Shown: positions 1 through 64,000 of the stretch, one piece after another
Layout: each line of letters begins with the position of its first letter
Position numbering within the stretch: the first letter of the stretch is position 1
DNA from: Candidatus Omnitrophota bacterium
GTDB lineage: Bacteria > Omnitrophota > Gorgyraeia > B26-G9
Direction of reading: 5' to 3'
DNA length: 64,000 bases
NCBI GenBank assembly: GCA_043814605.1
Contig: JBDRJV010000037.1
Coordinates: 31,899-95,898, forward strand
Position numbers and translations under genes: made by a program
The notes under the pieces: generated by a model
What the model was told of the DNA's origin: nothing
What the model saw: the letters and a program-made list of their open reading frames with translations, nothing else
Database searches by the model: none

Positions 1-53
1 AGTAAGTCTTGATTATTTAGCTATAGGAAATTTTTTGATTAAAGGAGAAAATA

Positions 54-833
54 ATGAAAAAAATAGATAATCGTAATTTATTTAAAAGATCACTTGATTG
101 GTTATTTAAAGAAGAAGATAATTCTTCTCAAAACTCGAGTGAAGAAGAAATCATTGAAATAAATATTTGGCAAATAGTAATAATTTTTATTCTGGTAGCC
201 GGGTTATTCTTGTTAAATATTTATCCTAAAATTGCAAAAAAATTTTTTCAAAGGCACAAAAATAGTAATTTTTCTTATGAATATATTGAAGAAAATATTG
301 AAAAAAATTATTTTGCTGGTAATCAAACAATTAAAAATGGTGATTTTAGCCAAGGGCTTATACACTGGAGCACATCTGATGGGGGAAAAGTTTTTAGAAA
401 TTCAAAGAGTAAAATGACTTTAGAAAAAAATGATTTTCATTCACCTCCCTACGCAATGAAAATCGAATCAATCGTACCGGCAAATCGATATTACTATACT
501 AAAACTGAGAATAGTGCGGTTATCAATAGTGCTTTTGATTTTTACGAAACTGAGCATTGGTTGGGTATTCTCCCTCAAGTTAATGCTAAATTGAGTTTGT
601 GGTATAAGGGGGATGTGCCGCGTGTATCATTGCACTGTCTGGATAAAAGGGGCAAATGGATAGGCTTAGGATCTGTTTCCGGGCCAGCTACAGATGAGTG
701 GACATATTTAGAAATTATGAAAAAAATACCGGAAAATGGCCGGGCGATAACATTTGATATTGTTTTAAATCAGGCTCAAGGCATGCCTCTTCCTGTAATT
801 ATCGTAGATGATGTTTTTTTATCAGTCGAGTAA
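54..833 (+). CDS. Hypothetical membrane-anchored protein with C-terminal carbohydrate-binding-module-like (CBM4/9-type) domain
   Basis: ATG at 54 is preceded by AAAGGAGA 8 nt upstream. There is one N-terminal hydrophobic helix (IWQIVIIFILVAGLFLLNI). The motif NGDFSQGLIHW is typical of CBM4/9-like beta-sandwich domains. Domain assignment is by eye only. Confidence 0.45.
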   Translation: MKKIDNRNLFKRSLDWLFKEEDNSSQNSSEEEIIEINIWQIVIIFILVAGLFLLNIYPKIAKKFFQRHKNSNFSYEYIEENIEKNYFAGNQTIKNGDFSQGLIHWSTSDGGKVFRNSKSKMTLEKNDFHSPPYAMKIESIVPANRYYYTKTENSAVINSAFDFYETEHWLGILPQVNAKLSLWYKGDVPRVSLHCLDKRGKWIGLGSVSGPATDEWTYLEIMKKIPENGRAITFDIVLNQAQGMPLPVIIVDDVFLSVE

Positions 834-836
834 AAT

Positions 837-2510
837 ATGAGAGAAACTATAAATTTAAAACAAAACATAGATTCAAATAAAACATTTATAACTTTGCTTG
901 CTGTATTATTAGCATTCCACTTTTTTAGTAATGCTTATTTATTAACCAAAAATCCCTTACCAGAAGGTAAGGACAGTTATGCGCACATTATGGGTTATTT
1001 GAATTTTTCTGATATTTTACAACAACGAACCAAGAGTTTATTTTACCAACCAGAGAAAAGTTTATTTTATAACATATTTTTTTCTGTTTTTGACTATCCG
1101 GTATTTTTTTATTTAACTGTTTTTTTTATAAATATGATTTTCGGTAATTTTATATTTTATTGTATAATTTTTACTTCAACAGTATTTTTTTTACTGCTGT
1201 TAATCGCAGTTTATAAAATCGGATGTTTTCTCAACCCGCAAACAGGTATTTTAGCTGCGGTAATTTGTTCTTCTTTCCCGATTGTTTTTATTACAGCGCG
1301 ACATTTTAATTTAGAAATAGCTCTGAGTGCTTTAGTTTGTGTAAGTATCTGGATGCTATTAAGAACAAATTTTTTTACAGAACGCTTATTTTCTATTTTA
1401 CTGGGTATTATTTTAGGTTTAGGGATGTTAACGAAACAGTCTTTCCTGATATATGTTTTAGGACCGATCGCCATAATTTTATACAAATGTTTAGTAGTTC
1501 GCGATCGCGATATATTTTTTACAAGCATTAGGAATATTATTTTTTGCTTTGCAATTGCACTGCTTTTAAGCTTTTATTTTTATAGCCAAGGCGATATTTA
1601 TATGAATATTAACACAAGAATAAACTTTACTGGTGCAGTTAACGGCAATAATATTTTTCAAACACAACATTTGATGTATTATGTAAAATCATTAACATTA
1701 AGTTTAGGCTGGGGATTTACTTTGCTGTTAATATTTTCTTTATTTAGTATCAGGAAAATTACTCAACCGCTGCGGTTTTTACTAATTGCCTGGTTTATAT
1801 TTCCGTTATTAGTTTTTACTTTTATAAAAATTAAATATACTGAATATTCTATTGCCTATCTACCGGCAGCAGCGATAATTTCCGGATCAGCAATCAGTTT
1901 AATTAGAAATATTAAATTAAAAAAAATTTTAATAATTAGTATTTTAGTTATGGCTACAGTGAATTTTTTTATGTTATCTTATTTTAATTTTAAATCATTT
2001 TTTACCACATATTATTACCAAAATCTCAAAGGGGAACTTATTGAGAGTGATCAGATCACTGGGATAAGTCAGATCGAAAGGAAAACAGAATTTAAGGATT
2101 TGTTAAAAAAATTAGGCAATTCTGGCAAAGCAATAGGAATTTTTTATGATGATATAAACCTGCAATTCCCGGCTTATTTCACCAGGTTTATTAGTGTAGA
2201 AACAAAAAAACAAGTTCAAATATTGGATATGCTATTTCGCATCCCTTTATTTTTCAACAAGTTAGATCGGATTGACAGTTTAATTTTTGTTTCCTGCTCA
2301 GGGCAGGATTGGATCAGCGAGAAATCTTTTTTTAAGTTTGAGCAGGATTTAAATAAACAAACTTTTTACAGATACAAATTTAGACCGTATTTTTTGGAGA
2401 GAATCCTGGCGGCTAAAAAAAATTTTATATTAACGCACAAACTAGGTTTTGAAACCACAGGGAATAAATTGCAAAAGGAAAATATTTTTATTTATAAAAG
2501 GATGCCTTAA
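837..2510 (+). CDS. Polytopic membrane glycosyltransferase, GT-C fold (ArnT / PMT / GT39-83-like)
   Basis: A 557 aa ORF with >10 predicted TM helices in the N-terminal two-thirds and a soluble C-terminal domain. This architecture is typical of lipid-carrier-dependent GT-C enzymes. No catalytic motif was verified. Confidence 0.5.
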   Translation: MRETINLKQNIDSNKTFITLLAVLLAFHFFSNAYLLTKNPLPEGKDSYAHIMGYLNFSDILQQRTKSLFYQPEKSLFYNIFFSVFDYPVFFYLTVFFINMIFGNFIFYCIIFTSTVFFLLLLIAVYKIGCFLNPQTGILAAVICSSFPIVFITARHFNLEIALSALVCVSIWMLLRTNFFTERLFSILLGIILGLGMLTKQSFLIYVLGPIAIILYKCLVVRDRDIFFTSIRNIIFCFAIALLLSFYFYSQGDIYMNINTRINFTGAVNGNNIFQTQHLMYYVKSLTLSLGWGFTLLLIFSLFSIRKITQPLRFLLIAWFIFPLLVFTFIKIKYTEYSIAYLPAAAIISGSAISLIRNIKLKKILIISILVMATVNFFMLSYFNFKSFFTTYYYQNLKGELIESDQITGISQIERKTEFKDLLKKLGNSGKAIGIFYDDINLQFPAYFTRFISVETKKQVQILDMLFRIPLFFNKLDRIDSLIFVSCSGQDWISEKSFFKFEQDLNKQTFYRYKFRPYFLERILAAKKNFILTHKLGFETTGNKLQKENIFIYKRMP

Positions 2511-3572
2511 ATGCTGCAAAGTATATATTTTCAATTAAATAATTTTATGGCTTTTTACAATCTTTTTTCAGTACGGCAAGCAGCCAGTTTTTTACAAAAT
2601 TTGCCGTTATCAATTAATTTATTGAGAACGGCAAAGTGTAATTTAAATTGCCGGATTTGCTCAGCTAAAGACATGCTTAATATAGGGAATGAATTAACCA
2701 CGGGTGAAATCATCAGCTTTATTGAAAAAAATGCAGAGTATAAACCGATTTTTTTTATCGGAGGAGGAGAACCTTTTATCCGTAAGGATATCCTGGAATT
2801 TGCCAGAGTGTTCAGCCGGAATAAATTAAAATACGGGATTGTTACTAATGGGACTTTGCTTAATCCCGAAATTATGGGTGAATTGTTCAATAATAAATTA
2901 AATGTGCTGATTTTTTCTTTACATGGCAATCAGCTGCAGCATGATAAGGTGACCGGTAAAAGTGGGGCATATAGTTTAATTAGTAATAATATAAAATTTG
3001 CTGCGAAAAATAAGAAAAGTACTAAAATAATTTTAAATTTTGTAATAAATGAGGAGAATTATTTACAGCTTGAGCAAATTATTAAATTTGGAAAAAATCA
3101 AGGAGTAAATCAAGTAAGAATTGAGCATTTAATTTTTTTAACAAAAAATGAATACAAGCAGCATTTAGAAGTTTGCCGGAAACTTTTTCCAAAGAACAAT
3201 ACAAATCTTGTAATTTTTAAAAAGGATATTAATAATTTGGAAATTGGTGATTTTTTAAAAAAAGAGATACCTCGCTTAAAAAAGAAATACAAAAATTTTG
3301 TTTTATTTAAACCGCATTTGAGTCAAGCTGAAATTGAATCATGGTATTGTGAGAATTTTCAATTAAATCGTAAGTGTTTTTTTGTGCAGCATTCAGTTTT
3401 TGTAAACCCAAACGGAGATATTGTTCCCTGTCAGTTTTTAGGAAATTATAAACTAGGGAATATCAAGGAGGTTGAGTTAGTTGATGCCTGGCGAAATAAA
3501 GCCAGTCAAAATATTAAAAAAACTTTAAAGCAAAAGATTTTACCCGGATGTAACCGATGCTGTAAATTATGA
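2511..3572 (+). CDS. Radical SAM / SPASM-domain protein
   Basis: CNLNCRIC is a CxxxCxxC radical-SAM motif near the N-terminus. The C-terminus has a cysteine cluster (CQFLGN...PGCNRCC) typical of SPASM/twitch auxiliary clusters. The start abuts the upstream stop (TAAATG). Confidence 0.8.
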   Translation: MLQSIYFQLNNFMAFYNLFSVRQAASFLQNLPLSINLLRTAKCNLNCRICSAKDMLNIGNELTTGEIISFIEKNAEYKPIFFIGGGEPFIRKDILEFARVFSRNKLKYGIVTNGTLLNPEIMGELFNNKLNVLIFSLHGNQLQHDKVTGKSGAYSLISNNIKFAAKNKKSTKIILNFVINEENYLQLEQIIKFGKNQGVNQVRIEHLIFLTKNEYKQHLEVCRKLFPKNNTNLVIFKKDINNLEIGDFLKKEIPRLKKKYKNFVLFKPHLSQAEIESWYCENFQLNRKCFFVQHSVFVNPNGDIVPCQFLGNYKLGNIKEVELVDAWRNKASQNIKKTLKQKILPGCNRCCKL

Positions 3573-4117
3573 AAATTTTGTTAAATAAAAGTTATAACTT
3601 ATTAAGGGATATATATTTAGAAAGCATTAATTTTACGGATAAAACTAAGCTTTTAGATATCGGTTGCGGTTTGAGGGGTAATTTTCTAAAGCTGCCTAAA
3701 TTTGTGTATACAGGTGTTGATGCTAATAAACATATTATTGCTAAATTGAGAAAGAAATCAGATGGGCTATATGAGTGTATGGATGCGAATGATTTAAAAT
3801 TTGAAAATAACTTTTTTGATTACATAATATCAACGAGTTTTTTCCATCATTGCTCAAAGAATAATATTCGTGCGATAGTAGAGCAAATAAAAAAGATTTT
3901 AAAAGATTCGGGAAAAATAATTATTGCAGATGGGGTATATCCGGATTCTAAAATTAATATTTTAGGATATTTAATTAGATTTTTTGACCGGGGTAGATTC
4001 GTGAGAAGAAAAGATGAATTCAGAGAGTTATTTGAGAATTTTTTTATTGTTAAAAAAGAAGTTTATTTTGTGAATAAGTTTTTTGCATATTACGTATTAG
4101 TAATGGAAAAAAAATAA
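3569..4117 (+). CDS. Class I SAM-dependent methyltransferase
   Basis: LLDIGCGLRGNF matches Rossmann motif I of SAM methyltransferases. It overlaps the upstream gene by 4 nt (ATGA). Confidence 0.65.
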   Translation: MKILLNKSYNLLRDIYLESINFTDKTKLLDIGCGLRGNFLKLPKFVYTGVDANKHIIAKLRKKSDGLYECMDANDLKFENNFFDYIISTSFFHHCSKNNIRAIVEQIKKILKDSGKIIIADGVYPDSKINILGYLIRFFDRGRFVRRKDEFRELFENFFIVKKEVYFVNKFFAYYVLVMEKK

Positions 4118-4118
4118 G

Positions 4119-5555
4119 ATGATAAATCAGTTAAAACAAAAAAAAAATAATTCAGAACTTTTAGTGTTTACAGTAATTTTAGCCTGTGGATTTTTTATGC
4201 GGCTTTTTTCTTTAATAAATTCAGATAATTTCCATGGTATTGCGGCAGGTAAAATTTTTGAAGCTCGTTATTTGCTCAAACATCCAGAGGAGCTTTGGGC
4301 TTGGATTGTCCCGGCCCATGGGCCGGTGCATTTATACTTGATCGCAATTTTATTTAAAATATTTGGTGATTATATAATTATTGCAAGATTAATAAGTTTA
4401 TTTTCCGGAGTGGCCTTATTTTTTCCCTATTATAAACTGATCAAACTTTCCTTCAGCAGAGATATTGCGCTTTTTAGTTGTTTTATCGCAGCTTTTTTTT
4501 ACTTACATGTAATTTATAGTGTGATTTCGACTGCGGAATCAATTTTTATTTTATTTTTATTTTCGGGGTTGTATTTTTATTTTAAATATTTCCAAAGTCA
4601 AAGAGTTTTTGAGTTGATAATTTCTGCGCTTTGTGTAGGAGTTTCAAGTATGTGTCGATTTGAAGGAGGGTTATACATAGTTTTATTAAGTGCTTTTTTA
4701 ATAAAAAAACCAAAAATAATGTTGATTTTTTTAATAAGTTCCTGTATGTTGCCTTGGGTTTGGATAGTTTTTAATTTTATTTTGTACGGCGATTTTTTCT
4801 ATTTTTTAACATCAAGCGATAATATCGTAAAGTATGAATTTGATAACCTAAAAGTTTACGGAACTCAATATACAATAACCGAGAGAATTTTATATTGGCC
4901 AATGGTATTAAAAGGGTATTTTGGAAATATATTATTTATTTTCGGTATAATCGGGCTTTGGTCTAATTTTCGCAACGCTAAAACTAAACTGCTGTTAGTT
5001 CTATTCCTGAGTATTTTAGGTTTTTTTATTTTTAAAACTTTTTATAAAGAACTGGCAATGCAGCCGCGTTATGGATTAAGTCTCGGATGCTTATTCATCC
5101 CGTTTATTGCAGATGCCTTATTAACTGGCTATACAAGAGTAAAAAAAATTTCCAAAAATTTAATACTGGCTCGGGATCAATTTAAAATGCTATTTTTTTT
5201 AATTCTTTTTTATATAGTAATAAGAGGATCATATTTAAGTTTAGTGCAATTACCGCATACTCCTCTCTGGGTAGAGAAAACAGCTAAATTTCTTGCTGCT
5301 AATGTAGACGAAAATAAAAATGAATTAGTGTATATTGATTCTGATGATGATAATTTTATAGAGCCGATTAAAATTTTATCGGGACTGGATGTGGACAGTT
5401 TTGTGGATATGCAGGCAGAAGGAACACATAAAGAATTGATTGAATCAGCTTCTTTAAAAAATATTAAATATCGTATTTTAATTTCAAAAACCAGGAATCT
5501 TAATTTAAAACAAATTTTTCAAGCTTCTGATTGTAAAATTTATAAAATAAAGTAA
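4119..5555 (+). CDS. Polytopic membrane protein, GT-C-like glycosyltransferase (paralog A)
   Basis: 478 aa with about 10 TM helices and a C-terminal soluble domain. The N-terminal motif FHGIAAGKIF is shared with the next gene (DTFHGIAAGRTL), so the two form a tandem paralog pair. Confidence 0.5.
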   Translation: MINQLKQKKNNSELLVFTVILACGFFMRLFSLINSDNFHGIAAGKIFEARYLLKHPEELWAWIVPAHGPVHLYLIAILFKIFGDYIIIARLISLFSGVALFFPYYKLIKLSFSRDIALFSCFIAAFFYLHVIYSVISTAESIFILFLFSGLYFYFKYFQSQRVFELIISALCVGVSSMCRFEGGLYIVLLSAFLIKKPKIMLIFLISSCMLPWVWIVFNFILYGDFFYFLTSSDNIVKYEFDNLKVYGTQYTITERILYWPMVLKGYFGNILFIFGIIGLWSNFRNAKTKLLLVLFLSILGFFIFKTFYKELAMQPRYGLSLGCLFIPFIADALLTGYTRVKKISKNLILARDQFKMLFFLILFYIVIRGSYLSLVQLPHTPLWVEKTAKFLAANVDENKNELVYIDSDDDNFIEPIKILSGLDVDSFVDMQAEGTHKELIESASLKNIKYRILISKTRNLNLKQIFQASDCKIYKIK

Positions 5556-5560
5556 ATTAT

Positions 5561-7057
5561 ATGTCAAATAAAATCACTAAAAGCAGCATCATTTTAATCC
5601 TGATAATAACCGCGATCTTTATAGGTTTAAGATTATTTTTATTACTGGACACGGATACTTTTCATGGTATTGCCGCAGGAAGAACTTTGCTTGCAGAATT
5701 AATATTAAGGAACGGTTTTTATTCAAAGTTATGCTTTGTTCCCGTACATCCGCCAATACATACAGTTATGCTAGTTGCGGGATTGTTTATCTGGAATAAT
5801 CCGATAATTTTACCTGGGTTAGTAAGTTTATTTTTCGGGACGCTTACTTGCCTTCCTTTTTATTACTATAACAAAAGTGTTTTTGATGAAAAAGTGGCTG
5901 TATTTTCGCTAGCAGCAATTAGTTTGTATTCTGATCATATTGCTTATAGTATTATTGGGACTTCAGAAACAATTTTTCATTTTTTTCTTTTCAGTAGTTT
6001 AGTTTTTGCTTTATTTTTTAAAAAAAACAAGAATATGCGGTATTTTTATCTGAGTGCAATAATGATTTCAATAGCTAGTTTATGCCGGTATGAAGGAATA
6101 ATATTTATCCCTTTTTTTTCTGTTTTTTTAACTAAGAAAATAAAAAATATTATTCTCTTTCTAATTGTTTCTTTAATTTTACCGGGTATATGGATGTGCG
6201 TAAATTTTTATTTTACCGGAAATTTTATATATTTTTTAAATACTAATGATATTACCGTACCTTTACAATTTAATTGGATGCGGTTGCAGGGGCTAGATAT
6301 AAACGTTACTTATAAAATTCTATTTTGGCCGCGAGTTTTAATCAATACAATAGGAGTATTTTTTCTTTTTTTTGGACTTGGGGGAGTTATCTTTTGTTTA
6401 AAGAGAGGAGAAAAATTATTTCCGGCAGGATTAGTCATATTTATATTATGTTTATTTGTATTAAGAACTTATCAAGAAAAACTCTATTTGCAGACTCGCT
6501 ACGGCATAACCATTGGTTTATTATTAATTCCTTTTGCAATTTACTTTTTTCAGGTTACTGTTAAAAAGATTAATCGTAACTTGCCGGACTGGTTAGTTTT
6601 ATTTTTACTTTTGACCCTGATTCCTGCCTGGGGAAAGACACTTTCCCAGGAAAGCTTATTTCTCCCGGATACAGTTAAAAATATAAGCAGTTTTTTAGGT
6701 AAAGAAGTTAAAGAAAATGAAAATATTTTTATAACTTCAGAACAAAATGAAAATTATCGTGAAGTGATAAAATTAAGAAGCCGTCTTAATCCTAAACAAT
6801 TTATACTAATTCCGTATCTTGAGCCGTATGAAAACAAATTTATTATAAAACTGGAAACATTTTTTCAATATTTAGAAAAAGAGAATATTAAGTTTTTTGT
6901 CTATTCTCCAGAGGGAGAGTTAGGAAATATTCTGAAATTTGAGGGAAAAGGGGAAAAGTTTAATATGAATGGGTTCTGGTTCAAGCTTATTTATAAAAAT
7001 AGATTATATCATATTTATAAGGTAGACCCTTTAAAAGAGGGGGTAGAAGATGTTTAA
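5561..7057 (+). CDS. Polytopic membrane protein, GT-C-like glycosyltransferase (paralog B)
   Basis: 498 aa with the same TM topology and the shared N-terminal FHGIAAG motif as 4119..5555. Confidence 0.5.
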   Translation: MSNKITKSSIILILIITAIFIGLRLFLLLDTDTFHGIAAGRTLLAELILRNGFYSKLCFVPVHPPIHTVMLVAGLFIWNNPIILPGLVSLFFGTLTCLPFYYYNKSVFDEKVAVFSLAAISLYSDHIAYSIIGTSETIFHFFLFSSLVFALFFKKNKNMRYFYLSAIMISIASLCRYEGIIFIPFFSVFLTKKIKNIILFLIVSLILPGIWMCVNFYFTGNFIYFLNTNDITVPLQFNWMRLQGLDINVTYKILFWPRVLINTIGVFFLFFGLGGVIFCLKRGEKLFPAGLVIFILCLFVLRTYQEKLYLQTRYGITIGLLLIPFAIYFFQVTVKKINRNLPDWLVLFLLLTLIPAWGKTLSQESLFLPDTVKNISSFLGKEVKENENIFITSEQNENYREVIKLRSRLNPKQFILIPYLEPYENKFIIKLETFFQYLEKENIKFFVYSPEGELGNILKFEGKGEKFNMNGFWFKLIYKNRLYHIYKVDPLKEGVEDV

Positions 7058-8282
7058 ATTGTGCCGAGGCCGAATAATATTTTCAATGGATATATTCGGA
7101 GATTTAATTAAAAGTTTTTTTAGTAAAAAAAATAATGGAGAGTTAACTATTAAAAAATTTGAAGATGATTTTGCTCAATATATTGGCAGTAAACATGCAG
7201 TTGCGGTTGCTTCGGGTAAGATGGCATTGTATTTAACGTTGAAGGCATTAGGCGCAAAGGAGGGGGATCAGATTATTATTCCTGCCTATACAGTTAGCGA
7301 AGTTATTGATGTAATTATTCTTTGTAAATTAATACCGGTTTTTGTGGATATTAATCTTAAAGACGCGAATATTGATGTATCCTTGATTGAAAAAAGAATT
7401 ACTCCGAATACTAAATTTATCTTAATGGTACATATGTTTGGATGCCCCTGTGACATTGATGAAATAATTGCAATAAGCAAAAAATATAATCTTAAAGTTA
7501 TTGAAGATGGAGCTCAGAGCTGTGGGGCTGAATATAAAGGAAAAAAAATAGGAAGTTTTGGTGATATTGGGTATTTTAGCTTTGGCATCATGAAAAATTT
7601 AAATACATTAGGCGGGGGAATGATTGTAGCGCAAAATTCTGATCGAATAAATTTTATTAGAAAACAGATAAATAAGTTTTCTGAAAATTTGATGGGGCAA
7701 CTTTTTAAAAAAACGGTTTTAGTTTTTTTTGTATCTATACTAACTACGCCGGTTATATTCTCATTTGTAGTATATCCGTTACTATTTATTATCGAAGAGA
7801 ACAGAAGAGAAAAAATATTTAAGAGTTTATTTAAAGCTAGACCTGTAACAGCACAGTGTATGGAAAAGCTAAAAGTAAAATTTTCTCCTTATCAAGCGGC
7901 GATTGGCATAGCCGGCCTTAAAAAAATTGAACAGATAAATCAAAAGCGGATAAATAATGCTAAAGTTCTAAATCAGGCTCTTAATAATATCGATGGTGTT
8001 TCTTTGATTAAAGAATCAAGTGATTCAAAAAACATTTATTTAAACTATGTGATCCGCATTAATAACAGACAAAAACTAATTAATCGTATGTTTAATAAAG
8101 GAATTGATGTAAGTGCGGGGTTTATTGAATGCTGTCCGGATTTAGCCAGATTTGAGCTTTACCAGTGCGATTGTCCTAGAAGCAGGATTTGGGAAAAAGA
8201 AAATCTATATTTACCGGTTTATCATCCGCTGAAAAGAGAAGTAATGATAAAAATTTCGAAATTAATAAAGGAAGCATTGTGA
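7050..8282 (+). CDS. DegT/DnrJ/EryC1/StrS-family PLP-dependent sugar aminotransferase (ArnB-like), with unusual hydrophobic insertion
   Basis: Family motifs are present: EDGAQSCGAEYKGKKIGSFGDIGYFSF...K...GGGMIV and the FSPYQAAIGIAGL region. A ~45 aa insertion (KTVLVFFVSILTTPVIFSFVVYPLLFII) is absent from the two other DegT paralogs in this window. Confidence 0.8.
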   Translation: MFKLCRGRIIFSMDIFGDLIKSFFSKKNNGELTIKKFEDDFAQYIGSKHAVAVASGKMALYLTLKALGAKEGDQIIIPAYTVSEVIDVIILCKLIPVFVDINLKDANIDVSLIEKRITPNTKFILMVHMFGCPCDIDEIIAISKKYNLKVIEDGAQSCGAEYKGKKIGSFGDIGYFSFGIMKNLNTLGGGMIVAQNSDRINFIRKQINKFSENLMGQLFKKTVLVFFVSILTTPVIFSFVVYPLLFIIEENRREKIFKSLFKARPVTAQCMEKLKVKFSPYQAAIGIAGLKKIEQINQKRINNAKVLNQALNNIDGVSLIKESSDSKNIYLNYVIRINNRQKLINRMFNKGIDVSAGFIECCPDLARFELYQCDCPRSRIWEKENLYLPVYHPLKREVMIKISKLIKEAL

Positions 8283-8296
8283 AAAATAATCATAGC

Positions 8297-9676
8297 ATGG
8301 AGGGTGGTTTGAATATAATTAAGAATGCCTTACGAGGAGTCGGCGGGTTATTTTTATTAGCTTTTTTTGTGCGGCTTGGTTTTTTAATGAGTTCTGATAA
8401 TTTTTACGGATTTGGGCCGATGTTAAATATTATTACCGCATTAAAGGCTTTTAATTATTTTTCTTTTTTTGAAAATATTTATTTCTGCCCTTTACCCTTT
8501 TATTTATATTCACTGGTTTTTTCAGTATGGATGGGAACGGAACAAATTATTTGCGCACAGTTTTTAAGTTTATTATTCGGCAGTTTAAGCATACCAATTT
8601 TTTATTTATTTGTAAGAAAAAATTTCAATAAACTAATCGCTTTTTATGCCGCATTAATTTTGTGTTTTTATCCGGCCCATATCATAATGAGTATTATTAC
8701 AAGCGCGGATAGTATAGGTTTTTTTCTTTTACTTGTTTGTTTAAATCTAATTTTAAATAAAAATTATTTTTACGCATCAATAATATTAGCAATAAGTTGC
8801 GGATTTACCTATTTAGCATGGGTTTTTGTGCTGATTTTAAATTTATTTATGTTTATCCAATCGGATAAAAAAAATATAAAAAAAATAATAAAATTATTTT
8901 TTTTCAGTATAATTAGTTGTTCTGTTCCTGCAGCTATCATAGTTTTAATCAAGATTAAATATTGCTCGCAAGGGCTTTTTTACAGGAATTTTTATTTAGC
9001 AGACTCATTTATGCGCTACATAATAAATTATGGCAATACGGTTAAAATCGCAATCAGGGCTTTGTTAATGCAGCCGGTTTCGGGATTTTTCCTGGTTAGT
9101 TTAATCGGAGTTTTTTTCTTTTTAAAACAAAAAAGGATAAAGTGTTATGATTTAATTTTTTTATTTGGACTCACATTAATATTGATTTGTTTAGGGATAT
9201 TTAGAGATGAAATTTGCATTTTAGGTCAGGGTGTAAACTTTTTATCAATCATGTGCATACCTTTTTTTGTTTTTGCCGTTACATCCATATTGCAAAAATT
9301 TAAAATAAAAAAGATAATCTTTGTTTTAATTTGCATTTTTTGTTTGATTTTGTTTTTAGTCAGTACTTGTTTAAAACCGAAATTACCGGAAAAAGTAAAA
9401 GAATTGAGTGCCTGGCTAAAAGAAAATATTGATGAGAAAACCAAAATTTATATAAACAAGGATGAAACAGGGTATTATAGTTCAATTATCATGCTTAGCG
9501 GTCTGCCGCAGGGTAATTTTAAATATTATAATAGCTTTGATGATTTTTCTGGCCAGGTTGATGCTGAGGATAATTATCTTATTCTTAGTCTGGAGCAATA
9601 TAGTCAAGCTAAAAATGTTCCGGGTGAGAATTTAATAGTTTTAGAAGGTTATTCTGTATATAAATTAGATAACTAG
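8297..9676 (+). CDS. Polytopic membrane protein, probable GT-C-like glycosyltransferase
   Basis: The ORF track starts at 8189, overlapping the upstream gene by 94 nt. The first in-frame ATG after the upstream stop (8282) is at 8297 (MEGGLNII). The protein is multi-TM throughout with a soluble C-terminal tail. Confidence 0.45.
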   Translation: MEGGLNIIKNALRGVGGLFLLAFFVRLGFLMSSDNFYGFGPMLNIITALKAFNYFSFFENIYFCPLPFYLYSLVFSVWMGTEQIICAQFLSLLFGSLSIPIFYLFVRKNFNKLIAFYAALILCFYPAHIIMSIITSADSIGFFLLLVCLNLILNKNYFYASIILAISCGFTYLAWVFVLILNLFMFIQSDKKNIKKIIKLFFFSIISCSVPAAIIVLIKIKYCSQGLFYRNFYLADSFMRYIINYGNTVKIAIRALLMQPVSGFFLVSLIGVFFFLKQKRIKCYDLIFLFGLTLILICLGIFRDEICILGQGVNFLSIMCIPFFVFAVTSILQKFKIKKIIFVLICIFCLILFLVSTCLKPKLPEKVKELSAWLKENIDEKTKIYINKDETGYYSSIIMLSGLPQGNFKYYNSFDDFSGQVDAEDNYLILSLEQYSQAKNVPGENLIVLEGYSVYKLDN

Positions 9677-9677
9677 A

Positions 9678-10781
9678 TTGTTAATAAAAATGAAAATAAT
9701 TTTTATCACGCGAGAATCTAAAGAAATGCCAGCAGTGCGAGTCCGCAGCTATGGGTTTGCAAAATTTTTAGAAAAAGCAGGGTATGAAACTATAATTTTC
9801 TCTTATGCTGATAATTTAATGGCTGGAAGCGGAAAAAAAGAGGATAAGTTAAGTATTTTTGACAAAATTAAATATAATTTTAAAACTCTAAAATATCTTT
9901 CTTCTCAGAAAGCAATTTTAGTTTTACAAAGATGTAATTACCATTCTTTTGCGCCCTTACTGCTGGCATTATTGAACCGGAATAAGTTAATTTTCGACCT
10001 GGATGATTGGGAAGCGCGTGAAGATATTCATTATTATTTTAATAAAATCCCTAATTCAAAAGCAATAATTCTCTTATCGCTAATTGCGAGAAAGAGTAAA
10101 TTATGTATCGGCGCAAGCGATTTTTTATGTGAGTTTCTTTTGAATTATAATAAAAATATTTTAAAAATACCAACAGGTGTGGATGTGGAAAATTTTAAGC
10201 CGGATAAAAAGGATAATAATTTACAGCATATAGTATTGTCTTGGATTGGGACTATTTACCGCAAGGATAATCTGGAAAATTTAAAATTTCTTATAGATTG
10301 TTTTCAGGAGCTGTTTGCAGAATTTAATAATATCAGGCTTGAAATCGCCGGAGAGGGTATTTATGCAGATAAATTAATCGCGCTAATTAAAAATATTAAT
10401 AATCAAGATATCATTTTTAAAAACTGGATTAGTCCTGCGAAAATGCCGGATTATCTAAAGAATGTTGATATTGGCGTTATGCCTTTAACCCAAAATTCAA
10501 AATTTAATAAAGCGAAAAGCCCCACCCGCTTGTTTGAATATATGGCGATGGAAAAGGCAGTGGTGGCTAGTACTGTGGGAGAAGCACAAAAGATTATTAA
10601 AAACGGGGAAAATGGATTTTTAGCATCGACAAAAAGTGAGTTTGTTGCGTGCCTAAAAAAATTAATAGAAAATGAGCAGTTAAGGTTAACAATTGGCAGG
10701 TTCGCACGTAAAACAGTAATTGCAGATTATAATTTAAATAAAATTCCGGAAAAATTATTAGAATATATAGGGAAGATATAA
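9678..10781 (+). CDS. GT-B glycosyltransferase, family 4 (glycosyl transferase group 1)
   Basis: The C-terminal KSPTRLFEYMAMEKAVVASTVGEAQKIIKNGENGFL matches the GT4 E-x7-E nucleotide-sugar binding region. Confidence 0.75.
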   Translation: MLIKMKIIFITRESKEMPAVRVRSYGFAKFLEKAGYETIIFSYADNLMAGSGKKEDKLSIFDKIKYNFKTLKYLSSQKAILVLQRCNYHSFAPLLLALLNRNKLIFDLDDWEAREDIHYYFNKIPNSKAIILLSLIARKSKLCIGASDFLCEFLLNYNKNILKIPTGVDVENFKPDKKDNNLQHIVLSWIGTIYRKDNLENLKFLIDCFQELFAEFNNIRLEIAGEGIYADKLIALIKNINNQDIIFKNWISPAKMPDYLKNVDIGVMPLTQNSKFNKAKSPTRLFEYMAMEKAVVASTVGEAQKIIKNGENGFLASTKSEFVACLKKLIENEQLRLTIGRFARKTVIADYNLNKIPEKLLEYIGKI

Positions 10782-10786
10782 AAAAA

Positions 10787-12253
10787 ATGAAAGTAGTTAT
10801 TGCAAACTCTATAGGTGTTGACAAAAATAACAATTTTATAATTCATTCTCCCAGTCGTTGGTCAGAAGGAGTTAAAAGTAAATCACATTGGTTTGCTTAT
10901 TATCCTTGGGAACTATCCTATTTATCCAGTTTATTAAAAAAAGAAACTGATTTTAATATTAAATTTTTAGATGGTTGTTTGATGCAATGGGATTCAGAAA
11001 CATATTTTTCTAAAATTACAACTATTAATCCAGATGTTTTGATTATGGAAAGTGCAACCAGAATGATTGATGAAAATGTTAATCTTGCTCGGCGCATTAA
11101 ACAAAAATGTCAGGCAACGATAATTTTTGTGGGCCAGCACGCCAGTGCTTTTCCACAAGAATTATTAACCCAGGGTATAGATTATGTTTGTATCGGAGAG
11201 TATGAATATACTGTGCTGGAATTGCTGCAGAATAAGGATAAGAGGCAGATTTTAGGGCTTTATCCTAATCCCAGAAGAGATTTATTAGATATTAACAGTT
11301 TACCCTGGCCTGAGGATTCTGACGTAAAACGTATTGATTATGCATCTCCGGGGGAACCGAGTTCAGAATATCGAGAAATTCAAATGTATGCATCCCGGGG
11401 TTGTCCGGGATCCTGCAGTTTTTGCGTTGCCAGGCACGTTTACTACAACCAGCCGAATTGGCGACCGAGAAAAATAGAAAACATTATTAGCGAAATTATT
11501 TATTTAAAAAATAAATATCCAAAGATGGAAGGAGTTTTTTTTGATGAAGAAGTTCATAATGGCAGAAAAGACTTTATCCTGGATTTAACGCAAGCCATAA
11601 TCGATGCAAAACTGAATAATTTAAAATATGAAGCGATGTGCGATGTAAGATTTTTAGATGAGCAGATCTTAGGAGCAATGAAAAGAGCTGGTTATTACAA
11701 GATCAGAATCGGCATTGAAACAGCAAGCCGGAAAATTATGCAGCAAATTAATAAAAAAATTGATTTAAAACAGGTTTTTAATCTGCTAAAGCTGGCCCAA
11801 AAAATTGGCATAAAAACCTACGGTACTTTTACTTTCGGAGCGCCGGGCTCTAATGAAACTGAGGATAAAAAAACAATTTTACTAATTCAAGATTTAATAA
11901 ATAATGATTATTTAGATAACTTACAGCTTTCAATTTGCACTCCTCAGCCAGGAACTCCTTTTTATGAAAAAGTAAAAGAAAATCATATGCTGCGAAATGA
12001 TTTAACTTTTAATATTTTTGACGGGGGGAATCATTGCATTATAAATTATCCAGATTATCATTATAAAATTATTGAAAAAACTAAACAAAATGCATTATTG
12101 ATGCGAGATCATTTTTTTTTAAAAAATAAAATTCAAAATAAGACTTTTTTCCAATGGATTGGGAATGTTTATAAAAAACATGGAGTTTTCAGAAGCGCGG
12201 CAAAGGCTTTTTTTAGAATATTAACAGAAATTAAATTTTATTTCGTAAAATGA
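10787..12253 (+). CDS. B12-binding-domain radical SAM protein (class B rSAM)
   Basis: An N-terminal Rossmann-like B12-binding region is followed by YASRGCPGSCSFCVA (CxxxCxxC). Confidence 0.75.
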   Translation: MKVVIANSIGVDKNNNFIIHSPSRWSEGVKSKSHWFAYYPWELSYLSSLLKKETDFNIKFLDGCLMQWDSETYFSKITTINPDVLIMESATRMIDENVNLARRIKQKCQATIIFVGQHASAFPQELLTQGIDYVCIGEYEYTVLELLQNKDKRQILGLYPNPRRDLLDINSLPWPEDSDVKRIDYASPGEPSSEYREIQMYASRGCPGSCSFCVARHVYYNQPNWRPRKIENIISEIIYLKNKYPKMEGVFFDEEVHNGRKDFILDLTQAIIDAKLNNLKYEAMCDVRFLDEQILGAMKRAGYYKIRIGIETASRKIMQQINKKIDLKQVFNLLKLAQKIGIKTYGTFTFGAPGSNETEDKKTILLIQDLINNDYLDNLQLSICTPQPGTPFYEKVKENHMLRNDLTFNIFDGGNHCIINYPDYHYKIIEKTKQNALLMRDHFFLKNKIQNKTFFQWIGNVYKKHGVFRSAAKAFFRILTEIKFYFVK

Positions 12254-13143
12254 TTGAAATCAGCATTGTTATTGTAACTTATTCTGCAGAGAAATTCATA
12301 AAAAATTGTTTAGATTCTGTTTTTGCGCAGGATTTAAATAATTTTGAAGTTATTATTATTGATAATAACTCTGGCGATAATACTATTAATATCTTAAAGA
12401 AATATTTGTCAAAAATAATTTTAATAGAAAATAAAAAAAATGAGGGTTTTTGTTTCGCAACTAATCAAGGCATATTACTTGCAAAAGGAAAATATATATT
12501 TACTTTAAATAGCGATGTTTACTTAAGTAAGGACTACGTTTTAAATTTAAAAAATTTTTTAGAAAGAAATTTAGAAGCAGGCATGGCAGGGGGTAAATTG
12601 TTAAGAATGGATAAAATAACTATCGATACTATCGGCCTAAAATTGGGGGTTTTTTATCGGTTCTTAAATATCGCAGAATCGGAGAAAGATACGGGTAAAT
12701 ATAAAGTTCCTTTAGAAATTATGGGTCCTTGTGCAGCCGCGGCCTTATATAAGCGGGAGCTTTTAGAGAGTATTAGATATAAGGATGAATTTTTTGATAA
12801 TCAGTTTTTTTTCTTGGCTGATGATTTTGATATTGCCTGGCGGGCACAGCGAATAGGTTGTAAGGGGTTTTATGTTCCAAATGCAGTTTGCTGGCATTAC
12901 CGGGATAGTTCAGGGCATAAATCCCAGTTCAAACAATACCTTTCATTCAGAAACAGGTATTATTTATTGATTAAAAATGCGGGTTTTAAAACTGTTTTTT
13001 TGTTTGCATTAGGTTTTTTATTTTATGATTTTCCCAGGCTGGTTTTTCTTTTAATAACTAATACTAAGTATACAGCGAAAGCAATAGCGGAAATTTTTAT
13101 GAATATGCCTGAAATTTTATCAAAGCGTGTAAAAAAAATATGA
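12250..13143 (+). CDS. GT2 family glycosyltransferase
   Basis: Has the IVIVTYSAEKF...IIIDNNSGDNT N-terminal GT-A signature and a DDFDIAWRAQ region. It is a paralog of 49120..50097. Confidence 0.7.
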   Translation: MIEISIVIVTYSAEKFIKNCLDSVFAQDLNNFEVIIIDNNSGDNTINILKKYLSKIILIENKKNEGFCFATNQGILLAKGKYIFTLNSDVYLSKDYVLNLKNFLERNLEAGMAGGKLLRMDKITIDTIGLKLGVFYRFLNIAESEKDTGKYKVPLEIMGPCAAAALYKRELLESIRYKDEFFDNQFFFLADDFDIAWRAQRIGCKGFYVPNAVCWHYRDSSGHKSQFKQYLSFRNRYYLLIKNAGFKTVFLFALGFLFYDFPRLVFLLITNTKYTAKAIAEIFMNMPEILSKRVKKI

Positions 13144-14252
13144 AAAAATTTACAAGAAGAGAATTTTTGCAAAAAGGAATAGGTTTAAGTACTGCAGTGG
13201 TCAGCGGACAGTTATTCAATGAAAATGTTTTTGCGCGTAATATTAATTTAACTAAACCAAGTCTTGTTTCAATAGCTAAAGGAAAGCATATTTCAAAAAT
13301 TACACAGGAAGCAATTCAAGAAATCGGAGGTATGGATAAAATAGTAAAACCGGGGCAAACTGTATTCATAAAACCTAATTATATTGCGGGAGGATTTATG
13401 GGGCATGATCCGGTGACTTCCGGAGAAATCCCGCATCCGGAAGTAGTGGCGGCAGTGGCCTGTGAATGTTTAGAAGCCGGGGCAAAAAATGTATTGATTG
13501 GAGAATGGTTTGAACGCCCGTTAGAAATAATGTGGCAGGGAAAAGAAGGTAAAGAAGGAGCTCAATTAAAGAAAAAAATTGATTTAATTAATAAAAAATA
13601 CGGAAATAAAGTATATTTAATTGATCTAAGAAAATATACAGAATCATTTTTTTATGTGCCTTCTTTGACAAAGATTAAATGGCTGGCGATTCCGAATTTA
13701 GTTAAAGAAGCAGATGTTATTATTTCAATTGCTGTTTTAAAAACACATCATTACCCAATTTCCGTAACTTTTGGCATGAAGAATTTTGTCGGTATTATGC
13801 CTTCCATTCTTTATGGTGAGCCCAGAATGAAATTACATCAGGCAGGGATTAATCAGATAATCGTAGATATCATACGGGGAATAACGCCAAGTTTAACAGT
13901 GATTAGCGGTGTTTTTGGCATGGAAGGAGAAGGAGTTGTTAAATCTTTTGGTGGAATTTCGGTTGATATCAGTCAAAGGATTGGCGGATACATTGTGATC
14001 GCAGGAGTTGATCCTGTAGCTACAGATGCTATAGCAACCCGGATTATAACTGAAAATTGGCATCCACAACCTAAAAATACTGATTTAGGAGTTCCTTGGT
14101 ATATTAAACATTTGAGACTGGCGTATCAACAGGGATTAGGCAATATAAAAAAATCAAATATTATAATTAAAGGTGCAGCTTTGAACGAGGTAAAAATGCC
14201 CTGGAAAATGCCGCAAGCCAATACATATCCGGAGTTACCTAATTATGTTTAG
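13140..14252 (+). CDS. Twin-arginine-signal DUF362-domain protein
   Basis: The N-terminus TRREFLQKGIGLSTAVVSG matches the Tat consensus S/T-RRxFLK plus an h-region. VFIKPNYIAGG resembles the DUF362 hallmark (IKPN). Domain call is by eye. Confidence 0.45.
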   Translation: MKKFTRREFLQKGIGLSTAVVSGQLFNENVFARNINLTKPSLVSIAKGKHISKITQEAIQEIGGMDKIVKPGQTVFIKPNYIAGGFMGHDPVTSGEIPHPEVVAAVACECLEAGAKNVLIGEWFERPLEIMWQGKEGKEGAQLKKKIDLINKKYGNKVYLIDLRKYTESFFYVPSLTKIKWLAIPNLVKEADVIISIAVLKTHHYPISVTFGMKNFVGIMPSILYGEPRMKLHQAGINQIIVDIIRGITPSLTVISGVFGMEGEGVVKSFGGISVDISQRIGGYIVIAGVDPVATDAIATRIITENWHPQPKNTDLGVPWYIKHLRLAYQQGLGNIKKSNIIIKGAALNEVKMPWKMPQANTYPELPNYV

Positions 14253-14826
14253 AAAAATAATTCAGATTTTAACAATAAGCATAATTTTTATTAGTTTCAA
14301 TAGGTATCTTTATGCAGAAAATTTATTTTATCCATTTGATGCCCGAGATATTACCGGGAAATGGCAGGAATCAGTAATCGAACAAGATGAGGTAATTAAG
14401 ACGGCATCCTTAAAAACAAAAGGAAAAATACAGTTAAATATCCCGGAAGATGGATTTTACCAATTATGCATTGAATTATATCACAATTGGCACAAATTCT
14501 GTCCTTTTATCTATTTTAATACGAGAGACAGCCAAGGAAAAACTTTTTCGGATTTTTTATTTTCAGAAAAACGATGGTATTTACCAGAAAATAGCGGCCG
14601 CTGGGAAATGAGGGCGCTGAGTGCAAATCCTTTTTGGTTTTTACATAAAGGTGAACTTAATATTGAATTCTGGCTCGAATCAAAACAATCTTGCTGGGAC
14701 AAACAGGATAAAGAAATAGAAGGAGAGTTTTATATTAAAAGATTTATTTTAGTAAAAGTTGATATGCTCGAAAAAAGCGATAAAAACTTTCAAACTAAAA
14801 ATTTAGAAAAAACAGAAGATTTTTAA
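14245..14826 (+). CDS. Hypothetical secreted protein
   Basis: N-terminal signal-peptide-like segment (ILTISIIFISFNRYLYA). No recognisable domain. Confidence 0.45.
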   Translation: MFRKIIQILTISIIFISFNRYLYAENLFYPFDARDITGKWQESVIEQDEVIKTASLKTKGKIQLNIPEDGFYQLCIELYHNWHKFCPFIYFNTRDSQGKTFSDFLFSEKRWYLPENSGRWEMRALSANPFWFLHKGELNIEFWLESKQSCWDKQDKEIEGEFYIKRFILVKVDMLEKSDKNFQTKNLEKTEDF

Positions 14827-14832
14827 TAAAAA

Positions 14833-15675
14833 ATGAAAAATAATAAAAAAATATTTTTAACATTTGACCTTGAAGAATGGCCGATAAGAGGACGTTATAA
14901 GATAGATCCTAATTTTGAAAAAAATACAAAGTTTTCAAAAAATGGAACTTTAAAATTAATGGATTTATTTAGTAAATACAATATTAAGTGTACTTTTTTT
15001 GTCACGGGTTTTTTTGCGCAAAATGAGCCAGAAGTTATAAAACTGCTTTCAAGTAAAGGGCATGAAATAGGTTCTCATTCTTTTGCGAACATTAATTTGT
15101 TGGATTTATCAATAGAGGATATTTATTCTGAATTAAGTGCAACAAAAAAATTACTAAAGGATTTAACCGGGCAAAATATAGTTAGTTTTCGTGCACCATT
15201 TTGTTGGTTAACACCCGATATTATTAAAATCTTAGAAAAGCTAGATTTTAAATATGATAGTTCAATTCATCCGGCAATTATTCCCGGCTATTATTATAAT
15301 TGGAAATATCCGCTGGATCCCTATTATCTTTGTTTAAAAAGTAAGTCATTTTTTAATAATAAGAGTAATGGGGTTTTAGAAATTCCTATATCCGTAATTC
15401 CCAGGGTAAGATTTCCTATTTCCTGGTGGTGGATGAGAAATTTAGGCGTAGGGATAACTAAATTAGGGATGAATATGAATTTAAACCAAAACCGGTCAGT
15501 AGTTTTATATTTTCATCCCTGGGAATTTGATAATATCCCTAGAATTAAGGGTATTCCTTATCATTTGATCAGAGGGTGCGGCAAAGCCAATTTAAAAAGA
15601 TTAGAAATTATAATAAAATTGTTTATAAAAAAATACCCCTTTGGTAAGATGAATGACTTTTTAGCTAAGGAATGA
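14833..15675 (+). CDS. Polysaccharide deacetylase (CE4 / NodB-homology; ArnD-like)
   Basis: TFDLEEWP (the D-D/E motif region) and HEIGSHSFAN (a NodB His motif) are present. Confidence 0.75.
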   Translation: MKNNKKIFLTFDLEEWPIRGRYKIDPNFEKNTKFSKNGTLKLMDLFSKYNIKCTFFVTGFFAQNEPEVIKLLSSKGHEIGSHSFANINLLDLSIEDIYSELSATKKLLKDLTGQNIVSFRAPFCWLTPDIIKILEKLDFKYDSSIHPAIIPGYYYNWKYPLDPYYLCLKSKSFFNNKSNGVLEIPISVIPRVRFPISWWWMRNLGVGITKLGMNMNLNQNRSVVLYFHPWEFDNIPRIKGIPYHLIRGCGKANLKRLEIIIKLFIKKYPFGKMNDFLAKE

Positions 15676-15814
15676 GAGATAATTAATCCGGTGAAGAGGA
15701 TTATTGCTAAACCCAATATAATATTTATTAAAAAATTAGGGACGGTTAAGTTTTAATTAGTTAAGATTTTTATATTTGAGTACAGTATTCCATAAAAGTT
15801 TAGAAAGAAAAGTT

Positions 15815-17362
15815 ATGAGAAAAATGTTTATGATAGTTGTATTCATGTTTTGCACAGTTTTAATTTATCTGGTAAGTTTATATTTATTTTCAAGAACTAA
15901 CATAGAATTATTTCCTCCCGATGAAATGGCCAAACTGACTATTGCTTTAGGCTATTACCAATACTTATTTTCCCCAGAGTTGATGCCGCAATCAAGTTTA
16001 TTTAGTGTAAATTTAAATTATTTCCCGCCGGTTTATTTTGTGACTTCAGCAATGGTCTGCCACTTATTTAACGGGTTTTCCATAAAAACATGTTTACTCT
16101 CAAATCTCATATATTTAGTTACTCTAATTATCTCTATTTTTTTTCTGACAAAAAAAATTAGCAAAAATGAAATGTGTGCTTTATTTGCACTATTTGTACT
16201 ATTATTTTTTGACCCTTTATTTTCTAGATTTTCAAGGCATTATGCAATGGAGTTTGGGGTAGCAAGTTTCGTTTGTTTATTTTTATGTGTTTTGGTTCAT
16301 CTAAATGAATTTAAAAATAAATATTGGTATATAGCGCTTGGCTTAATCTGGGCGATAGGGATGCTTATAAAATGGACATTTATTGTTTATGCTACAGTTC
16401 CATTAGGGGGCTTCATTTATACTTTAATACTAAATAAACGCAAACAAGAATTAAATAGACTTAAAATAAGTTTTTATGTGGGGGCAATAATTTTCGGTAT
16501 TTGGTTTATGTTATTTTGCGACCTATCTTTACTTGTGAATAAGTATTTCCGTACAATAAATCAGGAATCCGTTATTTTTGATATCGTATCGTATTTACAT
16601 TGTACTAAAGAAACATTTTTATTTTATTTAATATGGGTTCTTATTTATTTACCATTTTTATTATTTTTCTGGAAAATAAAATTTTCCTACAAAAAATTTT
16701 TATTAACCTGGGTAGGAGTTCCTTTTATTTTTTATTCTTTTTTTACCGGGTCGCCTTACAATAAGTATCTTATTCCGATAATTCCGGGATTAGCCGTATT
16801 GACAAGCGTAACAGTTTTTCGATTTAGTAGAAAACTTAAAAAATTTTTAATAATCTTGATTATAATAATTGGGCTGTTTATTTACGTATCAAATTGCTTA
16901 AATTCAGGCGATCGAGAAAAATGGAACATAAATAATATTGAAAATTTTAAAAAAATTATACAGATAATTAAAACTAAAGAAGATCCAGAAAATTTTAAAG
17001 ATTTATTATTGATCATAAATCAAGATACAATAAAAAGTAATGCTTTAAATGCTAATTCAATTTATTTACATTACTTATTAATGTTAGAAAAATTAAATGT
17101 AAATTTTACCCAGATGAATATTTATCATTTTAATAGAATTGAATGGTATGATTCAAGGGTGTTTCTTTCGAAAAATATTGTAGGTTATGACTATATTATT
17201 ATCTGCGATAAAGAAGATATTGATTTGCAAAGTATTAATTTTGATTTCCAAAGTTTTGAAAAATTAAATGAATATAATTTAATTTTAAAACATAATCAAA
17301 ACGAATATATATCGACAATTACATTTTTCAAAAAATTAATCCAAAATAAGAGTTTATTATAA
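15815..17362 (+). CDS. Polytopic membrane protein, GT-C-like glycosyltransferase
   Basis: The ORF track begins at a TTG (15776). The first in-frame ATG is at 15815 (MRKMFMIVV). The protein has >10 TM helices and a soluble C-terminal domain. Confidence 0.45.
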   Translation: MRKMFMIVVFMFCTVLIYLVSLYLFSRTNIELFPPDEMAKLTIALGYYQYLFSPELMPQSSLFSVNLNYFPPVYFVTSAMVCHLFNGFSIKTCLLSNLIYLVTLIISIFFLTKKISKNEMCALFALFVLLFFDPLFSRFSRHYAMEFGVASFVCLFLCVLVHLNEFKNKYWYIALGLIWAIGMLIKWTFIVYATVPLGGFIYTLILNKRKQELNRLKISFYVGAIIFGIWFMLFCDLSLLVNKYFRTINQESVIFDIVSYLHCTKETFLFYLIWVLIYLPFLLFFWKIKFSYKKFLLTWVGVPFIFYSFFTGSPYNKYLIPIIPGLAVLTSVTVFRFSRKLKKFLIILIIIIGLFIYVSNCLNSGDREKWNINNIENFKKIIQIIKTKEDPENFKDLLLIINQDTIKSNALNANSIYLHYLLMLEKLNVNFTQMNIYHFNRIEWYDSRVFLSKNIVGYDYIIICDKEDIDLQSINFDFQSFEKLNEYNLILKHNQNEYISTITFFKKLIQNKSLL

Positions 17363-18063
17363 TGAAAAATAAGCGTATTGCAATAATGCAGCCTGGATAT
17401 ATCCCCTGGTTGGGATTTTTTGAATTAATGGATAAAGCGGATTTATTTGTGTATTTAGATGACGTGCAGTATACAATCAGAGATTGGAGAAATAGGAATA
17501 GAATCAGGACGGCTCAGGGGTGGCAGTGGTTAAGTATTCCTGTATTGCATAAATCTAGACGGGAACAACTATTAAAGGATGCCTTAATTAATAATCAAAT
17601 TGATTGGAGGGGTAGTCATTTGCGTGCACTTGAGATTAATTATTCAAAAGCTAGTTTTTTTAGTAACAATTTTAGTGTAATAACGCAAATATTATTAAAA
17701 CATTGGGAAAATTTAACAGATTTAAATATTACAATGATTGAAGTTATCAGAGAATTATTAGGAATCAAAACTCCAACTATACGAGCATCTATGCTTAATA
17801 ATATTAAGACTGGTAAAACTCAACGAATAATTAGTATTTGTAAACAATTACAAGCAAATTATCTTTATGATAGCGCAGCAGCGGCTAGTTTTATTGATAT
17901 TGATTTGTTTGCAAAAGAGGGAATAGTAGTAGAATTTCAAAATTATAAACATCCTGAATATAAACAAGTATATAAACCATTTATTCCGTATATGTCTGTG
18001 TTAGACTTATTGTTTAACTGTGGGAGAGAAAGTTTGCAAAATATTTCTAATCGCAAAAAATAA
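17362..18063 (+). CDS. WbqC-like family protein
   Basis: The N-terminus KRIAIMQPGYIPWLGFFELMDKADLFVYLDDVQY matches the conserved start of WbqC-like proteins found in O-antigen loci. TAATG overlap with the upstream gene. Confidence 0.6.
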   Translation: MKNKRIAIMQPGYIPWLGFFELMDKADLFVYLDDVQYTIRDWRNRNRIRTAQGWQWLSIPVLHKSRREQLLKDALINNQIDWRGSHLRALEINYSKASFFSNNFSVITQILLKHWENLTDLNITMIEVIRELLGIKTPTIRASMLNNIKTGKTQRIISICKQLQANYLYDSAAAASFIDIDLFAKEGIVVEFQNYKHPEYKQVYKPFIPYMSVLDLLFNCGRESLQNISNRKK

Positions 18064-18131
18064 TAGATAAAATTAATTTTTAAAGCATAGATTTATGAAA
18101 AAGTATTTAAAAATTTGAAAGGATAAAACCA

Positions 18132-18968
18132 GTGAGGCTAATTAAAGTTTTCAATCTTTGCGTTGTTTTTTTTGCGGTTTTTAGCTTTTTGTCAAAATAC
18201 TGTTTAGAAGCTGCAGATAATCAATGTTTTAAAATAGTTCCTTTTAAAGTAGGTCAATGGGTCGAGTATCAGATCGTTAGTTTAGAGGAGCAAAGTAAAG
18301 ATAATAGATATAAAATTTCAGTTTTAAATGAAGAAATCATTGATGGAGAAATTTATTTTTGGATTGGTTTTGATGTTTTTAACCAAGGAAAAAGAGAAAT
18401 ATCATTTAAGGCCTTAATGAAAAATTTTAAAACAGATGACTTAAAGCTTAAAAAAGAGCAATTTATAGCAGAAGGGATAATAAGTTTTTTCAAAGCTTCG
18501 GATAAACTTTATATAAAAGCAGGTGGTAGCGAGTGGGTAGAGGTTAATCCTAAAACGTACTTTTTAAATTTGAAACTATTAGAAAATTCGTTCTATGAAC
18601 AGGTTCCGGATGAACTAGGGAAAGTTGATTATTCTAAACTTGTGATGATTGGGAGGGAAGAGATTAATGTTTCTTCTCAGGAATTTAACTGTTTGCATTA
18701 CCAAGTAAAAACTAATCCTTCGGATGAATTTTCTGATGAAGGGATAGATTTGTGGCGCTCAGATAAAGTGCCTTTTTTAGGAATTGTAAAATTAGAATTT
18801 TCAAAAACTGATTACGATCTTAAGTTGCGCTATCAAGAAAGCAAAATCCTTGCTTCAAAAAGTATTTTTTATAAAATTTTTTATTACTTATTTAACAAAT
18901 TACCTAAAGATACGCATACTCGTAAAGATATTTATAAAATAAATTTGATTGATTATAAAAATTATTAA
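18132..18968 (+). CDS. Hypothetical secreted protein
   Basis: GTG start. N-terminal signal-peptide-like segment (VFNLCVVFFAVFSFLSKYCLEA). No recognisable domain. Confidence 0.45.
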   Translation: MRLIKVFNLCVVFFAVFSFLSKYCLEAADNQCFKIVPFKVGQWVEYQIVSLEEQSKDNRYKISVLNEEIIDGEIYFWIGFDVFNQGKREISFKALMKNFKTDDLKLKKEQFIAEGIISFFKASDKLYIKAGGSEWVEVNPKTYFLNLKLLENSFYEQVPDELGKVDYSKLVMIGREEINVSSQEFNCLHYQVKTNPSDEFSDEGIDLWRSDKVPFLGIVKLEFSKTDYDLKLRYQESKILASKSIFYKIFYYLFNKLPKDTHTRKDIYKINLIDYKNY

Positions 18969-18987
18969 TTTTAACTGGGGTGGTCCA

Positions 18988-20805
18988 TTGAAGAAAAACA
19001 TAAAAAATTTAACAGCAATTTTGATGATTTTGATTGCAGTCATAATATATTTACTTCCGTTATTATTAAATCTAGACAAAGCATTTGATTTTCCTAAAAA
19101 AAATTTTGTTAATGGATTCTATGATATTTATTATTGTGCAATGATGTATCGATATAGTTTGCTGGAGGAAGGTCAGTTATTGTTTTGGTGGCCATTTAGG
19201 GAAGGAGGTTTATATGTTTTAATGCACCCTGCATTTATAGGAGTCAGTCCTTTCTCAATATTTATTCTGTTATTAGGGGTAATTAAAGGAGTTAATTTTA
19301 TATATGCTATATCCTACTTGATTGCTGGAATATCTATGTTCTATTTAACCCGTATGGTTTTAAAATATGATATTTATGGAGCAGTTTATTCATCCTTAGT
19401 ATTTGCGATGTGTGGGTTTTTCCCCTTTATGCAGTTTAATGGATTTATTTATGCGCGTGAGACAGTATTTTTACCCTTAATTACAGCAATGTATTTAAAA
19501 GCAGAATATTCAAATAAGTATAGTTATTTAACTGCAGTAATTTTGAGTGTATTTATTTTTTCAACAGGAATTTATTTTTTAGTGATTTTACTTTTTTTAT
19601 TCATATTTTCGTGTGTAAATTCTCAATCAGAAAAAAATGATAAATTGTATTTTTCGCATAGATTTTTTATAATTTTTTTAACAATAATATTCTTTACTTT
19701 AATTTTTTCTTTACCAAAAATTTCTCCAGTACCGCAATTAATTGACGCAAACTATGAACCTTTAAATACCGTATATTATCCAGAAAGTATTTTAAGCGTT
19801 AATCATGCGGCGAATAATATAAACCTATTTTTTACTCATCTTCTGGTTCCAGGAATGACTGGATTAGGGACAATGTACACAGGGATTTTACCGGTTTTTT
19901 TATGCATAATATCTTTTGTAATTTTTTTTAAAAAAAATCTAAAGTGGCTGATAATTTTAATAATTTTCATCGTATTATCTTTTGGACCTAATTCGCTTTT
20001 AGATTTACATTACTGGGTACAAAAAATTCCGTTGTTTAAATATATGATTGAAATATCTAAATATTACGCATTGATTATTGTTTTTATTATAAGTATAATT
20101 AGCGGTGCTTTTTTTAAATTATTAAAATCAAATTTTTCAAAGAAGAATAGAAATATTATTGCCATAACTCTTTGTTTGCTCACCTATGGGAATTTATTAT
20201 GGGCTAATATCGGATATTTTAGCGTTTATAATAAAAAAATTATGTTAGAGAAAAAACTTTCTTCAGGCAATTTTAGCAGTGCTAGATGTATTAATATGCA
20301 TCGCAGAGATGAAGGTGGTTTTGTATTGCTATTTAATGCGCTATTTCTAAAAGGAATAGGGGCGCATAATTTTATGTATAGAAGTACCGGAACTTTTAGG
20401 TCCGATTATCTTGAATCTAAATATTTTGTAATTCCTCGTTTTGTTTTCCTTCAACCCAGTACAGAAATAATGATACTCAAGAATCCGGCATATAATGGGG
20501 AGGTAAATTTTCTTAGTAAAAGTAATTTAGTTAAGTATTTTTCTATAAAACCTAATAGTGTTCATTTAAAAATTGAGGTTATTGAACCGGACATATTGAT
20601 CATCAATCAGAATTACTCTAAATACTGGATGTCTCAAGAGGGTAACGTTATCAATTATAAGGGGTTATTAGCATTAGCAATAAATAAAAAAGGTGAGTAT
20701 GAGGTAACGATTAAGTATGTTCCAATAGAATTTTATTTAGGAAGTATTATTTCCCTAATTTTTTTGATGTTATTTGGAATATATTTTTTAAAAAGGAAAA
20801 AGTGA
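18988..20805 (+). CDS. Large polytopic membrane protein (GT-C / YfhO-like candidate)
   Basis: The ORF track begins at TTG 18949, overlapping the upstream gene. TTG 18988 (preceded by GGGGTGG) or ATG 19024 are more plausible starts. There are ~12 TM helices and a C-terminal soluble domain with one final TM. Confidence 0.4.
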   Translation: MKKNIKNLTAILMILIAVIIYLLPLLLNLDKAFDFPKKNFVNGFYDIYYCAMMYRYSLLEEGQLLFWWPFREGGLYVLMHPAFIGVSPFSIFILLLGVIKGVNFIYAISYLIAGISMFYLTRMVLKYDIYGAVYSSLVFAMCGFFPFMQFNGFIYARETVFLPLITAMYLKAEYSNKYSYLTAVILSVFIFSTGIYFLVILLFLFIFSCVNSQSEKNDKLYFSHRFFIIFLTIIFFTLIFSLPKISPVPQLIDANYEPLNTVYYPESILSVNHAANNINLFFTHLLVPGMTGLGTMYTGILPVFLCIISFVIFFKKNLKWLIILIIFIVLSFGPNSLLDLHYWVQKIPLFKYMIEISKYYALIIVFIISIISGAFFKLLKSNFSKKNRNIIAITLCLLTYGNLLWANIGYFSVYNKKIMLEKKLSSGNFSSARCINMHRRDEGGFVLLFNALFLKGIGAHNFMYRSTGTFRSDYLESKYFVIPRFVFLQPSTEIMILKNPAYNGEVNFLSKSNLVKYFSIKPNSVHLKIEVIEPDILIINQNYSKYWMSQEGNVINYKGLLALAINKKGEYEVTIKYVPIEFYLGSIISLIFLMLFGIYFLKRKK

Positions 20806-20817
20806 ACACTTTTCATT

Positions 20818-22284
20818 ATGAAAATTAAATTTGTGCATTCAGATTTACAGGCGTTGGGTATTGAATATCTTAGTGCAATACTTAAAAAAAATGGGCATAA
20901 TGTGGATTTAATAATTGACCCCATGTTTCCATTTTTGAAAGCAATTTTAAATCCTTTAAAAAAAATTCTTCAATTAAAAGAAAAATTATTAAGAAATATT
21001 TTAAGCAATACCCCAGATATAGTTGCTTTTTCAGTAACAATCCATAATTTTGAATGGGCATGTCAATTAGCAAATGAAATAAAAAAATATTCAAATGCTT
21101 TTATAGTTTTTGGCGGTATCCAAGCAACTTTATTGCCGGAAGTAATTTTTCAAAAAGTAAAAGCTGATTTTGTAATCAGGGGTGAAGCAGAATATGTATT
21201 TATGGAGTTGGTCCAAAGCTTAGAATCTGATAAAAAATGGCATAAAATTAAAAATTTATGTTTCCAGGATAAGGAGAAAATAATAATAAATCCTTTACGA
21301 GAGTTAATTAACAATTTAGATGAGTTGCCTTTTCCGGATAAGGATATTCTCCCCGGATGGTTTAATAAAAAGGCTTACAGGATTATTACAAGCCGTGGTT
21401 GTATAGGAGAATGCAGTTATTGTTGTGCGCCTATTTTAAAAGAATTTTATAAAGGGTTGGGAAGTAAGATTAGAAGGCGTTCGGTTGATAACGTAATTGA
21501 AGAATTGACGTTAGCTCCAGCAAAGTATAATATTAGGAAAGTATTTTTTGAAGATGATTTGTTCACTTTTGATAAAAAGTGGGTAAGAGAATTTACTAAA
21601 CAATATGCTAAAAAAGTCAATTTGCCCTGTCTTATTCATGCTACTCCCGAAACCTTAGATTTAGAGATGATTGAATTATTAAAGGAGATGAACTGTTCTT
21701 GTGTTGAAATAGGAGTGCAAAGTTTAAATCCAGAAATAAGACAAAATTTATTAAGTAGGTATTATTCTAATGGAAAAATAGTAGAAATTATTGAAACTTT
21801 GAAGCAAAAAGGGATAATTTGTATTTGTGATAATATTGTTGGATTGCCGCAGGAAAAATTATCGGATATAAAAGCTGCTATAAAATTTTATGCTAAACTA
21901 AAGCCAGGTAAGATAGAAGTTTTACGCCTTGAGTTCTATCCCCAGGCGTCAATTATCGAAATGAGTAATTTAGCTAAAAAGGATAAAGAAAGAATAAATA
22001 ATGGGGAATTATTTATTTCTAAAGGATCTAATTATAAAAAGGTCTCAAAAATGTTGCTGCTTATAGGCTTAAGTTATATATTACCAGCTAAATCAGTGAA
22101 TTTTTTATTAAGAAAACATTTATTTAATATTTTTCCTTTTTTTGATGATTTTAATCACGTGAATGAATTTATATATTACTTTTCTGCTTTTTTTAAAAAA
22201 AATAAAAAAATAATATTTATTTCCTATCGGAATGATTTACTTGATAAAATTAAGTATGTATTTAAAAATATATTAGAAAATTAA
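20818..22284 (+). CDS. B12-binding-domain radical SAM protein (paralog subfamily 'LGIEYLSA')
   Basis: Has the N-terminal LGIEYLSAILKKNGH B12-binding-like domain, ITSRGCIGECSYCCA (CxxxCxxC) and the C-terminal motif YILPAKSVNFLLRK shared with 35228, 36739 and 44660. Confidence 0.8.
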   Translation: MKIKFVHSDLQALGIEYLSAILKKNGHNVDLIIDPMFPFLKAILNPLKKILQLKEKLLRNILSNTPDIVAFSVTIHNFEWACQLANEIKKYSNAFIVFGGIQATLLPEVIFQKVKADFVIRGEAEYVFMELVQSLESDKKWHKIKNLCFQDKEKIIINPLRELINNLDELPFPDKDILPGWFNKKAYRIITSRGCIGECSYCCAPILKEFYKGLGSKIRRRSVDNVIEELTLAPAKYNIRKVFFEDDLFTFDKKWVREFTKQYAKKVNLPCLIHATPETLDLEMIELLKEMNCSCVEIGVQSLNPEIRQNLLSRYYSNGKIVEIIETLKQKGIICICDNIVGLPQEKLSDIKAAIKFYAKLKPGKIEVLRLEFYPQASIIEMSNLAKKDKERINNGELFISKGSNYKKVSKMLLLIGLSYILPAKSVNFLLRKHLFNIFPFFDDFNHVNEFIYYFSAFFKKNKKIIFISYRNDLLDKIKYVFKNILEN

Positions 22285-22286
22285 TT

Positions 22287-23339
22287 ATGAAATTAAAAAA
22301 AATTATAAGCCCTTTAAATGTAATTGCTAAAATTACTGAAGTTAGATTGTTTAACAAAATTAGATTATTAAATGTTAATTTTTCTGTAACGTCACGCTGT
22401 AATTTAAATTGCAAATATTGTTGGAGAGGAGAGATCAGCAAAAATAATAATCATAATTTTCCGGACGAAATGAAACTTGTACAAATAAAGAAGGCTTTCC
22501 ATAATTTAAGGGAGCTGTATGCAGAAGTGATTAATATTACGGGAGGTGAACCTTTAGTCCGGGAAGATATCTCAGAGATAATCAGGGCTGGACTCAAAGA
22601 TAACTTATGGGTTTCTTTGACGACAAATGGGGTTCTTTTGACACAAAGATTAAAAGAGATTGATGAAGTCAAGCTTCTAATTGTAAGTTTAGACGGGAAA
22701 AAGGAATCTAATGATAGTTTAAGGGGTGAAGGGACTTTTTTAAAAGTAATAAAAGGTATAGAGTTAAGTAAAAACCTAGGCGTACCGCTTATGCTTTCTT
22801 GTGTAATTTCAGCAAAAACTCAAAATGAAGATATTGATTTTCTTTTAAATCTAGCTAAATTTTACGAAATTTATTGTATATTCCATCCTGTAAACGATAG
22901 GGGCATTGTAAATGATAAATGGGAAGTTAATTCGAATATAAAAAAAGTTAAAACAGAGAAAAACGAATTAATTAATAAACTAAATTATTTAAAAAATCAT
23001 CAACTGATTAATAAATCTTGTGGGGGTAAATATTGGTGTGAATTGATGAAAGAATTTCAGGAAAAACAAGAAATACTTAAAAATAAACTGTGTTTTGGCG
23101 GGAGGCTATTTGTAAATATTGAATCAAATGGGGTTGTGACATCTTGCGGGTTAAGCCAAGATCCTTTATTAAGAGACAGGATATTTGATCAGGGGTTTTT
23201 AGAAAACTATCAGTTAGCAGTAAGGAGAATTAGCTGTAAGGGGTGTTTTTGTTATTCATATAAAATGATAAATGATATTTCTAAATTTAATTTGCGAACA
23301 ATTAAGAATTTTTTAATACAAGATAAATTCAAGTATTAG
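22287..23339 (+). CDS. Radical SAM / SPASM-domain protein
   Basis: SVTSRCNLNCKYCW (CxxxCxxC), followed by a C-terminal Cys-rich SPASM-like region (CGGKYWC...CFGG...CG...CKGCFC). Confidence 0.8.
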   Translation: MKLKKIISPLNVIAKITEVRLFNKIRLLNVNFSVTSRCNLNCKYCWRGEISKNNNHNFPDEMKLVQIKKAFHNLRELYAEVINITGGEPLVREDISEIIRAGLKDNLWVSLTTNGVLLTQRLKEIDEVKLLIVSLDGKKESNDSLRGEGTFLKVIKGIELSKNLGVPLMLSCVISAKTQNEDIDFLLNLAKFYEIYCIFHPVNDRGIVNDKWEVNSNIKKVKTEKNELINKLNYLKNHQLINKSCGGKYWCELMKEFQEKQEILKNKLCFGGRLFVNIESNGVVTSCGLSQDPLLRDRIFDQGFLENYQLAVRRISCKGCFCYSYKMINDISKFNLRTIKNFLIQDKFKY

Positions 23340-23387
23340 CTTTTATTTGCAAAAGTAATAAAATTTATTTTTAAGGAGATTTTAGCT

Positions 23388-24746
23388 GTGGTAAATAACG
23401 TGAATATCAAAAGAAAAACGCAGAGCCTATGTATTGTTTGTAAACAAAGAGTCCCGGCTGAAGTTTACAAGAAAGACGAAAAAATATTTTTAAAAAAAAT
23501 ATGTCCTGAACATGGAGATATGGAGGTTTTTTTAGGACGAGCGGATTATTATGAATCATTAGATGAGTTCTTTTGTCTTATCCGTACGAATAAAAATAAA
23601 CACATGCCGACTCTTGAGCTTATTGTTAATTTCGATTGTAATATGAATTGTCCGATTTGTTATTTAGGCCCTCAGCGGAAAGAACTAAGCAAATTCTCAC
23701 CGACTCTTAATGAATTAGAAGATTTTATAAAACAAACAAAGTATTATTCTTTTGTCATTTCCGGAGCAGAGGCAACATGCCGGGATGATTTACTGGAAAT
23801 AATTAAATTACTTAAAAAATATGGTAAGACAGTAAGTATTAATACAAATGCTTTAAAATTAGCAGATTATAAATATGCGAAAAAAATGAAAAAAGCTGGG
23901 ATTGACCGTGTTAATATACAGTTTTCCGGTTTTAATGAAAAAGCTGAGAAGATTTTTAGAGGAGAAAATTATATAGAGATTAGGATTCAAGCTATGGAAA
24001 ATCTAAATAAGCTAGGCATCTCTATGGGACTAAATACTCTAATTGCCGGAAGCTTAAATGAGAATGATATAATTAGGGTACTAGAATTTGGCTTAAAATA
24101 TAAATCACTGCGTATGATAAATTTTTCAACATTAATTTTTGTGGGTGAGACAATGGATTATCCTTTAAATTATTACCTAATGCCCGATGATTTAATGATG
24201 CTTGTTGAAAAACAAACAAAAGGGAAAATTAAAAGAGAAAATCTTTATATTTTTAAAAAACTTGAAATTGTTATTTCATCATTTTTAAATAAAGATACTT
24301 GTTTTTATCGTCATGCTTATTTGCTGATCAAAAAAGGAAAAAATTATTTCCCAATAGATAATTTTATAAATCTAAAAAAACTGGAACCATATTTAGAATG
24401 TTATAAAAATCTTTTTAAAAAAAATAAGTTTCTGGGTAAAACCTTTCTGATTGTAATGACTCCATATTTATTGATTATAAATTATAAAATTTTAAAAATT
24501 TTAAGTGAAGTTACAAGAATGATCATATCCTATTTTTTTAAAAGATGGCTTTTCTTGCAGTCTAGCGATATAGTTTATTTACAATTTTCAGCGGTATGTG
24601 ATTTGTACAAAATTGATTATGATTTATTTAAAAGCTGTCAGTGTAAAACTATTTTCTTTTTTGATCGAGAAAATAATAAATTCTTTAAAAAAAGTAAGCC
24701 CATAGAAGATCATTATTGGTTGTTATGGAGAGATCGTGATAATTAA
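23388..24746 (+). CDS. Zinc-ribbon-fused radical SAM enzyme (paralog 1 of 6)
   Basis: GTG start with AAGGAGA 8 nt upstream. N-terminal CIVC...CPEHG (Cys3His ribbon), CNMNCPIC (CxxxCxxC), and the motifs SGAEATCRDDL and INTNALKL. There is a C-terminal hydrophobic segment and a Cys pair. Confidence 0.8.
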   Translation: MVNNVNIKRKTQSLCIVCKQRVPAEVYKKDEKIFLKKICPEHGDMEVFLGRADYYESLDEFFCLIRTNKNKHMPTLELIVNFDCNMNCPICYLGPQRKELSKFSPTLNELEDFIKQTKYYSFVISGAEATCRDDLLEIIKLLKKYGKTVSINTNALKLADYKYAKKMKKAGIDRVNIQFSGFNEKAEKIFRGENYIEIRIQAMENLNKLGISMGLNTLIAGSLNENDIIRVLEFGLKYKSLRMINFSTLIFVGETMDYPLNYYLMPDDLMMLVEKQTKGKIKRENLYIFKKLEIVISSFLNKDTCFYRHAYLLIKKGKNYFPIDNFINLKKLEPYLECYKNLFKKNKFLGKTFLIVMTPYLLIINYKILKILSEVTRMIISYFFKRWLFLQSSDIVYLQFSAVCDLYKIDYDLFKSCQCKTIFFFDRENNKFFKKSKPIEDHYWLLWRDRDN

Positions 24747-24752
24747 AGTTAT

Positions 24753-26135
24753 TTGCGTAAAAAATATCAGGATAATATAATGAACGGACAAGAAGTAATA
24801 AGAAAAACAACAAGCTTTTGCCCAGAATGTAAAACCACAATACCGGCAGAAGTTATAAAAAAAGATGGAAAAATTTTCCTGTGCAAGTTATGTCCTGAGC
24901 ATAAGGCGCAGGATTATTTTTTGGGTGAAGCTAAATACCATGAATCTTTAGAAGATTTTTATTTTAAGATACGTAAGAATATTAATAAACCTATAGTAAG
25001 TGTAGAGTTAGTGGTTAATTTTAGCTGTAATATGAATTGTCCGGTATGTTTTTTAGGAGATAATTTTGATACCTTAAAAAATTTTGACCCAACGGTTAAT
25101 GAAATAGAATCTTTTATTAAAAAAACAAAGTATAAATCATTTGTAATTTCCGGGGCGGAAGCAACTTGCCGGGACGATTTATTCGAAATAATTAAAATTC
25201 TAAAAAAATACAGCAAGACAGTGGGGATAAATACAAACGGGTTAAAATTAGCTGAATTTTCATATGTGAAAAAACTTAAAGCTGCAGGTGTGGACCGTGT
25301 AAATCTTCAATTTTCCGGTTTTAATTCAGATGCAGAAAAATATCTCAGAGGAGAAGATTACATCAATCAAAAACTTAAAGCCTTGGAAAATCTCAACAAA
25401 TTAAATATTGCTGTGGGATTAAATGCCCTTATTGCCGGAAATTGTAATGAAGATCAAATCGGTAATATTATCGAAATGGTTTCTGCTTATAGGGTAATAA
25501 AAATGGTTAATTTTGGATCTATGGTTTTTACGGGACTAGCAAAAGATTATCCCAGAAAAAATTATATAATGCCAGATGATTTGTTGAGGTTTGCTCAAGA
25601 ACAAACAAAAAATAAAATTAAACGCCAAAGTGTATATATATTCAAAAAACTTGAAATTGTAATTGCATCTTTTTTTAATAAAGATACTTGTTTTTACCAT
25701 CATTTATATTTAATTGTAAAAAAGAAAAATAGTTATAAACCGATAGATAAATTTCTCAATCTAGAAAAAATTGAATCTGTTTTAGAGCAATATAAAAATA
25801 TATATGGAAGAAGTAGTTTTATGGCTAAAATATATTTAATTATGATTCTTCCTTACCTATTAATTATAAATTACAAAATAATTTTAATTCTGGGTGAGAT
25901 TTTTCAAATGTTTTTTTCTTACTTTTTTAAGAAAGCCAATTTTCTTAAACAGCGCAATATTATTTATTTACTATTTTTTGTTGAATGTGATGTGTTACGG
26001 ATTGATTATGACATATTTAATAAATGTCCGTTTAAATCAATTTTCTTTTTTGACAAAAGTAATAATGGGTTTCAGAAAAAAAGGGATCCCATAGAAAATC
26101 ATTATTGGTTTTTATGGAAAGATAAAAAGAATTAG
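24753..26135 (+). CDS. Zinc-ribbon-fused radical SAM enzyme (paralog 2 of 6)
   Basis: CPEC...CPEH, CNMNCPVC, SGAEATCRDDL. Similarity to paralog 1 is high along the whole length. Confidence 0.8.
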   Translation: MRKKYQDNIMNGQEVIRKTTSFCPECKTTIPAEVIKKDGKIFLCKLCPEHKAQDYFLGEAKYHESLEDFYFKIRKNINKPIVSVELVVNFSCNMNCPVCFLGDNFDTLKNFDPTVNEIESFIKKTKYKSFVISGAEATCRDDLFEIIKILKKYSKTVGINTNGLKLAEFSYVKKLKAAGVDRVNLQFSGFNSDAEKYLRGEDYINQKLKALENLNKLNIAVGLNALIAGNCNEDQIGNIIEMVSAYRVIKMVNFGSMVFTGLAKDYPRKNYIMPDDLLRFAQEQTKNKIKRQSVYIFKKLEIVIASFFNKDTCFYHHLYLIVKKKNSYKPIDKFLNLEKIESVLEQYKNIYGRSSFMAKIYLIMILPYLLIINYKIILILGEIFQMFFSYFFKKANFLKQRNIIYLLFFVECDVLRIDYDIFNKCPFKSIFFFDKSNNGFQKKRDPIENHYWFLWKDKKN

Positions 26136-26144
26136 GAATAGAAT

Positions 26145-27512
26145 ATGGAATTAAGAGTCATAAAAAGAAAAACAACAAGCTTGTGTCATGTCTGTAAACA
26201 AAAAGTCCCGGCGGAGGTTTTTAAGGAAAACAATAAGATTTTTTTACGTAAAATATGCCCGGAGCATGGGAATTTTGACGTTTTTTTAGGCCGGGCTCAA
26301 TTTTATGAGTCTTTAGACGATTATTTATTTTTGATTTATCCCGCTAAAAAAATACATAGTGAAGCCGCAGAATTAATGATCAGTTTTGATTGTAATATGC
26401 ATTGTCCGATTTGTTACTTGAAAGACGAGCGTAAATTTTTAAAAAAGTTTGATCCTTCGCTGTGTGAATTAGAAGAATTTATTAAGAATACCCAGCATCA
26501 TTATTTTGTTATTTCTGGGGCTGAGCCGACTTGTCGTGATGATTTATGTAAAATAATTAAAATACTCAAAAAATACAAAAAAACTGTCAGTTTGAATACA
26601 AATGCTCTAAAATTAGCAGATTATAGATATGTGACTAGTCTTAAGAAAGCGGGGGTTGATAAAGTTAATGTGCAGTTTTCTGGGTTAGATCCAAAAGCGG
26701 AATATTTTTTAAGAGGCAGTAATTATATAGATCTGAAATTAAAAGCGTTAGAGAATTTAGAAAAACTTAATATTTCTATAGGATTAAATACACTTATTGC
26801 GCGCACTCATAATGAAGATCAGGTGGGCAAAGTTATAACTCAAGCATTACAATATAATTCTTTGAGGATGATATGTTTTTCAACCATGGTTTTTATTGGT
26901 CATACAGAAAATTATGTTCTGGATACATATTTAGCTCCAGATGATTTACTAAGATTAGCAGAGGAACAGACACAAGGAAAAATTAAGAGCGAAAGCGTAT
27001 ATATTTTTAAAAAACTTATAATCGTTATATTATCTTTTTTTAATAAAAATACTTGTTTTTATGATTTTGTTTTTTTAATTATTAGGAAAAAAAAATCTTA
27101 TATTCCTATAGACAAATTGATGAATCTTAAAAAAACTGAGCGATGTTTAGATAAATATAAAAATATATATAAAAATAATCAAATTTTAGCCAAGGTTTAT
27201 TTAATATTTATTAGTCCGTATTTATTTTTAATCAATTATAAGATTTTGAAAATAGCAGGAAAACTTATTCGCATGATTTTTTCAAAATTTTTTAAAAAAT
27301 TAGGGATTTTTTATCCTAGTGATTTAATCCTGATCCAATTCTTTACAGATTGTGATCTGTACCGTATTGATTATGATATATTTAGAAAATGTCCGTTTAA
27401 AGCAGTTTTCTTTTTTGATAAAAATAAAGAAGGGTTTAAAAAAAGTGATCACCCGATAGAAGATAATTACTGGTTTTTATGGAATAATAAAAATGATTTA
27501 GGATTAATTTGA
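26145..27512 (+). CDS. Zinc-ribbon-fused radical SAM enzyme (paralog 3 of 6)
   Basis: CHVC...CPEHG, CNMHCPIC, SGAEPTCRDDL. Confidence 0.8.
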   Translation: MELRVIKRKTTSLCHVCKQKVPAEVFKENNKIFLRKICPEHGNFDVFLGRAQFYESLDDYLFLIYPAKKIHSEAAELMISFDCNMHCPICYLKDERKFLKKFDPSLCELEEFIKNTQHHYFVISGAEPTCRDDLCKIIKILKKYKKTVSLNTNALKLADYRYVTSLKKAGVDKVNVQFSGLDPKAEYFLRGSNYIDLKLKALENLEKLNISIGLNTLIARTHNEDQVGKVITQALQYNSLRMICFSTMVFIGHTENYVLDTYLAPDDLLRLAEEQTQGKIKSESVYIFKKLIIVILSFFNKNTCFYDFVFLIIRKKKSYIPIDKLMNLKKTERCLDKYKNIYKNNQILAKVYLIFISPYLFLINYKILKIAGKLIRMIFSKFFKKLGIFYPSDLILIQFFTDCDLYRIDYDIFRKCPFKAVFFFDKNKEGFKKSDHPIEDNYWFLWNNKNDLGLI

Positions 27513-28855
27513 TGGACGTAAGGCAAGTAAAAAGAAAAACTACAAGTTTGTGTAGTGTTTGTAAACAAATAATTCCGGCGGAGGTTTTTACAAAAAACAG
27601 AAAGGTATTTTTACGAAAAATATGCCAGGATCATGGAGAAATAGATGTTTTTTTAGGAGATGCTGATCTTTATGAACAGCTTGATGATTTTTATTTTAAA
27701 ATACGGTCTAATAAAAACAGCACGATAGCAAGTCCAGAGCTTATCGTTAATTTTAATTGTAATATGAATTGTCCGGTATGTTATTTAGGACACAATCGAA
27801 AATATTTGGAAAAATTTAATCCTTCGCTTGATGAAATTGATGTTTTTACTAAAAATACTAGTTATAAATCATTGGTTATTTCCGGAGCAGAGGCAACTTG
27901 CCGAAATGATTTATTTGAGATAATAAAAATTCTAAAAAAATACAGAAAAACTGTCAGCCTGAATACAAATGCCCTAAAGTTAGCAGATTATAAATATGTG
28001 GCTGGTCTTAAGAAGGCGGGGATTGACAGAGTTAATGTGCAATTTTCCGGATTTGATGCACAAGCGGAAAAATTTTTAAGAGGTGACAATTACATCGGCC
28101 AAAAAATAAAGGCCCTGAGGAATTTAAATAATTTAAATATTTCTATAGGGCTAAATTTATTGATTGCCGGGGGTTGCAATGAAAAACAGATGATTGAAGT
28201 TCTAAAAATGGTACCTCAATATGGATCCTTGCGGATGATTAATTTTAGTACGATGGTTTTTGCTGGAGGCGCTGAGAATTTCCCTCAAAAAAATTATTTA
28301 GTTGTTGACGATTTATTGAAAATAATTCAGGTTCAGACAAAGGGAATTATTAATCGGGAAGATATTTATATTTTTAAAAAACTAGAACTTGTAATTTCTT
28401 CATTTTTAAATAAATTTACATGTTTTTATCATCATGCTTTTTTAATCATTAGAAAAAAGAATGGTTATATGCCGATCAGTAATTTTTTAAATTTAAAAAA
28501 AACAGAGCTAATTTTAGAAAAATATAATAAAATATATCAAAATAGTAAATTTTTGGCTAAAATTTTTTTAATAATGAGCATGCCTTATTTATTATTTATA
28601 AATTGGAAAATATTAAAAATATTTAGCCAGATTTGGTTAATCTTATTTTCCTATTTTTTAAAACGTGGGCATTTTTTAAGACAAAGTAATTTAGTTTATT
28701 TACAATTTTGTGTTGAATGTGATAAATATCGCATTGATCATGATATATTTAAAAGTTGTACGTGTAAATCATTATTCTTTTTTGATAAAAGCGAAGATGG
28801 ATTTAGAAAAGTAAGTAAACCTGTTTTAAAGGATTACTGGATGTTATGGAAGTAA
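27509..28855 (+). CDS. Zinc-ribbon-fused radical SAM enzyme (paralog 4 of 6)
   Basis: CSVC...CQDHG, CNMNCPVC, SGAEATCRNDL. 4-nt ATGA overlap with paralog 3. Confidence 0.8.
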   Translation: MMDVRQVKRKTTSLCSVCKQIIPAEVFTKNRKVFLRKICQDHGEIDVFLGDADLYEQLDDFYFKIRSNKNSTIASPELIVNFNCNMNCPVCYLGHNRKYLEKFNPSLDEIDVFTKNTSYKSLVISGAEATCRNDLFEIIKILKKYRKTVSLNTNALKLADYKYVAGLKKAGIDRVNVQFSGFDAQAEKFLRGDNYIGQKIKALRNLNNLNISIGLNLLIAGGCNEKQMIEVLKMVPQYGSLRMINFSTMVFAGGAENFPQKNYLVVDDLLKIIQVQTKGIINREDIYIFKKLELVISSFLNKFTCFYHHAFLIIRKKNGYMPISNFLNLKKTELILEKYNKIYQNSKFLAKIFLIMSMPYLLFINWKILKIFSQIWLILFSYFLKRGHFLRQSNLVYLQFCVECDKYRIDHDIFKSCTCKSLFFFDKSEDGFRKVSKPVLKDYWMLWK

Positions 28856-28859
28856 GAAT

Positions 28860-30458
28860 ATGCAACTAAAAAATGATATTAAGAAAATAGTATTAGTCCG
28901 TGCTCCGAAACATATGTGGCCATGGGTTAATGAATCAGACAATTTTCTATTACCATTAGGTTTACCGATTCTTGCTGCTGCAATAAGAAATCAATTTAAA
29001 AATAAAATTGAAGTAAAAATTATTGATTGTCCTCCGTTAAAGATTGGATGGGAAAGTTTAGAACAGATATTAAAGGAAGAGAAAGCGGATGTTATCGGAG
29101 CGGGAGAGGAAGCATTATATCATCATGAGGCCATAAGACTTTTTGAAATATCTAAAAGAATTAACCCTAATGTGATCAATATCGCCGGCGGACATTATTT
29201 TTCCTGGATGGTTAAAGATAGCTTGAAAAATCATCCCATTGATATTATTGTTAAATTTGAAGGAGAGCAGACAATTGTAGATTTGATTGATGCGCTAAAA
29301 CAAAGGCGGGATTTAAACTCTGTCCCGGGAATAGCTTTTAAGAAAAACAGCCAAATTATTGAAACTCAAGCTCGGCCAATTATTCAAAATCTTGATGAGC
29401 TGCCTATCCCTGCCTATGATTTAATGCCCATGCGTAAATATGGTGATAGAGCCATTTTTTGGCCGGAAAGTGCCACGATTGAAGGCAGCCGGGGGTGTAT
29501 AGATACTTGCAGTTATTGCTCATTATGGACATTTTGGGGGAAACACAATAACTCGGGATGCCGAGAAGATAAAATTAAGGCAACGCCTTTTTTTCGGCAA
29601 AAAAGTATTGATCATGTAATGCAGGAAATAGAGATTCTTTATGAAAAATATAATCGCCGATTGCTTTTATGGGCAGATCCGACTTTTAATGTTAATCCGG
29701 AGTGGACAGATAAACTTTGTGATGAAATATTAAGGAGAAATTACAAGTTAGAACATTGGGTATTTTTGCGTACTGATTATGCTTTAAGAGATGAAAAAAC
29801 CGGACTCTTAGCAAAAATGGTGCGTGCTGGTATTGTACATCCACTTTTTGGTGTAGAAAGATCTCATGCTGATGAGTGGAATAAGTTAGGAAAACATGGA
29901 TATAAAAGAGATGAGATTAAAGAGTTATTTCATATAATGAGAGATAAATATCCGCAAATTTTCCGGCAGGCAACTTTTATTACATGTTTACCTTTTGATG
30001 ATGAAAAATCAATGATGAATTTAGCTAAATATGCGGTTGAAATTGATTGTGATTTTCCGGTTTTGCATCCAGCGACGCCTGTACCGGGAACATACCTTTA
30101 TGAAGAGGTGATCAAAAATAATTTTCTTGAAGAAAAAGATCTTAAAGAAGCTTATTGGGAGTATCCATTACTAAAGAATATTCATGGATTATCCAGAACA
30201 GAGCAGGCTCGTTTAAATAGAAAAGCACAATTATATTGCATCCTAATGAATTTTAAAACTATGTTCAAAGGTATTTTCTCAAAATATCCGAGTAAAAGAT
30301 TTCGTTACCGTGAAGTATTAAGAGTTTTAATTTTAAAATCGTTTCAAATGTTTTCTTTGAAGGTTAAAGAATTATTTAATAAACCAACCGATTTAGAAAA
30401 GAAAATTCCTCAGTCGCTATTTTTTATTATGGAAAAGCCTAAGTGGTATGATAAATAG
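28860..30458 (+). CDS. B12-binding-domain radical SAM protein
   Basis: N-terminal B12-binding-like Rossmann region, then EGSRGCIDTCSYCS (CxxxCxxC). Confidence 0.75.
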   Translation: MQLKNDIKKIVLVRAPKHMWPWVNESDNFLLPLGLPILAAAIRNQFKNKIEVKIIDCPPLKIGWESLEQILKEEKADVIGAGEEALYHHEAIRLFEISKRINPNVINIAGGHYFSWMVKDSLKNHPIDIIVKFEGEQTIVDLIDALKQRRDLNSVPGIAFKKNSQIIETQARPIIQNLDELPIPAYDLMPMRKYGDRAIFWPESATIEGSRGCIDTCSYCSLWTFWGKHNNSGCREDKIKATPFFRQKSIDHVMQEIEILYEKYNRRLLLWADPTFNVNPEWTDKLCDEILRRNYKLEHWVFLRTDYALRDEKTGLLAKMVRAGIVHPLFGVERSHADEWNKLGKHGYKRDEIKELFHIMRDKYPQIFRQATFITCLPFDDEKSMMNLAKYAVEIDCDFPVLHPATPVPGTYLYEEVIKNNFLEEKDLKEAYWEYPLLKNIHGLSRTEQARLNRKAQLYCILMNFKTMFKGIFSKYPSKRFRYREVLRVLILKSFQMFSLKVKELFNKPTDLEKKIPQSLFFIMEKPKWYDK

Positions 30459-31851
30459 AAATTATTGCAAAAACGGGAACAATAAAAATAATATTATTCG
30501 CAAGACTACAAGCAGATGTGTTGTTTGTTCACAACCAGTTGATGCATCGCTTATTAAAGTTTTGGATAAAGTATTTTTAGAAAAATTTTGTCCGGTACAT
30601 GGAAGTTTTTGTCTGCTGATTTCTGAACATGCAGATGAATATATGGATTTAGAAAAATTTTATTTTAATGTTAGCGAAAATAATCTTAATTTTTGGGCCT
30701 TAGAAGTAGATTTAACATTTGAATGTAATATGGAATGTCCAATTTGTGCTTGGGGTGAGGATGTGGGAATAGGCAAGACTAATAATCAGCCTGTAATGGA
30801 TGAAATAAAGCGGCTGTTAATTAAAACTAAAGCAAAAGTTATTAGATTCTCAGGAGGAGAGCCTACTTGTAGGAATGATTTGTTTGATATTATTAAAATG
30901 GCAAAAAAGTTAAATAAAAAAATTATTTTAAATACAAATGGTTTGAAATTAGCTAATTTTGAATATGTAAAAAAGTTAAAACAGAGCGGAGTTGATTGTG
31001 TTAATTTAACTTTTGATGGTTTTAATATAGAATTTGAAAGAAACATGAGAGGAAATAATTATTTAGAACCGAAACTTAAGGCGCTAGAAAATTTAAATAG
31101 TCTTTGTTTACCAACAGGATTAAATATTAGGGTTGTCCCAGAGGGGAATGAAGCTGAAATACCTAAAATTATTGATTTGGCTAAAAACAATAAAAATATT
31201 AAACTGCTTAGTTTCGGAACAGTTGGCTATTTGGGACATGCACAGAAGCGGAACATTAAAAAATACTTAATGCCAGATCAATTAGTAGATATTGTTGTTG
31301 AGAATGCCTGTGGTTTAATTTCTCGAGAAAGTATTCGATTATTTCAAAAGTTTTTTATTACGGTTAATTCTTTTTTTACGCAGCGTTGGTGTTTCTATGA
31401 TTCTGCAGCAATTATTTTAGTGCGGGATAAAGATAGTTTGGTTACATTGGATAAATATATTGATCTGCATGATTTAGAAAAGATTTTAGATAATTACGCG
31501 GATAAGTATAAACATAATAAAATATTAGCTAAAATATGTTTATTATTGGGTGGGATTAAAGTTTTTTTTAAGATAAAAAATTTAAGAGTAATAAAAGAAA
31601 TTGTTTTCAGAGGAATTAGTTTTTTTATGCAGAAAAAAAAATACTTAAACTCACAATTATTAATTTATGTAAGTATTAATACTAGTTGTGATCGGTATAA
31701 AATGGATGATATGATTGCTAAAAATTGTATTTTTTCAATGGCCTTTAAAGATGAAAACAATAAACTAAGCATTAAAGGCAGCGGTGCTTTTATTTGTGAT
31801 AAAATTTCTAGTTCAAGTAATAAGAATCAGTTAAAATTTATGGGCATTTAA
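30448..31851 (+). CDS. Zinc-ribbon-fused radical SAM enzyme (paralog 5 of 6, divergent)
   Basis: CVVC...CPVHG, CNMECPIC, SGGEPTCRNDL, NTNGLKL. Confidence 0.75.
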   Translation: MINRNYCKNGNNKNNIIRKTTSRCVVCSQPVDASLIKVLDKVFLEKFCPVHGSFCLLISEHADEYMDLEKFYFNVSENNLNFWALEVDLTFECNMECPICAWGEDVGIGKTNNQPVMDEIKRLLIKTKAKVIRFSGGEPTCRNDLFDIIKMAKKLNKKIILNTNGLKLANFEYVKKLKQSGVDCVNLTFDGFNIEFERNMRGNNYLEPKLKALENLNSLCLPTGLNIRVVPEGNEAEIPKIIDLAKNNKNIKLLSFGTVGYLGHAQKRNIKKYLMPDQLVDIVVENACGLISRESIRLFQKFFITVNSFFTQRWCFYDSAAIILVRDKDSLVTLDKYIDLHDLEKILDNYADKYKHNKILAKICLLLGGIKVFFKIKNLRVIKEIVFRGISFFMQKKKYLNSQLLIYVSINTSCDRYKMDDMIAKNCIFSMAFKDENNKLSIKGSGAFICDKISSSSNKNQLKFMGI

Positions 31852-31865
31852 AAAGAGGAAAACTA

Positions 31866-32933
31866 ATGTTAAAAACGATTCAACATTCATTTCCGCTAAT
31901 CGGTAATGCTGAGAAAAATGCTCTCAATAAGGTGTTAAATACGAGCTTTCTGGCTCAAGGCAGAGAAGTTGAGAAGTTTGAAAAAGGTGTATCCGAATAT
32001 GTTGGATGTTTTCATGCCCAAGCTGTTAATTCGGGTACAGCAGCTTTGCATTTGGCGCTATTAGCTTTAGACATTAAAGCTGGGGATGAGGTAATTATAC
32101 CTAACTATGTGTGTCGGTCAGTATTAAACGCTGTGCAATATGCTAGAGCACGGCCGGTCTTATGTGATGTGGATAAACGCACATTTAACATATTACCAGC
32201 AGCTCTTAAGTCAAAAATTAATAAAAGAGCAAAAGCTGTAATTGTAGCGCATATGTTTGGCTTTCCGGCTCAGATGGATGAATTAAAAAAAATAAGAATC
32301 CCGATTATTGAAGATTGCGCACAAAGTATCGGAGCTGATTTTAAAGGAAAACTTGTGGGTAGTTTTGGAGATTTATCTATTTTTTCATTTGAAGGGACAA
32401 AAACAATTACTACCGGAGAAGGAGGTATGATTTTAACTAATTCCCAGAAATTATCAAATAAAATTACTAGATTTAAAGAGCCTTATGAGAAAGATCAAAT
32501 GCCTAAATATACATTTCGAATGAGTGATTTACAGGCAGCCATTGGCAGAGTTCAGTTAAAAAAATTACCCGGTTTTATTTTTAGAAGAAGAAAAATTGCA
32601 CAAATTTATAGAAAAGCATTTAAAAATTTAAAGGTTGATTTACCATTTGAAAATGATAATATGATTCATTCTTATCATCGATTTATAATTAGTCTAAAAA
32701 AGAAAAATCAAATAAATAAAGTCATTAATTATTGTCAAAAAAAAAGGGTAATGGTGAAAAGGCCGATTAAACATTATGCGCTTAACCAATATTTAGGCAT
32801 ATCAAATAAATTATTTCCGAATACGGATTTTATAATGAAACATTGTATTTCGATCCCCATATATCCAGCTTTAAGCGAAGCAGAAATTATGAGAATAATT
32901 AAAGTAGTTAAAGACGGGGTAAGTCAGTTGTGA
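31866..32933 (+). CDS. DegT/DnrJ/EryC1/StrS-family PLP-dependent sugar aminotransferase
   Basis: EDCAQSIGADFKGKLVGSFGDLSIFSF...K...GEGGMIL and DLQAAIGRVQLKKL. Confidence 0.8.
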   Translation: MLKTIQHSFPLIGNAEKNALNKVLNTSFLAQGREVEKFEKGVSEYVGCFHAQAVNSGTAALHLALLALDIKAGDEVIIPNYVCRSVLNAVQYARARPVLCDVDKRTFNILPAALKSKINKRAKAVIVAHMFGFPAQMDELKKIRIPIIEDCAQSIGADFKGKLVGSFGDLSIFSFEGTKTITTGEGGMILTNSQKLSNKITRFKEPYEKDQMPKYTFRMSDLQAAIGRVQLKKLPGFIFRRRKIAQIYRKAFKNLKVDLPFENDNMIHSYHRFIISLKKKNQINKVINYCQKKRVMVKRPIKHYALNQYLGISNKLFPNTDFIMKHCISIPIYPALSEAEIMRIIKVVKDGVSQL

Positions 32934-33895
32934 ATATAAAATATGATTTTAGAAATGAACGGGAAAAGAATTTTCCTTTGATGCTTAATTTGGAAATAAC
33001 TAATATCTGTAATTATCAATGTATACATTGTCCTTATCCAAGTATTTCTCAAAGAAAAGATTATACCCCTAAGTTTATGTCCTGGGAAATTTTTAAGAAA
33101 ATAGCTGATCAAACTGCTAATTATCCTGAGACAATTTTTAGATTTGTTTGTGATGGGGAACCAATGATGCACCCAGATTTTTTAAGAATGGTTGAATATG
33201 TTAAAAACTTAAAAATCAGTCCGGTTTGTTTTACTACTAACGGATATTTTTTAACCCCGGAGGTTTCTCGTAAAATAGTTGAATTTGGTTGTGACCTTAT
33301 CGAAATAAGTTTAGATGCTTTTTCAGAGTATAGTTATAATAAAATCCGCCGGGGTGGAAATTATCATAAAGTTATTGATAACCTTAATTATCTTATCCAG
33401 TCAAAAAATGAACTATCTGCAAAGAGTTCAAAGATTATGGTTAGTATTATAGATCAGCCTTTAGTTAAAAATGAGATAACTACATTTAAGAATTTTTGGC
33501 AGGATAAGGTAGATTATGTGATTACAAGAGTATTAACGAGTGCGGGCGGGTTTATTAAGGAATCTATTCGAGATAATAAAACTGATGTGGAAATACGATG
33601 GCCTTGTCCTTTATTATGGCGGAGATTGTTTATTAATGTAGATGGTTGGGCTGAATATTGTGTGGATGATTGGTTAGATCAATCGATTTTAGGTGATGTA
33701 AATAAAGAGAGTATTGCCTCTATCTGGGGAGGCCAAAAATATCGAGATTTAAGAAAAAATCACATAAATAATAATTTTAGTTACAATGAAAAGTGTGCAC
33801 AATGTCAGGATTGGAGAGCCAGAACCTGGGAAAATGATTATTTTCATGCAATAGAGAGGATTTTTAATTTAAATTTTAAAAATGAGAATTATTGA
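32930..33895 (+). CDS. Radical SAM / SPASM-domain protein
   Basis: EITNICNYQCIHCP (CxxxCxxC). A downstream Cys-rich region (CPLLW...C...CAQCQ) is consistent with SPASM/twitch clusters. Confidence 0.75.
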   Translation: MNIKYDFRNEREKNFPLMLNLEITNICNYQCIHCPYPSISQRKDYTPKFMSWEIFKKIADQTANYPETIFRFVCDGEPMMHPDFLRMVEYVKNLKISPVCFTTNGYFLTPEVSRKIVEFGCDLIEISLDAFSEYSYNKIRRGGNYHKVIDNLNYLIQSKNELSAKSSKIMVSIIDQPLVKNEITTFKNFWQDKVDYVITRVLTSAGGFIKESIRDNKTDVEIRWPCPLLWRRLFINVDGWAEYCVDDWLDQSILGDVNKESIASIWGGQKYRDLRKNHINNNFSYNEKCAQCQDWRARTWENDYFHAIERIFNLNFKNENY

Positions 33896-35222
33896 TAGTA
33901 CAAAAAGCTTATGTCCGGTTTGTTTACAATGGATTGATTCTGCGGTAGTTACAAAAGATGACCATAAAGTATATTTAGAAAAAAAATGTCCGGAACATAA
34001 AGGAAGTTTGGTGTTTCTTTCTCCGGATGCAGAAGGATTTATTGTTTTAAGAGATTTCTACTTTCAAACTCATCAAAAAATATTTCCCCAAACTCGCTAC
34101 CTTTGTTTTTTAACCCCTAAGTGCAACCTTTCTTGTCCAATTTGTTTTTTGGATTCAGGAATGCAGGATAAAGAAGATATTAATAGGAAAGACTTAGTTA
34201 GGTTTTTGAATAATGGCAAAAAAGAAATAATTATTTTTGGAGCAGAGCCAACTTGCCGTAAAGATATTTTTGAAATAATCAGTTTTCTTAAAAAAAAGCA
34301 GCATTCGGTGAGTCTATACACTAATGGGATAAAATTAGTTGATTATAAATATGCGGAGAAGATTAAGCAAACAAAAGTAAACAAAATATATTTTCAATTT
34401 GATGGTTTTGATGATTCTATTTATGAGGTTTTACGTAAAGTAAAGCTCAAAGATCTCAAGATTAAGGCATTAGATAATTTAAAAAAAATTAATATGCCTG
34501 TGGTTTTAGATGTTGCCTTAGCCAGAGATGTTAATATTAACCAAATGGGATCTATTTTTGAATACGCTCTGAATAACAATTTTATTAAAACAATAAACTA
34601 TATCGCTTATGTGCGTTCTGGTGGAGGAGGAAAATATCTAGCGAATCAAGCAATTATGCCGGATGAATTAATAGACGAAATAAGTAAAGCTACAAAAATG
34701 AGAATAAACAGAGTTAATATGAGAATTTTTCAGAAGTTATTATATGTGTATATGTCAACTTTAAAGAAAAGAACATGTTTTTATATTAAATATTTTTGGG
34801 TTTTCCGCACAGAAAATAACCAGTATTTAACATTTGATCAAATAATTAATTTTGATATGCTAGAAAAAATATTAAATAAGTATGTATTATTAGTAAAAAA
34901 ACAAAATCAGATAATTGCTAGTATGTATTTAGTACTGAAACTTCCTTTTTTACTTTTTTCTATAAAAAACAATAAAGCTTTTTTTCAAATGCTGAAAATG
35001 ATTTTTTCGCATGTTTTTAATCGGGGAGATTATTCTTGCGTTAGGGGTGAGTTTTTACAACTAATATTTACTACTGCCTGTGATGTGGATAAGGCAGATT
35101 TGAAGATTTCGCAGCGTTGTCATGTGGGCATGATGTATAAAAATAAACAAGAAAAATTAGAAGTTTTTAATGAAAATGGTATGTATTTATTAAATCAGGA
35201 AATTCAGAAGAAAGGTGTTTAG
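33882..35222 (+). CDS. Zinc-ribbon-fused radical SAM enzyme (paralog 6 of 6, divergent)
   Basis: CPVC...CPEHKG, CNLSCPIC, FGAEPTCRKDI, YTNGIKL. Confidence 0.75.
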   Translation: MRIIDSTKSLCPVCLQWIDSAVVTKDDHKVYLEKKCPEHKGSLVFLSPDAEGFIVLRDFYFQTHQKIFPQTRYLCFLTPKCNLSCPICFLDSGMQDKEDINRKDLVRFLNNGKKEIIIFGAEPTCRKDIFEIISFLKKKQHSVSLYTNGIKLVDYKYAEKIKQTKVNKIYFQFDGFDDSIYEVLRKVKLKDLKIKALDNLKKINMPVVLDVALARDVNINQMGSIFEYALNNNFIKTINYIAYVRSGGGGKYLANQAIMPDELIDEISKATKMRINRVNMRIFQKLLYVYMSTLKKRTCFYIKYFWVFRTENNQYLTFDQIINFDMLEKILNKYVLLVKKQNQIIASMYLVLKLPFLLFSIKNNKAFFQMLKMIFSHVFNRGDYSCVRGEFLQLIFTTACDVDKADLKISQRCHVGMMYKNKQEKLEVFNENGMYLLNQEIQKKGV

Positions 35223-35227
35223 CTAAA

Positions 35228-36715
35228 ATGCGGATTGGATTTATTTATTCTGAAATGGAAACACTGGGTATCCAATATTTATCTAGTTTTTTAAAACAAA
35301 ATGGATATACAACCAAGCTTTTTTTTGATCCGCAATTATTTGCAGATACAATTTCTCAGAGCAAGTCTTTAAACAAGGTCTTTGACTATAAAAAACAATT
35401 ATTCAAGCAGATAGAAGCATTTAAGCCGGATTTTTTAGCATTTTCTGTTTTAAGTACTAACTACCATTGGGCATTTAAATTTACAAAAGAAATAAAAGCA
35501 AGGTTGAACATTCCTATTGTTTGGGGGGGGGTTCATCCTACTTTAGACCCGGAATCTGTTTTAAAACTTGATTGTGTGGATTATATAATAGCGGGAGAAG
35601 CAGAAGAAGCATTGCTTGAGTTTGTTAATAAATTTAAGAATAAGAATTCTCTGAGTAAATTGAGAAATGTATATACAAAGGTTAATGGAAAAATTATAAA
35701 AAATTTATTAAGGCCATTAATAAATAATTTAGATCAATTACCTTTTCCGGATAAAGATATATTTTATGACATTATGCCATATTTAAAAGATCATTATACA
35801 ATTGTAACGGGAAGAGGATGTCCGCATGCGTGTACTTTTTGTTGCAATCACAGTTTAAGGAAAATAAATGAGCAAAATAGTGGGAAAAATAATTTTTTAA
35901 GACGTAGATCAGCAGACAATGTGGTTACTGAATTAAAGCAAGCTAAAGAAAAATATCATATCAAAGATGTTTTTTTTGAGGATAGTACTTTTACTTACGA
36001 TAAAAAGTGGTTGAAGGAATTTGCAATCTTGTACCATGATTCAATTAATTTGAATTGCTTTTGCTGGGTTCATCCGGCTGAAATTGATGAGGAAGTAGTA
36101 GGATACTTAAGATTAATGAATTGCCGTGCTGTTGAAATGGGAGTAGAAAGTATAAACTCAGAGATTAGGGCCAAATGGTTAGGGCGTAACTATCCCAATG
36201 AGAAGATTGAAAACGCATTAAAATTATTAAAGAAAAATAAGATTTTTTGCATCACAGATAATATTATCGGATTACCCGAAGAAGAAATAAAAGATTTAGA
36301 AAATTTAGTAGATTTTTATAATAAATTACGGCCTGAAAAAATTTATATATTTGAACTAAGAATGTTTCCAAATACTCAGATGCATGAATTGTATCATGAT
36401 TATCAAGACAGCTTTAAAGAAAACAATGATGGATTGTCCCCGTTTACGTTATCTTCTTCACAGAACAAAATGGCGAAAAAAATTATTGTTTTAATTTTAG
36501 CGATACAATTTTTGCCTAAAAAAGTAATCAATTTTTTATTAAAAAATAAGTTATACAAGTTTTTCCCCGCTATAAATTTATATAATCTTTTAGAAATTAC
36601 GCCTTTTTTCTTGAATTTATTCAAAAGAGAAAAACTTTGGTTTCCCATTCGCGGAACAAGAAAAAGGTATTTATTTTTTGCTAAAAAGATGATTATAAAT
36701 TTTATTAAACGTTAA
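35228..36715 (+). CDS. B12-binding-domain radical SAM protein (paralog subfamily 'LGIEYLSA')
   Basis: LGIQYLSSFLKQNGY, TGRGCPHACTFCCN, C-terminal IQFLPKKVINFLLKNKLY. Confidence 0.8.
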   Translation: MRIGFIYSEMETLGIQYLSSFLKQNGYTTKLFFDPQLFADTISQSKSLNKVFDYKKQLFKQIEAFKPDFLAFSVLSTNYHWAFKFTKEIKARLNIPIVWGGVHPTLDPESVLKLDCVDYIIAGEAEEALLEFVNKFKNKNSLSKLRNVYTKVNGKIIKNLLRPLINNLDQLPFPDKDIFYDIMPYLKDHYTIVTGRGCPHACTFCCNHSLRKINEQNSGKNNFLRRRSADNVVTELKQAKEKYHIKDVFFEDSTFTYDKKWLKEFAILYHDSINLNCFCWVHPAEIDEEVVGYLRLMNCRAVEMGVESINSEIRAKWLGRNYPNEKIENALKLLKKNKIFCITDNIIGLPEEEIKDLENLVDFYNKLRPEKIYIFELRMFPNTQMHELYHDYQDSFKENNDGLSPFTLSSSQNKMAKKIIVLILAIQFLPKKVINFLLKNKLYKFFPAINLYNLLEITPFFLNLFKREKLWFPIRGTRKRYLFFAKKMIINFIKR

Positions 36716-36738
36716 GTAGTGATCAGTAAGGATAAATA

Positions 36739-38199
36739 ATGAAAGTTGCTTTTATTAGCTGCTCTAATGAAAGTTTAGGGATCGAATATTTATCAGCGTA
36801 TTTAAAACAGCAGGGACATAAAACTAGAGTTTTTATTGATCCCCAATTATTTAATGATGAACATTTAGATGTTCCTTTGGCTGCAAAAATTTTTAGTTAC
36901 CAAAAAAACCTAGTGAAAAAGGTCATTGATTATAATCCGGATTTAATCGGATTTTCTGTAGTTAGCGATTTTTATCATTGGGCTTGTGATTTAGCCCGAG
37001 AATTTAAAAAACATCTAAATGTACCGATAATTTTTGGCGGTATCCATGCGAGTTCTGTCCCGGAAGAAGTGATTAAAAATAAATTTGTAGATATGGTTTG
37101 CATTGGTGAAGGGGAAGAAGCTTTAGCTGAGGTTGTTAATCGATTAGAAAATAGACAAAATCCGGTTGATGTTTTGAATGTTTGGGCAAAAAAAGATGGC
37201 AATATTATTAAAAATAAATTACGACCATTGATAAATGATTTAGATCATATCCCTTATCCAGATAAGAAAATATATTATGATACAAGCTTTCATTTTCAAA
37301 TAGGTTATTATACAATAGCCAGCCGAGGTTGTCTTTATACTTGTACATATTGTCATCACTCATTTTTGAGAACAATTTATCCTCATTCTGATTATTATCG
37401 TGTTCGTAGTGTAGGCAATATCATAGAAGAATTATCCATTAATTTTGATAAAAAAAAACATAAAGTTATCCGTTTTTCCGATGATATTTTCCCTTTTAAA
37501 GAAGAGTGGTTAAAGGAATTTGCAGATAAATTTAAGGCGCGTATAAATGCTCCGTTTATTTGTTATATTCATCCGGACACTATTAATCCAGAAAATATTG
37601 ATTTATTAAAAAAAAGCGGATGCGTGGAAGTACAATTAGGAATCCAGACTCTCTATGAGCAGACTCAGAAAAAAATACTAAACAGAAATATTTCTCAAAA
37701 AAGATGGCAGGAAGTATTTTTATTGCTTTATAATGCAAACATTAAAATTACAGCAGAAAATATATTAGGTATTCCCAATCAGGAAATTTGTGAAATTGAA
37801 GATTTAATTAGGTTTTACTGTTATAATAAAGCTGATCGAATTCAGGTTTTTTGGCTTAAATTTTATCCTAAAACAAAAATTAAAGAGTTTATTAACCAAA
37901 TTGACAAAAATACGCAAGTGGATAACTCAAATAAAGAGAAAACTTTTACACAAGGCGGTGATATTTTTACAAAGGAACTTGCCAAATTAAGAATTATTTT
38001 TTGTTTATTGCATTTTCTGCCCCCTAAAGTAATTGAATGGCTGCTTGCTAATAAAAGATATCAATCTTGTTTTTTAATCCCTTTATGGATTTTAAATTTA
38101 ATATCGAATTTTACGAGTAAAGTTGCTTCTGATAAAATCACACGCAAAAGGGAGTGGATGAAATACTTAATCTTTGTCCAGAGAAGGTTTATTCGGTAA
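36739..38199 (+). CDS. B12-binding-domain radical SAM protein (paralog subfamily 'LGIEYLSA')
   Basis: LGIEYLSAYLKQQGH, ASRGCLYTCTYCHH, C-terminal LHFLPPKVIEWLLANKRY. Confidence 0.8.
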   Translation: MKVAFISCSNESLGIEYLSAYLKQQGHKTRVFIDPQLFNDEHLDVPLAAKIFSYQKNLVKKVIDYNPDLIGFSVVSDFYHWACDLAREFKKHLNVPIIFGGIHASSVPEEVIKNKFVDMVCIGEGEEALAEVVNRLENRQNPVDVLNVWAKKDGNIIKNKLRPLINDLDHIPYPDKKIYYDTSFHFQIGYYTIASRGCLYTCTYCHHSFLRTIYPHSDYYRVRSVGNIIEELSINFDKKKHKVIRFSDDIFPFKEEWLKEFADKFKARINAPFICYIHPDTINPENIDLLKKSGCVEVQLGIQTLYEQTQKKILNRNISQKRWQEVFLLLYNANIKITAENILGIPNQEICEIEDLIRFYCYNKADRIQVFWLKFYPKTKIKEFINQIDKNTQVDNSNKEKTFTQGGDIFTKELAKLRIIFCLLHFLPPKVIEWLLANKRYQSCFLIPLWILNLISNFTSKVASDKITRKREWMKYLIFVQRRFIR

Positions 38200-38918
38200 T
38201 GGTAGTTGATGAAATATCTTTAATTGTCCCTGTTTATAATGAGCAGGAATTAATTCAAGAAACAGTAGAAATATTTTTAACAGATTTATCAAATATCTGT
38301 AAAAATTATGAATTGATTATAGTTGATGATGCGAGCACAGATGAGACAGCAGAGATTTTAAAGAATCTGAAATCTAAATATCAACACCGGTTAATAGTTA
38401 TTACAAATGAGAAAAATATAGGTGGTGGCCGGAGTTTAATTAAGGGCTTTCACGCGGCTAGATATTCGCTTGTGGCAACAAACTTTGCGGATAGGCCATT
38501 TAATTTATTAGAACTTAAAAATATATTACCAAAATTTTTAAAGAATATTGATTTTATCGTTGTGGTCCGTAAAAATAGGTCCGCTAACAGTGTTTACCGT
38601 AAAATTACTTCTCTGATTAATTATTATTTAATTCGGCTGCTTTTTAATATAAAAGTTAAGGATTTCCAATTTGTCCAGATTTATAAAAGAGAAATATTAC
38701 AATCGATAAGCGTAGATTCCCACAGAACTTTTGTGCCCCCGGAAATTATTATTAGGCTGCTTTTGAATAATTACATTATGGATGAATATGAAGCCGATTT
38801 TTATCCGAGGACAAAAGGGATGGCTAAGTGCGGAAATCCGCGGATAATTTTAAGGGCAATTTATGATATGTTTTCTTTCTGGGTAAATTTAAATTTATTG
38901 AAAAAATATAGGGATTAA
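38199..38918 (+). CDS. GT2 polyprenyl-phosphate glycosyltransferase (ArnC / DPM1-like)
   Basis: The first ATG after the upstream stop is at 38199 (TAATG overlap). SLIVPVYNEQELIQ...ELIIVDDASTDETAEIL and the following region match DPM1/ArnC-type GT2 enzymes, which charge polyprenyl-phosphate with a sugar. Confidence 0.65.
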   Translation: MVVDEISLIVPVYNEQELIQETVEIFLTDLSNICKNYELIIVDDASTDETAEILKNLKSKYQHRLIVITNEKNIGGGRSLIKGFHAARYSLVATNFADRPFNLLELKNILPKFLKNIDFIVVVRKNRSANSVYRKITSLINYYLIRLLFNIKVKDFQFVQIYKREILQSISVDSHRTFVPPEIIIRLLLNNYIMDEYEADFYPRTKGMAKCGNPRIILRAIYDMFSFWVNLNLLKKYRD

Positions 38919-38924
38919 AGAATC

Positions 38925-40139
38925 ATGCAGGCTAATCATAAATTAAAACCAGCTATTGCAGGGGGGAAACCCGTAAGGAAAAAAATGCTGCCTTTGCATC
39001 AATCTGATTTTTCTCAAGCAGAAGAAAAAGCGGTAATAAAAGTTTTGCGCTCGGGATGGCTGACTAAGGGGCCGCAAACAAAAACACTCGAAGAAAAATT
39101 TACTAAATTTGTTAAAGCCAAATATGCTATTGGGACAAATTCTGGGACAAGTGCATTACATCTTGCTTTGAGTTGTTTAGATTTAAAAAAAGGTGATGAG
39201 ATTATAGTTTCTCCGCTGACTTTTGTCTCTGCGATTAATTCAATTATTCATTGTAATTGCAAACCTGTATTTGTTGATGTTGATCCCCTAACTTTAAATA
39301 TTGATCCCGAGCAGATTGAATCTAAAATCAATATGAGAACTAAATGTATAATGCCCGTACATTTATATGGACAAGCATGTGTGATGAATAAAATTTTAAG
39401 AATAGCTAAAAAAAATAAAATATTTGTAATCAGTGATGCGGCGCATGCTTTAGAAACAGTATATAACCGGAAAAAAATCGGCTCGATCGGGGATATCACT
39501 TGTTTTAGTTTTCATCCGGCTAAAAATATTACTTCTGGGGAAGGAGGAATGCTGGTAACAAATAATAAAAAGTTTGCACAAAAAGCTCAAATGTTAAGTT
39601 TGCATGGTATAGATAAAAGTACTTGGACCAGATACACTCAAGATAGATTTCAGCATTGGACAACAATCGCGCCGGGGTTTAAATATCACATGACTGATCT
39701 GCAAGCTGCAATTGGTTTAGCCCAATTAGAAAAAATCAAAAAATTTTGGCAAAAAAGAAAAAAATACACAAAAATGTATTTATCTGCTTTTAAAGATATT
39801 CCTCAAATAAGAGTGATTACAAAAATGTCATCACTAAAAAATAAAAATGCATATCATTTATTCATAATACAAATAGATACAAAAATGTTAAAAATTAATA
39901 GAGACTATATTTTAAATGCACTACTAGCTGAAAATATTGGGGTAGGGGTTCATTATCGTGCAATTCATTTACACAGTTTTTATAAGAACCATTTTAGTTT
40001 TAAAAAAGGAATGCTGCCTCAGGCTGAGTATGCAGCAGAGAGAATAATTACTTTACCCTTATATCCAAAAATGAAACAAAGTGATATTAGTGATGTTATT
40101 GATGCAGTGAGCAAGGTTATAACCTATTATAAAAAGTAG
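38925..40139 (+). CDS. DegT/DnrJ/EryC1/StrS-family PLP-dependent sugar aminotransferase
   Basis: SDAAHALETVYNRKKIGSIGDITCFSFHPAKNITSGEGGMLV (an SFHxxK PLP-lysine motif) and DLQAAIGLAQLEKI. Confidence 0.85.
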   Translation: MQANHKLKPAIAGGKPVRKKMLPLHQSDFSQAEEKAVIKVLRSGWLTKGPQTKTLEEKFTKFVKAKYAIGTNSGTSALHLALSCLDLKKGDEIIVSPLTFVSAINSIIHCNCKPVFVDVDPLTLNIDPEQIESKINMRTKCIMPVHLYGQACVMNKILRIAKKNKIFVISDAAHALETVYNRKKIGSIGDITCFSFHPAKNITSGEGGMLVTNNKKFAQKAQMLSLHGIDKSTWTRYTQDRFQHWTTIAPGFKYHMTDLQAAIGLAQLEKIKKFWQKRKKYTKMYLSAFKDIPQIRVITKMSSLKNKNAYHLFIIQIDTKMLKINRDYILNALLAENIGVGVHYRAIHLHSFYKNHFSFKKGMLPQAEYAAERIITLPLYPKMKQSDISDVIDAVSKVITYYKK

Positions 40140-40166
40140 TTATTAAATTGTTGCATATTTATAAGT

Positions 40167-41591
40167 ATGATGAAAAAAAGAATATTATTGATAAATCCAA
40201 ATTATACTTACTTTCCCGGTTGGTTATCAACGGCGGTTAATTATAAAGGCCTGTCTTTAGGACTAGCTTATATTGCGGGATTTTTAAGAAAACAGAATAA
40301 TGTCAAGGTGCGGATTTTTGATGCAGTTATTTTAAATGCTACAATTAAAGATATCATTTTAGATATAAAAAAATTCAATCCGGATATTATAGGGATTACG
40401 ACAACGACAATTACAATAAATGGTGCCAGACAAATTGCTCAAGCAGCAAAAAAAATATTAAAAGATATTATTATTGTTTTGGGAGGGCCACATGTTAGTG
40501 CGTTACCTTTTGAGAATTTAGATGTTGCAAATTTTTGTGTAATAGGTGAAGGAGAAGTTACCTTTTCAGAATTAGTTACTGAGATTAATAATCAGAAAGC
40601 TTGGGATAATATAAAAGGGATTTCATTTAAAAAAAATGGAGAATTTGTAAAAACTCCATCACGTAATTTAATCGAAAATCTAGATTGTTTACCATTTCCG
40701 GCTAGAGATTTGTTACCTGAACATAAATTTATGCATATTTATCCTTATAGGTTAAATAATCCATATTATGAAAATTTAGTAACTTCTCGAGGATGTAACT
40801 TTAATTGTAATTTTTGCTTAAATGATTTAATGTGGCAAAAAAGAACGAGATATCGTAGTTTGAATAGTGTTTTTGAAGAAATAGATATCTTGGTAAAAAA
40901 TAAAAATACTTCGGTTTTGTTTTTTCAGGATGATAACTTTACATCGAACTTTGACAGGATTTATGAATTTTGCACAAAAAAAAGAATATATTTTCCAGAT
41001 TTAAAATGGATTTGTCATGCTCGGGTTGATTTTTTAACTTTGCCATTATTAAAAGAAATGGAGTCGGCCGGTTGTGTTGAGATTCAATTAGGCGTTGAAA
41101 GCGGTGAAAATAGCATACTGTCTGATTCTAATAAATCGTTTAAGAAAGAAAGCATCATAAAAGCGTTTAATTTTATAAGAAAAACTAAAATTAACAGCTG
41201 GGCAACAGTTATTATTGGGCATGAAAATGATACTAAGGCAACAGTTGAAGAAACAATTAAGTTTGTTAAAGCTATTGATCCAACTTATTGTACTTTTTTA
41301 TTTCTATCCCCTTTACCAGGGACAAAAACGTTTGCTGATTTTTCAAAAAAAAGATTTATTAAAACTTATGATTGGGATAAATATGGCTGGCATGGAGAGC
41401 CGGTTTTTGAAACTCATTTATTAAATAGAAAAATGTTGTTGAAATTAAGAAGGAAAGCTTACTGTGATTTCTATATTCGACCGAAAAATTTTTTAAAGTA
41501 TTTTCACATTCTATTTTATCGTAAGCAATTTAGTACAATTATAAATAATCTTCTAATCATGATCAAATTTATATTTAGCCCAGTAAAATAA
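40167..41591 (+). CDS. B12-binding-domain radical SAM protein
   Basis: N-terminal B12-binding-like domain (ILLINPNYTYFPGW...IIGITTTT), then VTSRGCNFNCNFCLN (CxxxCxxC). Confidence 0.75.
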   Translation: MMKKRILLINPNYTYFPGWLSTAVNYKGLSLGLAYIAGFLRKQNNVKVRIFDAVILNATIKDIILDIKKFNPDIIGITTTTITINGARQIAQAAKKILKDIIIVLGGPHVSALPFENLDVANFCVIGEGEVTFSELVTEINNQKAWDNIKGISFKKNGEFVKTPSRNLIENLDCLPFPARDLLPEHKFMHIYPYRLNNPYYENLVTSRGCNFNCNFCLNDLMWQKRTRYRSLNSVFEEIDILVKNKNTSVLFFQDDNFTSNFDRIYEFCTKKRIYFPDLKWICHARVDFLTLPLLKEMESAGCVEIQLGVESGENSILSDSNKSFKKESIIKAFNFIRKTKINSWATVIIGHENDTKATVEETIKFVKAIDPTYCTFLFLSPLPGTKTFADFSKKRFIKTYDWDKYGWHGEPVFETHLLNRKMLLKLRRKAYCDFYIRPKNFLKYFHILFYRKQFSTIINNLLIMIKFIFSPVK

Positions 41592-41972
41592 TAAAAAAAT
41601 AATATCGTATAAAGCGATACTTATTAATTTTACCGCTAAAATTTTTCTACTATTGGTTAGAGGACTAATTATATTACTGTTGTTTCCAAAGAGAAAGATA
41701 GTATTGTAGATATTACTGGTTTATAAAATGATTCGAAAAAAATAACTAATCGATTAAGCTTAATAAAATGTAATTTTAATTATTTTAAAGGACTAACTAT
41801 TAGTTGATTGATAAGGTTGTTACGAATACCGAGACTAATATAATAAGCGATTTAAATTAATCGCCATGTCCTGTAGAAGGTATAATTAGTTTACGTAATT
41901 ATAATAATGTTGTGGTGAATTTTCAAGAAAATATTTTTCAATTAATATATACAATTCGGCGAGAGGATCTAG

Positions 41973-43166
41973 ATGTCTATTTCGAGAAGAAATTTTTTAA
42001 AAAATAGTTTAAAATTTTGTGCAGGAGTTGGATTATGCATCTTAACAAAAAGTTTCTGGGATAATTTTGAAAATACAGAAAGGATAGACAATTTTTTATT
42101 AAAAGAAGCAAAATATTATCGTAAAGGAAGTAACAATACTGTGCAATGCTTATTATGTGCCAGAAATTGTGTAATTAAGGATAAAAAAAGAGGGTTTTGC
42201 CAAGCCAGGATAAATAGTAAAGGTAAATTATTTAGTATGGTATACGGAAGTGTGATTATAACCCATTCAAAGGATAGACCGTTTAGGTCTTTGATTTATT
42301 TTGCTAATGATATTGAAGGGCTATGTATTGGTACAGCTGGATGTAATATGAGATGCAAGTTTTGTCTTGCCTCAGGAATTAGTCAGGTAAAACCTGAAGA
42401 TATTAAGATTAATAATAGATTTCCTTTTACTATGAATAAGAAACAAAATAAGACTCAGATTCTTCCAGATCAATTGATAAGCATGGCCAAAAAAAACAAT
42501 GTAAAATTAATTCATTTTAATCTTAATGAACCTACAATATATTATGAGTATATGCTAGATGTGGCAAAAATAGCGGTAAAAAATGGAATTTTTACAATGC
42601 TATGGAGCAATGCATATATAAATAGGGACCCTTTGCTTGAGTTAGCTCCTTATTTAGGCGGAGCGAGCATTGGATTGAAAGCTTTTAACAATGATATCTA
42701 TAAAAAGTTTTGCAGCGGAGAATTAAGTCCGGTTTTAGATACTTTAAAGTTGCTGAAAAAACAAAAAATTCCTTTTGAGATAATTTATCCAGTCATTCCG
42801 ACTGTTAATGATGATACTCAACAAATTAAAGATATGTGTTTTTGGATTAAAGATAAATTGGGTACGGAAGTGCCATTGCATTTTTATCGTTTCCTGCCTA
42901 GGTATAAATTAGTTAATTATCCTCCAACCCCTATCTCAACCTTGGAATCCATACAGAGTTTGGCTAAAAATACTGGTCTAAAATATGTATATGTTTTCTA
43001 TATGGGAGATTATCCTATCCCGGGCATGGAAGAAAAAATTTATTGTCCAAATTGTAAGAAATTAGTTTTATTACGTAAAAATTTAAATAATCTTGTAATA
43101 AATAATACGAAAAATTCCTGTTGTAAATTTTGCGGTGAAAAATTACTTTTTTTTATTTTTAAATAA
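41973..43166 (+). CDS. AmmeMemoRadiSam-system-type / PflA-like radical SAM enzyme with N-terminal twin-arginine-like leader
   Basis: ATG with GAGAGGA 7 nt upstream. The N-terminus SRRNFLKNSLKFCAGVGLCIL matches the Tat consensus. CLLCARNCVIKDKKRGFCQARINSKGKLFSMVYG followed by GTAGCNMRCKFCLASGIS matches the characteristic N-terminal half of AmmeMemoRadiSam/PFL-activase-type rSAMs. Confidence 0.7.
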   Translation: MSISRRNFLKNSLKFCAGVGLCILTKSFWDNFENTERIDNFLLKEAKYYRKGSNNTVQCLLCARNCVIKDKKRGFCQARINSKGKLFSMVYGSVIITHSKDRPFRSLIYFANDIEGLCIGTAGCNMRCKFCLASGISQVKPEDIKINNRFPFTMNKKQNKTQILPDQLISMAKKNNVKLIHFNLNEPTIYYEYMLDVAKIAVKNGIFTMLWSNAYINRDPLLELAPYLGGASIGLKAFNNDIYKKFCSGELSPVLDTLKLLKKQKIPFEIIYPVIPTVNDDTQQIKDMCFWIKDKLGTEVPLHFYRFLPRYKLVNYPPTPISTLESIQSLAKNTGLKYVYVFYMGDYPIPGMEEKIYCPNCKKLVLLRKNLNNLVINNTKNSCCKFCGEKLLFFIFK

Positions 43167-43234
43167 TCTAAATTATGGGAAAAATTTATTACTTAATACG
43201 ATTAAATAAAAAATTGAAAATTTATTAAAAATAT

Positions 43235-44644
43235 ATGAGAGTTCAATTTATTTTTCCGCCTTATACGCATAAAAAATTTGAAGAGGACATTTCAATTGTC
43301 AGCCGTAGATTTGGTATTTTCCCGCCGTTAGGGCTTGCATTTGCGGCGGCTATTTTAGAGGCACAGGGACATTGTGTGGATATTATTGATGCGCGGGCTT
43401 CGAATCTATCAAAAGAGCAGACACTGCAAAGAATAAAATATTTTCAGCCTAAATTACTGGGATTTATGCTCACGTTTTATATGTTTCATGATACTTTAGT
43501 CTGGATTAAATTTTTTAAAGAAAAAACTAATATCCCGATTATTGTCGGTAATGTATTAATGGAGTTTTTCCCGCAGGACGTGATGGCGTATCCTGAGATT
43601 GATTATGGAATTATTGGCTCCGCGCAAAAAAATTTACCGCTACTCATAGAATTTTTGGAAAATAATAAAAATATCGAAAACATTAGTGGGCTTTGTTATC
43701 GTAAAGATGGACAAGTAATTATTAATAAACCCAAAGAATTATTTGAGGATTTTCAGACTTTGCCTTTTCCGGCAAGGCATTTATTGCCTAATCATAAGTA
43801 CCATGCGGTAATGTCAAAACGTAAAAATCTTACGATAATGGTTACAACCCGTGGATGTGCCGCTAGCTGTAATTTCTGTCATATTAAAGATATTAAATAT
43901 TCAGCTAGGTCAGCCCAGATGGTTGTGGATGAAATGCAAGAGTGTTATGAAAAATTTAATGTGCGTGAAATTGAAATATTTGATCCTACTTTCAATATGG
44001 ATAAACGCAGAGTGATGGATATTTGCCAAGGCATAGTTGATAGAAAACTGGATATTGATTGGGCTTGCCGTGCGAGAATTGATTGCATGAACCCAGAAAT
44101 GTTGAAAATTATGTGTCAGGCTGGGTGCAAAAGAATATTATACGGGATTGAATCAGGCGATGAAAATATTCTTAAAAAAATTAAGAAAGGAATAAATTTA
44201 TCACAAATTAGAGATACGATTAAAGCTACCCAAGATTTAGGAATAAAGGCATTAGGATTTTTTCTTTTAGGGAGTCCCGGAGATAGTTTAAAAACTATTA
44301 ATAAAACAGTTAAATTTGCTAAAGAATTAAAGCTTGATTATGCGCAATTTCATAAAACAATAGCAAAACCTGGAACCGAATTGTACGACCAAGTTAAGAA
44401 TTATACAGGACGCGATTTATGGAGAGAATATATTCTAGGTAAATATCCAGAATCAAGATTACCTACGCCTTGGACAGATTTATCAGCTCAAACCATAGAG
44501 CAGTGCACTTATCAAGCGTATCGAAAATTCTATTTTAGAATTGGTTACCTCTGGCAAACTCTTAGAGGAATAAAATCATTTCATGAATTTAAGAGATACC
44601 TAGCTTCTTTTTTTGGTTTAATTTTTGAAAAACGGGATTATTAA
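43235..44644 (+). CDS. B12-binding-domain radical SAM protein
   Basis: N-terminal B12-binding-like domain, then VTTRGCAASCNFCHI (CxxxCxxC). Confidence 0.75.
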   Translation: MRVQFIFPPYTHKKFEEDISIVSRRFGIFPPLGLAFAAAILEAQGHCVDIIDARASNLSKEQTLQRIKYFQPKLLGFMLTFYMFHDTLVWIKFFKEKTNIPIIVGNVLMEFFPQDVMAYPEIDYGIIGSAQKNLPLLIEFLENNKNIENISGLCYRKDGQVIINKPKELFEDFQTLPFPARHLLPNHKYHAVMSKRKNLTIMVTTRGCAASCNFCHIKDIKYSARSAQMVVDEMQECYEKFNVREIEIFDPTFNMDKRRVMDICQGIVDRKLDIDWACRARIDCMNPEMLKIMCQAGCKRILYGIESGDENILKKIKKGINLSQIRDTIKATQDLGIKALGFFLLGSPGDSLKTINKTVKFAKELKLDYAQFHKTIAKPGTELYDQVKNYTGRDLWREYILGKYPESRLPTPWTDLSAQTIEQCTYQAYRKFYFRIGYLWQTLRGIKSFHEFKRYLASFFGLIFEKRDY

Positions 44645-44659
44645 AAGGAATTAATTTAA

Positions 44660-46144
44660 ATGAAAATAATGTTTTATTATTCTGCCTTTGAAAATTTAGG
44701 CATTGAATATCTTTCTGCAGTTTTAAAACAATCCGGACATAAAACCCGCCTTCTCTTTGATCCGGGTTTATTTAACGACCCTTTTTTGAGTATTAAACCA
44801 TTGGCTAAAATTTTCAACTGGGAGAAAAAATTATTACGTGAATTTACCCAATACAATCCGGGTTTAGTAGCCTTTTCTGTGACGAGTTCAACTTATTTAG
44901 CCGCATTGGATTTTTCAAAAAAACTTAAAAAAATAACGAAAATTAAAATAGTTTTTGGCGGGATCCATGCCAGTGCAGTGCCAGAGGTTGTTATAAAGGA
45001 TGATGCAGTTGATTACTTAATTGTGGGTGAAGCAGAAGAAGCTTTATTGGAACTAGTCGAGGCATTAGAAAACAATAAACCGATTAATAGCATTAAAAAT
45101 CTGTGGTATAAAGATAGGTATAAAATCTTTAATAATTCTTTAAGAGACTATATTACTGATCTTGATAAACTTCCATTTCCAGATAAGGATCTTTATTATG
45201 ATCAAATTCCTGAATATAGAAGCGGGTATACAATAATTACCCGCCGGGGTTGTCCGAATCATTGTGCTTATTGCCATAATAGTTTATGGCATAAATTATA
45301 TAAAGATTATGACAGTGAAATTGTCCGGTACCGAGGGGTAGATAATGTAATTACAGAGTTAAAACAGGCAAAAAAAAAGTATAATTTTAAAAGGGTTCGC
45401 ATAAACGATGAAATTTTTACTCTTAATGAAGGCTGGTTAAAGGAATTCTCTGCAATGTATAAGAAATATATTAATCGGCCAATGTTCTGTTTTGTTAGTC
45501 CTCATACTGTAAACGAAAAAACTGTAGAATGTTTAAAAGCTATGAATTGTTATCAGGTTTGTATGGGTGTGCAAACTCTAAATGAAGAAAAGAATAGAAT
45601 CTTGTTAAACCGCAATCAAACTAATAATCAGGTAAAACAGGCAATTAAATTATTTCGTGAATATAAAATTCGTTGTGTTGTGGATAATATAATTGGTTTA
45701 CCTGGTGAAAAGGAAGAAGATTTATTGCAGATGGCAAGGTTTTATAATAATAACCGTCCCGATAGGATTTGTATTTTTTGGCTGATTTATTTCCCTGGGA
45801 CAAAAATTATAGATGCAGGATTAGAAAAAGAGGTGCTTAACCAAAAAATGCTAGAAGAAATTAAAACAAATCCGCAAGCTACAGCGAATACTATCTATAG
45901 TCTGTTACATGAAAGGGGCAAGAATAAGTATTATATTTTGCTTCTGCTGATACATTTTTTACCTAAAAATATTATTGATTTTATCATAAAGAAAAGATTA
46001 TTTGAATTATTTTCATTATTAAACCCCTCGTTGATTGAAATCCCTTTTACGATGATTGCTCGGGACAGATTAGATATAGTCAGACGCAGATATTATTCAC
46101 GTTATATCAAATATGGAATTAAAAAATTATTTTTAGTTGGATAA
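44660..46144 (+). CDS. B12-binding-domain radical SAM protein (paralog subfamily 'LGIEYLSA')
   Basis: LGIEYLSAVLKQSGH, ITRRGCPNHCAYCHN, C-terminal IHFLPKNIIDFIIKKRLF. Confidence 0.8.
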   Translation: MKIMFYYSAFENLGIEYLSAVLKQSGHKTRLLFDPGLFNDPFLSIKPLAKIFNWEKKLLREFTQYNPGLVAFSVTSSTYLAALDFSKKLKKITKIKIVFGGIHASAVPEVVIKDDAVDYLIVGEAEEALLELVEALENNKPINSIKNLWYKDRYKIFNNSLRDYITDLDKLPFPDKDLYYDQIPEYRSGYTIITRRGCPNHCAYCHNSLWHKLYKDYDSEIVRYRGVDNVITELKQAKKKYNFKRVRINDEIFTLNEGWLKEFSAMYKKYINRPMFCFVSPHTVNEKTVECLKAMNCYQVCMGVQTLNEEKNRILLNRNQTNNQVKQAIKLFREYKIRCVVDNIIGLPGEKEEDLLQMARFYNNNRPDRICIFWLIYFPGTKIIDAGLEKEVLNQKMLEEIKTNPQATANTIYSLLHERGKNKYYILLLLIHFLPKNIIDFIIKKRLFELFSLLNPSLIEIPFTMIARDRLDIVRRRYYSRYIKYGIKKLFLVG

Positions 46145-46177
46145 ATATTAAATTGATCAAAGTATCAGGATAAAATT

Positions 46178-47167
46178 ATGAATTCAGGATTATTGAATAT
46201 ATTAAAAATTGTTAGAATTTTTTTTAAAGTAAAATTTTTTAGAAATAAAATTCCTATTTTTGTGGGCTGGGATTTAACTTACAGGTGTAACTTTAATTGT
46301 CAATATTGTAAAATTCCGAAACTTGATACCGATCGAGAATTGTCAACGGATAAGGTGTTAAAAATGATAGATCAGTTTAGTAAACTTGGTGTTTGCCGTA
46401 TACATTTTGGTGGGGGAGAGGTTCTATTACGAGATGATCTTGATCAAATTTTAAAATTTTGTAAAAAAAGAAATATTTATACTGTTATTCTCACAAATGG
46501 AGCTTTATTTGAAGCTAAGATACCTGTTATAAAGAAAGCAAATCTAATAAAAGTAAGTTTTGATGGTCCTGCTAAAATTCATGATAATTTGCGTCATAAG
46601 GGGTCTTATAGTCAGATTGTTAAAGTATTAGTTTTAGCAAAAAAACTTAAAATAAAAGTAACGTTAAGTGCAACTTTAACTAGAAAAAATTATGAATATA
46701 TTGATTATATTTTAGATTTTGCTAAAGAAAATAGGACCCCAGTAAAATTTCAGTTAGTTAATGAGTTCTTGTCAGGATCTAAAGACATTGCTAATCTTAA
46801 GCTTTCCCGAGAGCAGCAGCAGAAGGCAATGGGAAAATTATTAAAGGAAAAAAAGAGGAGCGGGTATATAATAAATTCTAAAAATGCACTGGAGTATATG
46901 CGTGATTACCCAAATGTAAAAAATTTATGTTGTACGGCAGGAAAGCTTTATGTGCGTGTTTCTGTTGATGGAAGGCTATATCCGTGCGAAATACTAAAAG
47001 ATGAGTTTTTAAAAAATACATCTTTTGAAAAAGATATCGGTAAATCATTCAAAGTATTAAAAAATGTTAATTGTAAATATTGTTTATGTACTACAACATT
47101 AGAATTAAATCAATTATTTTCTTTAAATTTAAATGCAATTTTTAATGGGCTAAAGTATTTTAGTTAA
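46178..47167 (+). CDS. Radical SAM / SPASM-domain protein
   Basis: DLTYRCNFNCQYCK (CxxxCxxC). The C-terminus has CCTAGKLY...CE...CKYCLC, consistent with SPASM. Confidence 0.8.
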   Translation: MNSGLLNILKIVRIFFKVKFFRNKIPIFVGWDLTYRCNFNCQYCKIPKLDTDRELSTDKVLKMIDQFSKLGVCRIHFGGGEVLLRDDLDQILKFCKKRNIYTVILTNGALFEAKIPVIKKANLIKVSFDGPAKIHDNLRHKGSYSQIVKVLVLAKKLKIKVTLSATLTRKNYEYIDYILDFAKENRTPVKFQLVNEFLSGSKDIANLKLSREQQQKAMGKLLKEKKRSGYIINSKNALEYMRDYPNVKNLCCTAGKLYVRVSVDGRLYPCEILKDEFLKNTSFEKDIGKSFKVLKNVNCKYCLCTTTLELNQLFSLNLNAIFNGLKYFS

Positions 47168-47387
47168 AATTTAATATGGCTAAGAACTAATTCTATATTA
47201 AGAATTATAGAAGAACTTTTCCGTGTTATTAATAAAAAAATGGTTCGATTGTGGAAACAAAGTTTAACGTTTTTTTTCGACAATATTGCTTTTGTATTTT
47301 TAGAATTGATAAACGAATCTTCAATTAGAAATAAGAACTGTAGTTTAAAAGTAATTTTTTTATTACCAACACTATGGAGGATGAAGT

Positions 47388-48833
47388 TTGAAAATATTAC
47401 TTATAGTTGAGGAAACTTTTTATATGGATAGACTGGGCATTTTATATTTAAGTTATCCTCTAAAGCGTTTCAACTATGATGTCAAACTTGCTGTTTTTGC
47501 TAAAGAGGGGTTTCCAGGAATAGAACAAATAATGCAAGAATATTCTCCGGATATTGTTGGTTATAGTATGATGACTGGTGAGTATAATACGCTTAATAGA
47601 GTAAATAAGTATTTAAAAAATAAATTTAATTTTTTATCAGTTTTTGGAGGTCCTCACCCGACATTTTATCCGGATTTAATTAAAGAATCCCATATTGACG
47701 CAATTTGTGTAGGAGAGGGAGATATTGCTTTTGCGGAGTTTTGTCGGAGAGTTAAAGAGAGCGATAAATATTGGCAAACTCCAGGGTTTTATGTAAAGCA
47801 TAATGGTAATATTTTTAGTAATCCACTATTATCTTTAGTTAAAGATTTAGACCAATTATCTTTTCCAGATAGAAAATTAATGTATGAGGCCCAACCTGAT
47901 GTCTATGAAGATGGAACCAAAGTTTTTATATCTTCTCGTGGATGCCCTTATAGTTGTTCATATTGTTTTAATAAAAAATATAATGATATTTATAAAAATA
48001 AGTCAATTGTAGTTCGTCATCGTTCGCCTAATAATGTAATTCAGGAAATTGATGCTACTAAGCAGGAATACGGATTAAGACATGTATTTTTTTTAGATGA
48101 TATTTTTACGATAAAACCTAAGGGATGGGTAGAAGAGTTTTCAACACTATATAAGCAAAAGATTGATCTGCCGTTTTCTTGTCACGTACGTGCAAATCTG
48201 GTAAGCGATAGTGAGATAAAACTATTAAAAAATGCCGGCTTAAATTCAGTTTTAATCGGAATAGAATGTGGGGATGAGAGAGTATCAAATGAAGTGTTAA
48301 ATAGAAATTTATCGAATAAAATAATTTTTCAAGCAATACAAATTTTAAAAAAACATGATATTAAAATATGGACACATAATTTATTGGGGATCCCAGTTAA
48401 GGATAGTTTCGAAGTAGGAATTAAAACGCTTGATATGAATTTAAAAATAAGACCAGTTTATGCCCATTCAGGCTTACTTTTTCCTTATCCTGGGACTGAA
48501 ATTCGGAAGCAATCATTACGAAATAATTTTTTGAATGAAAATAGTGTTTTTTTTGAAACTCATCAAAAATATTCAGTTTTTAATTTTAATAAAAAAGAAA
48601 AATCTCAGATTGAAAGATTGCATTATTTATTTGGATTAACAGTTCGTTTTCCTTTTTTACGTAAAATAATTAGATTGCTTGTAAAAATTCCTTTATCAGG
48701 ATTTTATTTTATGATTTTTTATGTTTGGTATGGATACAATCTTAAATTTAAATTTTTTCCCATGCAGTCTTGGACAAAAGAAATAAAAAAATATGTCAAA
48801 TTAGGGGAAAAGATACTAAAAAAACATAATTAA
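47388..48833 (+). CDS. B12-binding-domain radical SAM protein
   Basis: N-terminal B12-binding-like domain, then ISSRGCPYSCSYCFN (CxxxCxxC). Confidence 0.75.
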   Translation: MKILLIVEETFYMDRLGILYLSYPLKRFNYDVKLAVFAKEGFPGIEQIMQEYSPDIVGYSMMTGEYNTLNRVNKYLKNKFNFLSVFGGPHPTFYPDLIKESHIDAICVGEGDIAFAEFCRRVKESDKYWQTPGFYVKHNGNIFSNPLLSLVKDLDQLSFPDRKLMYEAQPDVYEDGTKVFISSRGCPYSCSYCFNKKYNDIYKNKSIVVRHRSPNNVIQEIDATKQEYGLRHVFFLDDIFTIKPKGWVEEFSTLYKQKIDLPFSCHVRANLVSDSEIKLLKNAGLNSVLIGIECGDERVSNEVLNRNLSNKIIFQAIQILKKHDIKIWTHNLLGIPVKDSFEVGIKTLDMNLKIRPVYAHSGLLFPYPGTEIRKQSLRNNFLNENSVFFETHQKYSVFNFNKKEKSQIERLHYLFGLTVRFPFLRKIIRLLVKIPLSGFYFMIFYVWYGYNLKFKFFPMQSWTKEIKKYVKLGEKILKKHN

Positions 48834-49119
48834 TCAGGTATAAATAAATTTTTATTTGATTTCTATGAGTACCACAGTAAAGATTATGAAATTATTTATA
48901 AAAATATGCCTAAAATAAATTTAAATATAAACCATGTTTTATAAAAGAACTTAAAATTTTAAATAAGAAGAATCTAAATATTAAGTTAAAATATGTTACT
49001 GAGTATATTTAGACAAGAAAATTTGTTGTGATGCAACACGTTAGAAAATTAAAAAAATAGGTTTAATTTAAAATACAAAAAAGTTTTAAAATATTTTAAA
49101 AATAAAATAATTATATTTT

Positions 49120-50097
49120 ATGAATAAAACTGTAAGCGTTCTGATTACCTCTAAGGAAAATAAATCTGAACAACTGAAGCATTTGCTGCATAGCTTGGTG
49201 GTTCAGGATATTCGATACCTAAGAATTTACTTAATTTTAGATCGCAAAAATGATCTATTAATTAATGATATCCAAAAAATATTAAAACCAGTGGAATTTT
49301 TTTTTAATGATAACCATTGTATTACTTATATTCAAAATAAAATTATGAAAAATTTAAATAGTGAATTAATTTTGTTATTAAATGATGATATTATATTAGA
49401 AAATTATTTTATTTCTAGTTTAACTGATTCAATTGATAAGAATGAAAAAATAGGTATTTGCTGTGGGAAAATAAAGCGTATGGATAAAATAACTATTGAT
49501 AGCGCAGGGCAATTTTTAGCCCGGAGTCGAAAACCACTAGATAGGGGTTATGGTCAAAAAGATAAAGGGCAGTTTGATAGTGCAGAATATATTTTTGGAG
49601 CTTGTGGGGCAGCAGTTTTGTATCGTAAAAAAATGCTAGAAAGTATTCAAATAACTCCGGGTGAATATTTTGATAATGATTACCATCTATTTTACGAGGA
49701 TTTAGATATTGCCTGGCGGGCGCAAAACTTAGGCTGGAAGGTATTTTATGATCCAAAAGCTGTTTGCTATCATGTTCGCGGAGCTACAGTAAAACAAAAT
49801 AAACCAAAATTTAGTTTTTTAAACAATTTTAATTTTGCTTGGCTTCCGAATAGTTTGAAGGTAGATGTAATAAAAAACCGTTATATGACTATAATAAAAA
49901 ATGATAAATTAAGTAATTTTTTAATTAATTTACCTTTCATTTTATTTTATGATCTTAAAGTTTTTATTTACTGCTTATTTTTTTGCCCGATTGTCATTAA
50001 AAATTGCTTAAATAAAGTGCCTTTGATTATGAACGCTTGGAAAAAAAGAAAATATTACTACTTAAAATATGAAAAAATAAGACAGAAGGAATGCTAA
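49120..50097 (+). CDS. GT2 family glycosyltransferase
   Basis: Has a GT-A-like core with LLLNDDIIL (DxD region) and EDLDIAWRAQNLGWKVFYDPKAVCYHVRG. It is clearly paralogous to 12250..13143. Confidence 0.65.
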   Translation: MNKTVSVLITSKENKSEQLKHLLHSLVVQDIRYLRIYLILDRKNDLLINDIQKILKPVEFFFNDNHCITYIQNKIMKNLNSELILLLNDDIILENYFISSLTDSIDKNEKIGICCGKIKRMDKITIDSAGQFLARSRKPLDRGYGQKDKGQFDSAEYIFGACGAAVLYRKKMLESIQITPGEYFDNDYHLFYEDLDIAWRAQNLGWKVFYDPKAVCYHVRGATVKQNKPKFSFLNNFNFAWLPNSLKVDVIKNRYMTIIKNDKLSNFLINLPFILFYDLKVFIYCLFFCPIVIKNCLNKVPLIMNAWKKRKYYYLKYEKIRQKEC

Positions 50098-51755
50098 AAA
50101 TAATAAATTATTTAGGATTAATTCTTTTAATTTTTAGGCCGTTTATTTGCGAACAAGTTTTTCCCGTTTGTGGAATTATGTTTAATCTAGTCTTTACGGT
50201 AGTTTTTTTCTCGAAGTTAATTGTTGATAAAAATATTAAAACTAGTAAAACTATTGTAATCATTATTTTTTTTATTTTTGTGTTTTTTATATGCCAAATT
50301 ATTTTTTCTATAAATATTTATAACACCTGTAATGTTTTATGCTATTTATTTACTTTAGTTATAATTTATATGTTCGTTGATTCTTTAGAAAGTGAAAAAC
50401 AAGAATTCTTAATTAAAGCAATGGTTGCGATAAGTTTTATAATTGCTTTACGGGGAGCATATCAATATTTATTTGGTTTAAACTTGATCAATAAAATTTT
50501 TTCAGAAGAACAAATTGCAAAAGAAAGTTTGTATGCTTTTGAATTACTTAAGCGAAGAAGAATCGTTTCCTGGTTTACTACCCCAAATTTATTAGCCAGT
50601 TATTTACTTATGTTTATCCCGCTTGCTTTAGCTCAAATAGATTTCGATAAAAATAATATTTTAAAAGTCAAGAATATATTTTATTTTTTAGGTTTTATTT
50701 GTATATTTTTTGCGGTTTTGTTTGCTAAAGTTATTGCTGTTTATCTGGTAATTATTTTCTTAATTTCATGTTTTTTTATAAAAAAATTTACAATTAAATC
50801 TCAGATTGCCCATAAAAATAGTTTTTTGTTTATAGCCGCTTTTTTTGTGATTTCAGGCGGAGTTTTTTTTGCGGAACGAGCCAGTGCATTTTTACTCAAT
50901 GATATTAATAATTCAATAATTCAAAGATTATACTATTGGCAGGCAACTTTAAGGATAATAAAAAATAATTTATTCTTTGGGTTAGGGCTGGGAAATTTTG
51001 GGATTGTATATCCTTTTTACAAAAATAGTTACGCAAATGAAACCATATATGTACATAATAGTTATTTGCAATTGTTTGCTGAAACCGGAATTATATTTTT
51101 TCTAACTGCAGTTAGTTTACTAGGTTGCAGTTTGAGAAATTTATTTAAAAATGAAGATCAAAAGTTGACAATAGCTTTAAGTTTTAGTTGTGCGGCATTT
51201 TTAATCCATAATCTTGTCAGTTATTCTTTTTTTATTATGCAGGTTTGCTTTGTTTGGGTTGTGTTGTTTGCCTGTCTATTTTCAAAAGTTACTAACCGTG
51301 AGGAAAATTATAAAAAGCTTAAAAAACTATTCAATTTTTTAGTTAAGGCAGCTATTTCCTTCATAATAATTAGTAATGGTTTATTTTTAATTAGTGAAAT
51401 TAATCTTAAAAAAGGAATAGAATTATTAAAAAAAGCTCAATATGATCAGGCAAGGCAGAGTATAAAATATGCTTTAAATTTTATTCCTTTTAATGATGTT
51501 GCGTATTATTGTTTAGCAATTAATGCAAAGCGTGAAGCAAATAATAATTTTTCAAATGAAGTAGTTAAAAATTTTAAAAAAGCAATTATTCATAATCCGT
51601 ATTATGTATATTATTACTTTTATTTAGGCGAGTACTACAAGCAGCATGATTTTTTAGCATGGGCAAAAGATTATTTAGCTATGGCTTCTAGGCTATATCC
51701 GACAAATAAAAAATTTAGGATTGAATTGGATGCGGTTATCAAGAAGGGGCAGTAA
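50091..51755 (+). CDS. O-antigen ligase / Wzy_C-family polytopic membrane protein with C-terminal TPR-like tail
   Basis: There are ~10 TM helices. YVHNSYLQLFAETGIIFF matches the Wzy_C signature (H-N-x-Y-L...E-x-G). The C-terminal ~150 aa are soluble and repeat-like (TPR-like by eye). Confidence 0.6.
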   Translation: MLKIINYLGLILLIFRPFICEQVFPVCGIMFNLVFTVVFFSKLIVDKNIKTSKTIVIIIFFIFVFFICQIIFSINIYNTCNVLCYLFTLVIIYMFVDSLESEKQEFLIKAMVAISFIIALRGAYQYLFGLNLINKIFSEEQIAKESLYAFELLKRRRIVSWFTTPNLLASYLLMFIPLALAQIDFDKNNILKVKNIFYFLGFICIFFAVLFAKVIAVYLVIIFLISCFFIKKFTIKSQIAHKNSFLFIAAFFVISGGVFFAERASAFLLNDINNSIIQRLYYWQATLRIIKNNLFFGLGLGNFGIVYPFYKNSYANETIYVHNSYLQLFAETGIIFFLTAVSLLGCSLRNLFKNEDQKLTIALSFSCAAFLIHNLVSYSFFIMQVCFVWVVLFACLFSKVTNREENYKKLKKLFNFLVKAAISFIIISNGLFLISEINLKKGIELLKKAQYDQARQSIKYALNFIPFNDVAYYCLAINAKREANNNFSNEVVKNFKKAIIHNPYYVYYYFYLGEYYKQHDFLAWAKDYLAMASRLYPTNKKFRIELDAVIKKGQ

Positions 51756-51757
51756 AG

Positions 51758-53491
51758 ATGAATTATGCTAAGTATAAGGCTTTTTGCAGAGTAATATATT
51801 GTTATCAAGAATATTGGATTTGGATTGTTTTAGGTATAATAATAAATATTCTAATATTGTTTGTTGTTAATAAGCTTTTAGAAAAGAGTAAGAATTTAAG
51901 CATTAAAAAGTATATAAAAAAAATAAATTTAAATAGAATTGATTATTTATTACTTTTTATGCTAACATTTATTTTTTTTATTTGGAAAATTACTAATATT
52001 AGTAAAGAAAATGTTGATAGTATGGAATCTTTCAACATGCAATTTAATTCTTTATTGAGTACAAATATTATAAAGTTTTTAGATACTTCAATAGTAATTG
52101 CACATAAGTTGATTTATGCAGTTATGCTTAATCTTGTACAAATATTTTGTGCTCCTGAAAATTTAGTTTTTTTGTATAGATTTATTTCTTTTGGTTTTGG
52201 AGTATTATGTTCTTTACTGCTGTTTAAATTTTCAATCAGAGTATTTCAGAATAAATTGATTGCATACCTAGGGTTCATTTTATTCAACTTAAATGCGCTT
52301 TTTTTGTTTTATTGCCGAAGAATTGAAGTTTATTCTATATTTTGTTTTTTTGTATTATTAAGTTTTTATGATTTCTGGAGAATATTTATTGATCGGGATA
52401 AAAATAAGACCTTACGATATGGCATATGGATAATTATTGTATTTTGCTTACATGATACAGGCGTTGTAGTTATTTTTTCGCAGGCTCTTGCTTTATTTTT
52501 TTTAAACAGGAAGCAGCCACTTGAAACTAGAAATTATTTATATTTAAAGTTTATGCAATCGGTACTTGTTTTTGCTTGTTTATTTTTTTTGTTGGGACCT
52601 ATTTTTTGTGCATCAATTATTAGTAATCATTTAATTCTTTACAAAGGTGCTTGGGAAAATAATTTTTATTTAGGTATGGAAAAATTACCGGAACAAATAA
52701 ATACTATGCTGAATTTAATTTTTGGGATGCCCATATTTACGATAGGGCTATTTAGTTTTCCCTTATTTTTTGCAGTTTTTTCGTTAATTAAAAAAAATAA
52801 TAATTTTTTTTGGCTTTTATTAAGCATATTGATATCAAGTATTCTATTTCAGGCAACTTTCATTTATATGTTTTATATTAAAGTTAATGCTTGTTATTTT
52901 AATATTAGGCATTTATTATGGATAGTTCCCTTTATTATCATGATGTATAGTTTTGGTTTTTGTGATTTATGTTTTTTGAGTAATAAAAATTATAAGAAAA
53001 TTTTAGGGTACAGTTTTTTAATTATTATTTTAAGCTCAGGAATTGTGAAATCAAATACTGTTATTTATAGCAATAAAACTCCTGATTACGAGAAAGCATT
53101 TTATTATATTAAAGATAAATTCAAAGATGGAGATTTTTTAGGTTGGCTGTGTTCTTTTACCAGTGATGTATTTTTTATTCACACTAAAAAAAATGATATT
53201 TTTTATGATCATGATAATACCATTTTAGATGAAAGAAGTGCCGGGGTTATATTTAATAATATCGCTTTAAAGCAAAAAAAATTTAAAAGATTTTGGGTGA
53301 TTGTTGCAAAAGAAGATTATTTTGGAGTTGATCATATGAATTTGGAATTTATTGATAAATGCGTTAATTTTTTAAAAAAAGAATTTAAAGAAATTTCTTG
53401 CGTGAAGATGAATAAAATTGATATCTACTTATTTGAATCAACTAGGGAAAGACTGGGGGGTATAATTGAAATTAACAGAAGAATTTTTTAA
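51758..53491 (+). CDS. Polytopic membrane protein, GT-C-like glycosyltransferase candidate
   Basis: 577 aa with >10 TM helices and a C-terminal soluble domain. Confidence 0.45.
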   Translation: MNYAKYKAFCRVIYCYQEYWIWIVLGIIINILILFVVNKLLEKSKNLSIKKYIKKINLNRIDYLLLFMLTFIFFIWKITNISKENVDSMESFNMQFNSLLSTNIIKFLDTSIVIAHKLIYAVMLNLVQIFCAPENLVFLYRFISFGFGVLCSLLLFKFSIRVFQNKLIAYLGFILFNLNALFLFYCRRIEVYSIFCFFVLLSFYDFWRIFIDRDKNKTLRYGIWIIIVFCLHDTGVVVIFSQALALFFLNRKQPLETRNYLYLKFMQSVLVFACLFFLLGPIFCASIISNHLILYKGAWENNFYLGMEKLPEQINTMLNLIFGMPIFTIGLFSFPLFFAVFSLIKKNNNFFWLLLSILISSILFQATFIYMFYIKVNACYFNIRHLLWIVPFIIMMYSFGFCDLCFLSNKNYKKILGYSFLIIILSSGIVKSNTVIYSNKTPDYEKAFYYIKDKFKDGDFLGWLCSFTSDVFFIHTKKNDIFYDHDNTILDERSAGVIFNNIALKQKKFKRFWVIVAKEDYFGVDHMNLEFIDKCVNFLKKEFKEISCVKMNKIDIYLFESTRERLGGIIEINRRIF

Positions 53492-53495
53492 AAAA

Positions 53496-53549
53496 GGAAA
53501 ACTTAACGTGTTTTATAAGGGAAATTAAGTTTCCATTGCAAGTTTTTTT
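53496..53549 (+). terminator. Putative intrinsic terminator / stem-loop downstream of the glycan locus
   Basis: GGAAAACTTAA (53496-53506) pairs with TTAAGTTTCC (53525-53534) around an ~18 nt loop. A T7 run follows at 53543-53549. The 8-nt gap before the T-run is not ideal. Confidence 0.3.
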
Positions 53550-53696
53550 GAAATTAATAGTATTTCAAAAGAGAAATTGATCCGAACCATTATTAGAAGT
53601 GCTAAAGGTTCCAGAAATATCAGGGCTAAGAACTGATTTAAATTTTATACGATTGGAATTTAATATTTATTTTTTAAATATAAAACGCAAGAAATT

Positions 53697-54290
53697 ATGA
53701 AAAAAATTTATATAATTCTAAATTATTTACTCCAGTTTCTATCCTGTCCGATATCAGCTCATAAAAAATTTATTAGGAAGGAAATTGTTAAAGAAATAAA
53801 TATAAATTTAAAAAAAAATATTTTAGATTTTGGATGTGGTCACGGAATATTTTCTGGTCTTTTTAAAAATACAAATATCAATTATATTGAACTTGATTGT
53901 GATTTAAATTCACTGCTGTTTGCAAAATATATACATCAAAATAACTTATATTTGTGTGCAGGAGAATTGCTGTGTTTTAAGCAGAATATCTTTGATTATA
54001 TTATACTAAATAATGTTCTGCATCATATGGATAAAAAATCAATTATTAAATTATTTGACGAAATCATACGGGTGCTTAAAAATAAGAGAAAAGTTATAAT
54101 AATTGAATTGCTGCCTTTTGAAAAACAAAGAGGATTTTTTTTAAAAATTGTTACCTCTTTAGAAAAAAAAATAAAAAAAATTTCTTATGTTTCTGATGAT
54201 TTTTTAACAGAAATTGCAAAAAAATATTTTAGAAATATTAAAAAATTAGAAGTAAGCCGCAATTTTATTTCTTATATTTTAGAAAACTAG
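53697..54290 (+). CDS. Class I SAM-dependent methyltransferase
   Basis: ILDFGCGHGIFS matches motif I (GxGxG). Confidence 0.6.
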   Translation: MKKIYIILNYLLQFLSCPISAHKKFIRKEIVKEININLKKNILDFGCGHGIFSGLFKNTNINYIELDCDLNSLLFAKYIHQNNLYLCAGELLCFKQNIFDYIILNNVLHHMDKKSIIKLFDEIIRVLKNKRKVIIIELLPFEKQRGFFLKIVTSLEKKIKKISYVSDDFLTEIAKKYFRNIKKLEVSRNFISYILEN

Positions 54291-54466
54291 CCATTTAAAA
54301 TTAGCTTGAAAATTATCGTGGAAGCTGCTTTTTTAAATCAACTCCCAATTTAAAAAAAAGTAAATAAAGTAAAAAATATCTTTTCTACAATATATTGTGT
54401 CTATTCTTTCTGTAACCTACTATAAATAGTGTTGTTAAATATTTTTAAAAAAACGATATTTTTTTA

Positions 54467-54500
54467 TTGACGTCCCTAAAAAATAGCGTATATTTAATAA
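54467..54500 (+). promoter_or_regulatory. Putative sigma70-type promoter of the mraZ/dcw operon
   Basis: TTGACG at 54467-54472, then a ~16-18 nt spacer, then TATATT/TATTTA/TAATAAT -10 candidates at 54489-54500. It sits directly upstream of the GTGG repeats and the mraZ start. Confidence 0.4.
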
Positions 54501-54501
54501 T

Positions 54502-54525
54502 GTGGTTAAAAGTGGAGGAAAGTGG
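54502..54525 (+). promoter_or_regulatory. MraZ operator: three direct GTGG repeats at 10-bp spacing
   Basis: GTGGttaaaaGTGGaggaaaGTGGag has GTGG at 54502, 54512 and 54522. It ends 5 nt before the mraZ ATG and overlaps the GGAG RBS. MraZ boxes in other bacteria are direct GTGG(G)-N6 repeats in the same place. Confidence 0.55.
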
Positions 54526-54530
54526 AGTAG

Positions 54531-54971
54531 ATGTTTTATGGCGAATTTGAACATTCATTAGATAAAAAAAGCCGTGTGATTATTCCGGCTAAATTTCGGG
54601 AAGCATTTAAAGAAAATTTTGTCGAAAAATTTTTCGTTACCCGAGGGTTAGATAGCTGTTTGTTTTTATTCACGGAAGAAGAATGGAAAAAACAGGAACA
54701 AAAATTTAAAGCACTTTCTTTTACCAAGCCGGAAGCAAGGAAATTTAATCGTTTGTTTTTTTCTGGTGCCAGTGAAATTATCTGCGACTCACAAGGAAGA
54801 GTTTTGATTCCTCAATACCTTAAGGATTTCGCGCAAATACAAAAGGATGTTGTAATTATTGGAGTTTCTAATCGAATAGAAATCTGGAGTAAAAATCGCT
54901 GGAAGGAATTTTATGAAAATACTAGAGGAACCTTTGAGGATACTGCCGAAAAACTCATGGGTTTGGAATGA
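54531..54971 (+). CDS. mraZ: Transcriptional regulator MraZ
   Basis: MFYGEFEHSLDKKSRVIIPAKFRE is the classic MraZ N-terminus. The protein contains duplicated SpoVT/AbrB-like halves. Confidence 0.9.
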   Translation: MFYGEFEHSLDKKSRVIIPAKFREAFKENFVEKFFVTRGLDSCLFLFTEEEWKKQEQKFKALSFTKPEARKFNRLFFSGASEIICDSQGRVLIPQYLKDFAQIQKDVVIIGVSNRIEIWSKNRWKEFYENTRGTFEDTAEKLMGLE

Positions 54972-54978
54972 AGAGGAA

Positions 54979-55866
54979 ATGGGCCGACACACCCCGGTAA
55001 TGTATGATGAAGTAGTAGCGTACCTGAAGCTTTCACCAGGGAAGGTGATTGTTGATTGTACTTTGGGGGAAGGGGGGCATAGTGAAGGCATACTGAGAAA
55101 GATAACGCCAGGCGGACAGCTCATTGGCATAGATCAGGATGATGATGCTTTGAGTATAACCCGCCTGCGTCTTTCTCGCTTTGAAGATTCTGTGAGGCTA
55201 GTTCATGATAATTTTCAAAATATTAGGGTTATTTTGAAACGTTTGGGATTAGATAAAGTGGATGGTTTTGTTATGGATCTAGGAATATCTTCTTTGCAAT
55301 TATCTGCTCCGGAACGCGGGTTTAGTTTTCAAATCGATGGCCCTCTCAATATGCGTATGGATAAAAAAGCTCAAATTACTGCTTTTGATTTAGTCAATAA
55401 TTTAAGTGAAGAAGAAATTGCGAATGTTATATATATTTTTGGTCAAGAGAGATTTAGCCGTAGAATTGCACGTAACATTGTACAACAGCGCAACAAACAT
55501 GTAATTACAACCACTCAAGAACTGGCTAATTTAATAATCGAATCTGTTCCCAAACATCAAAGATTTAGAAAAATTCATCCGGCAACCAGAACATTTATGG
55601 CGTTACGGATTGCAGTTAACAGAGAATTGGAAGTCTTACAAAGCACACTTAAAGATGCGGTTGATTTACTGAATCCCGGAGGGAGGATTTGTGTGATTTC
55701 TTTTCATTCTTTAGAAGACAGGATTGTAAAGAATGAATTTAAGTCCCAAGCCAGAAATTCCGTAATAAAAATAATTACAAAAAAACCGCTTGTGCCAACA
55801 CAAAACGAAATCCAGGAAAATCATCGTAGTCGTAGTGCAAAACTCCGGGTGGCTGAGAAAATATAA
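54979..55866 (+). CDS. rsmH: 16S rRNA (cytosine1402-N4)-methyltransferase RsmH
   Basis: MGRHTPVMYDEVV...GEGGHSE...GIDQD are RsmH/MraW motifs. The ORF track starts at 54913, but ATG 54979 (AGAGGAA RBS, just after the mraZ stop) is the likely start. Confidence 0.85.
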   Translation: MGRHTPVMYDEVVAYLKLSPGKVIVDCTLGEGGHSEGILRKITPGGQLIGIDQDDDALSITRLRLSRFEDSVRLVHDNFQNIRVILKRLGLDKVDGFVMDLGISSLQLSAPERGFSFQIDGPLNMRMDKKAQITAFDLVNNLSEEEIANVIYIFGQERFSRRIARNIVQQRNKHVITTTQELANLIIESVPKHQRFRKIHPATRTFMALRIAVNRELEVLQSTLKDAVDLLNPGGRICVISFHSLEDRIVKNEFKSQARNSVIKIITKKPLVPTQNEIQENHRSRSAKLRVAEKI

Positions 55867-55898
55867 ATATCTAGTTTATTTTAAATAGGGGGCTTAAG

Positions 55899-56273
55899 GT
55901 GAGCTTAAAAAAGACACTCATATTTGCTGTAATAACCACTTGTTTATCTATAAGTTATGTTAATCAACAAATTTCTGTGGTTAAACTAAGTTATCAACTT
56001 CGGAGTAAAGAAAAAAACCTGTCTGAACTAATTGACCAAAATAGAATTTTATTATATAATAATGCCAGCCTAAAATCACCACAGTATTTAGCCGGAATGC
56101 TCAAAGAAAATGATCAAGAATTAACATTTCCGGATACTACTGTTGTGGCAAAAGTAAAAATGGTGAGAAAAGATCACAGGCAGCAGGTGAAAACAACGAA
56201 AAGTAACTGGAGAACTAAATTGCTTGATTTGTTTATTCCTAAAGCACAAGCAGCGTTAGATAAAAGACAATAG
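55899..56273 (+). CDS. ftsL: Cell division protein FtsL-like (single-pass membrane protein)
   Basis: Position between rsmH and ftsI. GTG start. One TM helix (LIFAVITTCLSISYV) followed by a coiled-coil-like segment. Confidence 0.6.
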   Translation: MSLKKTLIFAVITTCLSISYVNQQISVVKLSYQLRSKEKNLSELIDQNRILLYNNASLKSPQYLAGMLKENDQELTFPDTTVVAKVKMVRKDHRQQVKTTKSNWRTKLLDLFIPKAQAALDKRQ

Positions 56274-56335
56274 TTTTTCTCTTCTGCTTCACCAAAAATT
56301 AATTACTTCCTAAATATAAGGATATATTAAAAAAA

Positions 56336-58021
56336 GTGTATAAAAAGGCGCAAAAAATTCGCCTGAGTATAGTTTTTTTCTTTTTTCTTTTAATTCTCCT
56401 AATTATTCTAGTTCGTCTGCTGAATATTCAGGTTCTGAATAATCAGCATTATTTAGAGCTAGCTGATTCGCAACATCATCTAACCTTAACTCTTTATCCG
56501 CAAAGAGGATTAATCTATGACCGAAATCTGAAGGTTTTGGCGTTGAGTTTAAAAGTTTTTTCTGTGTATGCCGAGCCAAGATTAATTGATAATAAATTAG
56601 AAGTAGCGCAAAAATTGGCGGATCTATTAGATTTAGATTATGATAAAACTTTAACCCAGCTTCAAAAGGATAAATCATTTGTTTGGATAAAAAGAAGGAT
56701 TGAGCAAAATCAGGCACAAGCAGTTAATGATTTAAAATTGTATGGAGTGGGATTATTAAAGGAAAATAAACGCTATTATCCGAATAATGAATTAGCAGCG
56801 CATGTATTAGGATTTACGGGAATTGATGATTCCGGGCTGGAAGGACTGGAACTAGAGTATGATTCATATTTAAAAGGAGAATCAGGTTATCGGTCGTTAC
56901 TGCGTGATGCTAAGCAAAGGATGTTGCCTGCTTTTGAGTATGAGTATGTTCCGGCAATGGATGGATATAATTTAGTCTTAACAATTGATCAGATAATTCA
57001 ACATATTGTTGAGGAAGAGTTAAATAAAGCATTTGATAAAAATCAGGCAAAGGGAGCTTCCGTACTTGTTATGAATCCTGAAAACGGAGAGATTTTTGCT
57101 TTAGCTAATCGCCCGGGGTATGATTTAAATTTATTTGAAACTGCAACTTCAGACCAAAGACGCAATCGGGCAGTGTGTGATTATTTTGAACCTGGTTCTA
57201 CCTTTAAAATTATTACAGCCACCGCAGCTTTGTCCGAAAAAGCTGTTGAACTTGATGAGGTATTTTTTTGCGAAAATGGAACTTATCAAATTTCCCGGCA
57301 TACATTGCATGATCATCGGCCACACGGGGATTTAACATTTGTTGAGGTTATTGAAAAATCAAGTAATATTGGTACAGTAAAAGTCGCGCAAAAACTGGGA
57401 GCAGAAGTATTATATAAATATATTAAAAATTTTGAATTTGCGGAAAAAACTAGTATTGATTTATCCGGGGAAACTGCCGGGTTTTTAAGGCCGGTAGCTG
57501 GTTGGTCAAAATTATCAATTGCAGCTATTCCCATTGGACATGAAATTGGAGTTTCAGTTTTACAAATGGCCAAAGCTATGGCGGTAATTGCCAATGGCGG
57601 ATATTTAGTTAAACCGCATCTAGTAAATAAAATAATTGATAATAACCAGCAAATCATAAAGGAATTTGATTATTCACAAAAAAAATCCATTATTTCACCG
57701 GATATTGCTAAAAAAATGCAGGAAATTTTAAAAGGAGTTGTTGAACGCGGTACGGCTAAAAAAGCAAAAATTGATGGATATACAGCTGCAGGAAAAACAG
57801 GTACAGCCCAAAAATTAAATCCTCAAGGCGGGTACTCACATGATCTGTTTATCGCATCTTTTATCGGATTTGCTCCGGTCAAAAATCCAAAGGTTGTAAT
57901 TGCGGTTGTTTTTGATGAACCCAAGCCGGTTTATTATGGCGGGGTTGTGTGTGCTCCAATTTTTAAAAATATAGCCGAAAAAGTGTTAAGATATATGAAT
58001 ACAGAAAAAGAAAGTAAATAA
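56336..58021 (+). CDS. ftsI: Penicillin-binding protein (class B transpeptidase, FtsI/PBP3-like)
   Basis: N-terminal TM anchor and PBP dimerisation region. Transpeptidase motifs STFK (SxxK), SSN and KTGTA are present. Confidence 0.85.
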   Translation: MYKKAQKIRLSIVFFFFLLILLIILVRLLNIQVLNNQHYLELADSQHHLTLTLYPQRGLIYDRNLKVLALSLKVFSVYAEPRLIDNKLEVAQKLADLLDLDYDKTLTQLQKDKSFVWIKRRIEQNQAQAVNDLKLYGVGLLKENKRYYPNNELAAHVLGFTGIDDSGLEGLELEYDSYLKGESGYRSLLRDAKQRMLPAFEYEYVPAMDGYNLVLTIDQIIQHIVEEELNKAFDKNQAKGASVLVMNPENGEIFALANRPGYDLNLFETATSDQRRNRAVCDYFEPGSTFKIITATAALSEKAVELDEVFFCENGTYQISRHTLHDHRPHGDLTFVEVIEKSSNIGTVKVAQKLGAEVLYKYIKNFEFAEKTSIDLSGETAGFLRPVAGWSKLSIAAIPIGHEIGVSVLQMAKAMAVIANGGYLVKPHLVNKIIDNNQQIIKEFDYSQKKSIISPDIAKKMQEILKGVVERGTAKKAKIDGYTAAGKTGTAQKLNPQGGYSHDLFIASFIGFAPVKNPKVVIAVVFDEPKPVYYGGVVCAPIFKNIAEKVLRYMNTEKESK

Positions 58022-59527
58022 ATGTTAGCTTCAGAAATAATAAAACTTCTAAAAATTAAGCCCCAGGCTAAAAATTTTGTAGATTTTGAAGTCAAAGGCA
58101 TTAGTATTGATTCTCGTAATGTCGCAAATGATTTTTGTTTTATCGCTCAAGACGGAACTAAAACAAACGGATATGAATTTATTCAAGCGGCGATAGAAAA
58201 AGGGGCACGTTTGATTATTTATCCTGAATTTTATCCTGAACCTAAAATTAATTCCTTAGAATTAGCAAAGAAGACAATTTTCCTAAAAACTGATAATCTG
58301 CGCAAAGTTACCGGGCTAATTGCGGCGGAATTTTTCCAGAGGCCTTCCCGTAATTTACAAATGATTGGGGTAACAGGCACTAACGGAAAAACAACAGTTA
58401 CTTTTTTTATTGAACATTTACTCAAAAAAAATCAAATTAAAACGGGCATGATTTCTACTGTCTATTACAAAATTGATGATCATATTATTGATGCGACCCA
58501 TACTACCCCGGATGCGATAAAACTACAGCAGTTATTTTTTAATATGATTAATCATAATATTTCCCATTGTGTTATGGAAGTTTCCTCCCATGCTTTAGAC
58601 CAGAAAAGGGTTTCAGAAATTGATTTCCAATGTGCAGTGTTTACGAATTTGAGTCAAGATCATTTAGATTACCATGTGGATATGGAAAATTATTTTAAGA
58701 CAAAAGCACAATTGTTTAAACGTCTTAGTAAAAATAGTTTTGCCGTAATAAATACGGATGATCCTTGCGGTATCCGGCTTAAAAAAATTACTCAAGCAAA
58801 AATTATTGGTTATGCGGTTATGGATAAAAATGCAACTGTCCGGGCACAAAATATAGTTTTTGATTTAAATTCAACAACTTTTGATATAATCACACCCGCA
58901 GGTATACTGCCGGTTAAGACTAAATTTATCGGCCGCTATAATATTTATAATATTTTAGCTTGTATTTGTGTAGGGCTTGCCCAAAATATTGAATTAAATT
59001 CTATTGTTAAAGCAATCCAAACCATGGATTCTGTTCCGGGAAGATTAGAAAGATTATCAAATAATAACATTTTTGAGATTTTTGTTGATTATGCTCATAC
59101 GGATGATGCATTAACTAAAGTTTTGACAACTTTAAAAGAACTAAAACCGCATAAGATTATTACAGTTTTTGGCTGCGGGGGAAATCGAGATACAAAAAAA
59201 AGGCCGCTTATGGGTAAAGCCGCAAGTTTGTTGTCAGATTTTTTGATTTTAACTAATGATAATCCGCGTAATGAAAACCCGGAAAAAATCATTGCAGATA
59301 TTCAGTCAGGGTTTGAGGTTAGTTTTAAAAATTTTGAAGTAATTTTAGACAGAAAAAAAGCAATCGAAAAAGCAATCACAAGAGCGCAACAGGATGACTT
59401 TATTTTAGTTGCCGGTAAAGGACATGAAAATTACCAAATTTTTGGTGATAAGAAAATTGATTTTGATGATCGAAAAATAATAAAGGATCTCCTGCTGACT
59501 AGCCCCAAGCTTACCTTAGGAGAATGA
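58022..59527 (+). CDS. murE: UDP-N-acetylmuramoyl-L-alanyl-D-glutamate--2,6-diaminopimelate ligase MurE
   Basis: GVTGTNGKTT P-loop. DNPRNENP (the DNPR motif) indicates meso-DAP specificity. Position in the dcw cluster fits. Confidence 0.85.
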   Translation: MLASEIIKLLKIKPQAKNFVDFEVKGISIDSRNVANDFCFIAQDGTKTNGYEFIQAAIEKGARLIIYPEFYPEPKINSLELAKKTIFLKTDNLRKVTGLIAAEFFQRPSRNLQMIGVTGTNGKTTVTFFIEHLLKKNQIKTGMISTVYYKIDDHIIDATHTTPDAIKLQQLFFNMINHNISHCVMEVSSHALDQKRVSEIDFQCAVFTNLSQDHLDYHVDMENYFKTKAQLFKRLSKNSFAVINTDDPCGIRLKKITQAKIIGYAVMDKNATVRAQNIVFDLNSTTFDIITPAGILPVKTKFIGRYNIYNILACICVGLAQNIELNSIVKAIQTMDSVPGRLERLSNNNIFEIFVDYAHTDDALTKVLTTLKELKPHKIITVFGCGGNRDTKKRPLMGKAASLLSDFLILTNDNPRNENPEKIIADIQSGFEVSFKNFEVILDRKKAIEKAITRAQQDDFILVAGKGHENYQIFGDKKIDFDDRKIIKDLLLTSPKLTLGE

Positions 59528-60939
59528 TGGTTACACCGGTTGTAAGCCGGGAACGGAAAGATATGTTTAGACTTAATGAAATAGTTAAATGGACAAACGC
59601 ACAATCAGTTAATATGAGTTCAGATAGGCCTATCTGCGGAATTTCGATTGATTCGCGTACAATAAAGAAGGCAGAATTATTTGTGGCGATTTGTGGTGAT
59701 AAATTTAATGGGCATGATTATTTATTTGAGGCAGAAGAAAAAAGAGCAAGTGCTGTTTTAATCAATAAAAAATGGGCAGATTTCCACCCGGATCAGATTA
59801 ACGGGCTTTCCTGTCCGGTAATTTTAGTGGAAAATACAAATAACGCATTGATGGATATGGCAAAAGGACACCGGAAAAAATTTAATATTCCAGTAATTGC
59901 TGTAACTGGATCAAACGGGAAAACCACAACCAAAGAAATGCTCGCAGAAGTTCTCAGTGCCCGATTTAAGGTATTAAAGAGCAAGGCTTCTTTTAATAAT
60001 AATATTGGTGTTCCGCTGAGTATCCTCGAACTTAATGCTGGACATGATGCTGCTGTATTAGAATTAGGCATGAATCATCCCGGTGAAATTCGCATTTTGA
60101 GTTCAATTGTTAGGCCAAATATTGCAATTATCACTAATGTTGCGGCAGCTCATCTCGGATTTTTCAACAGCGTTGATGAGATTATCAGTGCTAAATGTGA
60201 ATTAATTGAAAAAGCAAATGAACTTGATTTAGTGATTTCTAATGCTGATTGCCTAGATTTGTTTCATAAAATTAAAGAACATATTTTATCTGCTGTAGGG
60301 ATAGGAATTAAAAATAAGTGCTCTTACCAGGCATCCAATGTTATCAGCCGTCAAGAAGGGGTAGCTTTTACCTTGAACTTAAAGGACACATTTAGGTTGA
60401 ATTTATTGGGTGAGCATAATGTTTACAATGCGTTGTGCGCGATTGCGGTTGCGGATCATTTTAAAATTGATATGAGTATAGTACGGGAAAGACTAAAAGA
60501 AATAAAACCGGCTAAAATGAGAATGGAAAGAATTAATTTTCAAGGTATAGAAATAATTGCCGATTGCTATAATGCTAACCCCCAGTCTGTAACCGCAGCG
60601 ATTGAAACGCTTGCGGCGATGAGTTATAAGAAAAGACGGATATTTATTTTAGGCGATATGCTTGAATTAGGAACACATAGTGATAAATTCCATGCACAAA
60701 TCGGAGAACTTTTTACGGATATAAGAATAGATAAGCTGGTTACAATCGGTGAAAAAGCAGCGTTAAGCGCAGAGGTTGCGCTTAAATTAGGAAATAAAAA
60801 AAATAATGTGTTTATGTATGATTCCGTAGAATTAGCTCAGACAGAAATATTTCAAATGCTAAAAGAGGGGGATGTGGTTTTAATCAAAGGATCACGCCTA
60901 ATGCAATTAGAAAAACTTATTCCTGGTTATAAATTATAG
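59524..60939 (+). CDS. murF: UDP-N-acetylmuramoyl-tripeptide--D-alanyl-D-alanine ligase MurF
   Basis: AVTGSNGKTTTKEM P-loop. 4-nt overlap with murE. Position in the dcw cluster fits. Confidence 0.85.
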   Translation: MMVTPVVSRERKDMFRLNEIVKWTNAQSVNMSSDRPICGISIDSRTIKKAELFVAICGDKFNGHDYLFEAEEKRASAVLINKKWADFHPDQINGLSCPVILVENTNNALMDMAKGHRKKFNIPVIAVTGSNGKTTTKEMLAEVLSARFKVLKSKASFNNNIGVPLSILELNAGHDAAVLELGMNHPGEIRILSSIVRPNIAIITNVAAAHLGFFNSVDEIISAKCELIEKANELDLVISNADCLDLFHKIKEHILSAVGIGIKNKCSYQASNVISRQEGVAFTLNLKDTFRLNLLGEHNVYNALCAIAVADHFKIDMSIVRERLKEIKPAKMRMERINFQGIEIIADCYNANPQSVTAAIETLAAMSYKKRRIFILGDMLELGTHSDKFHAQIGELFTDIRIDKLVTIGEKAALSAEVALKLGNKKNNVFMYDSVELAQTEIFQMLKEGDVVLIKGSRLMQLEKLIPGYKL

Positions 60940-60953
60940 ATAGGGATAGGAAA

Positions 60954-61658
60954 ATGTTTCTTATGCGATATTTCATAAAAAAAATTCTGACATTAATTTT
61001 AGTTTTTTTATTTTTAGGAGTGTTTGATAAAAGTTTTGCTGAAGATTTATCAGAATATTTTCCTCTAGCTATAGGCAATGAATGGCATTATGAGCAAAAT
61101 TCAACTGATGATTTGTTTATTGTAAAAGCAGAAAAAGCTGCTTCTAATCATTTCTTTAATAATCAAGATATAATAAAGCTTGTTAATAGCGAATTAAGCT
61201 CAATTTATTTACAAAAAACGATAAATGGGATTATATTCTTAGGAAACTCTTCTGTAAAAAGTGATTTTAATTTTTATAATAAGAAACCGTTAATGTTTCT
61301 ACCTTTTAACAAAAAATATTATAAATATGGAATTATGGAAGAAGAAACAGAAATTTATATGCCGGAAAATAATTCTGACAATGTAGCTGAAATTAAGTTG
61401 AATGTCAAAGTGTGTGGAAAGGAAAACGTGTTCGTAAAAGCAGGAGATTTTTTTAATTGCTATAAATTAATTTCTACTATTACCATCTATAACAAAATTA
61501 ATAATTTTATTTATATTTTTACTGAATATGGCTGGTATGGAAAAGGGGTGGGAAAGGTAAAATATGTTTTAAAATTATCTTTTTTAAACCAGGGGCAAAT
61601 TGATACTCAAACCCAACTTTTTGAACTTAAGGAATGTTTTATTACCAGTAATCATTAA
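60954..61658 (+). CDS. Hypothetical secreted protein inserted in dcw cluster
   Basis: N-terminal signal-peptide-like segment (ILTLILVFLFLGVFDKSFA). No recognisable domain. Confidence 0.45.
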   Translation: MFLMRYFIKKILTLILVFLFLGVFDKSFAEDLSEYFPLAIGNEWHYEQNSTDDLFIVKAEKAASNHFFNNQDIIKLVNSELSSIYLQKTINGIIFLGNSSVKSDFNFYNKKPLMFLPFNKKYYKYGIMEEETEIYMPENNSDNVAEIKLNVKVCGKENVFVKAGDFFNCYKLISTITIYNKINNFIYIFTEYGWYGKGVGKVKYVLKLSFLNQGQIDTQTQLFELKECFITSNH

Positions 61659-61681
61659 AATATTAGCAAAGGTTACTTGTT

Positions 61682-63130
61682 ATGAATAAAAGAAAAAAAA
61701 TTTTAATTGTACTAGGTCTGCTAGGAAGCGTTATTTGTTTTATTTGCTCAGATTTGTTTTTTATGAATTTATCTTTTTTTCTGATTGATAATTTTCAGAA
61801 AAAATTAGATAGTTATGTGAATGCAGTGAATTTTGAATTAGCAAGTAATAAATATCAATTTTTAGGAGGGAACAGAGAAAAATACTTATTAAAAGACCAG
61901 AATAATAACTTATGGCTTTTTAAGGTCACAGATGATTCTACAGTTGATAGAGTAGTTTTTTTTAATAAAATTATTATTTTTTTGGGAGTGGAAACTCCGC
62001 TGCTTTGCCGATATGAAATGTATATAAATAATATTAAGAAAAGAGGGTATCTTCAGAGTTTTTTAAAAAAATATAAAGATCCTGTAAATAAGCTTATGGA
62101 AAAAGATGATTTTAGTAAAAGAATCTATCCGAAAATTGTAAGAAATGAGCTTCTCGCCTGGATTTTTTTTATGAAAATTTCTCAGAATATAATTGATGAT
62201 AAAACTCAAATTTATTTTATTGATTTAGATAATGCATTTGCTTTAAAAAATAAAGTTAAAAACAATGAGCCTAGTGATAAAGATTTAAAATACCTAGAAT
62301 CTTTCTTCAGCATATTAGAAGGAGACAATAAAAAGTTTATTTATTCATTCGTAGATTGTTTATCCATGTTGAATAAAGACTATTTATTAAATCAGATGAA
62401 AAAAGAAGTAAAAACAGCTAAGGGGCATTTTTTTGTGGACATCAAACATTTTATAAATCGAAAAAATAAGCTAGGTACTTTTTGTAAGACATTGGAAGAT
62501 AATGATATTTTTTTTTATAACAGATTTTTTTATAAGATGAATGTTTTGAAATGTTTATTTAGAAAATTTGGAAGTCATTCGATGCGAATTGGTGATAAAA
62601 AAAACAAGGGGAATCATTCGATTGCTGTAATTGGATCTTCTGATTGTTGGAATTATTTTAATAAAAATTGTAATTATAAAATAATTAATGGGGTATCGCA
62701 AAAAGAACTTTCTATTATTCGCAAACAGATAATTAGCCAACTTTTAGTGATAAGAATGAGTAAGGCTTTAGTTGAGGAAAAACTGGCGGCAACAATTTAT
62801 ATCATGCAGTTTAATGCTTTTTTAAATTATTTTAAAAACTCAAATATTCCTGATAATGATGGCGTTTACCCGCCATTTTTTTTTAGTGAATCGATTATTC
62901 AAGTAGTTCAAAGTGTAGATTCATTTGTAAATTTGAAAAATATTGAAGAGCATTATTTCTTTAAAAAATTTAAATATACTAATTATTTAAGCTATGAGCC
63001 AGGAGAAAAGGCTTATATTTATGGATTAATTAATAGGCTGCAGGGAAATAACCGCGAAGCTTTAAATTTTTTTAACCAGGCTTTAAATAATCAATATGCT
63101 ACGGAAGAAATACAGTATATAATAAATTAA
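61682..63130 (+). CDS. Hypothetical membrane-anchored protein inserted in dcw cluster
   Basis: N-terminal TM (ILIVLGLLGSVICFICS). 482 aa. The C-terminal ~100 aa are helical and repeat-like. No confident domain. Confidence 0.45.
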   Translation: MNKRKKILIVLGLLGSVICFICSDLFFMNLSFFLIDNFQKKLDSYVNAVNFELASNKYQFLGGNREKYLLKDQNNNLWLFKVTDDSTVDRVVFFNKIIIFLGVETPLLCRYEMYINNIKKRGYLQSFLKKYKDPVNKLMEKDDFSKRIYPKIVRNELLAWIFFMKISQNIIDDKTQIYFIDLDNAFALKNKVKNNEPSDKDLKYLESFFSILEGDNKKFIYSFVDCLSMLNKDYLLNQMKKEVKTAKGHFFVDIKHFINRKNKLGTFCKTLEDNDIFFYNRFFYKMNVLKCLFRKFGSHSMRIGDKKNKGNHSIAVIGSSDCWNYFNKNCNYKIINGVSQKELSIIRKQIISQLLVIRMSKALVEEKLAATIYIMQFNAFLNYFKNSNIPDNDGVYPPFFFSESIIQVVQSVDSFVNLKNIEEHYFFKKFKYTNYLSYEPGEKAYIYGLINRLQGNNREALNFFNQALNNQYATEEIQYIIN

Positions 63131-63177
63131 GAAATTAAATTTAATTGTGAATGAAGTTATAAGTTAGGAGATACATC

Positions 63178-64000
63178 ATGTTTTATCATTGGCTTTATCC
63201 TTTGCGCGAATATTTTTTCGGGTTCAATGTTTTTAAATATATTACTTTTCGTGCTGCGGGAAGTGCTGTAACTGCGTTTATTCTTAGTATAATGATGGGA
63301 AAATTTGTTATTCAACTGCTTAAAAAATTTAATATCGGTGAATCAGTACGAAAGGATAAATACTGCGCTACGCTTTATGAGCATCATAAAGAAAAGGAAG
63401 GTACCCCCACAATGGGCGGGGTTCTGATTTTGCTGGTTGTTCTGATTGCAGTATTATTATGGGCTAATCTTTCTAATAAGTATATTTGGATTGTTTTATT
63501 TGCAACGTTGTGGCTGGGAGCAGTGGGGTTTATTGATGATTATATTAAATTAACTCAGAAAAATTCCCGCGGTCTTACCGCAACCGTAAAATTAACCGGC
63601 CAATTAATACTAGGTATTGTTGTGGGATTTATTATTTATTATGATCCTTATTTGGGGGATCAATTGAATATTCCTTTTTTTAAAAACTTTGTTGTGCATC
63701 TGGGATTTATCTATATATTTTTTTCTGCACTTGTAATTATCGGAACTTCTAATGCCGTAAATCTTACAGATGGCTTGGATGGTTTAGCGATTGGGTGTGT
63801 TTTAATTGTGGCGATAACCTACAGCGGGATGAGTTATTTGACTGGCCATTTTAAATTTTCTCAATATTTACAAATGAATTATATCCCCGGAGTGGGAGAA
63901 TTAACAATTTTCTGTACCGCTGTTTTTGGCGCGGGATTAGGGTTTCTCTGGTACAATTGCCATCCGGCGGATGTGTTTATGGGAGATACAGGGGCTTTAG
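63178..64000 (+). CDS. mraY: Phospho-N-acetylmuramoyl-pentapeptide-transferase MraY (3'-truncated by window end)
   Basis: ATG 63178 with AGGAG 8 nt upstream. MFYHWLYPLREYFFGFNVFKYITFRAAGSAVTAFILS is the classic MraY N-terminus, and NAVNLTDGLDGLA is the conserved MraY motif. The open frame continues to position 64000. Confidence 0.85.
   Translation, partial: MFYHWLYPLREYFFGFNVFKYITFRAAGSAVTAFILSIMMGKFVIQLLKKFNIGESVRKDKYCATLYEHHKEKEGTPTMGGVLILLVVLIAVLLWANLSNKYIWIVLFATLWLGAVGFIDDYIKLTQKNSRGLTATVKLTGQLILGIVVGFIIYYDPYLGDQLNIPFFKNFVVHLGFIYIFFSALVIIGTSNAVNLTDGLDGLAIGCVLIVAITYSGMSYLTGHFKFSQYLQMNYIPGVGELTIFCTAVFGAGLGFLWYNCHPADVFMGDTGAL

Follow-up and report, generated by a model that had tools for sequence, protein, structure and literature searches.

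A conserved Omnitrophota gene cluster encoding six putative GT-C glycosyltransferases of three lineages

Three-component systems of periplasmic glycosylation combine a polyprenyl-phosphate GT2, a flippase and a GT-C glycosyltransferase (PMC11127046), and YfhO provides a precedent for this arrangement (PMC5836110). The enzyme class is well known, and the locus described here, from a Candidatus Omnitrophota bacterium, is uncharacterized. We analyzed a stretch of 64,000 nt (the window, to which all coordinates refer) with a focus on the region 837..20805. Our analysis supports the assignment of the six polytopic membrane proteins encoded there, here called A to F, to the GT-C-fold glycosyltransferases, in three lineages. 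One comprises the PMT_2/ArnT-like proteins A and E, another is a lineage-restricted subfamily of PMT_2 (B, C and D), and the third is represented by F, which is like YfhO and AftD. With a probability of roughly 65%, these proteins glycosylate an envelope glycan at the periplasmic face, using lipid-phosphate-sugar donors. The membrane proteins and their candidate catalytic residues are the following:

837..2510, plus strand: A, GT-C glycosyltransferase of PMT_2 type (557 aa; C-terminal soluble region of ~178 aa)
4119..5555, plus strand: B, GT-C glycosyltransferase, first of the B/C/D triad (478 aa)
4224-4226, plus strand: candidate catalytic Asp36 of B, within the motif S-D-N-F-H-G-I-A-A-G
5561..7057, plus strand: C, GT-C glycosyltransferase, tandem paralog of B (498 aa; PMT_2 match of 35.1 bits)
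5654-5656, plus strand: candidate catalytic Asp32 of C
8297..9676, plus strand: D, third GT-C glycosyltransferase of the triad and its most divergent one (459 aa)
8396-8398, plus strand: candidate catalytic Asp34 of D
15815..17362, plus strand: E, GT-C glycosyltransferase of PMT_2 type, distant paralog of A (515 aa from the NCBI start)
18988..20805, plus strand: F, divergent YfhO-like GT-C glycosyltransferase (605 aa from the NCBI start)
50091..51755, plus strand: G, membrane protein of the O-antigen ligase/polymerase type (Wzy_C) with C-terminal TPR repeats
51758..53491, plus strand: H, GT-C-like protein with a divergent PMT_2 core, beyond 837..20805

The ORF listing contains 17 plus-strand ORFs across 837..20805, together with two minus-strand ORFs of at least 100 aa, one within A and one within a radical-SAM gene, which look spurious. 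Six of the listed ORFs encode polytopic membrane proteins, one fewer than the seven counted in the preliminary description; the remaining ORFs of similar size encode soluble enzymes, a B12 radical SAM protein (10787-12253) and a DegT-family protein (7050-8282). The mechanical ORFs of three of the genes begin further upstream: D at 8189-9676, with a TTG at 8189 (the likely start is the ATG at 8297), E at 15776-17362 and F at 18949-20805. The same description had given these proteins more than ten transmembrane (TM) helices and a soluble C-terminus. A C-terminal non-hydrophobic region of 100–200 aa was indeed present in each of A to F, and the helix number was borne out roughly: a crude hydropathy scan, which under-counts TM helices when judged against the AF2 model of B, gave 7–11 hydrophobic segments per protein, whereas this model contains at least 14 helices before residue 376, followed by an alpha/beta domain at 383–478.

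The reading of the proteins as GT-C enzymes held for all six, by matches to PMT_2 or matches of their orthologs, by homology and by a structure model. In the Pfam search, A, B, C and E exceeded the gathering threshold of PMT_2 (PF13231) with 33–56 bits, and the same four are already named glycosyltransferase family 39 proteins by NCBI. A scored 33.4 bits (threshold 26.1) and E 33.5 bits, and the two were linked by hhalign at 99.2%. The sole PDB match of the A family profile was ArnT (5ezm; E 0.065). E43, D46 and H50 are invariant after TM1 in the A family, which has further motifs at D86-Y-P-P, R155-H-F..E160 and K200-Q201; E carries a D49-E50 pair after TM1 (ORF residue numbering).

B and C had been described as tandem paralogs, and they share 35% identity over 406 aa (E 1.9e-63; hhalign probability 100%). 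The motif FHGIAAG noted for this pair occupies residues 38–44 of B and 34–40 of C and is nearly invariant among B orthologs. C orthologs adjoin B in 11 of 12 loci in a scan of species representatives. By sequence comparison, the pair belongs to a conserved triad, B-C-(DegT)-D, as D matches B and C with 25% identity (E 3e-13) and an hhalign probability of 100%. D itself reached 15.4 bits against PMT_2, below the threshold; in view of its homology to B and C and of two orthologs that pass this model (35.9 and 31.5 bits), we regard it as a GT-C protein as well.

For F, the suggested YfhO relationship was found in 3 of 15 orthologs (best E 7.9e-10), and two orthologs weakly matched GT-C_AftD, while F itself had no Pfam match. 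The structural evidence on its fold comes from a predicted model (pLDDT 79), with STT3B (21.6), Pmt4 (19.1), AftA (18.9), PglB (18.5) and AftD (18.4) as structure matches. In this model, a probable periplasmic beta-sandwich domain, beta-rich at ~414–577, precedes a final C-terminal TM helix. The gene directly upstream, hyp278, has no family match in Pfam or NCBIfam, and in two other loci, L016 and L017, its orthologs (36–38% identity, E 1e-41 to 2e-62) directly precede those of F.

Further along the window, H is probably a seventh GT-C-like protein, as judged from alignments. It had no match in Pfam or PDB; compared over the PMT_2 core region with a PMT_2-positive protein of 522 aa from L016, it scored 42.7 bits, against 18.3 ± 1.8 (maximum 23.9) in 200 shuffles, and hhalign gave weak matches to B, C and D in a common register. 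The preceding gene product, G, is not a GT-C protein; it has a Wzy_C match of 41.9 bits, above the Pfam gathering threshold, and no hhalign link to A–F.

In GT-C enzymes, the catalytic acid is usually found directly after TM1, where the first periplasmic loop begins. The N-termini of the proteins are rich in lysine, which suggests that they remain inside and that the loop after TM1 is periplasmic. The Asp just before FHGIAAG (D36 in B, D32 in C, D34 in D) is invariant in 19 aligned B/C/D sequences. When the B/C/D family is taken more widely (141 representatives), 62% have D or E in this column, and many carry another acidic residue three positions further on. A, B, C, D and E all have an acidic residue at this site, a candidate for the catalytic acid. 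In F, an invariant acidic residue in the first loop could not be placed.

The six GT-C genes lie together in a single operon-like cluster, conserved within an Omnitrophota lineage. The order hyp259-A-rSAM-MT-B-C-DegT-D-GT4-B12rSAM-GT2-DUF362-hyp193 recurs in at least 12 species-level Omnitrophota genomes, with protein identities of about 35–65%. The other genes are:

54..833, plus strand: hyp259, one TM helix as anchor and a putative periplasmic CBM4-like beta domain, directly upstream of A
2511..3572, plus strand: radical SAM/SPASM enzyme (Pfam Radical_SAM and SPASM), syntenic in all loci
3569..4117, plus strand: SAM-dependent methyltransferase (Pfam Methyltransf_11/25), a conserved member by synteny
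7050..8282, plus strand: DegT-family PLP sugar aminotransferase between C and D (DegT_DnrJ_EryC1, E 1.2e-73, two matched stretches)
9678..10781, plus strand: GT4 (GT-B fold) cytoplasmic glycosyltransferase (Pfam Glyco_trans_1_4 and Glycos_transf_1; 52–60% identity to orthologs)
10787..12253, plus strand: HpnJ-like B12-binding radical SAM protein (Pfam B12-binding and Radical_SAM)
12250..13143, plus strand: cytoplasmic GT2 of HpsE/rhamnosyltransferase-like type (Pfam Glycos_transf_2; NCBIfam and PDB matches)
13140..14252, plus strand: DUF362 protein (Pfam DUF362; 63–69% identity to orthologs)
14245..14826, plus strand: hyp193, secreted protein conserved in 10 loci, no match in Pfam, NCBIfam or PDB
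14833..15675, plus strand: polysaccharide deacetylase family enzyme (Pfam Polysacc_deac_1 and DUF3473)
17362..18063, plus strand: WbqC-like protein (Pfam WbqC, E 1.7e-75)
18132..18968, plus strand: hyp278, N-terminal signal or anchor, conserved partner directly upstream of F
38154..38918, plus strand: short GT2 with ArnC as best match, candidate polyprenyl-phosphate sugar synthase for donor supply

Hyp259 had no match in Pfam or NCBIfam; a profile of 12 orthologs weakly matched the CBM4 module of laminarinase 16A (1gui, E 3.2e-4) and, also weakly, a xylanase CBM4. In every locus covering that position, hyp259 is found ahead of an A-type GT-C gene, and additional copies lie next to additional A/E-like genes. 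The DegT protein has a hydrophobic insertion at about aa 215–250, kept in 12 orthologs, and in one genome (L014) DegT and D are a single ORF of 949 aa. The HpnJ-like protein is among the two best-conserved of the cluster (56–66% identity to orthologs); HpnJ is its best NCBIfam match, aligned over the full length but below the cut-off (E 1.7e-44). Also below the cut-off, the deacetylase matched the XrtA-system polysaccharide deacetylase of NCBIfam (E 4e-34). The N-terminus of the DUF362 protein, MKKFTRREFLQKG, reads as a twin-arginine signal, so the protein is probably periplasmic. The WbqC family is associated with O-antigen amino-sugar pathways. The cluster is followed by ~20 radical SAM genes, Tes-like and HpnJ-like ones among them; these may hint at a lipid rather than a glycan as the product.

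With regard to donor supply, a GT2 encoded two genes upstream of hyp259 in the orthologous loci matches the full-length ArnC model (E 2.5e-67). It is separated from hyp259 by a carbamoyltransferase gene, whose C-terminal tail forms the start of our window; the GT2 gene thus lies outside, and its presence in the source genome is expected from synteny only. The short GT2 at 38154..38918 matched the NCBIfam ArnC model far below its cut-off (E 3.8e-21, positions 4–183 of 316). Within the window, neither a flippase candidate (GtrA, SMR, MATE or Wzx) was recognized nor an initiating phosphoglycosyltransferase found.

We propose that cytoplasmic ArnC/GtrB-type GT2 enzymes would load polyprenyl phosphate with (amino)sugars, which DegT aminotransferases, carbamoyl- and methyltransferases, the deacetylase, WbqC and radical SAM enzymes may tailor. 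After flipping, the lipid-linked sugars would be exposed on the periplasmic side of the inner membrane, and each GT-C protein may transfer its sugar there with the help of the acidic residue with which the first periplasmic loop begins. The acceptor would be an LPS- or capsule-like envelope glycan with a backbone made by the GT4 and GT2 of the cluster, and separate periplasmic partners, the CBM4-like hyp259 for A and hyp278 for F, might help to hold it. Several GT-C proteins can reasonably be taken to suggest several donors or several acceptor sites, and the paralogs may be divided by linkage site, donor or both.

The targets might instead be lipids, either lipid A/core, in the manner of ArnT and Rhizobium RgtA/RgtB, or an atypical membrane lipid produced by the adjoining radical SAM enzymes, with the cluster building a glycolipid head group, which we consider doubtful. 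DegT, the ArnC-like GT2, the deacetylase-family enzyme and GT-C proteins together recall the scheme of the Arn pathway, but the equivalog models of ArnT and Rgt were unmatched and no ArnA-type formyltransferase or decarboxylase was seen. The paralogous RgtA and RgtB each add GalA to Kdo in the LPS core (PMC4402001), and membrane-spanning lipid genes have been reported in Omnitrophota MAGs (PMC11868695). Tes (tetraether lipid synthase), HpnJ and a “lipid biosynthesis B12-binding” family are the best matches of the neighboring radical SAM proteins, yet every one of these matches is far below the family cut-off, and the presence of the CBM4-like partner, GT4, GT2, WbqC and the gene of Wzy_C type is more characteristic of a polysaccharide locus.

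That A–F are protein O-glycosyltransferases acting on Ser/Thr of secreted or surface proteins (pili, S-layer or the giant Omnitrophota surface proteins) appears improbable. The NCBI label and the naming of Pfam PMT_2 after protein O-mannosyltransferases favor it, as does the Asp or Asp-Glu right after TM1 in the A, E and B/C/D families, resembling PMTs. The label is generic, however, because PMT_2 also spans ArnT-like and many uncharacterized enzymes; the PMT-specific model PF02366 was matched by none of the six proteins (E up to 1), MIR domains are lacking in A–F, and the genomic context is one of sugar tailoring, GT2/GT4 and a CBM-like partner with no target protein. Transporters, flippases or O-antigen polymerases/ligases, the outcome that the preliminary description had set against its own reading, are highly improbable: A–F are polytopic, lie within a glycan locus, and D and F, like H, lack above-threshold Pfam matches of their own, but Wzy_C was matched by none of the six and by the separate gene at 50091, PMT_2 matches exceed the threshold, and the acidic residue of the first loop is conserved.

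With the three-component systems GtrA/GtrB/Gtr*, CsbB/GtcA/YfhO and ORF15/ORF14/ORF12-GT136 the locus shares GT-C and ArnC/GtrB-type polyprenyl-phosphate GT2 genes in a surface-glycan context, F is a member of the wider YfhO-like group, and a CBM is associated with a GT-C protein as in ORF12 (PMC11127046), here as a separate membrane-anchored protein instead of a fused domain. Three-component systems have one GT-C gene, whereas the Omnitrophota cluster has six, possibly seven, a window devoid of a recognizable flippase and a very large tailoring set (DegT, carbamoyltransferase, methyltransferases and ~20 radical SAM genes). From ArnT of the Arn pathway (GT83) and from RgtA/RgtB it differs in the unmatched ArnT/Arn models and the lack of an ArnA-like enzyme, and identity to ArnT is ~12%. 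Protein O-mannosyltransferases (GT39, PMT) have the Pfam clan, the fold and the acidic motif after TM1 in common with it, but the cluster lacks a PF02366 match, MIR domains and any contextual hint of a protein substrate. Several GT-C enzymes acting serially on one glycan would, by analogy, resemble mycobacterial EmbA/B/C, AftA-D and PimE and the eukaryotic luminal ALG3/9/12/6/8/10, whose donors are polyprenyl- or dolichyl-phosphate monosaccharides. CBMs take part in acceptor binding there, as they may here, and the top matches of the predicted structures include ALG12, AftA, AftB and AftD. Unlike these sets, the Omnitrophota proteins show no sequence-level membership of those families, the host belongs to a candidate phylum of diderm bacteria within the PVC group, the genes lie in one compact conserved operon, and the sugars are probably amino and methylated ones rather than Araf or Man.

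The window has a G+C content of about 29%, and all its ORFs of at least 150 aa lie on the + strand. From 54 to ~53,500 the genes are densely packed, with stops and starts overlapping or nearly abutting. The region 837..20805 holds 17 genes on the + strand, and the two minus-strand ORFs of at least 100 aa found there are both nested in other genes. The preliminary description had counted seven polytopic membrane proteins in this region. Listing the ORFs of both strands, we found six, called A to F, and no seventh polytopic ORF on either strand:

837-2510, + strand: A, polytopic membrane protein
4119-5555, + strand: B, polytopic membrane protein
5561-7057, + strand: C, polytopic membrane protein
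ORF 8189-9676, + strand: D, polytopic; first ATG past the DegT stop at 8297, giving 459 aa
ORF 15776-17362, + strand: E, polytopic; 515 aa in NCBI
ORF 18949-20805, + strand: F, polytopic; 605 aa in NCBI

The length of D from the ATG at 8297 agrees with those of its orthologs (465-477 aa). Cell-division genes of the dcw type follow 3' of the packed region:

54913: mraW
56336: ftsI
58022: murE
59524: murF

At the usual place of mraY and murD after murF in a dcw cluster lie two genes without clear family (60954..63130), encoding a 234-aa protein with a weak DUF3108-like match and a 482-aa protein with faint TPR/ARM matches only.

The proposed assignment of these proteins to the GT-C transferases is borne out for A-F by their Pfam PMT_2 (PF13231) scores, by homology links and by structural models of B and F. 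The PMT_2 gathering threshold of 26.1 bits is exceeded by A (33.4 bits), B (55.7), C (35.1) and E (33.5). With its corrected start, D stays under the threshold at 15.4 bits, and two D orthologs reach 35.9 and 31.5 bits. Neither F nor H, a polytopic protein encoded further downstream, matched PMT_2, and F had no match in Pfam or NCBIfam. Three of 15 F orthologs match YfhO (PF09586; best E 7.9e-10, F itself without match), and two of the 15 weakly match the GT-C domain of AftD. Profile-profile comparison separated three groups: A with E (99.2% probability), B, C and D (100% for each of the pairs B-C, B-D and C-D), and F. The links between the groups are weaker and mostly in register (B-F 81%, D-F 76%, A-F 52%, A to B/C/D 34-51%). 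A word-indexed search retrieved almost no close homologs of E, and its assignment is therefore based on Pfam and its profile match with A. We conclude that A-F are members of the GT-C superfamily and that five of the six also belong to PMT_2, D itself being under the threshold.

In NCBI, the name 'glycosyltransferase family 39 protein', which derives from the generic PMT_2 model, is given to A, B, C and E, and F and H are named 'hypothetical'. An identity as CAZy GT39 protein O-mannosyltransferases is not supported, the PMT model PF02366 being unmatched by A-F at E up to 1; one D ortholog reached 20.1 bits, under the cut-off of 22.7. ArnT (GT83) identity is not supported either: no ArnT-specific model matched, the ArnT model being absent among NCBIfam matches at E up to 1, and no ArnA-like or ArnE/F-like genes were seen. 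An Arn-like context is present, with DegT, an ArnC-like GT2 and a deacetylase. That the proteins are transporters or O-antigen polymerases is excluded by the lack of any Wzy_C (PF04932) match in A-F; a Wzy_C domain (41.9 bits) was found in a separate gene at 50091-51755.

Searching PDB sequences with the profiles yielded little, namely no relevant match for B/C/D and F and ArnT as the sole match for A (E 0.065), so that a comparison of folds was needed. Against solved GT-C structures, the predicted model of B scored 27.4 with ALG12, 27.0 with AglB, 25.7 with STT3B, 24.9 with Pmt4 and 23.8 with ArnT. For F the scores were 21.6 with STT3B, 19.1 with Pmt4, 18.9 with AftA, 18.5 with PglB, 18.4 with AftD and 13.8 with ArnT, and structural matches 1-17 were all of the GT-C kind. 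This three-dimensional similarity was compared on the models of B and F, to which A, C, D and E are linked by sequence. A crude hydropathy scan gave 7-11 hydrophobic segments for each of A-F; it under-counts, since the AlphaFold (AF2) models of B and F show more helices, with at least 14 in residues 1-376 of B and a comparable bundle in F. According to scan and models, A-F have the polytopic domain of GT-C enzymes (~7-13 TM helices). The soluble C-terminal part noticed earlier was also recovered by the scan, as a non-hydrophobic C-terminal region of 100-200 aa in each protein.

In the model of B, TM1 ends at residue 34 and is followed by Asp36 of the sequence S-D-N-F-H-G. This residue (D32 in C, D34 in D) is invariant in an alignment of 19 sequences across the B, C and D subfamilies, alongside R28, G40, H130 and S134 of B. 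Among 141 representatives of the wider B/C/D family, the Asp36 column holds D or E in 62%, many with a second acid at +3, and R28, S134, R180, E182, R317 and Y318 are highly conserved. The A family shows an invariant P-x-x-E43-G-K-D46-S-x-A-H50 after TM1, with E43 and D46 invariant in 10-11 orthologs, and E has P-P-D49-E50 after TM1. For F, D30 is kept in eight of the 14 orthologs covering the region and E72 in the 12 closest; the ortholog alignment allowed no invariant acidic residue to be assigned in its first loop. The position after TM1 is the site of the catalytic or metal-binding acid in GT-C enzymes (Asp55 in ArnT, the Asp-Glu pair in Pmt1, the acid of the first loop in PglB). The N-termini are rich in Lys, which argues for a cytoplasmic N-terminus and thus for a periplasmic first loop. 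Judging from these alignments, A-E have the conserved acid that is predicted to open the first extracytoplasmic loop of GT-C enzymes.

B and C, already recognized as tandem paralogs, share 35% identity over 406 residues (E 1.9e-63); a third paralog is D, 25% identical to each of them (E ~3e-13). The FHGIAAG motif that had been pointed out lies at residues 38-44 of B and 34-40 of C and is almost invariant in B orthologs. B is 39-50% identical to its orthologs in other genomes and 30% and 22% to C and D of the same genome; the orthologs being closer, the triplication is old. When the complete set of 1.84 billion cluster representatives was searched with the B/C/D profile (HMMER), 232 clusters matched at E up to 1e-30, and 1,148 matched at E up to 1e-10. 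By profile matches, B/C/D is a modest, lineage-restricted subfamily inside the large PMT_2 group.

We collected orthologous loci by exact-protein look-ups and one scan of species-representative genomes. All were from Omnitrophota, except one labelled 'PVC group bacterium'. The gene order hyp259-A-radical SAM/SPASM-methyltransferase-B-C-DegT-D-GT4-B12 radical SAM-GT2-DUF362-hyp193, in which hyp259 (54..833) and hyp193 (14245..14826) are hypothetical genes, is kept in essentially all loci (BLASTP), at only 35-65% identity between the cluster proteins and their orthologs. C is absent from one genome. F orthologs lie on the same contigs as the cluster, each directly preceded by an ortholog (36-38% identity) of hyp278, the gene at 18132..18968 upstream of F. 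The two Pfam-matched halves of the DegT protein (7050..8282) are separated by a hydrophobic insertion (~30 residues) that is kept in 12 orthologs, and in one locus (L014, 12928..15777) DegT and D form a single ORF of 949 aa, for which a sequencing error is possible. This suggests that DegT is membrane-bound and coupled in function to D, perhaps with a lipid-linked sugar as its substrate. In another orthologous cluster (L016), an additional GT-C-like gene at 6649..8286 encodes 545 aa with a weak DUF6541 match, and the number of GT-C genes per cluster thus differs among genomes. In searching the literature, we found no account of this cluster in Omnitrophota.

In other genomes, genes for a GT4, a 316-aa GT2 and a NodU-like carbamoyltransferase precede the conserved block. 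The 316-aa GT2 matches the model of ArnC, the undecaprenyl-phosphate Ara4FN transferase, over its full length (E 2.5e-67), which identifies it as a polyprenyl-phosphate sugar synthase of the GtrB/ArnC/CsbB type. At its start (1..53), the window contains the final 22 codons of an ortholog of this NodU-like carbamoyltransferase. The conserved cluster thus reaches upstream of the window, and this genome probably has the same genes there. Another ArnC-like GT2, shorter than the first, is encoded at 38154-38918 (E 3.8e-21). Together, the synteny at the window edge and this gene suggest that the genome encodes a polyprenyl-phosphate GT2. Of the components of three-component periplasmic glycosylation, the GT-C part is present and the polyprenyl-phosphate GT2 part is present in the orthologous loci; no flippase and no initiating phosphoglycosyltransferase were recognized in the window. 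Judged from the ArnC-like GT2 context, the donors of A-F would be lipid-phosphate-linked sugars at the extracytoplasmic face.

The stop codon of hyp259 lies four bases before the start of A, and the protein consists of one TM helix and a beta domain. The profile of this domain matches the CBM4 module of laminarinase 16A (E 3.2e-4) and, weakly, a xylanase CBM4. In ORF12/GT136, EmbA/B/C and AftD, a CBM is fused to the GT-C enzyme and binds the acceptor glycan (PMC11127046). Here, a CBM-like module appears to be encoded separately, by hyp259. The hyp193 profile had no match in the PDB. The region further encodes the DegT aminotransferase, a polysaccharide-deacetylase-family enzyme, WbqC, a GT4, a GT2 and a DUF362 protein, which are typical of amino-sugar and surface-glycan pathways. 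The DUF362 protein (13140..14252) bears a twin-arginine signal for export (MKKFTRREFLQKG) and, at 63-69% identity to orthologs, ranks with the most conserved proteins of the cluster; it is probably periplasmic and cofactor-containing.

Outside of this region, H (51758-53491) adjoins the Wzy_C/TPR gene at 50091..51755. It has ~13 hydrophobic segments and a 147-aa tail and no match in Pfam, NCBIfam or the PDB. Over the PMT_2 core it aligned with a PMT_2-positive 522-aa protein of L016 at 42.7 bits, compared to 18.3 +/- 1.8 (maximum 23.9) for 200 shuffled controls; this one protein is its sole tie to PMT_2. Weak hhalign matches to B, C and D are in the same register. By these alignments, H is a probable seventh GT-C.

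A further feature is an array of 20 radical SAM genes over ~46 kb (2511..48833), all on the + strand:

2511, 32930, + strand: SPASM type (n=2)
10787, 20818, 28860, 35228, 36739, 40167, 43235, 44660, 47388, + strand: B12-binding (n=9)
23388, 24753, 26145, 27509, 30448, 33882, + strand: HMPTM zinc-ribbon N-terminus (n=6)
22287, 41973, 46178, + strand: plain radical SAM (n=3)

Radical SAM arrays were also found 3' of F orthologs in other Omnitrophota (L016, L017), and we regard this large neighbouring gene set as sugar- or lipid-tailoring. The best NCBIfam match of 10787..12253 and 20818..22284 is the hopanoid-associated enzyme HpnJ, for 10787 over the full length (E 1.7e-44) and under the cut-off. 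The gene at 10787, which lies between GT4 and GT2, is one of the two with the highest conservation in the block (56-66% identity to orthologs). The one zinc-ribbon protein scanned against NCBIfam (23388..24746) best matched the archaeal tetraether lipid synthase Tes (E 7e-44), with nearly the full model aligned, far under the cut-off and with TrsS almost equal. The six zinc-ribbon paralogs in one locus might serve lipid-tail or other C-C coupling chemistry, not sugar tailoring.

The analysis shows the fold, family, conserved acid, synteny and the ArnC-like GT2 of the orthologous loci; the chemistry of the donors, the place where the enzymes act, their acceptor and the way they share the work are inferred. 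A GT2 would load a sugar onto polyprenyl phosphate at the cytoplasmic face, the lipid-linked sugar would be flipped, and a GT-C would move the sugar to an acceptor outside the cytoplasm, which fits the known logic of extracytoplasmic glycosylation (PMC11127046, PMC5836110, PMC8035078). For six paralogs of three lineages, two readings are economical. One or few donors may serve several acceptor positions, for which there is a precedent in RgtA and RgtB, acting on the LPS core (PMC4402001). Alternatively, the enzymes may act in sequence, like those of mycobacterial arabinan synthesis or the luminal ALG enzymes.

GT-C enzymes take part in mycobacterial cell wall building, in the lipid A modification behind polymyxin resistance and in protein glycosylation, and bacterial ones usually occur singly or in small sets. 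The CBM-like partner and a gene context of polysaccharide type lead us to favour a glycan as the acceptor. A lipid acceptor is a serious alternative, if an unlikely one, and a protein acceptor a lesser one that we consider improbable. The genes could encode a periplasmic assembly line of six or seven GT-C enzymes that builds or heavily decorates an Omnitrophota-specific envelope glycoconjugate. Every GT-C lineage would cooperate with a partner that comes from a separate gene and binds the acceptor. As donors, the enzymes would use amino sugars linked to polyprenyl phosphate and tailored by radical SAM enzymes. DegT, inserted in the membrane and in one genome fused to D, would have a lipid-linked keto-sugar as its substrate there. 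To this joint reading we assign a probability of roughly 30%.

The phylum Omnitrophota is widespread; its bacteria are very small, in part dependent on hosts, and nearly all uncultured. A conserved operon of six or seven GT-C enzymes, with a putative periplasmic partner for each GT-C lineage and a very large tailoring gene set, points to an undescribed envelope polymer in this phylum. The surprise is moderate, since the enzyme class is familiar and a generic annotation as glycosyltransferase already exists for four of the six genes; the conserved cluster itself is undescribed. The cluster is unusual in how many GT-C genes one operon contains, in encoding the partner proteins separately, in the probable insertion of its DegT in the membrane and in the very large radical SAM complement adjoining it. 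The B/C/D triad offers a natural paralog set for studying how the acceptor or donor specificity of GT-C enzymes diverges. If the assembly-line reading is true, the cluster would give a diderm candidate phylum a bacterial equivalent of arabinan synthesis in mycobacteria or of the luminal ALG pathway in eukaryotes.

Follow-up and report, generated by a model that had tools for sequence, protein, structure and literature searches.

Within the 64,000 nucleotides of DNA analysed here (the window), from a Candidatus Omnitrophota MAG, 20 radical-SAM (rSAM) genes lie among sugar enzymes and membrane transferases, directly upstream of mraZ and beside the dcw cluster. We judge it somewhat probable that this locus represents an Omnitrophota-wide cassette through which a polyprenyl-phosphate-linked amino sugar would be remodelled by radical chemistry, and then transferred to the envelope by GT-C enzymes. 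This work establishes the domain identities, fold assignments, paralogue structure, gene-order conservation and dcw-adjacent position of its genes. The coherent locus extends from ~837 to ~54290, wider than the 2511-48833 of the sequence-only reading, adding the GT-C gene g02 at its left end and, at its right end, a GT2, a Wzy_C gene, a methyltransferase and g42. Every gene is on the + strand, in agreement with that reading, and the coding density is 96.9%.

The claim of 20 rSAM genes between 2.5 and 48.8 kb withstood domain searches. Between 2511 and 48833 lie 37 consecutive + strand ORFs, of which exactly 20 contain CxxxCxxC; the motif is in none of the 14 other large ORFs of the window. Such a density is not explicable by chance. 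All 20 passed the Pfam Radical_SAM profile, PF04055, with 41-86 bits (gathering cutoff 29.5 bits), and divide into six zinc-ribbon, nine B12-binding, four Twitch-like and one AmmeMemoRadiSam enzymes. Only the last, g35, reached an NCBIfam cutoff, the other 19 falling below that of every curated family.

PF23545 (Zn_ribbon_HMPTM; cutoff 27) is found in all six proposed zinc-ribbon fusions, at 46-59 bits:

g21, 23388..24746, + strand: zinc-ribbon rSAM, GDGT-MAS fold (PF23545, PF04055; AF2 model)
g22, 24753..26135, + strand: zinc-ribbon rSAM, tandem paralogue (PF23545, PF04055)
g23, 26145..27512, + strand: zinc-ribbon rSAM, tandem paralogue (PF23545, PF04055)
g24, 27509..28855, + strand: zinc-ribbon rSAM, tandem paralogue (PF23545, PF04055)
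g26, 30448..31851, + strand: zinc-ribbon rSAM, ancient paralogue type (PF23545, PF04055)
g29, 33882..35222, + strand: zinc-ribbon rSAM, ancient paralogue type (PF23545, PF04055; orthologue clade)

The g22 product is 55-60% identical to those of g21, g23 and g24, while g26 falls in an orthologue clade including members from the related loci L006, L007 and L086. In the PDB, g21 matches GDGT-MAS (7TOL, E 3.5e-40), and its AF2 model aligns to 7TOL/7TOM with TMq 0.72-0.74; the first reading had missed this likeness. GDGT-MAS is the sole characterised relative of the zinc-ribbon enzymes, the most numerous conserved class. As this homologue is a tetraether-lipid synthase working on lipid tails, the main rival explanation stays alive, in which the target of the radical chemistry is a glycolipid's lipid tail; we regard this as rather unlikely.

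The four enzymes first described as SPASM proteins, and the AmmeMemoRadiSam enzyme, are:

g03, 2511..3572, + strand: rSAM with SPASM/Twitch domain (PF04055 66 bits, PF13186 47 bits)
g20, 22287..23339, + strand: rSAM, Twitch-like 4-Cys C-terminus (PF04055 75 bits)
g28, 32930..33895, + strand: Twitch-type rSAM, BtrN-like (PF04055 83 bits, PF13186 46 bits)
g38, 46178..47167, + strand: rSAM, Twitch-like C-terminus (PF04055 86 bits)
g35, 41973..43166, + strand: AmmeMemoRadiSam-type rSAM, Tat-like signal (TIGR04337 231 bits)

The SPASM label survived only in part, as the Pfam domain is found in g03 and g28, but not in g20 or g38, and none of the four has the 7-Cys SPASM motif. Each has only four C-terminal Cys, in the pattern C-x18-C-x29..45-C-x2-C (226/244/289/292 in g28), and they are Twitch-like. 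The best NCBIfam matches were NirJ1 for g03 (111 bits, far below cutoff), MoaA for g20 (below cutoff) and the PTO1314 family for g38 (119 bits, below cutoff). Homologues of g38 occur in L008 and L022, and g28 has 85 homologous clusters, nearly all the named ones being from Omnitrophota or PVC bacteria. The assignment of g35 was upheld by the TIGR04337 cutoff of 220 bits. This gene, with the N-terminus MSISRRNFLK and a 381-bp gap upstream, has no homologue in the related loci, and is probably outside the conserved cassette.

All nine genes originally read as B12-binding carry PF02310, with 38-80 bits (cutoff 32.1):

g10, 10787..12253, + strand: B12-binding rSAM (PF02310 38 bits, PF04055 61 bits)
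g19, 20818..22284, + strand: B12-binding rSAM (PF02310 64 bits, PF04055 77 bits)
g25, 28860..30458, + strand: B12-binding rSAM (PF02310, PF04055)
g30, 35228..36715, + strand: B12-binding rSAM (PF02310, PF04055)
g31, 36739..38199, + strand: B12-binding rSAM (PF02310, PF04055), 3' end overlapping the GT2 gene g32
g34, 40167..41591, + strand: B12-binding rSAM (PF02310, PF04055)
g36, 43235..44644, + strand: B12-binding rSAM, HpnJ/AprD4-like (PF02310, PF04055)
g37, 44660..46144, + strand: B12-binding rSAM (PF02310, PF04055)
g39, 47388..48833, + strand: B12-binding rSAM (PF02310, PF04055)

Of these, g19, g30, g31 and g37 form one clade (g37 and g30 share 41% identity). The best NCBIfam matches, all below cutoff, were HpnJ for g10 (152 bits, cutoff 578) and BchE for g25 (165 bits), with g34 matching BchE (183 bits) and HpnJ (177 bits), and g36 matching HpnJ (193 bits). 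The most conserved cassette gene is g25, at 81%, 68% and 65% identity to its orthologues in L006, L003 and L001 respectively; those of g30 (L001, L003, L006, L008, L020) share 50-64%.

The accompanying sugar enzymes comprise three DegT, three GT2, one GT4, one CE4 with DUF3473 and one WbqC protein, bearing out the reported aminotransferases, glycosyltransferases and deacetylase, alongside one Wzy_C protein and two SAM methyltransferases:

g04, 3569..4117, + strand: class I SAM methyltransferase (Methyltransf_11/25)
g07, 7050..8282, + strand: DegT-family aminotransferase (PF01041 249 bits, two stretches)
g09, 9678..10781, + strand: GT4 glycosyltransferase (Glyco_trans_1_4, Glycos_transf_1)
g11, 12250..13143, + strand: GT2 glycosyltransferase (PF00535 102 bits)
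g14, 14833..15675, + strand: CE4 polysaccharide deacetylase with DUF3473 (PF01522 76 bits, PF11959 45 bits)
g16, 17362..18063, + strand: WbqC-like protein (PF08889 254 bits)
g27, 31866..32933, + strand: DegT aminotransferase (PF01041 308 bits)
g32, 38154..38918, + strand: GT2, ArnC/Dpm1-like catalytic domain (PF00535 77 bits)
g33, 38925..40139, + strand: DegT aminotransferase, PseC/ArnB-like (PF01041 419 bits)
g40, 49120..50097, + strand: GT2 glycosyltransferase (Glyco_tranf_2_3)
g43, 53697..54290, + strand: class I SAM methyltransferase, final gene ahead of mraZ (Methyltransf_23/11)

The PLP catalytic lysine is kept in all three DegT genes, including g07 and g27, and g07 homologues in 10 related loci share its ~55 aa hydrophobic insertion. 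NCBIfam matches were again below cutoff: PseC (369 bits) and ArnB (360 bits) for g33, the XrtA-system deacetylase for g14 (118 bits), and ArnC for g32 (75 bits, cutoff 529), a candidate polyprenyl-phosphate sugar synthase by its catalytic domain. Homologues of g16 occur in L003, L006, L008, L020 and L084. Despite the three DegT genes, the window contains no Pfam match to an SDR or NAD-dependent sugar dehydratase; this fits sugar remodelling by rSAMs. Initiating phosphoglycosyltransferases, recognisable flippases (Wzx, GtrA, ArnE/F) and nucleotide-sugar synthesis genes are also absent from it, which tells against the proposed pathway.

Membrane and secreted proteins complete the locus:

g02, 837..2510, + strand: GT-C membrane glycosyltransferase (PMT_2; PF13231 33 bits, cutoff 26.1)
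g05, 4119..5555, + strand: GT-C (PMT_2; PF13231 56 bits)
g06, 5561..7057, + strand: GT-C (PMT_2; PF13231 35 bits)
g08, 8189..9676, + strand: multi-pass membrane protein, GT-C-like (BLASTP to g05/g06)
g12, 13140..14252, + strand: DUF362 protein, twin-arginine signal (PF04015 93 bits; N-terminus MKKFTRREFLQKG)
g13, 14245..14826, + strand: secreted protein, partner of DUF362 (neighbour of g12)
g15, 15776..17362, + strand: GT-C (PMT_2; PF13231 33.5 bits)
g17, 18132..18968, + strand: secreted protein preceding g18 (signal-peptide-like N-terminus)
g18, 18949..20805, + strand: YfhO-like GT-C glycosyltransferase (homologues PF09586; AF2 model)
g41, 50091..51755, + strand: membrane protein with a Wzy_C domain, of O-antigen ligase or polymerase type (PF04932 42 bits, cutoff 31.7)
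g42, 51758..53491, + strand: 11-segment membrane protein, C-terminal soluble domain

Seven GT-C transferases had been claimed. The PMT_2 matches of g02 (~12 hydrophobic segments), g05, g06 (35% identical to g05) and g15 agree with this, as does g08, which has no Pfam match and an uncertain start codon, but is paralogous to g05 and g06 (BLASTP E 1e-12). One g18 homologue carries the source annotation YfhO family, and four have precomputed PF09586 matches, with 3 of 15 aligned members matching on rescanning; the best 10 PDB matches of its AF2 model (pLDDT 78) are all GT-C proteins, such as PglB, ALG12, AftD and ArnT. Its homologues thus mark g18 as YfhO-like, and its predicted fold marks it as GT-C. 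The seventh, g42, stays without a family assignment, having no Pfam, NCBIfam or PDB match, nor a profile match to g18. The reported Wzy_C-like ligase is present as g41 (~13 hydrophobic segments). Neither g13 nor g17 belongs to a recognised family. In L005 and L010, g11 homologues precede DUF362 proteins 59-61% identical to g12, with g13 homologues following; those of g17 adjoin, and always precede, g18 homologues (L001/L007, L006, L008, L020).

The island is not unique to its source genome, but is one version of a cassette widespread in the phylum. When related MAGs were searched, syntenic cassettes turned up in no fewer than 15 further independent MAGs of Omnitrophota or PVC bacteria; fetched pieces of relatives (each ≤21 kb) contain 6-12 motif ORFs apiece, and ~22 kb of GCA_043826565.1 accommodates at least 15 rSAM genes. 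The cassette order is unk278 – YfhO-like – B12 – rSAM – ZnR×n – B12 – ZnR – DegT – Twitch – ZnR – B12 – B12 – GT2 – DegT, where ZnR denotes zinc-ribbon enzymes. Its conserved g27-g28 pair, opened by g27, is usually followed by a zinc-ribbon gene such as g29, this DegT–SPASM adjacency, mostly with ZnR after, recurring in L001, L005-L010, L012-L015 and L083-L086. The B12-then-GT2 order of g31-g32 is also conserved. In one relative, ENA scaffold L086, the cassette is likewise directly upstream of mraZ, and the GT2–Wzy_C–mraZ order on the g40-g41 side recurs.

This shared gene order in independent MAGs excludes an assembly chimera. A RiPP cluster finds no support in the window, which contains no RRE domain and, as first claimed, no peptide precursor: the island has only seven intergenic gaps of at least 40 bp, and its one small + strand ORF (47240-47410) has no conserved counterpart in the related loci. 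Furthermore, CxxxCxxC starts at residues 27-43 of the Twitch/SPASM enzymes, leaving no room for an RRE domain. Hence none of the three routes proposed for refuting the glycan or glycolipid reading (HMM failure, a precursor peptide or a chimera) succeeded, and the reading has support of a contextual kind.

Three observations lend it further support. Firstly, the constant companions of the cassette are DegT aminotransferases, an ArnC-like GT2, WbqC and a YfhO-like GT-C. Secondly, a 753-aa product in one relative (L084, GCA_024231215.1) joins B12-binding, Radical_SAM and Glycos_transf_2 domains, a fusion known from the Pfam listing alone, as the gene runs past the end of the fetched piece. Thirdly, several rSAMs and one DegT type have hydrophobic segments. 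Helices in all six zinc-ribbon and five B12 enzymes (g19, at 413-431, g30, g31, g37 and g39), the g07-type insertion, and the GDGT-MAS fold with its lipid tunnel are signs of membrane association.

For the sugar-remodelling pathway, we infer every substrate, the step order and the acceptor as follows. Firstly, DegT enzymes would aminate a nucleotide sugar, which g32 (possibly also g11 and g40) would load onto polyprenyl phosphate, with g14 de-N-acetylating the loaded sugar. Secondly, Twitch enzymes (g28 with g27; g03, g20, g38) may oxidise sugar hydroxyls to ketones at the cytoplasmic membrane face, feeding further transamination, and replacing the NAD-dependent dehydratases and oxidases absent from the locus. 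Thirdly, the nine cobalamin-dependent enzymes could C-methylate the ring, or rearrange, deoxygenate or contract it. Fourthly, the six GDGT-MAS-fold enzymes might create C-C bonds in the lipid-anchored substrate, or add an alkyl group to one of its unactivated carbons. Finally, the finished polyprenyl-phosphate-linked units would be flipped, and passed to a periplasmic acceptor by five to seven GT-C enzymes (PMT_2/ArnT-like, YfhO-like) and the Wzy_C ligase or polymerase.

No description of such a locus was found in the literature, and these Omnitrophota probably remodel a membrane-bound sugar by hitherto undescribed radical chemistry. In favour of a sugar substrate, the best solved relative of g28, which adjoins the DegT gene g27, is the aminocyclitol dehydrogenase BtrN (4M7S, E 3e-10), and AprD4, an aminoglycoside diol-dehydratase, holds that place for g36 (6FD2, E 9.5e-24) and g30, although such matches to aminoglycoside enzymes may be a sampling effect of the few B12-rSAM structures in the PDB. 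A point against it is that ArnC and GtrB have a C-terminal membrane hairpin and g32 does not. The zinc-ribbon enzymes reproduce the complete fold of GDGT-MAS, the archaeal tetraether synthase (TM 0.72-0.74), without its N-terminal [4Fe-4S] cluster; that GDGT-MAS, with its lipid-binding tunnel, acts on lipid tails rather than sugars is a further point against it.

All 20 genes that the sequence-only reading had placed in the radical SAM (rSAM) superfamily belong to it. A motif scan found CxxxCxxC in 20 of 37 consecutive open reading frames (ORFs) between positions 2511 and 48833; the 14 other large ORFs of the window lack the motif. Every one of the 20 coding sequences scored above the gathering cutoff of the Radical_SAM family PF04055 (41-86 bits, against 29.5). 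Three of the four proposed classes were upheld by the profile searches. A Zn_ribbon_HMPTM domain is present in six of the proteins; a B12-binding domain (PF02310; 38-80 bits, against a cutoff of 32.1) lies upstream of the rSAM core in nine, which are predicted to be class B, cobalamin-dependent enzymes; and g35, of the AmmeMemoRadiSam type, reached 231 bits against the TIGR04337 cutoff of 220, making it the only one of the 20 to reach any NCBIfam cutoff. The class that did not stand was that of four "SPASM" proteins. Only two of these (g03 and g28) match the Pfam SPASM profile, and all four (with g20 and g38) have just four C-terminal cysteines, spaced C-x18-C-x29..45-C-x2-C, and lack the seven-cysteine SPASM motif that includes CX2CX5CX3C. 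From their sequences, they are Twitch-like proteins with a one-cluster arrangement.

The proposed co-directional context of sugar genes was likewise borne out. The window encodes three DegT aminotransferases, each retaining the PLP lysine, three GT2 and one GT4 glycosyltransferases, a CE4 deacetylase, two SAM methyltransferases, and WbqC and DUF362 proteins, as well as g41, a Wzy/WaaL-type membrane protein (Wzy_C, PF04932; 42 bits, against a cutoff of 31.7). Seven GT-C membrane transferases had been counted. Four are PMT_2 proteins according to Pfam (g02, g05, g06 and g15), g08 is a paralogue of g05 and g06, and g18 is YfhO-like with a GT-C fold, whereas the seventh, g42, had neither a profile match to g18 nor a PDB hit. 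The rSAM genes do lie within the interval originally assigned to them, but the locus is a coherent unit over a broader region, which ends immediately 5' of mraZ-rsmH-ftsL-ftsI-murE-murF. The principal features are as follows.

54-833, + strand: g01, secreted or membrane-anchored protein
~837 to ~54290, + strand: the locus as a coherent unit
2511-48833, + strand: the island containing the 20 rSAM genes
13140-14252, + strand: g12, DUF362 protein
14245-14826, + strand: g13, secreted or membrane-anchored protein
18132-18968, + strand: g17, secreted or membrane-anchored protein
41973-43166, + strand: g35, AmmeMemoRadiSam-type rSAM protein
49120-56273, + strand: GT2, Wzy_C, mraZ, rsmH, ftsL and ftsI
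50000-54000, + strand: Wzy_C and g42 stretch
60954-61658, + strand: g50, secreted protein of 234 aa
60954-63130, + strand: g50 together with g51, whose product is 482 aa
~63160, + strand: start of mraY

Four of these products (g01, g13, g17 and g50) matched no family in the libraries run, which for g50 means NCBIfam only; they may be acceptors or periplasmic partners. The family-less genes g50 and g51, neither of which has an NCBIfam match and the latter of which has no Pfam match either, break the division and cell-wall (dcw) cluster between murF and mraY.

The window is uniform in composition (25-35% GC), with all large ORFs on the + strand, a coding density of 96.9%, and only seven gaps of at least 40 bp inside the island. 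The Wzy_C and g42 stretch has a GC content of 24.6-26.2%, against 27-33% in the remaining island; low GC is often typical of Wzy-type genes in O-antigen loci. Scans of the window for Rfam families and tRNAs returned zero matches, and hence there is no cobalamin or SAM riboswitch within it, while a promoter and terminator scan of this AT-rich sequence found 94 sites where 103 were expected. The dense packing bears upon whether the rSAM enzymes might modify a ribosomal peptide that is subsequently glycosylated, comparable to the proteusins with their B12 C-methyltransferases and epimerases. B12 and SPASM or Twitch rSAM proteins are typical maturases of such RiPPs, and several of the enzymes have weak NCBIfam matches to RiPP maturases. 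Yet besides the coding density and scarcity of gaps, no small ORF is conserved across 21 related loci, and RRE/PqqD, peptidase, YcaO and transporter domains are absent from the Pfam results. Furthermore, the rSAM motif of the Twitch-like proteins begins at residues 27-43, too close to the N-terminus for an RRE to precede it. The original claim that there is no precursor peptide thus agrees with the failure to find any plausible or conserved small ORF, and a RiPP cluster is very improbable.

The same arrangement of genes recurs in related bacteria. When one genome per GTDB species was scanned with a profile from a zinc-ribbon alignment, two groups of proteins emerged: an upper group of full-length zinc-ribbon relatives with 30-50% identity, found only in metagenome-assembled genomes (MAGs) labelled as Omnitrophota and a few labelled as uncultured bacterium or Planctomycetales/Planctomycetia, and a lower group of archaeal and other bacterial Tes-like proteins with 23-30% identity. 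When pieces of related loci were compared with the window proteins, the recurring order was a family-less secreted protein (g17), YfhO-like GT-C (g18), B12 enzyme, rSAM, a variable number of zinc-ribbon enzymes, B12 enzyme (g25), zinc-ribbon enzyme, DegT, Twitch, zinc-ribbon enzyme, two B12 enzymes, GT2, and DegT. Each related piece, none exceeding 21 kb, contains 6-12 motif-bearing ORFs, and two pieces (L006 and L083) of GCA_043826565.1 contain at least 15 radical SAM genes over ~22 kb. The best-conserved gene of the cassette is g25, with 81% identity to its L006 orthologue. Homologues of g17 always precede the YfhO-like GT-C, and those of g13 always follow DUF362. Even the more distant pieces L005 and L010 keep both the DegT-Twitch pair, usually with a zinc-ribbon gene next to it, and the triad of GT2, DUF362 and family-less protein (g11-g13). 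In a large protein database, the family of the Twitch-like enzyme g28 comprises 85 clusters, the named ones being almost all from Omnitrophota or PVC bacteria.

In Omnitrophota loci that form a second clade (L009, L010, L012-L015, L045 and L085), the cassette includes a MiaB-type rSAM gene (UPF0004 and Radical_SAM, ~440-480 aa; for example, L085 16470-17816), which is absent from the window. Three further observations come from single loci or pairs of them. Upstream of one cassette lies an ORF of the UbiA family (L045 5746-6627), which contains the motif NDIVDLKEDKQH and is similar to polyprenyl-phosphate phosphoribosyltransferases; AsnB-like amidotransferases lie beside WbqC and DegT at L003 18025-19950 and L020 137-2026; and at L014 9989-12745, a single ORF of 918-925 aa contains two complete zinc-ribbon rSAM units, one with its CxxxCxxC at residue 90 and the other at 560, as a result of either tandem fusion or the loss of a stop codon.

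The position of the locus is also shared. In the ENA scaffold L086, the cassette is followed by GT2, GT2 and Wzy_C directly 5' of mraZ, as in the window, with the order GT2, Wzy_C, mraZ, rsmH, ftsL, ftsI (L086 16096-20960) common to both; hence the cassette has a conserved place on the chromosome, immediately 5' of the division and cell-wall genes. Since the same order recurs in independent MAGs, the island is neither an assembly artefact nor a one-off. That it might be a chimera, or a chance pile-up of rSAM paralogues with no shared pathway, was suggested by the sequence coming from a MAG, and by g35 apparently being unrelated to the other genes, but identical gene order in independent NCBI, JGI, ENA and Logan assemblies, together with uniform composition and a single reading direction throughout, makes the likelihood of this negligible. 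The conservation search and the check for a chimera that had been proposed for this locus therefore both came out in favour of a genuine unit. The island is one rich version of a phylum-wide cassette, a description of which was not found in the literature on Omnitrophota or Omnitrophica radical SAM enzymes, on YfhO with radical SAM, or on rSAM-rich loci.

The six zinc-ribbon enzymes have as their closest solved relative GDGT-MAS (7TOL; MJ0619), an archaeal tetraether synthase (E 3.5e-40, 22% identity). An AlphaFold (AF2) model of the zinc-ribbon protein g21 (pLDDT 83.5) superposed over its full length on 7TOL/7TOM with TMq values of 0.72-0.74 across ~475 aligned columns, all other structures scoring below 0.4. 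The model indicates that these enzymes share the overall GDGT-MAS fold, including its C-terminal domain. According to the paper on its structure (PMC9433317), GDGT-MAS itself has a long hydrophobic tunnel for lipid and carries, besides the rSAM cluster and a rubredoxin site (C9X2C12X20C33X2H36), two further clusters: an auxiliary one at the N-terminus, on C73, C77 and C80, and one at the C-terminus in which a site is open or labile. The rubredoxin-like CX2CX20CX2H is kept exactly in the zinc-ribbon alignment, where C15, C18, C39 and H42 are invariant, and three invariant C-terminal cysteines could hold an auxiliary cluster with one open site. The N-terminal [4Fe-4S] motif, C73X3C77X2C80 plus a histidine, falls in a gap when the sequences are aligned to 7TOL. 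CX3CX2C occurs just once in each Omnitrophota member but twice, at a spacing of 25 residues, in 17 of 26 examined matches from archaea and other bacteria. A library of 1.84 billion proteins yielded 620 representatives with E ≤ 1e-30, and of the best 150 of these, which were checked for motifs, 136 were motif-bearing, 135 with the rSAM motif only and one with both.

The candidate identification of these enzymes as Tes was rejected on two grounds: the N-terminal cluster motif has been lost, and scores of 123-159 bits with the Tes model NF045702 fall far under its cutoff of 450. Hence they represent a branch of the GDGT-MAS fold that is large, distinct and as yet uncharacterised; their co-best NCBIfam match, TrsS, is itself uncharacterised. 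Tes homologues in bacterial MAGs are currently read as potential for brGDGT tetraether synthesis. Given the sugar-modification context, and the failure of two defining Tes features, the Tes-like proteins of Omnitrophota should not be counted towards this potential.

A neighbour-joining tree showed g21-g24, which are mutually 55-60% identical, to be a lineage-specific four-fold expansion of one ancestral gene, with g26 and g29 belonging to separate, older orthologue groups common to other genomes. Each of the six zinc-ribbon enzymes has a strongly hydrophobic helix, as do five of the nine B12 enzymes. Such helices, together with the full-length match to GDGT-MAS and the retained rubredoxin motif, would suit a pathway in which all three rSAM classes (Tes-like, B12 and Twitch) work on the isoprenoid or fatty chains of a glycolipid, by coupling, cyclisation, bridging or methylation, with the DegT, GT2 and GT-C proteins only making and attaching its head group. 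The three classes found in this locus also tailor archaeal tetraethers, where the first is represented by Tes, the B12 class by Grs and Hgm, and the Twitch/SPASM class by Hbs and Gms; additionally, lipid-bound sugar head groups are remodelled by Cds and HpnJ. However, no gene that would synthesise or saturate glycerolipids, ether lipids, fatty acids or isoprenoids is present in the window or the related loci. None of the Omnitrophota members has the GDGT-MAS [Fe4S4]N cluster, and the Tes cutoff is missed by all six enzymes. Unlike GDGT-MAS, the zinc-ribbon genes, present in 4-6 paralogous copies, are surrounded by a sugar-modification locus rather than by lipid genes, and their invariable partners are sugar aminotransferases and glycosyltransferases. 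Chemistry on lipid tails is therefore rather unlikely.

In one relative, a B12 rSAM gene appears to be joined to a glycosyltransferase, which also argues against lipid-tail chemistry. The called 753-residue product (L084: GCA_024231215.1, JAAEQR010000072.1, ~378.5 kb; 19999-20936) comprises B12-binding, Radical_SAM and Glycos_transf_2 domains in the Pfam listing, its first 312 residues being an open B12-rSAM frame, and is a possible Rosetta-stone fusion of B12 rSAM and GT2. Within the window, the B12 paralogues g19, g30, g31 and g37 (plus g39) group together, with g10, g25, g34 and g36 more distant. HpnJ is the top NCBIfam match for g10, g19, g30, g36 and g39, at 99-193 bits against a cutoff of 578. 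The best solved match of both g36 (E 9.5e-24) and g30 (E 1.5e-9) is AprD4 (6FD2), although scores with the NCBIfam AprD4 model are only 24-100 bits against a cutoff of 500. Among the Twitch-like proteins, g28 has BtrN (4M7S) as its best solved match (E 3e-10), with only the first ~120 residues aligning, and g38 has as its best NCBIfam family PTO1314, considered here as a candidate calditol synthase family. PDB searches with g25 and g38 found nothing specific.

AprD4 is a diol dehydratase acting on an amino sugar, and BtrN is an rSAM dehydrogenase. That the closest solved relatives of g28, g36 and g30 come from the butirosin and apramycin pathways raises the alternative of a diffusible, aminoglycoside- or aminocyclitol-like product, whereby DegT, BtrN-like, AprD4-like and B12 methyltransferase enzymes, with glycosyltransferases and the deacetylase, would make a secreted pseudo-oligosaccharide rather than an envelope polymer. 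Gentamicin-type pathways employ B12-rSAM C-methyltransferases, among them GenK and GenD1. Yet the window has no 2-deoxy-scyllo-inosose synthase (no DHQ-synthase-like protein), inositol-phosphate synthase, exporter or resistance gene, and five to seven GT-C proteins with Wzy_C suggest assembly outside the cytoplasm from lipid-linked donors. Moreover, phylum-wide conservation and dcw adjacency would be unusual for an antibiotic cluster, making a diffusible product distinctly unlikely.

The AmmeMemoRadiSam-type g35 appears unrelated to the remaining island genes. It lacks homologues in the related loci and is preceded by a gap of 381 bp, and no AMMECR1 or Memo partner was matched by Pfam in the 50 window ORFs scanned (all large ORFs but g50). 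Its N-terminus (MSISRRNFLK...) is of twin-arginine type, as is that of the DUF362 protein g12 (MKKFTRREFLQKG...); a Tat-exported rSAM enzyme would be odd, as SAM is cytoplasmic.

Instead, the clues combined, among them the hydrophobic helices, the similarity to BtrN and AprD4 and the possible fusion, favour the tailoring of a membrane-bound, lipid-linked amino sugar. In Gtr, CsbB-YfhO and Arn glycosylation, polyprenyl phosphate receives its sugar from a GT2, and a GT-C enzyme then passes the sugar on outside the cytoplasm. The conserved GT2 g32 and neighbouring DegT g33, with the YfhO-like and PMT_2 GT-C proteins, resemble this scheme: g32 has ArnC as its best match (75 bits, against a cutoff of 529), without the C-terminal membrane hairpin; g33 best matches PseC and ArnB, both under cutoff; and g18 has homologues named YfhO, with the ten best PDB matches of its predicted model all being GT-C enzymes. 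Across the Arn models, ArnB reached 360 bits against 631, and ArnD E=0.0028, with no ArnA. One DegT, of the g27 type, is invariably followed by a Twitch enzyme of the g28 type, and the g07-type DegT has a conserved hydrophobic insertion of ~55 residues. Pfam found no SDR or NAD-dependent dehydratase or oxidase in the window to supply keto-sugars for DegT. Small flippase families (GtrA, ArnE/F) and Wzx are also absent from it, and the 96.9% coding density leaves no room for an unlisted flippase gene.

A five-step mechanism can be proposed for the lipid-linked sugar. Firstly, a sugar would be aminated, loaded onto polyprenyl phosphate, and de-N-acetylated. Secondly, Twitch and DegT enzymes would carry out a radical oxidation and then a transamination. 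Thirdly, cobalamin-dependent enzymes would C-methylate the sugar or rearrange its ring. Fourthly, the enzymes of the GDGT-MAS fold would form C-C bonds or alkylate. Fifthly, the product would be flipped, and transferred to an envelope acceptor by the GT-C enzymes and Wzy_C protein. The observations themselves are confined to domains, folds and synteny, from which we infer the substrates and the order of steps. Counting against the mechanism, the window has no initiating phosphoglycosyltransferase, flippase or nucleotide-sugar gene, g32 is hairpinless, and the sole characterised zinc-ribbon relative acts on lipid tails. As a whole, we consider this mechanism slightly more probable than its being wrong. 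A more specific version is tentative, and may well not hold: that the zinc-ribbon enzymes make up a functionally new branch of the GDGT-MAS fold which, with the B12 and Twitch enzymes, forms sp3 C-C bonds and repeatedly C-alkylates a polyprenyl-phosphate-linked amino sugar, or joins sugar to lipid, yielding a phylum-specific, previously unknown, hyper-modified and possibly carbocyclic or cross-linked envelope glycolipid or glycan. That the chemistry is categorically new has a similar probability, a genuine though minority chance.

Were this reading of novel sugar chemistry true, the locus would perform radical carbohydrate chemistry on a scale absent from characterised pathways. The 19 uncharacterised rSAM enzymes of this one operon-like locus give a concrete set in which new radical chemistry, acting on carbohydrates or lipid-linked sugars, can be tested, and the presence of nine cobalamin-dependent enzymes implies a strong dependence on B12. 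Omnitrophota is a phylum of ultra-small bacteria, thought to be attached to other cells or to prey on them, and a phylum-wide, paralogue-variable, dcw-adjacent cassette is what would be expected of a major, diversifying surface structure.

This arrangement overlaps with several known systems. Three-component glycosylation and Arn share with it a GT2 and, in particular, one whose best match is ArnC (g32), ArnB/PseC-like DegT proteins, a CE4 deacetylase, and PMT_2/ArnT-family and YfhO-like GT-C enzymes, whereas here no equivalog cutoff is reached, there is no ArnA or recognisable flippase, and g32 lacks the hairpin; to our knowledge, no such system has radical SAM enzymes, compared to the 20 in this locus. 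The BtrN pathway of butirosin, which makes 2-deoxystreptamine, follows a logic of oxidising and then transaminating, which fits the position of g28 beside a DegT gene, and the four C-terminal cysteines of g28 suit one auxiliary cluster. Nevertheless, 2-deoxy-scyllo-inosose synthase is missing, and the g28 family is essentially limited to Omnitrophota and PVC MAGs. AprD4, GenK and GenD1, like g36 and g30, are B12-domain rSAM enzymes; the first three act on amino sugars, but in antibiotic clusters, in contrast to the envelope assembly context here. Lipid tailoring sets, both hopanoid (HpnH, HpnJ, HpnP and HpnR) and archaeal (Grs, Hbs/Gms, Hgm/Gmm and Cds), similarly deploy B12 rSAM, Twitch/SPASM and Tes-type enzymes on membrane-bound substrates, with HpnJ following a glycosyltransferase and deacetylase to contract lipid-bound glucosamine. 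However, those known sets have 1-4 rSAM genes, against 15-20 in the cassette, and hopanoid and tetraether genes are absent here. Wzy-dependent O-antigen and capsule systems share the Wzy/WaaL-type g41, whereas the initiating phosphoglycosyltransferase and Wzx are absent from the window. Judged by sequence, g35 is the only member of a curated family, and every nearest system shares parts with the locus while differing in defining features. We rate it as a type of envelope glycosylation locus with an unprecedented battery of rSAM tailoring enzymes.

Follow-up and report, generated by a model that had tools for sequence, protein, structure and literature searches.

A radical-SAM-rich glycan island

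The window analysed here, a 64-kb stretch of a Candidatus Omnitrophota MAG, carries a 54-kb gene island for a cell-surface sugar polymer (glycan) of this uncultured bacterium. Its 43 ORFs all lie on one strand and are tightly packed, with only seven between-gene gaps of at least 40 bp. Twenty of the genes encode radical SAM enzymes, comprising four twitch enzymes, nine with B12-binding domains, six that are Zn_ribbon_HMPTM/Tes-like and one AmmeMemoRadiSam-like enzyme. The remainder include GT-C (PMT_2/YfhO-like), GT2 and GT4 glycosyltransferases, three DegT aminotransferases, WbqC, a polysaccharide deacetylase, DUF362, Wzy_C and two SAM methyltransferases, and the island is followed on its 3' side by mraZ-rsmH-ftsL-ftsI-murE-murF. 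Genes are referred to by their start positions:

54..54290, +, whole glycan island
837..2510, +, PMT_2 (GT-C) membrane glycosyltransferase, adjoining 2511 with a 0 bp gap
2511..3572, +, twitch radical SAM, family A (Radical_SAM 6.5e-18, SPASM 3.4e-12)
3569..4117, +, class I SAM methyltransferase (Methyltransf_11 9.7e-15), its start overlapping the 2511 stop by 4 bp
4119-5555, 5561-7057 and 15776-17362, further PMT_2 genes (Pfam)
7050..8282, +, second DegT aminotransferase
8189-9676, 18949-20805 and 51758-53491, GT-C-like genes
20818-22284, B12-radical SAM gene, 2 bp upstream of 22287
22287..23339, +, twitch radical SAM, family B (Radical_SAM 1e-20)
23388..28855, +, four tandem Zn_ribbon_HMPTM + radical SAM paralogues (mutual identity 56-60%)
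30448-31851 and 33882-35222, two more such paralogues
31866..32933, +, DegT/DnrJ/EryC1 sugar aminotransferase (DegT 1.2e-91)
32930..33895, +, BtrN-like twitch radical SAM (Radical_SAM 4.1e-23, SPASM 8.7e-12)
38925-40139, third DegT aminotransferase, PseC/ArnB-like below cutoffs
44660-46144, B12-radical SAM gene upstream of 46178
46178..47167, +, twitch radical SAM, family B (Radical_SAM 4.5e-24)
54531-54971, mraZ, absent from the ORF calls

Arn-type pathways for a lipid-linked amino sugar (ArnB, a DegT aminotransferase; ArnC, a GT2; ArnD, a deformylase of deacetylase fold; ArnT, a GT-C) draw on enzyme classes that are also present in the island, namely the DegT protein 38925 (360 bits to the ArnB model), the GT2 protein 38154 (75 bits to ArnC), the polysaccharide deacetylase 14833 and PMT_2 proteins, with all scores under the equivalog cutoffs. 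In contrast to Arn-type systems, it has no ArnA-type dehydrogenase/formyltransferase and 20 additional radical SAM enzymes. The earlier note had singled out 2511, 22287, 32930 and 46178; sixteen other radical SAM genes share the island with them, and this radical-SAM saturation, for which no published description was found in the literature searched, is a more interesting feature than the four genes themselves.

Twitch domains in three unrelated families

Each of the four proteins carries one Cx3Cx2C motif near its N-terminus (at residue 43 in 2511, 38 in 22287, 27 in 32930 and 37 in 46178), matches Pfam Radical_SAM well beyond chance (E 6.5e-18 to 4.5e-24), is Cys-rich in its C-terminal region and has homologues of 44-58% identity in other genomes. 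To this extent the earlier description of four SPASM-type radical SAM enzymes stands, but "SPASM-type" goes too far. Pfam SPASM is matched by 2511 and 32930 only, with no match at E<=1e-3 in 22287 and 46178, and the alignments of the families lack the SPASM motif of seven Cys and two clusters. Rather, the count of auxiliary Cys proposed in the earlier note gives four conserved C-terminal Cys per family, arranged as C-x17-C…C-x2-C after the core. A twitch domain holds one auxiliary cluster and a SPASM domain two, and the BtrN cluster, described together with the BtrN reaction, has four Cys ligands (PMC9012708). Four conserved Cys therefore point to a single auxiliary cluster, and by this pattern the C-terminal domain of all four is a predicted twitch domain (truncated SPASM), as in BtrN, in which the four Cys would supply all the ligands of one auxiliary [4Fe-4S] cluster. 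Canonical SPASM enzymes (anSME, PqqE, AlbA, MftC, SuiB, CteB) belong to the same superfamily subgroup and share the first half of the motif (the C-x..-G-x4-C hairpin), but possess seven or eight Cys and two auxiliary clusters.

The four genes also do not form one group, but represent three unrelated families: the paralogues 22287 and 46178, 26% identical over 331 aa, have only the radical SAM core in common with 2511 and 32930. Family A, to which 2511 belongs, is essentially restricted to Omnitrophota and has invariant C43/47/50, C289, C307, C347 and C350, with C351 at 95%. No NCBIfam cutoff is reached by 2511 (best NirJ1, 111 bits vs 650). The small methyltransferase 3569 is its conserved partner, and the order PMT_2, family A gene, methyltransferase, PMT_2, PMT_2 is kept in two related loci (L030, L031).

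Within family B, 22287 conserves C38/42/45, C269, C287, C317 and C320, to which C197 and C322 are added in close orthologues; its homologues number 22 cluster representatives at E<1e-30, rising to 3772 when the limit is relaxed to E<1e-10, and an NCBIfam search gives it no name. In 46178, C37/41/44, C252, C270, C299 and C302 are invariant and C304 is found at 83%, the best NCBIfam match being the PTO1314 family (119 bits vs a cutoff of 306). A fold search with 46178 yields no single nearest neighbour, with SuiB, MoaA, anSME, viperin-like enzymes and BlsE near-equal, and its homologues are surrounded by B12-radical SAM, deacetylase, GT2, Wzy_C and YfhO genes.

A BtrN-like enzyme paired with a sugar aminotransferase

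By sequence and structural model, 32930 is clearly related to the sugar dehydrogenase BtrN (2-deoxy-scyllo-inosamine dehydrogenase of butirosin; PDB 4M7T/4M7S), and it is paired with a sugar aminotransferase. BtrN is the best match both in a single-sequence search (3.2e-10) and for the family profile against the PDB (3.8e-18, runner-up 9.4e-11), where the alignment extends over the twitch domain and matches all four Cys, Cys for Cys. The AF2 model (pLDDT 91.5) likewise finds BtrN (4m7t) as its top Foldseek match (1.7e-14, TM(target) 0.79). Both proteins consist of a core and a four-Cys twitch with the spacing C-x17/18-C…C-x2-C, and C27/31/34, C226, C244, C289 and C292 are the only invariant Cys of the 32930 family. 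Identity is nevertheless about 19%, and 32930, with 321 aa as against ~250 aa in BtrN, has a fuller core of six predicted strands.

The DegT gene 31866 ends within the GTG start of 32930 (junction GTGA), and its best PDB matches are nucleotide-sugar and inositol aminotransferases (7b0d at 9e-56, QdtB, perosamine synthetase). In ~15 of 23 related loci the twitch homologue is immediately preceded by a DegT gene, with spacings from overlapping to 3 bp (L004/L016, L007-L011, L013, L017-L019, L022, L026, L027); in Elusimicrobia (L024) the DegT gene follows it directly, and in Woesearchaeota (L020) and Nitrospiraceae (L023) it is one gene off. The pairing is thus syntenic across phyla and, judging from the gene junctions, is predicted to be translationally coupled; BtrN, too, has DegT-family partners (BtrS/BtrR). 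While BtrN belongs to an aminoglycoside antibiotic cluster, the 32930 family is found in this envelope-glycan island or in nucleotide-sugar clusters. Indeed, the clusters that hold the homologue outside Omnitrophota are in every other respect classical nucleotide-sugar clusters: it is their sole radical SAM enzyme, accompanied by GFO_IDH_MocA, hexapeptide acetyltransferase, DegT, Acetyltransf_6 and SDR 4,6-dehydratase genes. Because of this context, and because the island Pfam scan finds no 2-deoxy-scyllo-inosose synthase near 32930, a (nucleotide) sugar is a more probable substrate for it than an aminocyclitol. By analogy with BtrN, the likely role of 32930 would be to oxidize a sugar hydroxyl by radical chemistry and so feed a transamination step; for this gene, the suggestion in the earlier note of BtrN-type carbohydrate chemistry is strongly borne out.

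The adjacent DegT gene would fit equally with deamination of the DesI/DesII type or with epimerization of an amino sugar. DesI and DesII (dTDP-4-amino-4,6-dideoxyglucose aminotransferase and radical SAM deaminase of desosamine biosynthesis; PDB 8HZV) likewise pair DegT with a radical SAM enzyme, and DesII, which acts on an amino-sugar nucleotide, is an established example of a radical SAM enzyme working on a nucleotide sugar. DesII is found among the profile (4.4e-7) and fold (9e-10) matches of 32930, twitch enzymes can be epimerases, and the additional invariant C197 in the barrel of the close 22287 family could be an H-donor. However, the match to DesII, a larger protein, is weak and confined to the core, and with the family profile BtrN lies ~11 orders of magnitude ahead, auxiliary-cluster domain included. 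A fully Cys-ligated auxiliary cluster also suits an electron acceptor in a two-electron oxidation (PMC9012708), and the island holds no other maker of keto substrates for its three DegT enzymes: the Pfam scan finds no SDR/GFO oxidoreductase in the island, and none turns up in the flanks of the Omnitrophota/PVC-type loci, which reach up to 10 kb on either side. We therefore consider it unlikely that 32930 acts on the product of its DegT neighbour as a deaminase/lyase of the DesII type or as an epimerase of the HygY/NeoN type.

Substrate class and proposed role in the glycan island

For 2511, 22287 and 46178, comparison with known clades does not lead to BtrN. Their nearest solved structures are the peptide enzymes SkfB, CteB and PqqE, which speaks against a sugar substrate; homology alone therefore provides no pointer to sugars for these three, and sugar or lipid-linked-sugar tailoring is most likely for them as assigned from their conserved glycan context alone, so that the carbohydrate proposal of the earlier note carries over with nothing beyond that context. 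Among solved structures, SkfB (sporulation killing factor sactisynthase, PDB 6EFN) comes closest to the 2511 core (2.1e-26) and to 22287/46178 (6.5e-31), the latter aligned over core and twitch, with MoaA close behind; its own twitch is similar, in the style C…C…C-x-C.

The neighbouring genes hint at a lipid or polyprenyl carrier, rather than a sugar ring, as the substrate. The six Tes/HMPTM-like and nine B12-radical SAM enzymes, several of them with a hydrophobic stretch, count Tes, HpnJ, HpnR and ladderane-type lipid radical SAM enzymes among their best named relatives; 46178 aligns weakly with HpnH from end to end (60 bits vs a cutoff of 225), and the island encodes eight GT-C-type enzymes, a class that uses lipid-linked donors. 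These similarities are all far under the family cutoffs, as for the weak Tes/TrsS similarity of the Zn_ribbon_HMPTM proteins (150 bits vs 450, NCBIfam), and no TM segment is predicted in the four twitch proteins, while the PMT_2/GT-C-like proteins have 7-12 each. Moreover, the BtrN-like 32930 family is found again in clusters devoted to nucleotide sugars alone, which have no lipid enzymes. It is accordingly rather improbable that the four act with these neighbours on a lipid, be it the polyprenyl-phosphate carrier, a membrane-spanning or hopanoid-like lipid, or the lipid moiety of a glycolipid.

The earlier note had framed the genes as SPASM enzymes missing a precursor peptide. Indeed, none of 26 small ORFs (15-130 aa, mostly intergenic, positions 1-55000) is conserved in 29 related loci, save those overlapping mraZ, and the Pfam scan of the island finds no PqqD/RRE, peptidase or exporter family, with no sulfatase nearby. 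The gaps upstream and downstream leave the genes overlapping or nearly abutting glycan genes on both sides (0/-4 bp for 2511, 2/48 for 22287, -4/-14 for 32930 and 33/220 for 46178), in an order kept across genomes. As the genes sit in an operon-like glycan island, the missing peptide gene is to be expected and no puzzle, and the framing finds no support. Only 26-42 aa precede Cx3Cx2C, leaving no room for an RRE; SkfB, by contrast, has an N-terminal peptide-recognition domain and an skf-type peptide operon, and the 46178 profile aligns with its residues 107-395, past that domain. Thus, although the SkfB, CteB and PqqE relationships, many weak NCBIfam matches to peptide maturases (none at any family cutoff) and a view limited to 64 kb of the genome leave some room, in particular for 22287 and 46178, for sactisynthase-, PqqE- or anSME-like maturation of a peptide or protein encoded elsewhere, we regard it as very unlikely.

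Rather, we favor the four as tailoring enzymes for nucleotide- or polyprenyl-linked sugars in the envelope-glycan island, a reading we hold with reasonable though not high confidence. Domain make-up, Cys conservation, similarity to BtrN, synteny and the lack of any peptide gene or RRE are computational observations, onto which we propose cluster binding, a substrate class, a dehydrogenase chemistry and an order of steps that are inferred rather than computed. After BtrN, reductive cleavage of SAM by 32930 would generate a 5'-deoxyadenosyl radical that abstracts hydrogen at a sugar carbinol (C-OH); the auxiliary cluster, with Cys as its full set of ligands, would then accept an electron from the substrate radical, yielding a keto-sugar. 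The co-translated DegT protein 31866 may transaminate this ketone, or may earlier have supplied the amino-sugar substrate, like BtrS for BtrN. A dehydratase elsewhere in the genome, outside the 64 kb in view, could also be the source of the keto-sugar. We suggest that 2511, with its small SAM methyltransferase amid GT-C genes, and 22287 and 46178, each after a B12-radical SAM gene, most likely act on this same glycoconjugate in analogous steps of redox, epimerization or kindred radical chemistry, and that the 32930 step would stand in for the NAD-dependent oxidoreductase of classical amino-sugar pathways that is missing from the island.

A radical SAM-rich glycan island

The 49 long ORFs of the window (G+C ~29%) were all scanned with Pfam and NCBIfam, and 43 of them make up a single glycan-type island at 54-54290; all window ORFs of 150 aa or more are on the + strand. 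The products of 32930 and 46178 had no match in exact-sequence look-ups, whereas an NCBI protein with 100% identity assigns the window to a 229,859-bp contig from a Candidatus Omnitrophota MAG.

Features of the island (window positions; flagged genes by start position)
2511, +: flagged radical SAM gene; conserved C-terminal Cys C289/307/347/350, with C351 at 95%
22287, +: flagged radical SAM gene; conserved C-terminal Cys C269/287/317/320, to which close orthologues add C197 and C322
32930, +: flagged radical SAM gene; conserved C-terminal Cys C226/244/289/292
46178, +: flagged radical SAM gene; conserved C-terminal Cys C252/270/299/302
10787-48833, +: nine B12-binding radical SAM genes
23388-28855 (four), 30448-31851 and 33882-35222, +: six paralogues with Zn_ribbon_HMPTM and radical SAM domains
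41973-43166, +: AmmeMemoRadiSam-type radical SAM (TIGR04337, 231 bits; cutoff 220)
54-54290, +: five PMT_2 (GT-C) transferases, three other multi-TM GT-C/YfhO-like proteins, three GT2 and one GT4 glycosyltransferases, three DegT sugar aminotransferases, two SAM methyltransferases, WbqC, polysaccharide deacetylase, DUF362 and Wzy_C
54-54290, +: 20 Cx3Cx2C-bearing proteins (radical SAMs), comprising the four flagged, the nine B12-binding, the six HMPTM zinc-ribbon and the one AmmeMemoRadiSam-type protein

Only seven intergenic gaps within the island reach 40 bp. Neither Rfam (gathering thresholds) nor ARAGORN returned a match over the window, and the larger gaps therefore hold no riboswitch or RNA gene. 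A scan for promoters and terminators was uninformative, since in this AT-rich DNA their numbers did not exceed those expected from shuffled sequence. The island is followed by the dcw cell-wall cluster (mraZ, rsmH, ftsL, ftsI, murE, murF), of which mraZ (54531-54971, 146 aa) and ftsL (55899-56273, 124 aa) are too short for the list of ORFs of at least 150 aa; the adjacency of island and mraZ is seen again in L009:20300-20840, one of the related loci from other genomes, which are denoted by L numbers.

The island is conserved across Omnitrophota and is unusual among glycan clusters; in the related islands L007 and L009, a stretch of 21 kb holds 10-13 radical SAM genes. No description of it was found in the literature searched, which covered radical SAMs of Omnitrophota/Omnitrophica, exported radical SAMs and radical-SAM-rich glycan clusters. 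We note that a DegT-twitch-HMPTM arrangement also occurs in L012, L018, L027 and L028, on GTDB contigs titled 'uncultured Planctomycetia/Planctomycetales'; either the island reaches into that phylum, or the MAGs are in fact Omnitrophota/PVC bins with a wrong label.

Auxiliary-cluster cysteines and the search for a precursor peptide

The Cx3Cx2C motif is present in all four flagged proteins and each matches Pfam Radical_SAM (E 6.5e-18 to 4.5e-24), so that their description as radical SAM enzymes in the earlier note holds; the label 'SPASM-type' goes too far. Of the marks of a SPASM-domain radical SAM (PF13186/TIGR04085 type), the Pfam SPASM domain matched 2511 (3.4e-12) and 32930 (8.7e-12), and gave no match to 22287 or 46178 at E<=1e-3. 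In family alignments (34 sequences for 32930, 22 for 2511, 12-14 for 46178 and, for 22287, 13 close and 137 broad representatives), exactly four C-terminal Cys are conserved in every family, spaced C-x17-C…C-x2-C, and the remaining Cys vary. The hairpin pair and CxxC that mark a twitch domain are thus found in all four families, and none of the four proteins carries the 7-8 Cys of the SPASM motif (CX9-15GX4C…CX2CX5CX3C…C, two auxiliary clusters). Because a SPASM domain binds two auxiliary clusters and only four C-terminal Cys are conserved here, all four proteins are twitch-type by their Cys pattern and are new members of that class, twitch being a truncated SPASM with one auxiliary cluster (PMC9012708). 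The four do not make up a single family: 22287 and 46178 are paralogous (26% over 331 aa, 5e-33), whereas 2511 and 32930 have the core alone in common with them. The two further Cys that are invariant in close orthologues of 22287 include C197 within the barrel, which, speculatively, could donate an H atom, a role known from radical SAM epimerases.

The proteins had been framed as SPASM enzymes with no precursor peptide, and three observations speak against a role as peptide maturases: the seven-Cys SPASM motif is absent, as are, in the island, a peptide gene and a RiPP recognition element. The gaps upstream and downstream of the flagged genes are 0/-4 bp (2511), 2/48 bp (22287), -4/-14 bp (32930) and 33/220 bp (46178), and twitch genes in the related loci are likewise bounded by overlaps or by gaps below 30 bp. 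A search of 1-55000 for mostly intergenic ORFs of 15-130 aa yielded 26, and tblastn against 29 related loci found none conserved except those overlapping mraZ, which bears out the earlier statement that no conserved peptide ORF lies beside the flagged genes. The exceptions, at 54435-54992, were considered as peptide candidates and set aside, being conserved but overlapping mraZ. No adjacent gene of at least 15 aa with a leader/core organisation was present. The 26-42 residues that precede Cx3Cx2C in the four proteins are too few for a peptide-recognition domain, and the scans of the island detected no PqqD-like recognition element, fused or nearby, in any island protein, and no peptidase, exporter or sulfatase family in the island.

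None of the four reached an NCBIfam cutoff, the best scores against cutoffs being NirJ1 111/650, MoaA 94/284, tungsten-cofactor maturase 112/380 and PTO1314 119/306; ten representatives of the wider 22287 family likewise matched no named NCBIfam family at E<=1e-35. Identities as MoaA, NirJ/Ahb, anSME and HpnH were dropped because the scores lie far below the cutoffs. The anSME model (TIGR03942) gave 2511 45.9 bits against 349, with four Cys only and no sulfatase in the window, and the NirJ1 score, also that of 2511, is unaccompanied by tetrapyrrole genes nearby, as would belong to the NirJ/AhbC/AhbD heme pathway. The best match to MoaA (GTP 3',8-cyclase) was that of 22287, and the auxiliary site of MoaA has three Cys (PMC9012708), in contrast to the four conserved in the flagged proteins.

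The BtrN-like protein 32930 and its DegT partner

Among the four, only 32930 shows a specific relatedness that includes the auxiliary-cluster domain, namely to BtrN, the twitch radical SAM dehydrogenase of the butirosin pathway. Against the PDB, BtrN is the best match of both the single sequence (3.2e-10) and the family profile (3.8e-18; runner-up 9.4e-11), and its twitch domain aligns with the 32930 family such that all four Cys coincide. The AlphaFold model of 32930 (pLDDT 91.5) likewise placed BtrN (4m7t) first in Foldseek (1.7e-14, TM 0.79 on the target). The suggestion that these enzymes act on carbohydrates in the manner of BtrN is thereby supported for 32930 by profile and by fold.

The GTG start of 32930 overlaps the TGA stop of 31866, a DegT aminotransferase gene. 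Related loci were gathered through homologues and by scanning GTDB species genomes, the latter giving 23 loci. In ~15 of 23, the 32930 homologue has a DegT gene immediately upstream; an Elusimicrobia locus has it immediately downstream, and a single gene separates the two in L020 (Woesearchaeota) and L023 (Nitrospiraceae). In the distant loci the homologue is the sole radical SAM, and its neighbours (GFO_IDH_MocA, hexapeptide acetyltransferase, DegT, Acetyltransf_6, SDR 4,6-dehydratase) form a classical nucleotide-sugar cluster. The Omnitrophota/PVC-type loci hold 1-3 DegT genes each and no SDR/GFO oxidoreductase within the flanks examined (<=10 kb per side); none is present in the window island either.

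We infer that 32930 and 31866 form a module like that of BtrN and its DegT-family partner BtrS. In such a module, 32930 would oxidise a sugar hydroxyl to a ketone by a radical route, with the auxiliary cluster accepting an electron, and the ketone would be coupled to transamination. The DegT coupling and the lack of NAD-dependent oxidoreductases in the island give indirect support to the idea that 32930 would oxidise, by two electrons, a secondary alcohol of an amino-cyclitol or sugar; it may instead carry out a DesII-like deamination or an epimerisation. As a dehydrogenase of this kind, 32930 would take BtrN-type chemistry beyond aminoglycoside antibiotics into envelope-sugar pathways of several phyla.

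A pair of proteins without a Pfam family is encoded at 18132-20805 (+ strand), one of 278 aa with a single N-terminal hydrophobic segment, possibly a signal or membrane anchor, and the other a 618-aa, 10-TM YfhO-like protein. The pair lies directly 3' of the BtrN-like gene in L013:2237-4910 and L014:1046-3740 and near it in L029:13750-16372, and could therefore act as a transferase devoted to the modified sugar.

The remaining radical SAMs and the wider pathway

For 2511, 22287 and 46178, assignment reaches no further than the class, twitch with a predicted fully ligated auxiliary cluster, and, from context, the pathway. Their closest solved relatives are SkfB, CteB, PqqE and MoaA, the SkfB alignment beginning only at its residue 107, past the N-terminal domain of SkfB. 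BtrN also matches 2511 across its twitch region (2.9e-16), with SkfB scoring higher; in 22287 and 46178 the match to BtrN (1e-4) covers the core only. The fold search with 46178 was flat (SkfB, SuiB, CteB, MoaA, anSME, viperin-like, PqqE and BlsE, all at 1e-13 to 1e-11), and therefore no function can be transferred. The 2511 family is nearly confined to Omnitrophota, and the order PMT_2, radical SAM, small methyltransferase, PMT_2, PMT_2 around it is kept in two other genomes. Homologues of 46178 neighbour B12-radical SAMs, deacetylase, GT2, Wzy_C, asparagine-synthase-type amidotransferase and YfhO. From this context the pathway of all three is probably glycoconjugate tailoring, and they may instead act on a lipid or carrier substrate. 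Support for a role in carbohydrate chemistry, strong for the BtrN-like and DegT-coupled 32930, comes for these three only from conserved glycan context.

The six HMPTM zinc-ribbon radical SAMs, the four tandem copies of which are 56-60% identical to one another, are weakly Tes/TrsS-like: among named proteins they come closest to the tetraether lipid synthase Tes and to TrsS, with 150 bits that fall far short of the cutoff of 450. Each has a hydrophobic stretch near residue 350. Among the B12-radical SAMs, whose nearest named relatives (BchE, HpnJ, HpnR, PhpK) all score under cutoff, 20818, 35228, 36739 and 44660 group together as a subfamily (34-41% identical) and share a hydrophobic stretch around residue 415-425.

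The AmmeMemoRadiSam-type protein (41973-43166) begins with a twin-arginine motif, MSISRRNFLKNSLKF, which its orthologue in L001:20658-20948 keeps as TRRDFLKNGLKAAG; a homologue in L028:1682-2758 has a Sec-like signal. Its predicted export is odd for a radical SAM enzyme, as both SAM and the reductant are found in the cytoplasm, and no precedent for an exported radical SAM was found in the literature searched. A Tat motif, MKKFTRREFLQKG, is also carried by the DUF362 protein (13140-14252, + strand), which is kept in the L015 and L018 islands at 61-62% identity.

We consider it possible, if doubtful, that the island encodes a pathway, undescribed so far and common to the Omnitrophota, that relies almost wholly on radical chemistry to assemble an envelope glycan or glycolipid, giving a product without known counterpart. 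In such a pathway, the twitch enzymes would substitute for NAD-dependent sugar oxidoreductases, and the nine B12 and six Tes/HMPTM-like radical SAMs would add C-methyl groups or C-C links to amino sugars or a lipid carrier. The radical SAM with a Tat signal might even work outside the cytoplasm, and the pathway would yield an amino-sugar polymer with heavy C-alkylation.

The puzzle posed by the flagged genes is largely resolved, and a tempting mis-annotation is corrected: the lack of a peptide gene does not make a SPASM-like radical SAM an orphan RiPP enzyme. Rather, by counting conserved Cys and considering the gene neighbourhood, such proteins can be sorted as one-cluster twitch enzymes acting on small molecules. 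Weak Tes/Mss-type matches in Omnitrophota MAGs have been taken as lipid markers (PMC11868695); Tes/Mss/HpnJ-like radical SAM matches of this strength are not safe for that use, because such paralogues sit in a glycan island here. The BtrN-like family is tied to DegT in at least four phylum-level groups (Omnitrophota/PVC, Elusimicrobia, Nitrospirota and Woesearchaeota), which suggests that radical, NAD-independent sugar oxidation serves anaerobes generally as a route to amino sugars and is not peculiar to aminoglycoside pathways. The island adds further interest: with nearly half of its genes encoding radical SAMs, it offers rich ground for the discovery of new enzymology and may account for the surface chemistry of uncultured Omnitrophota.
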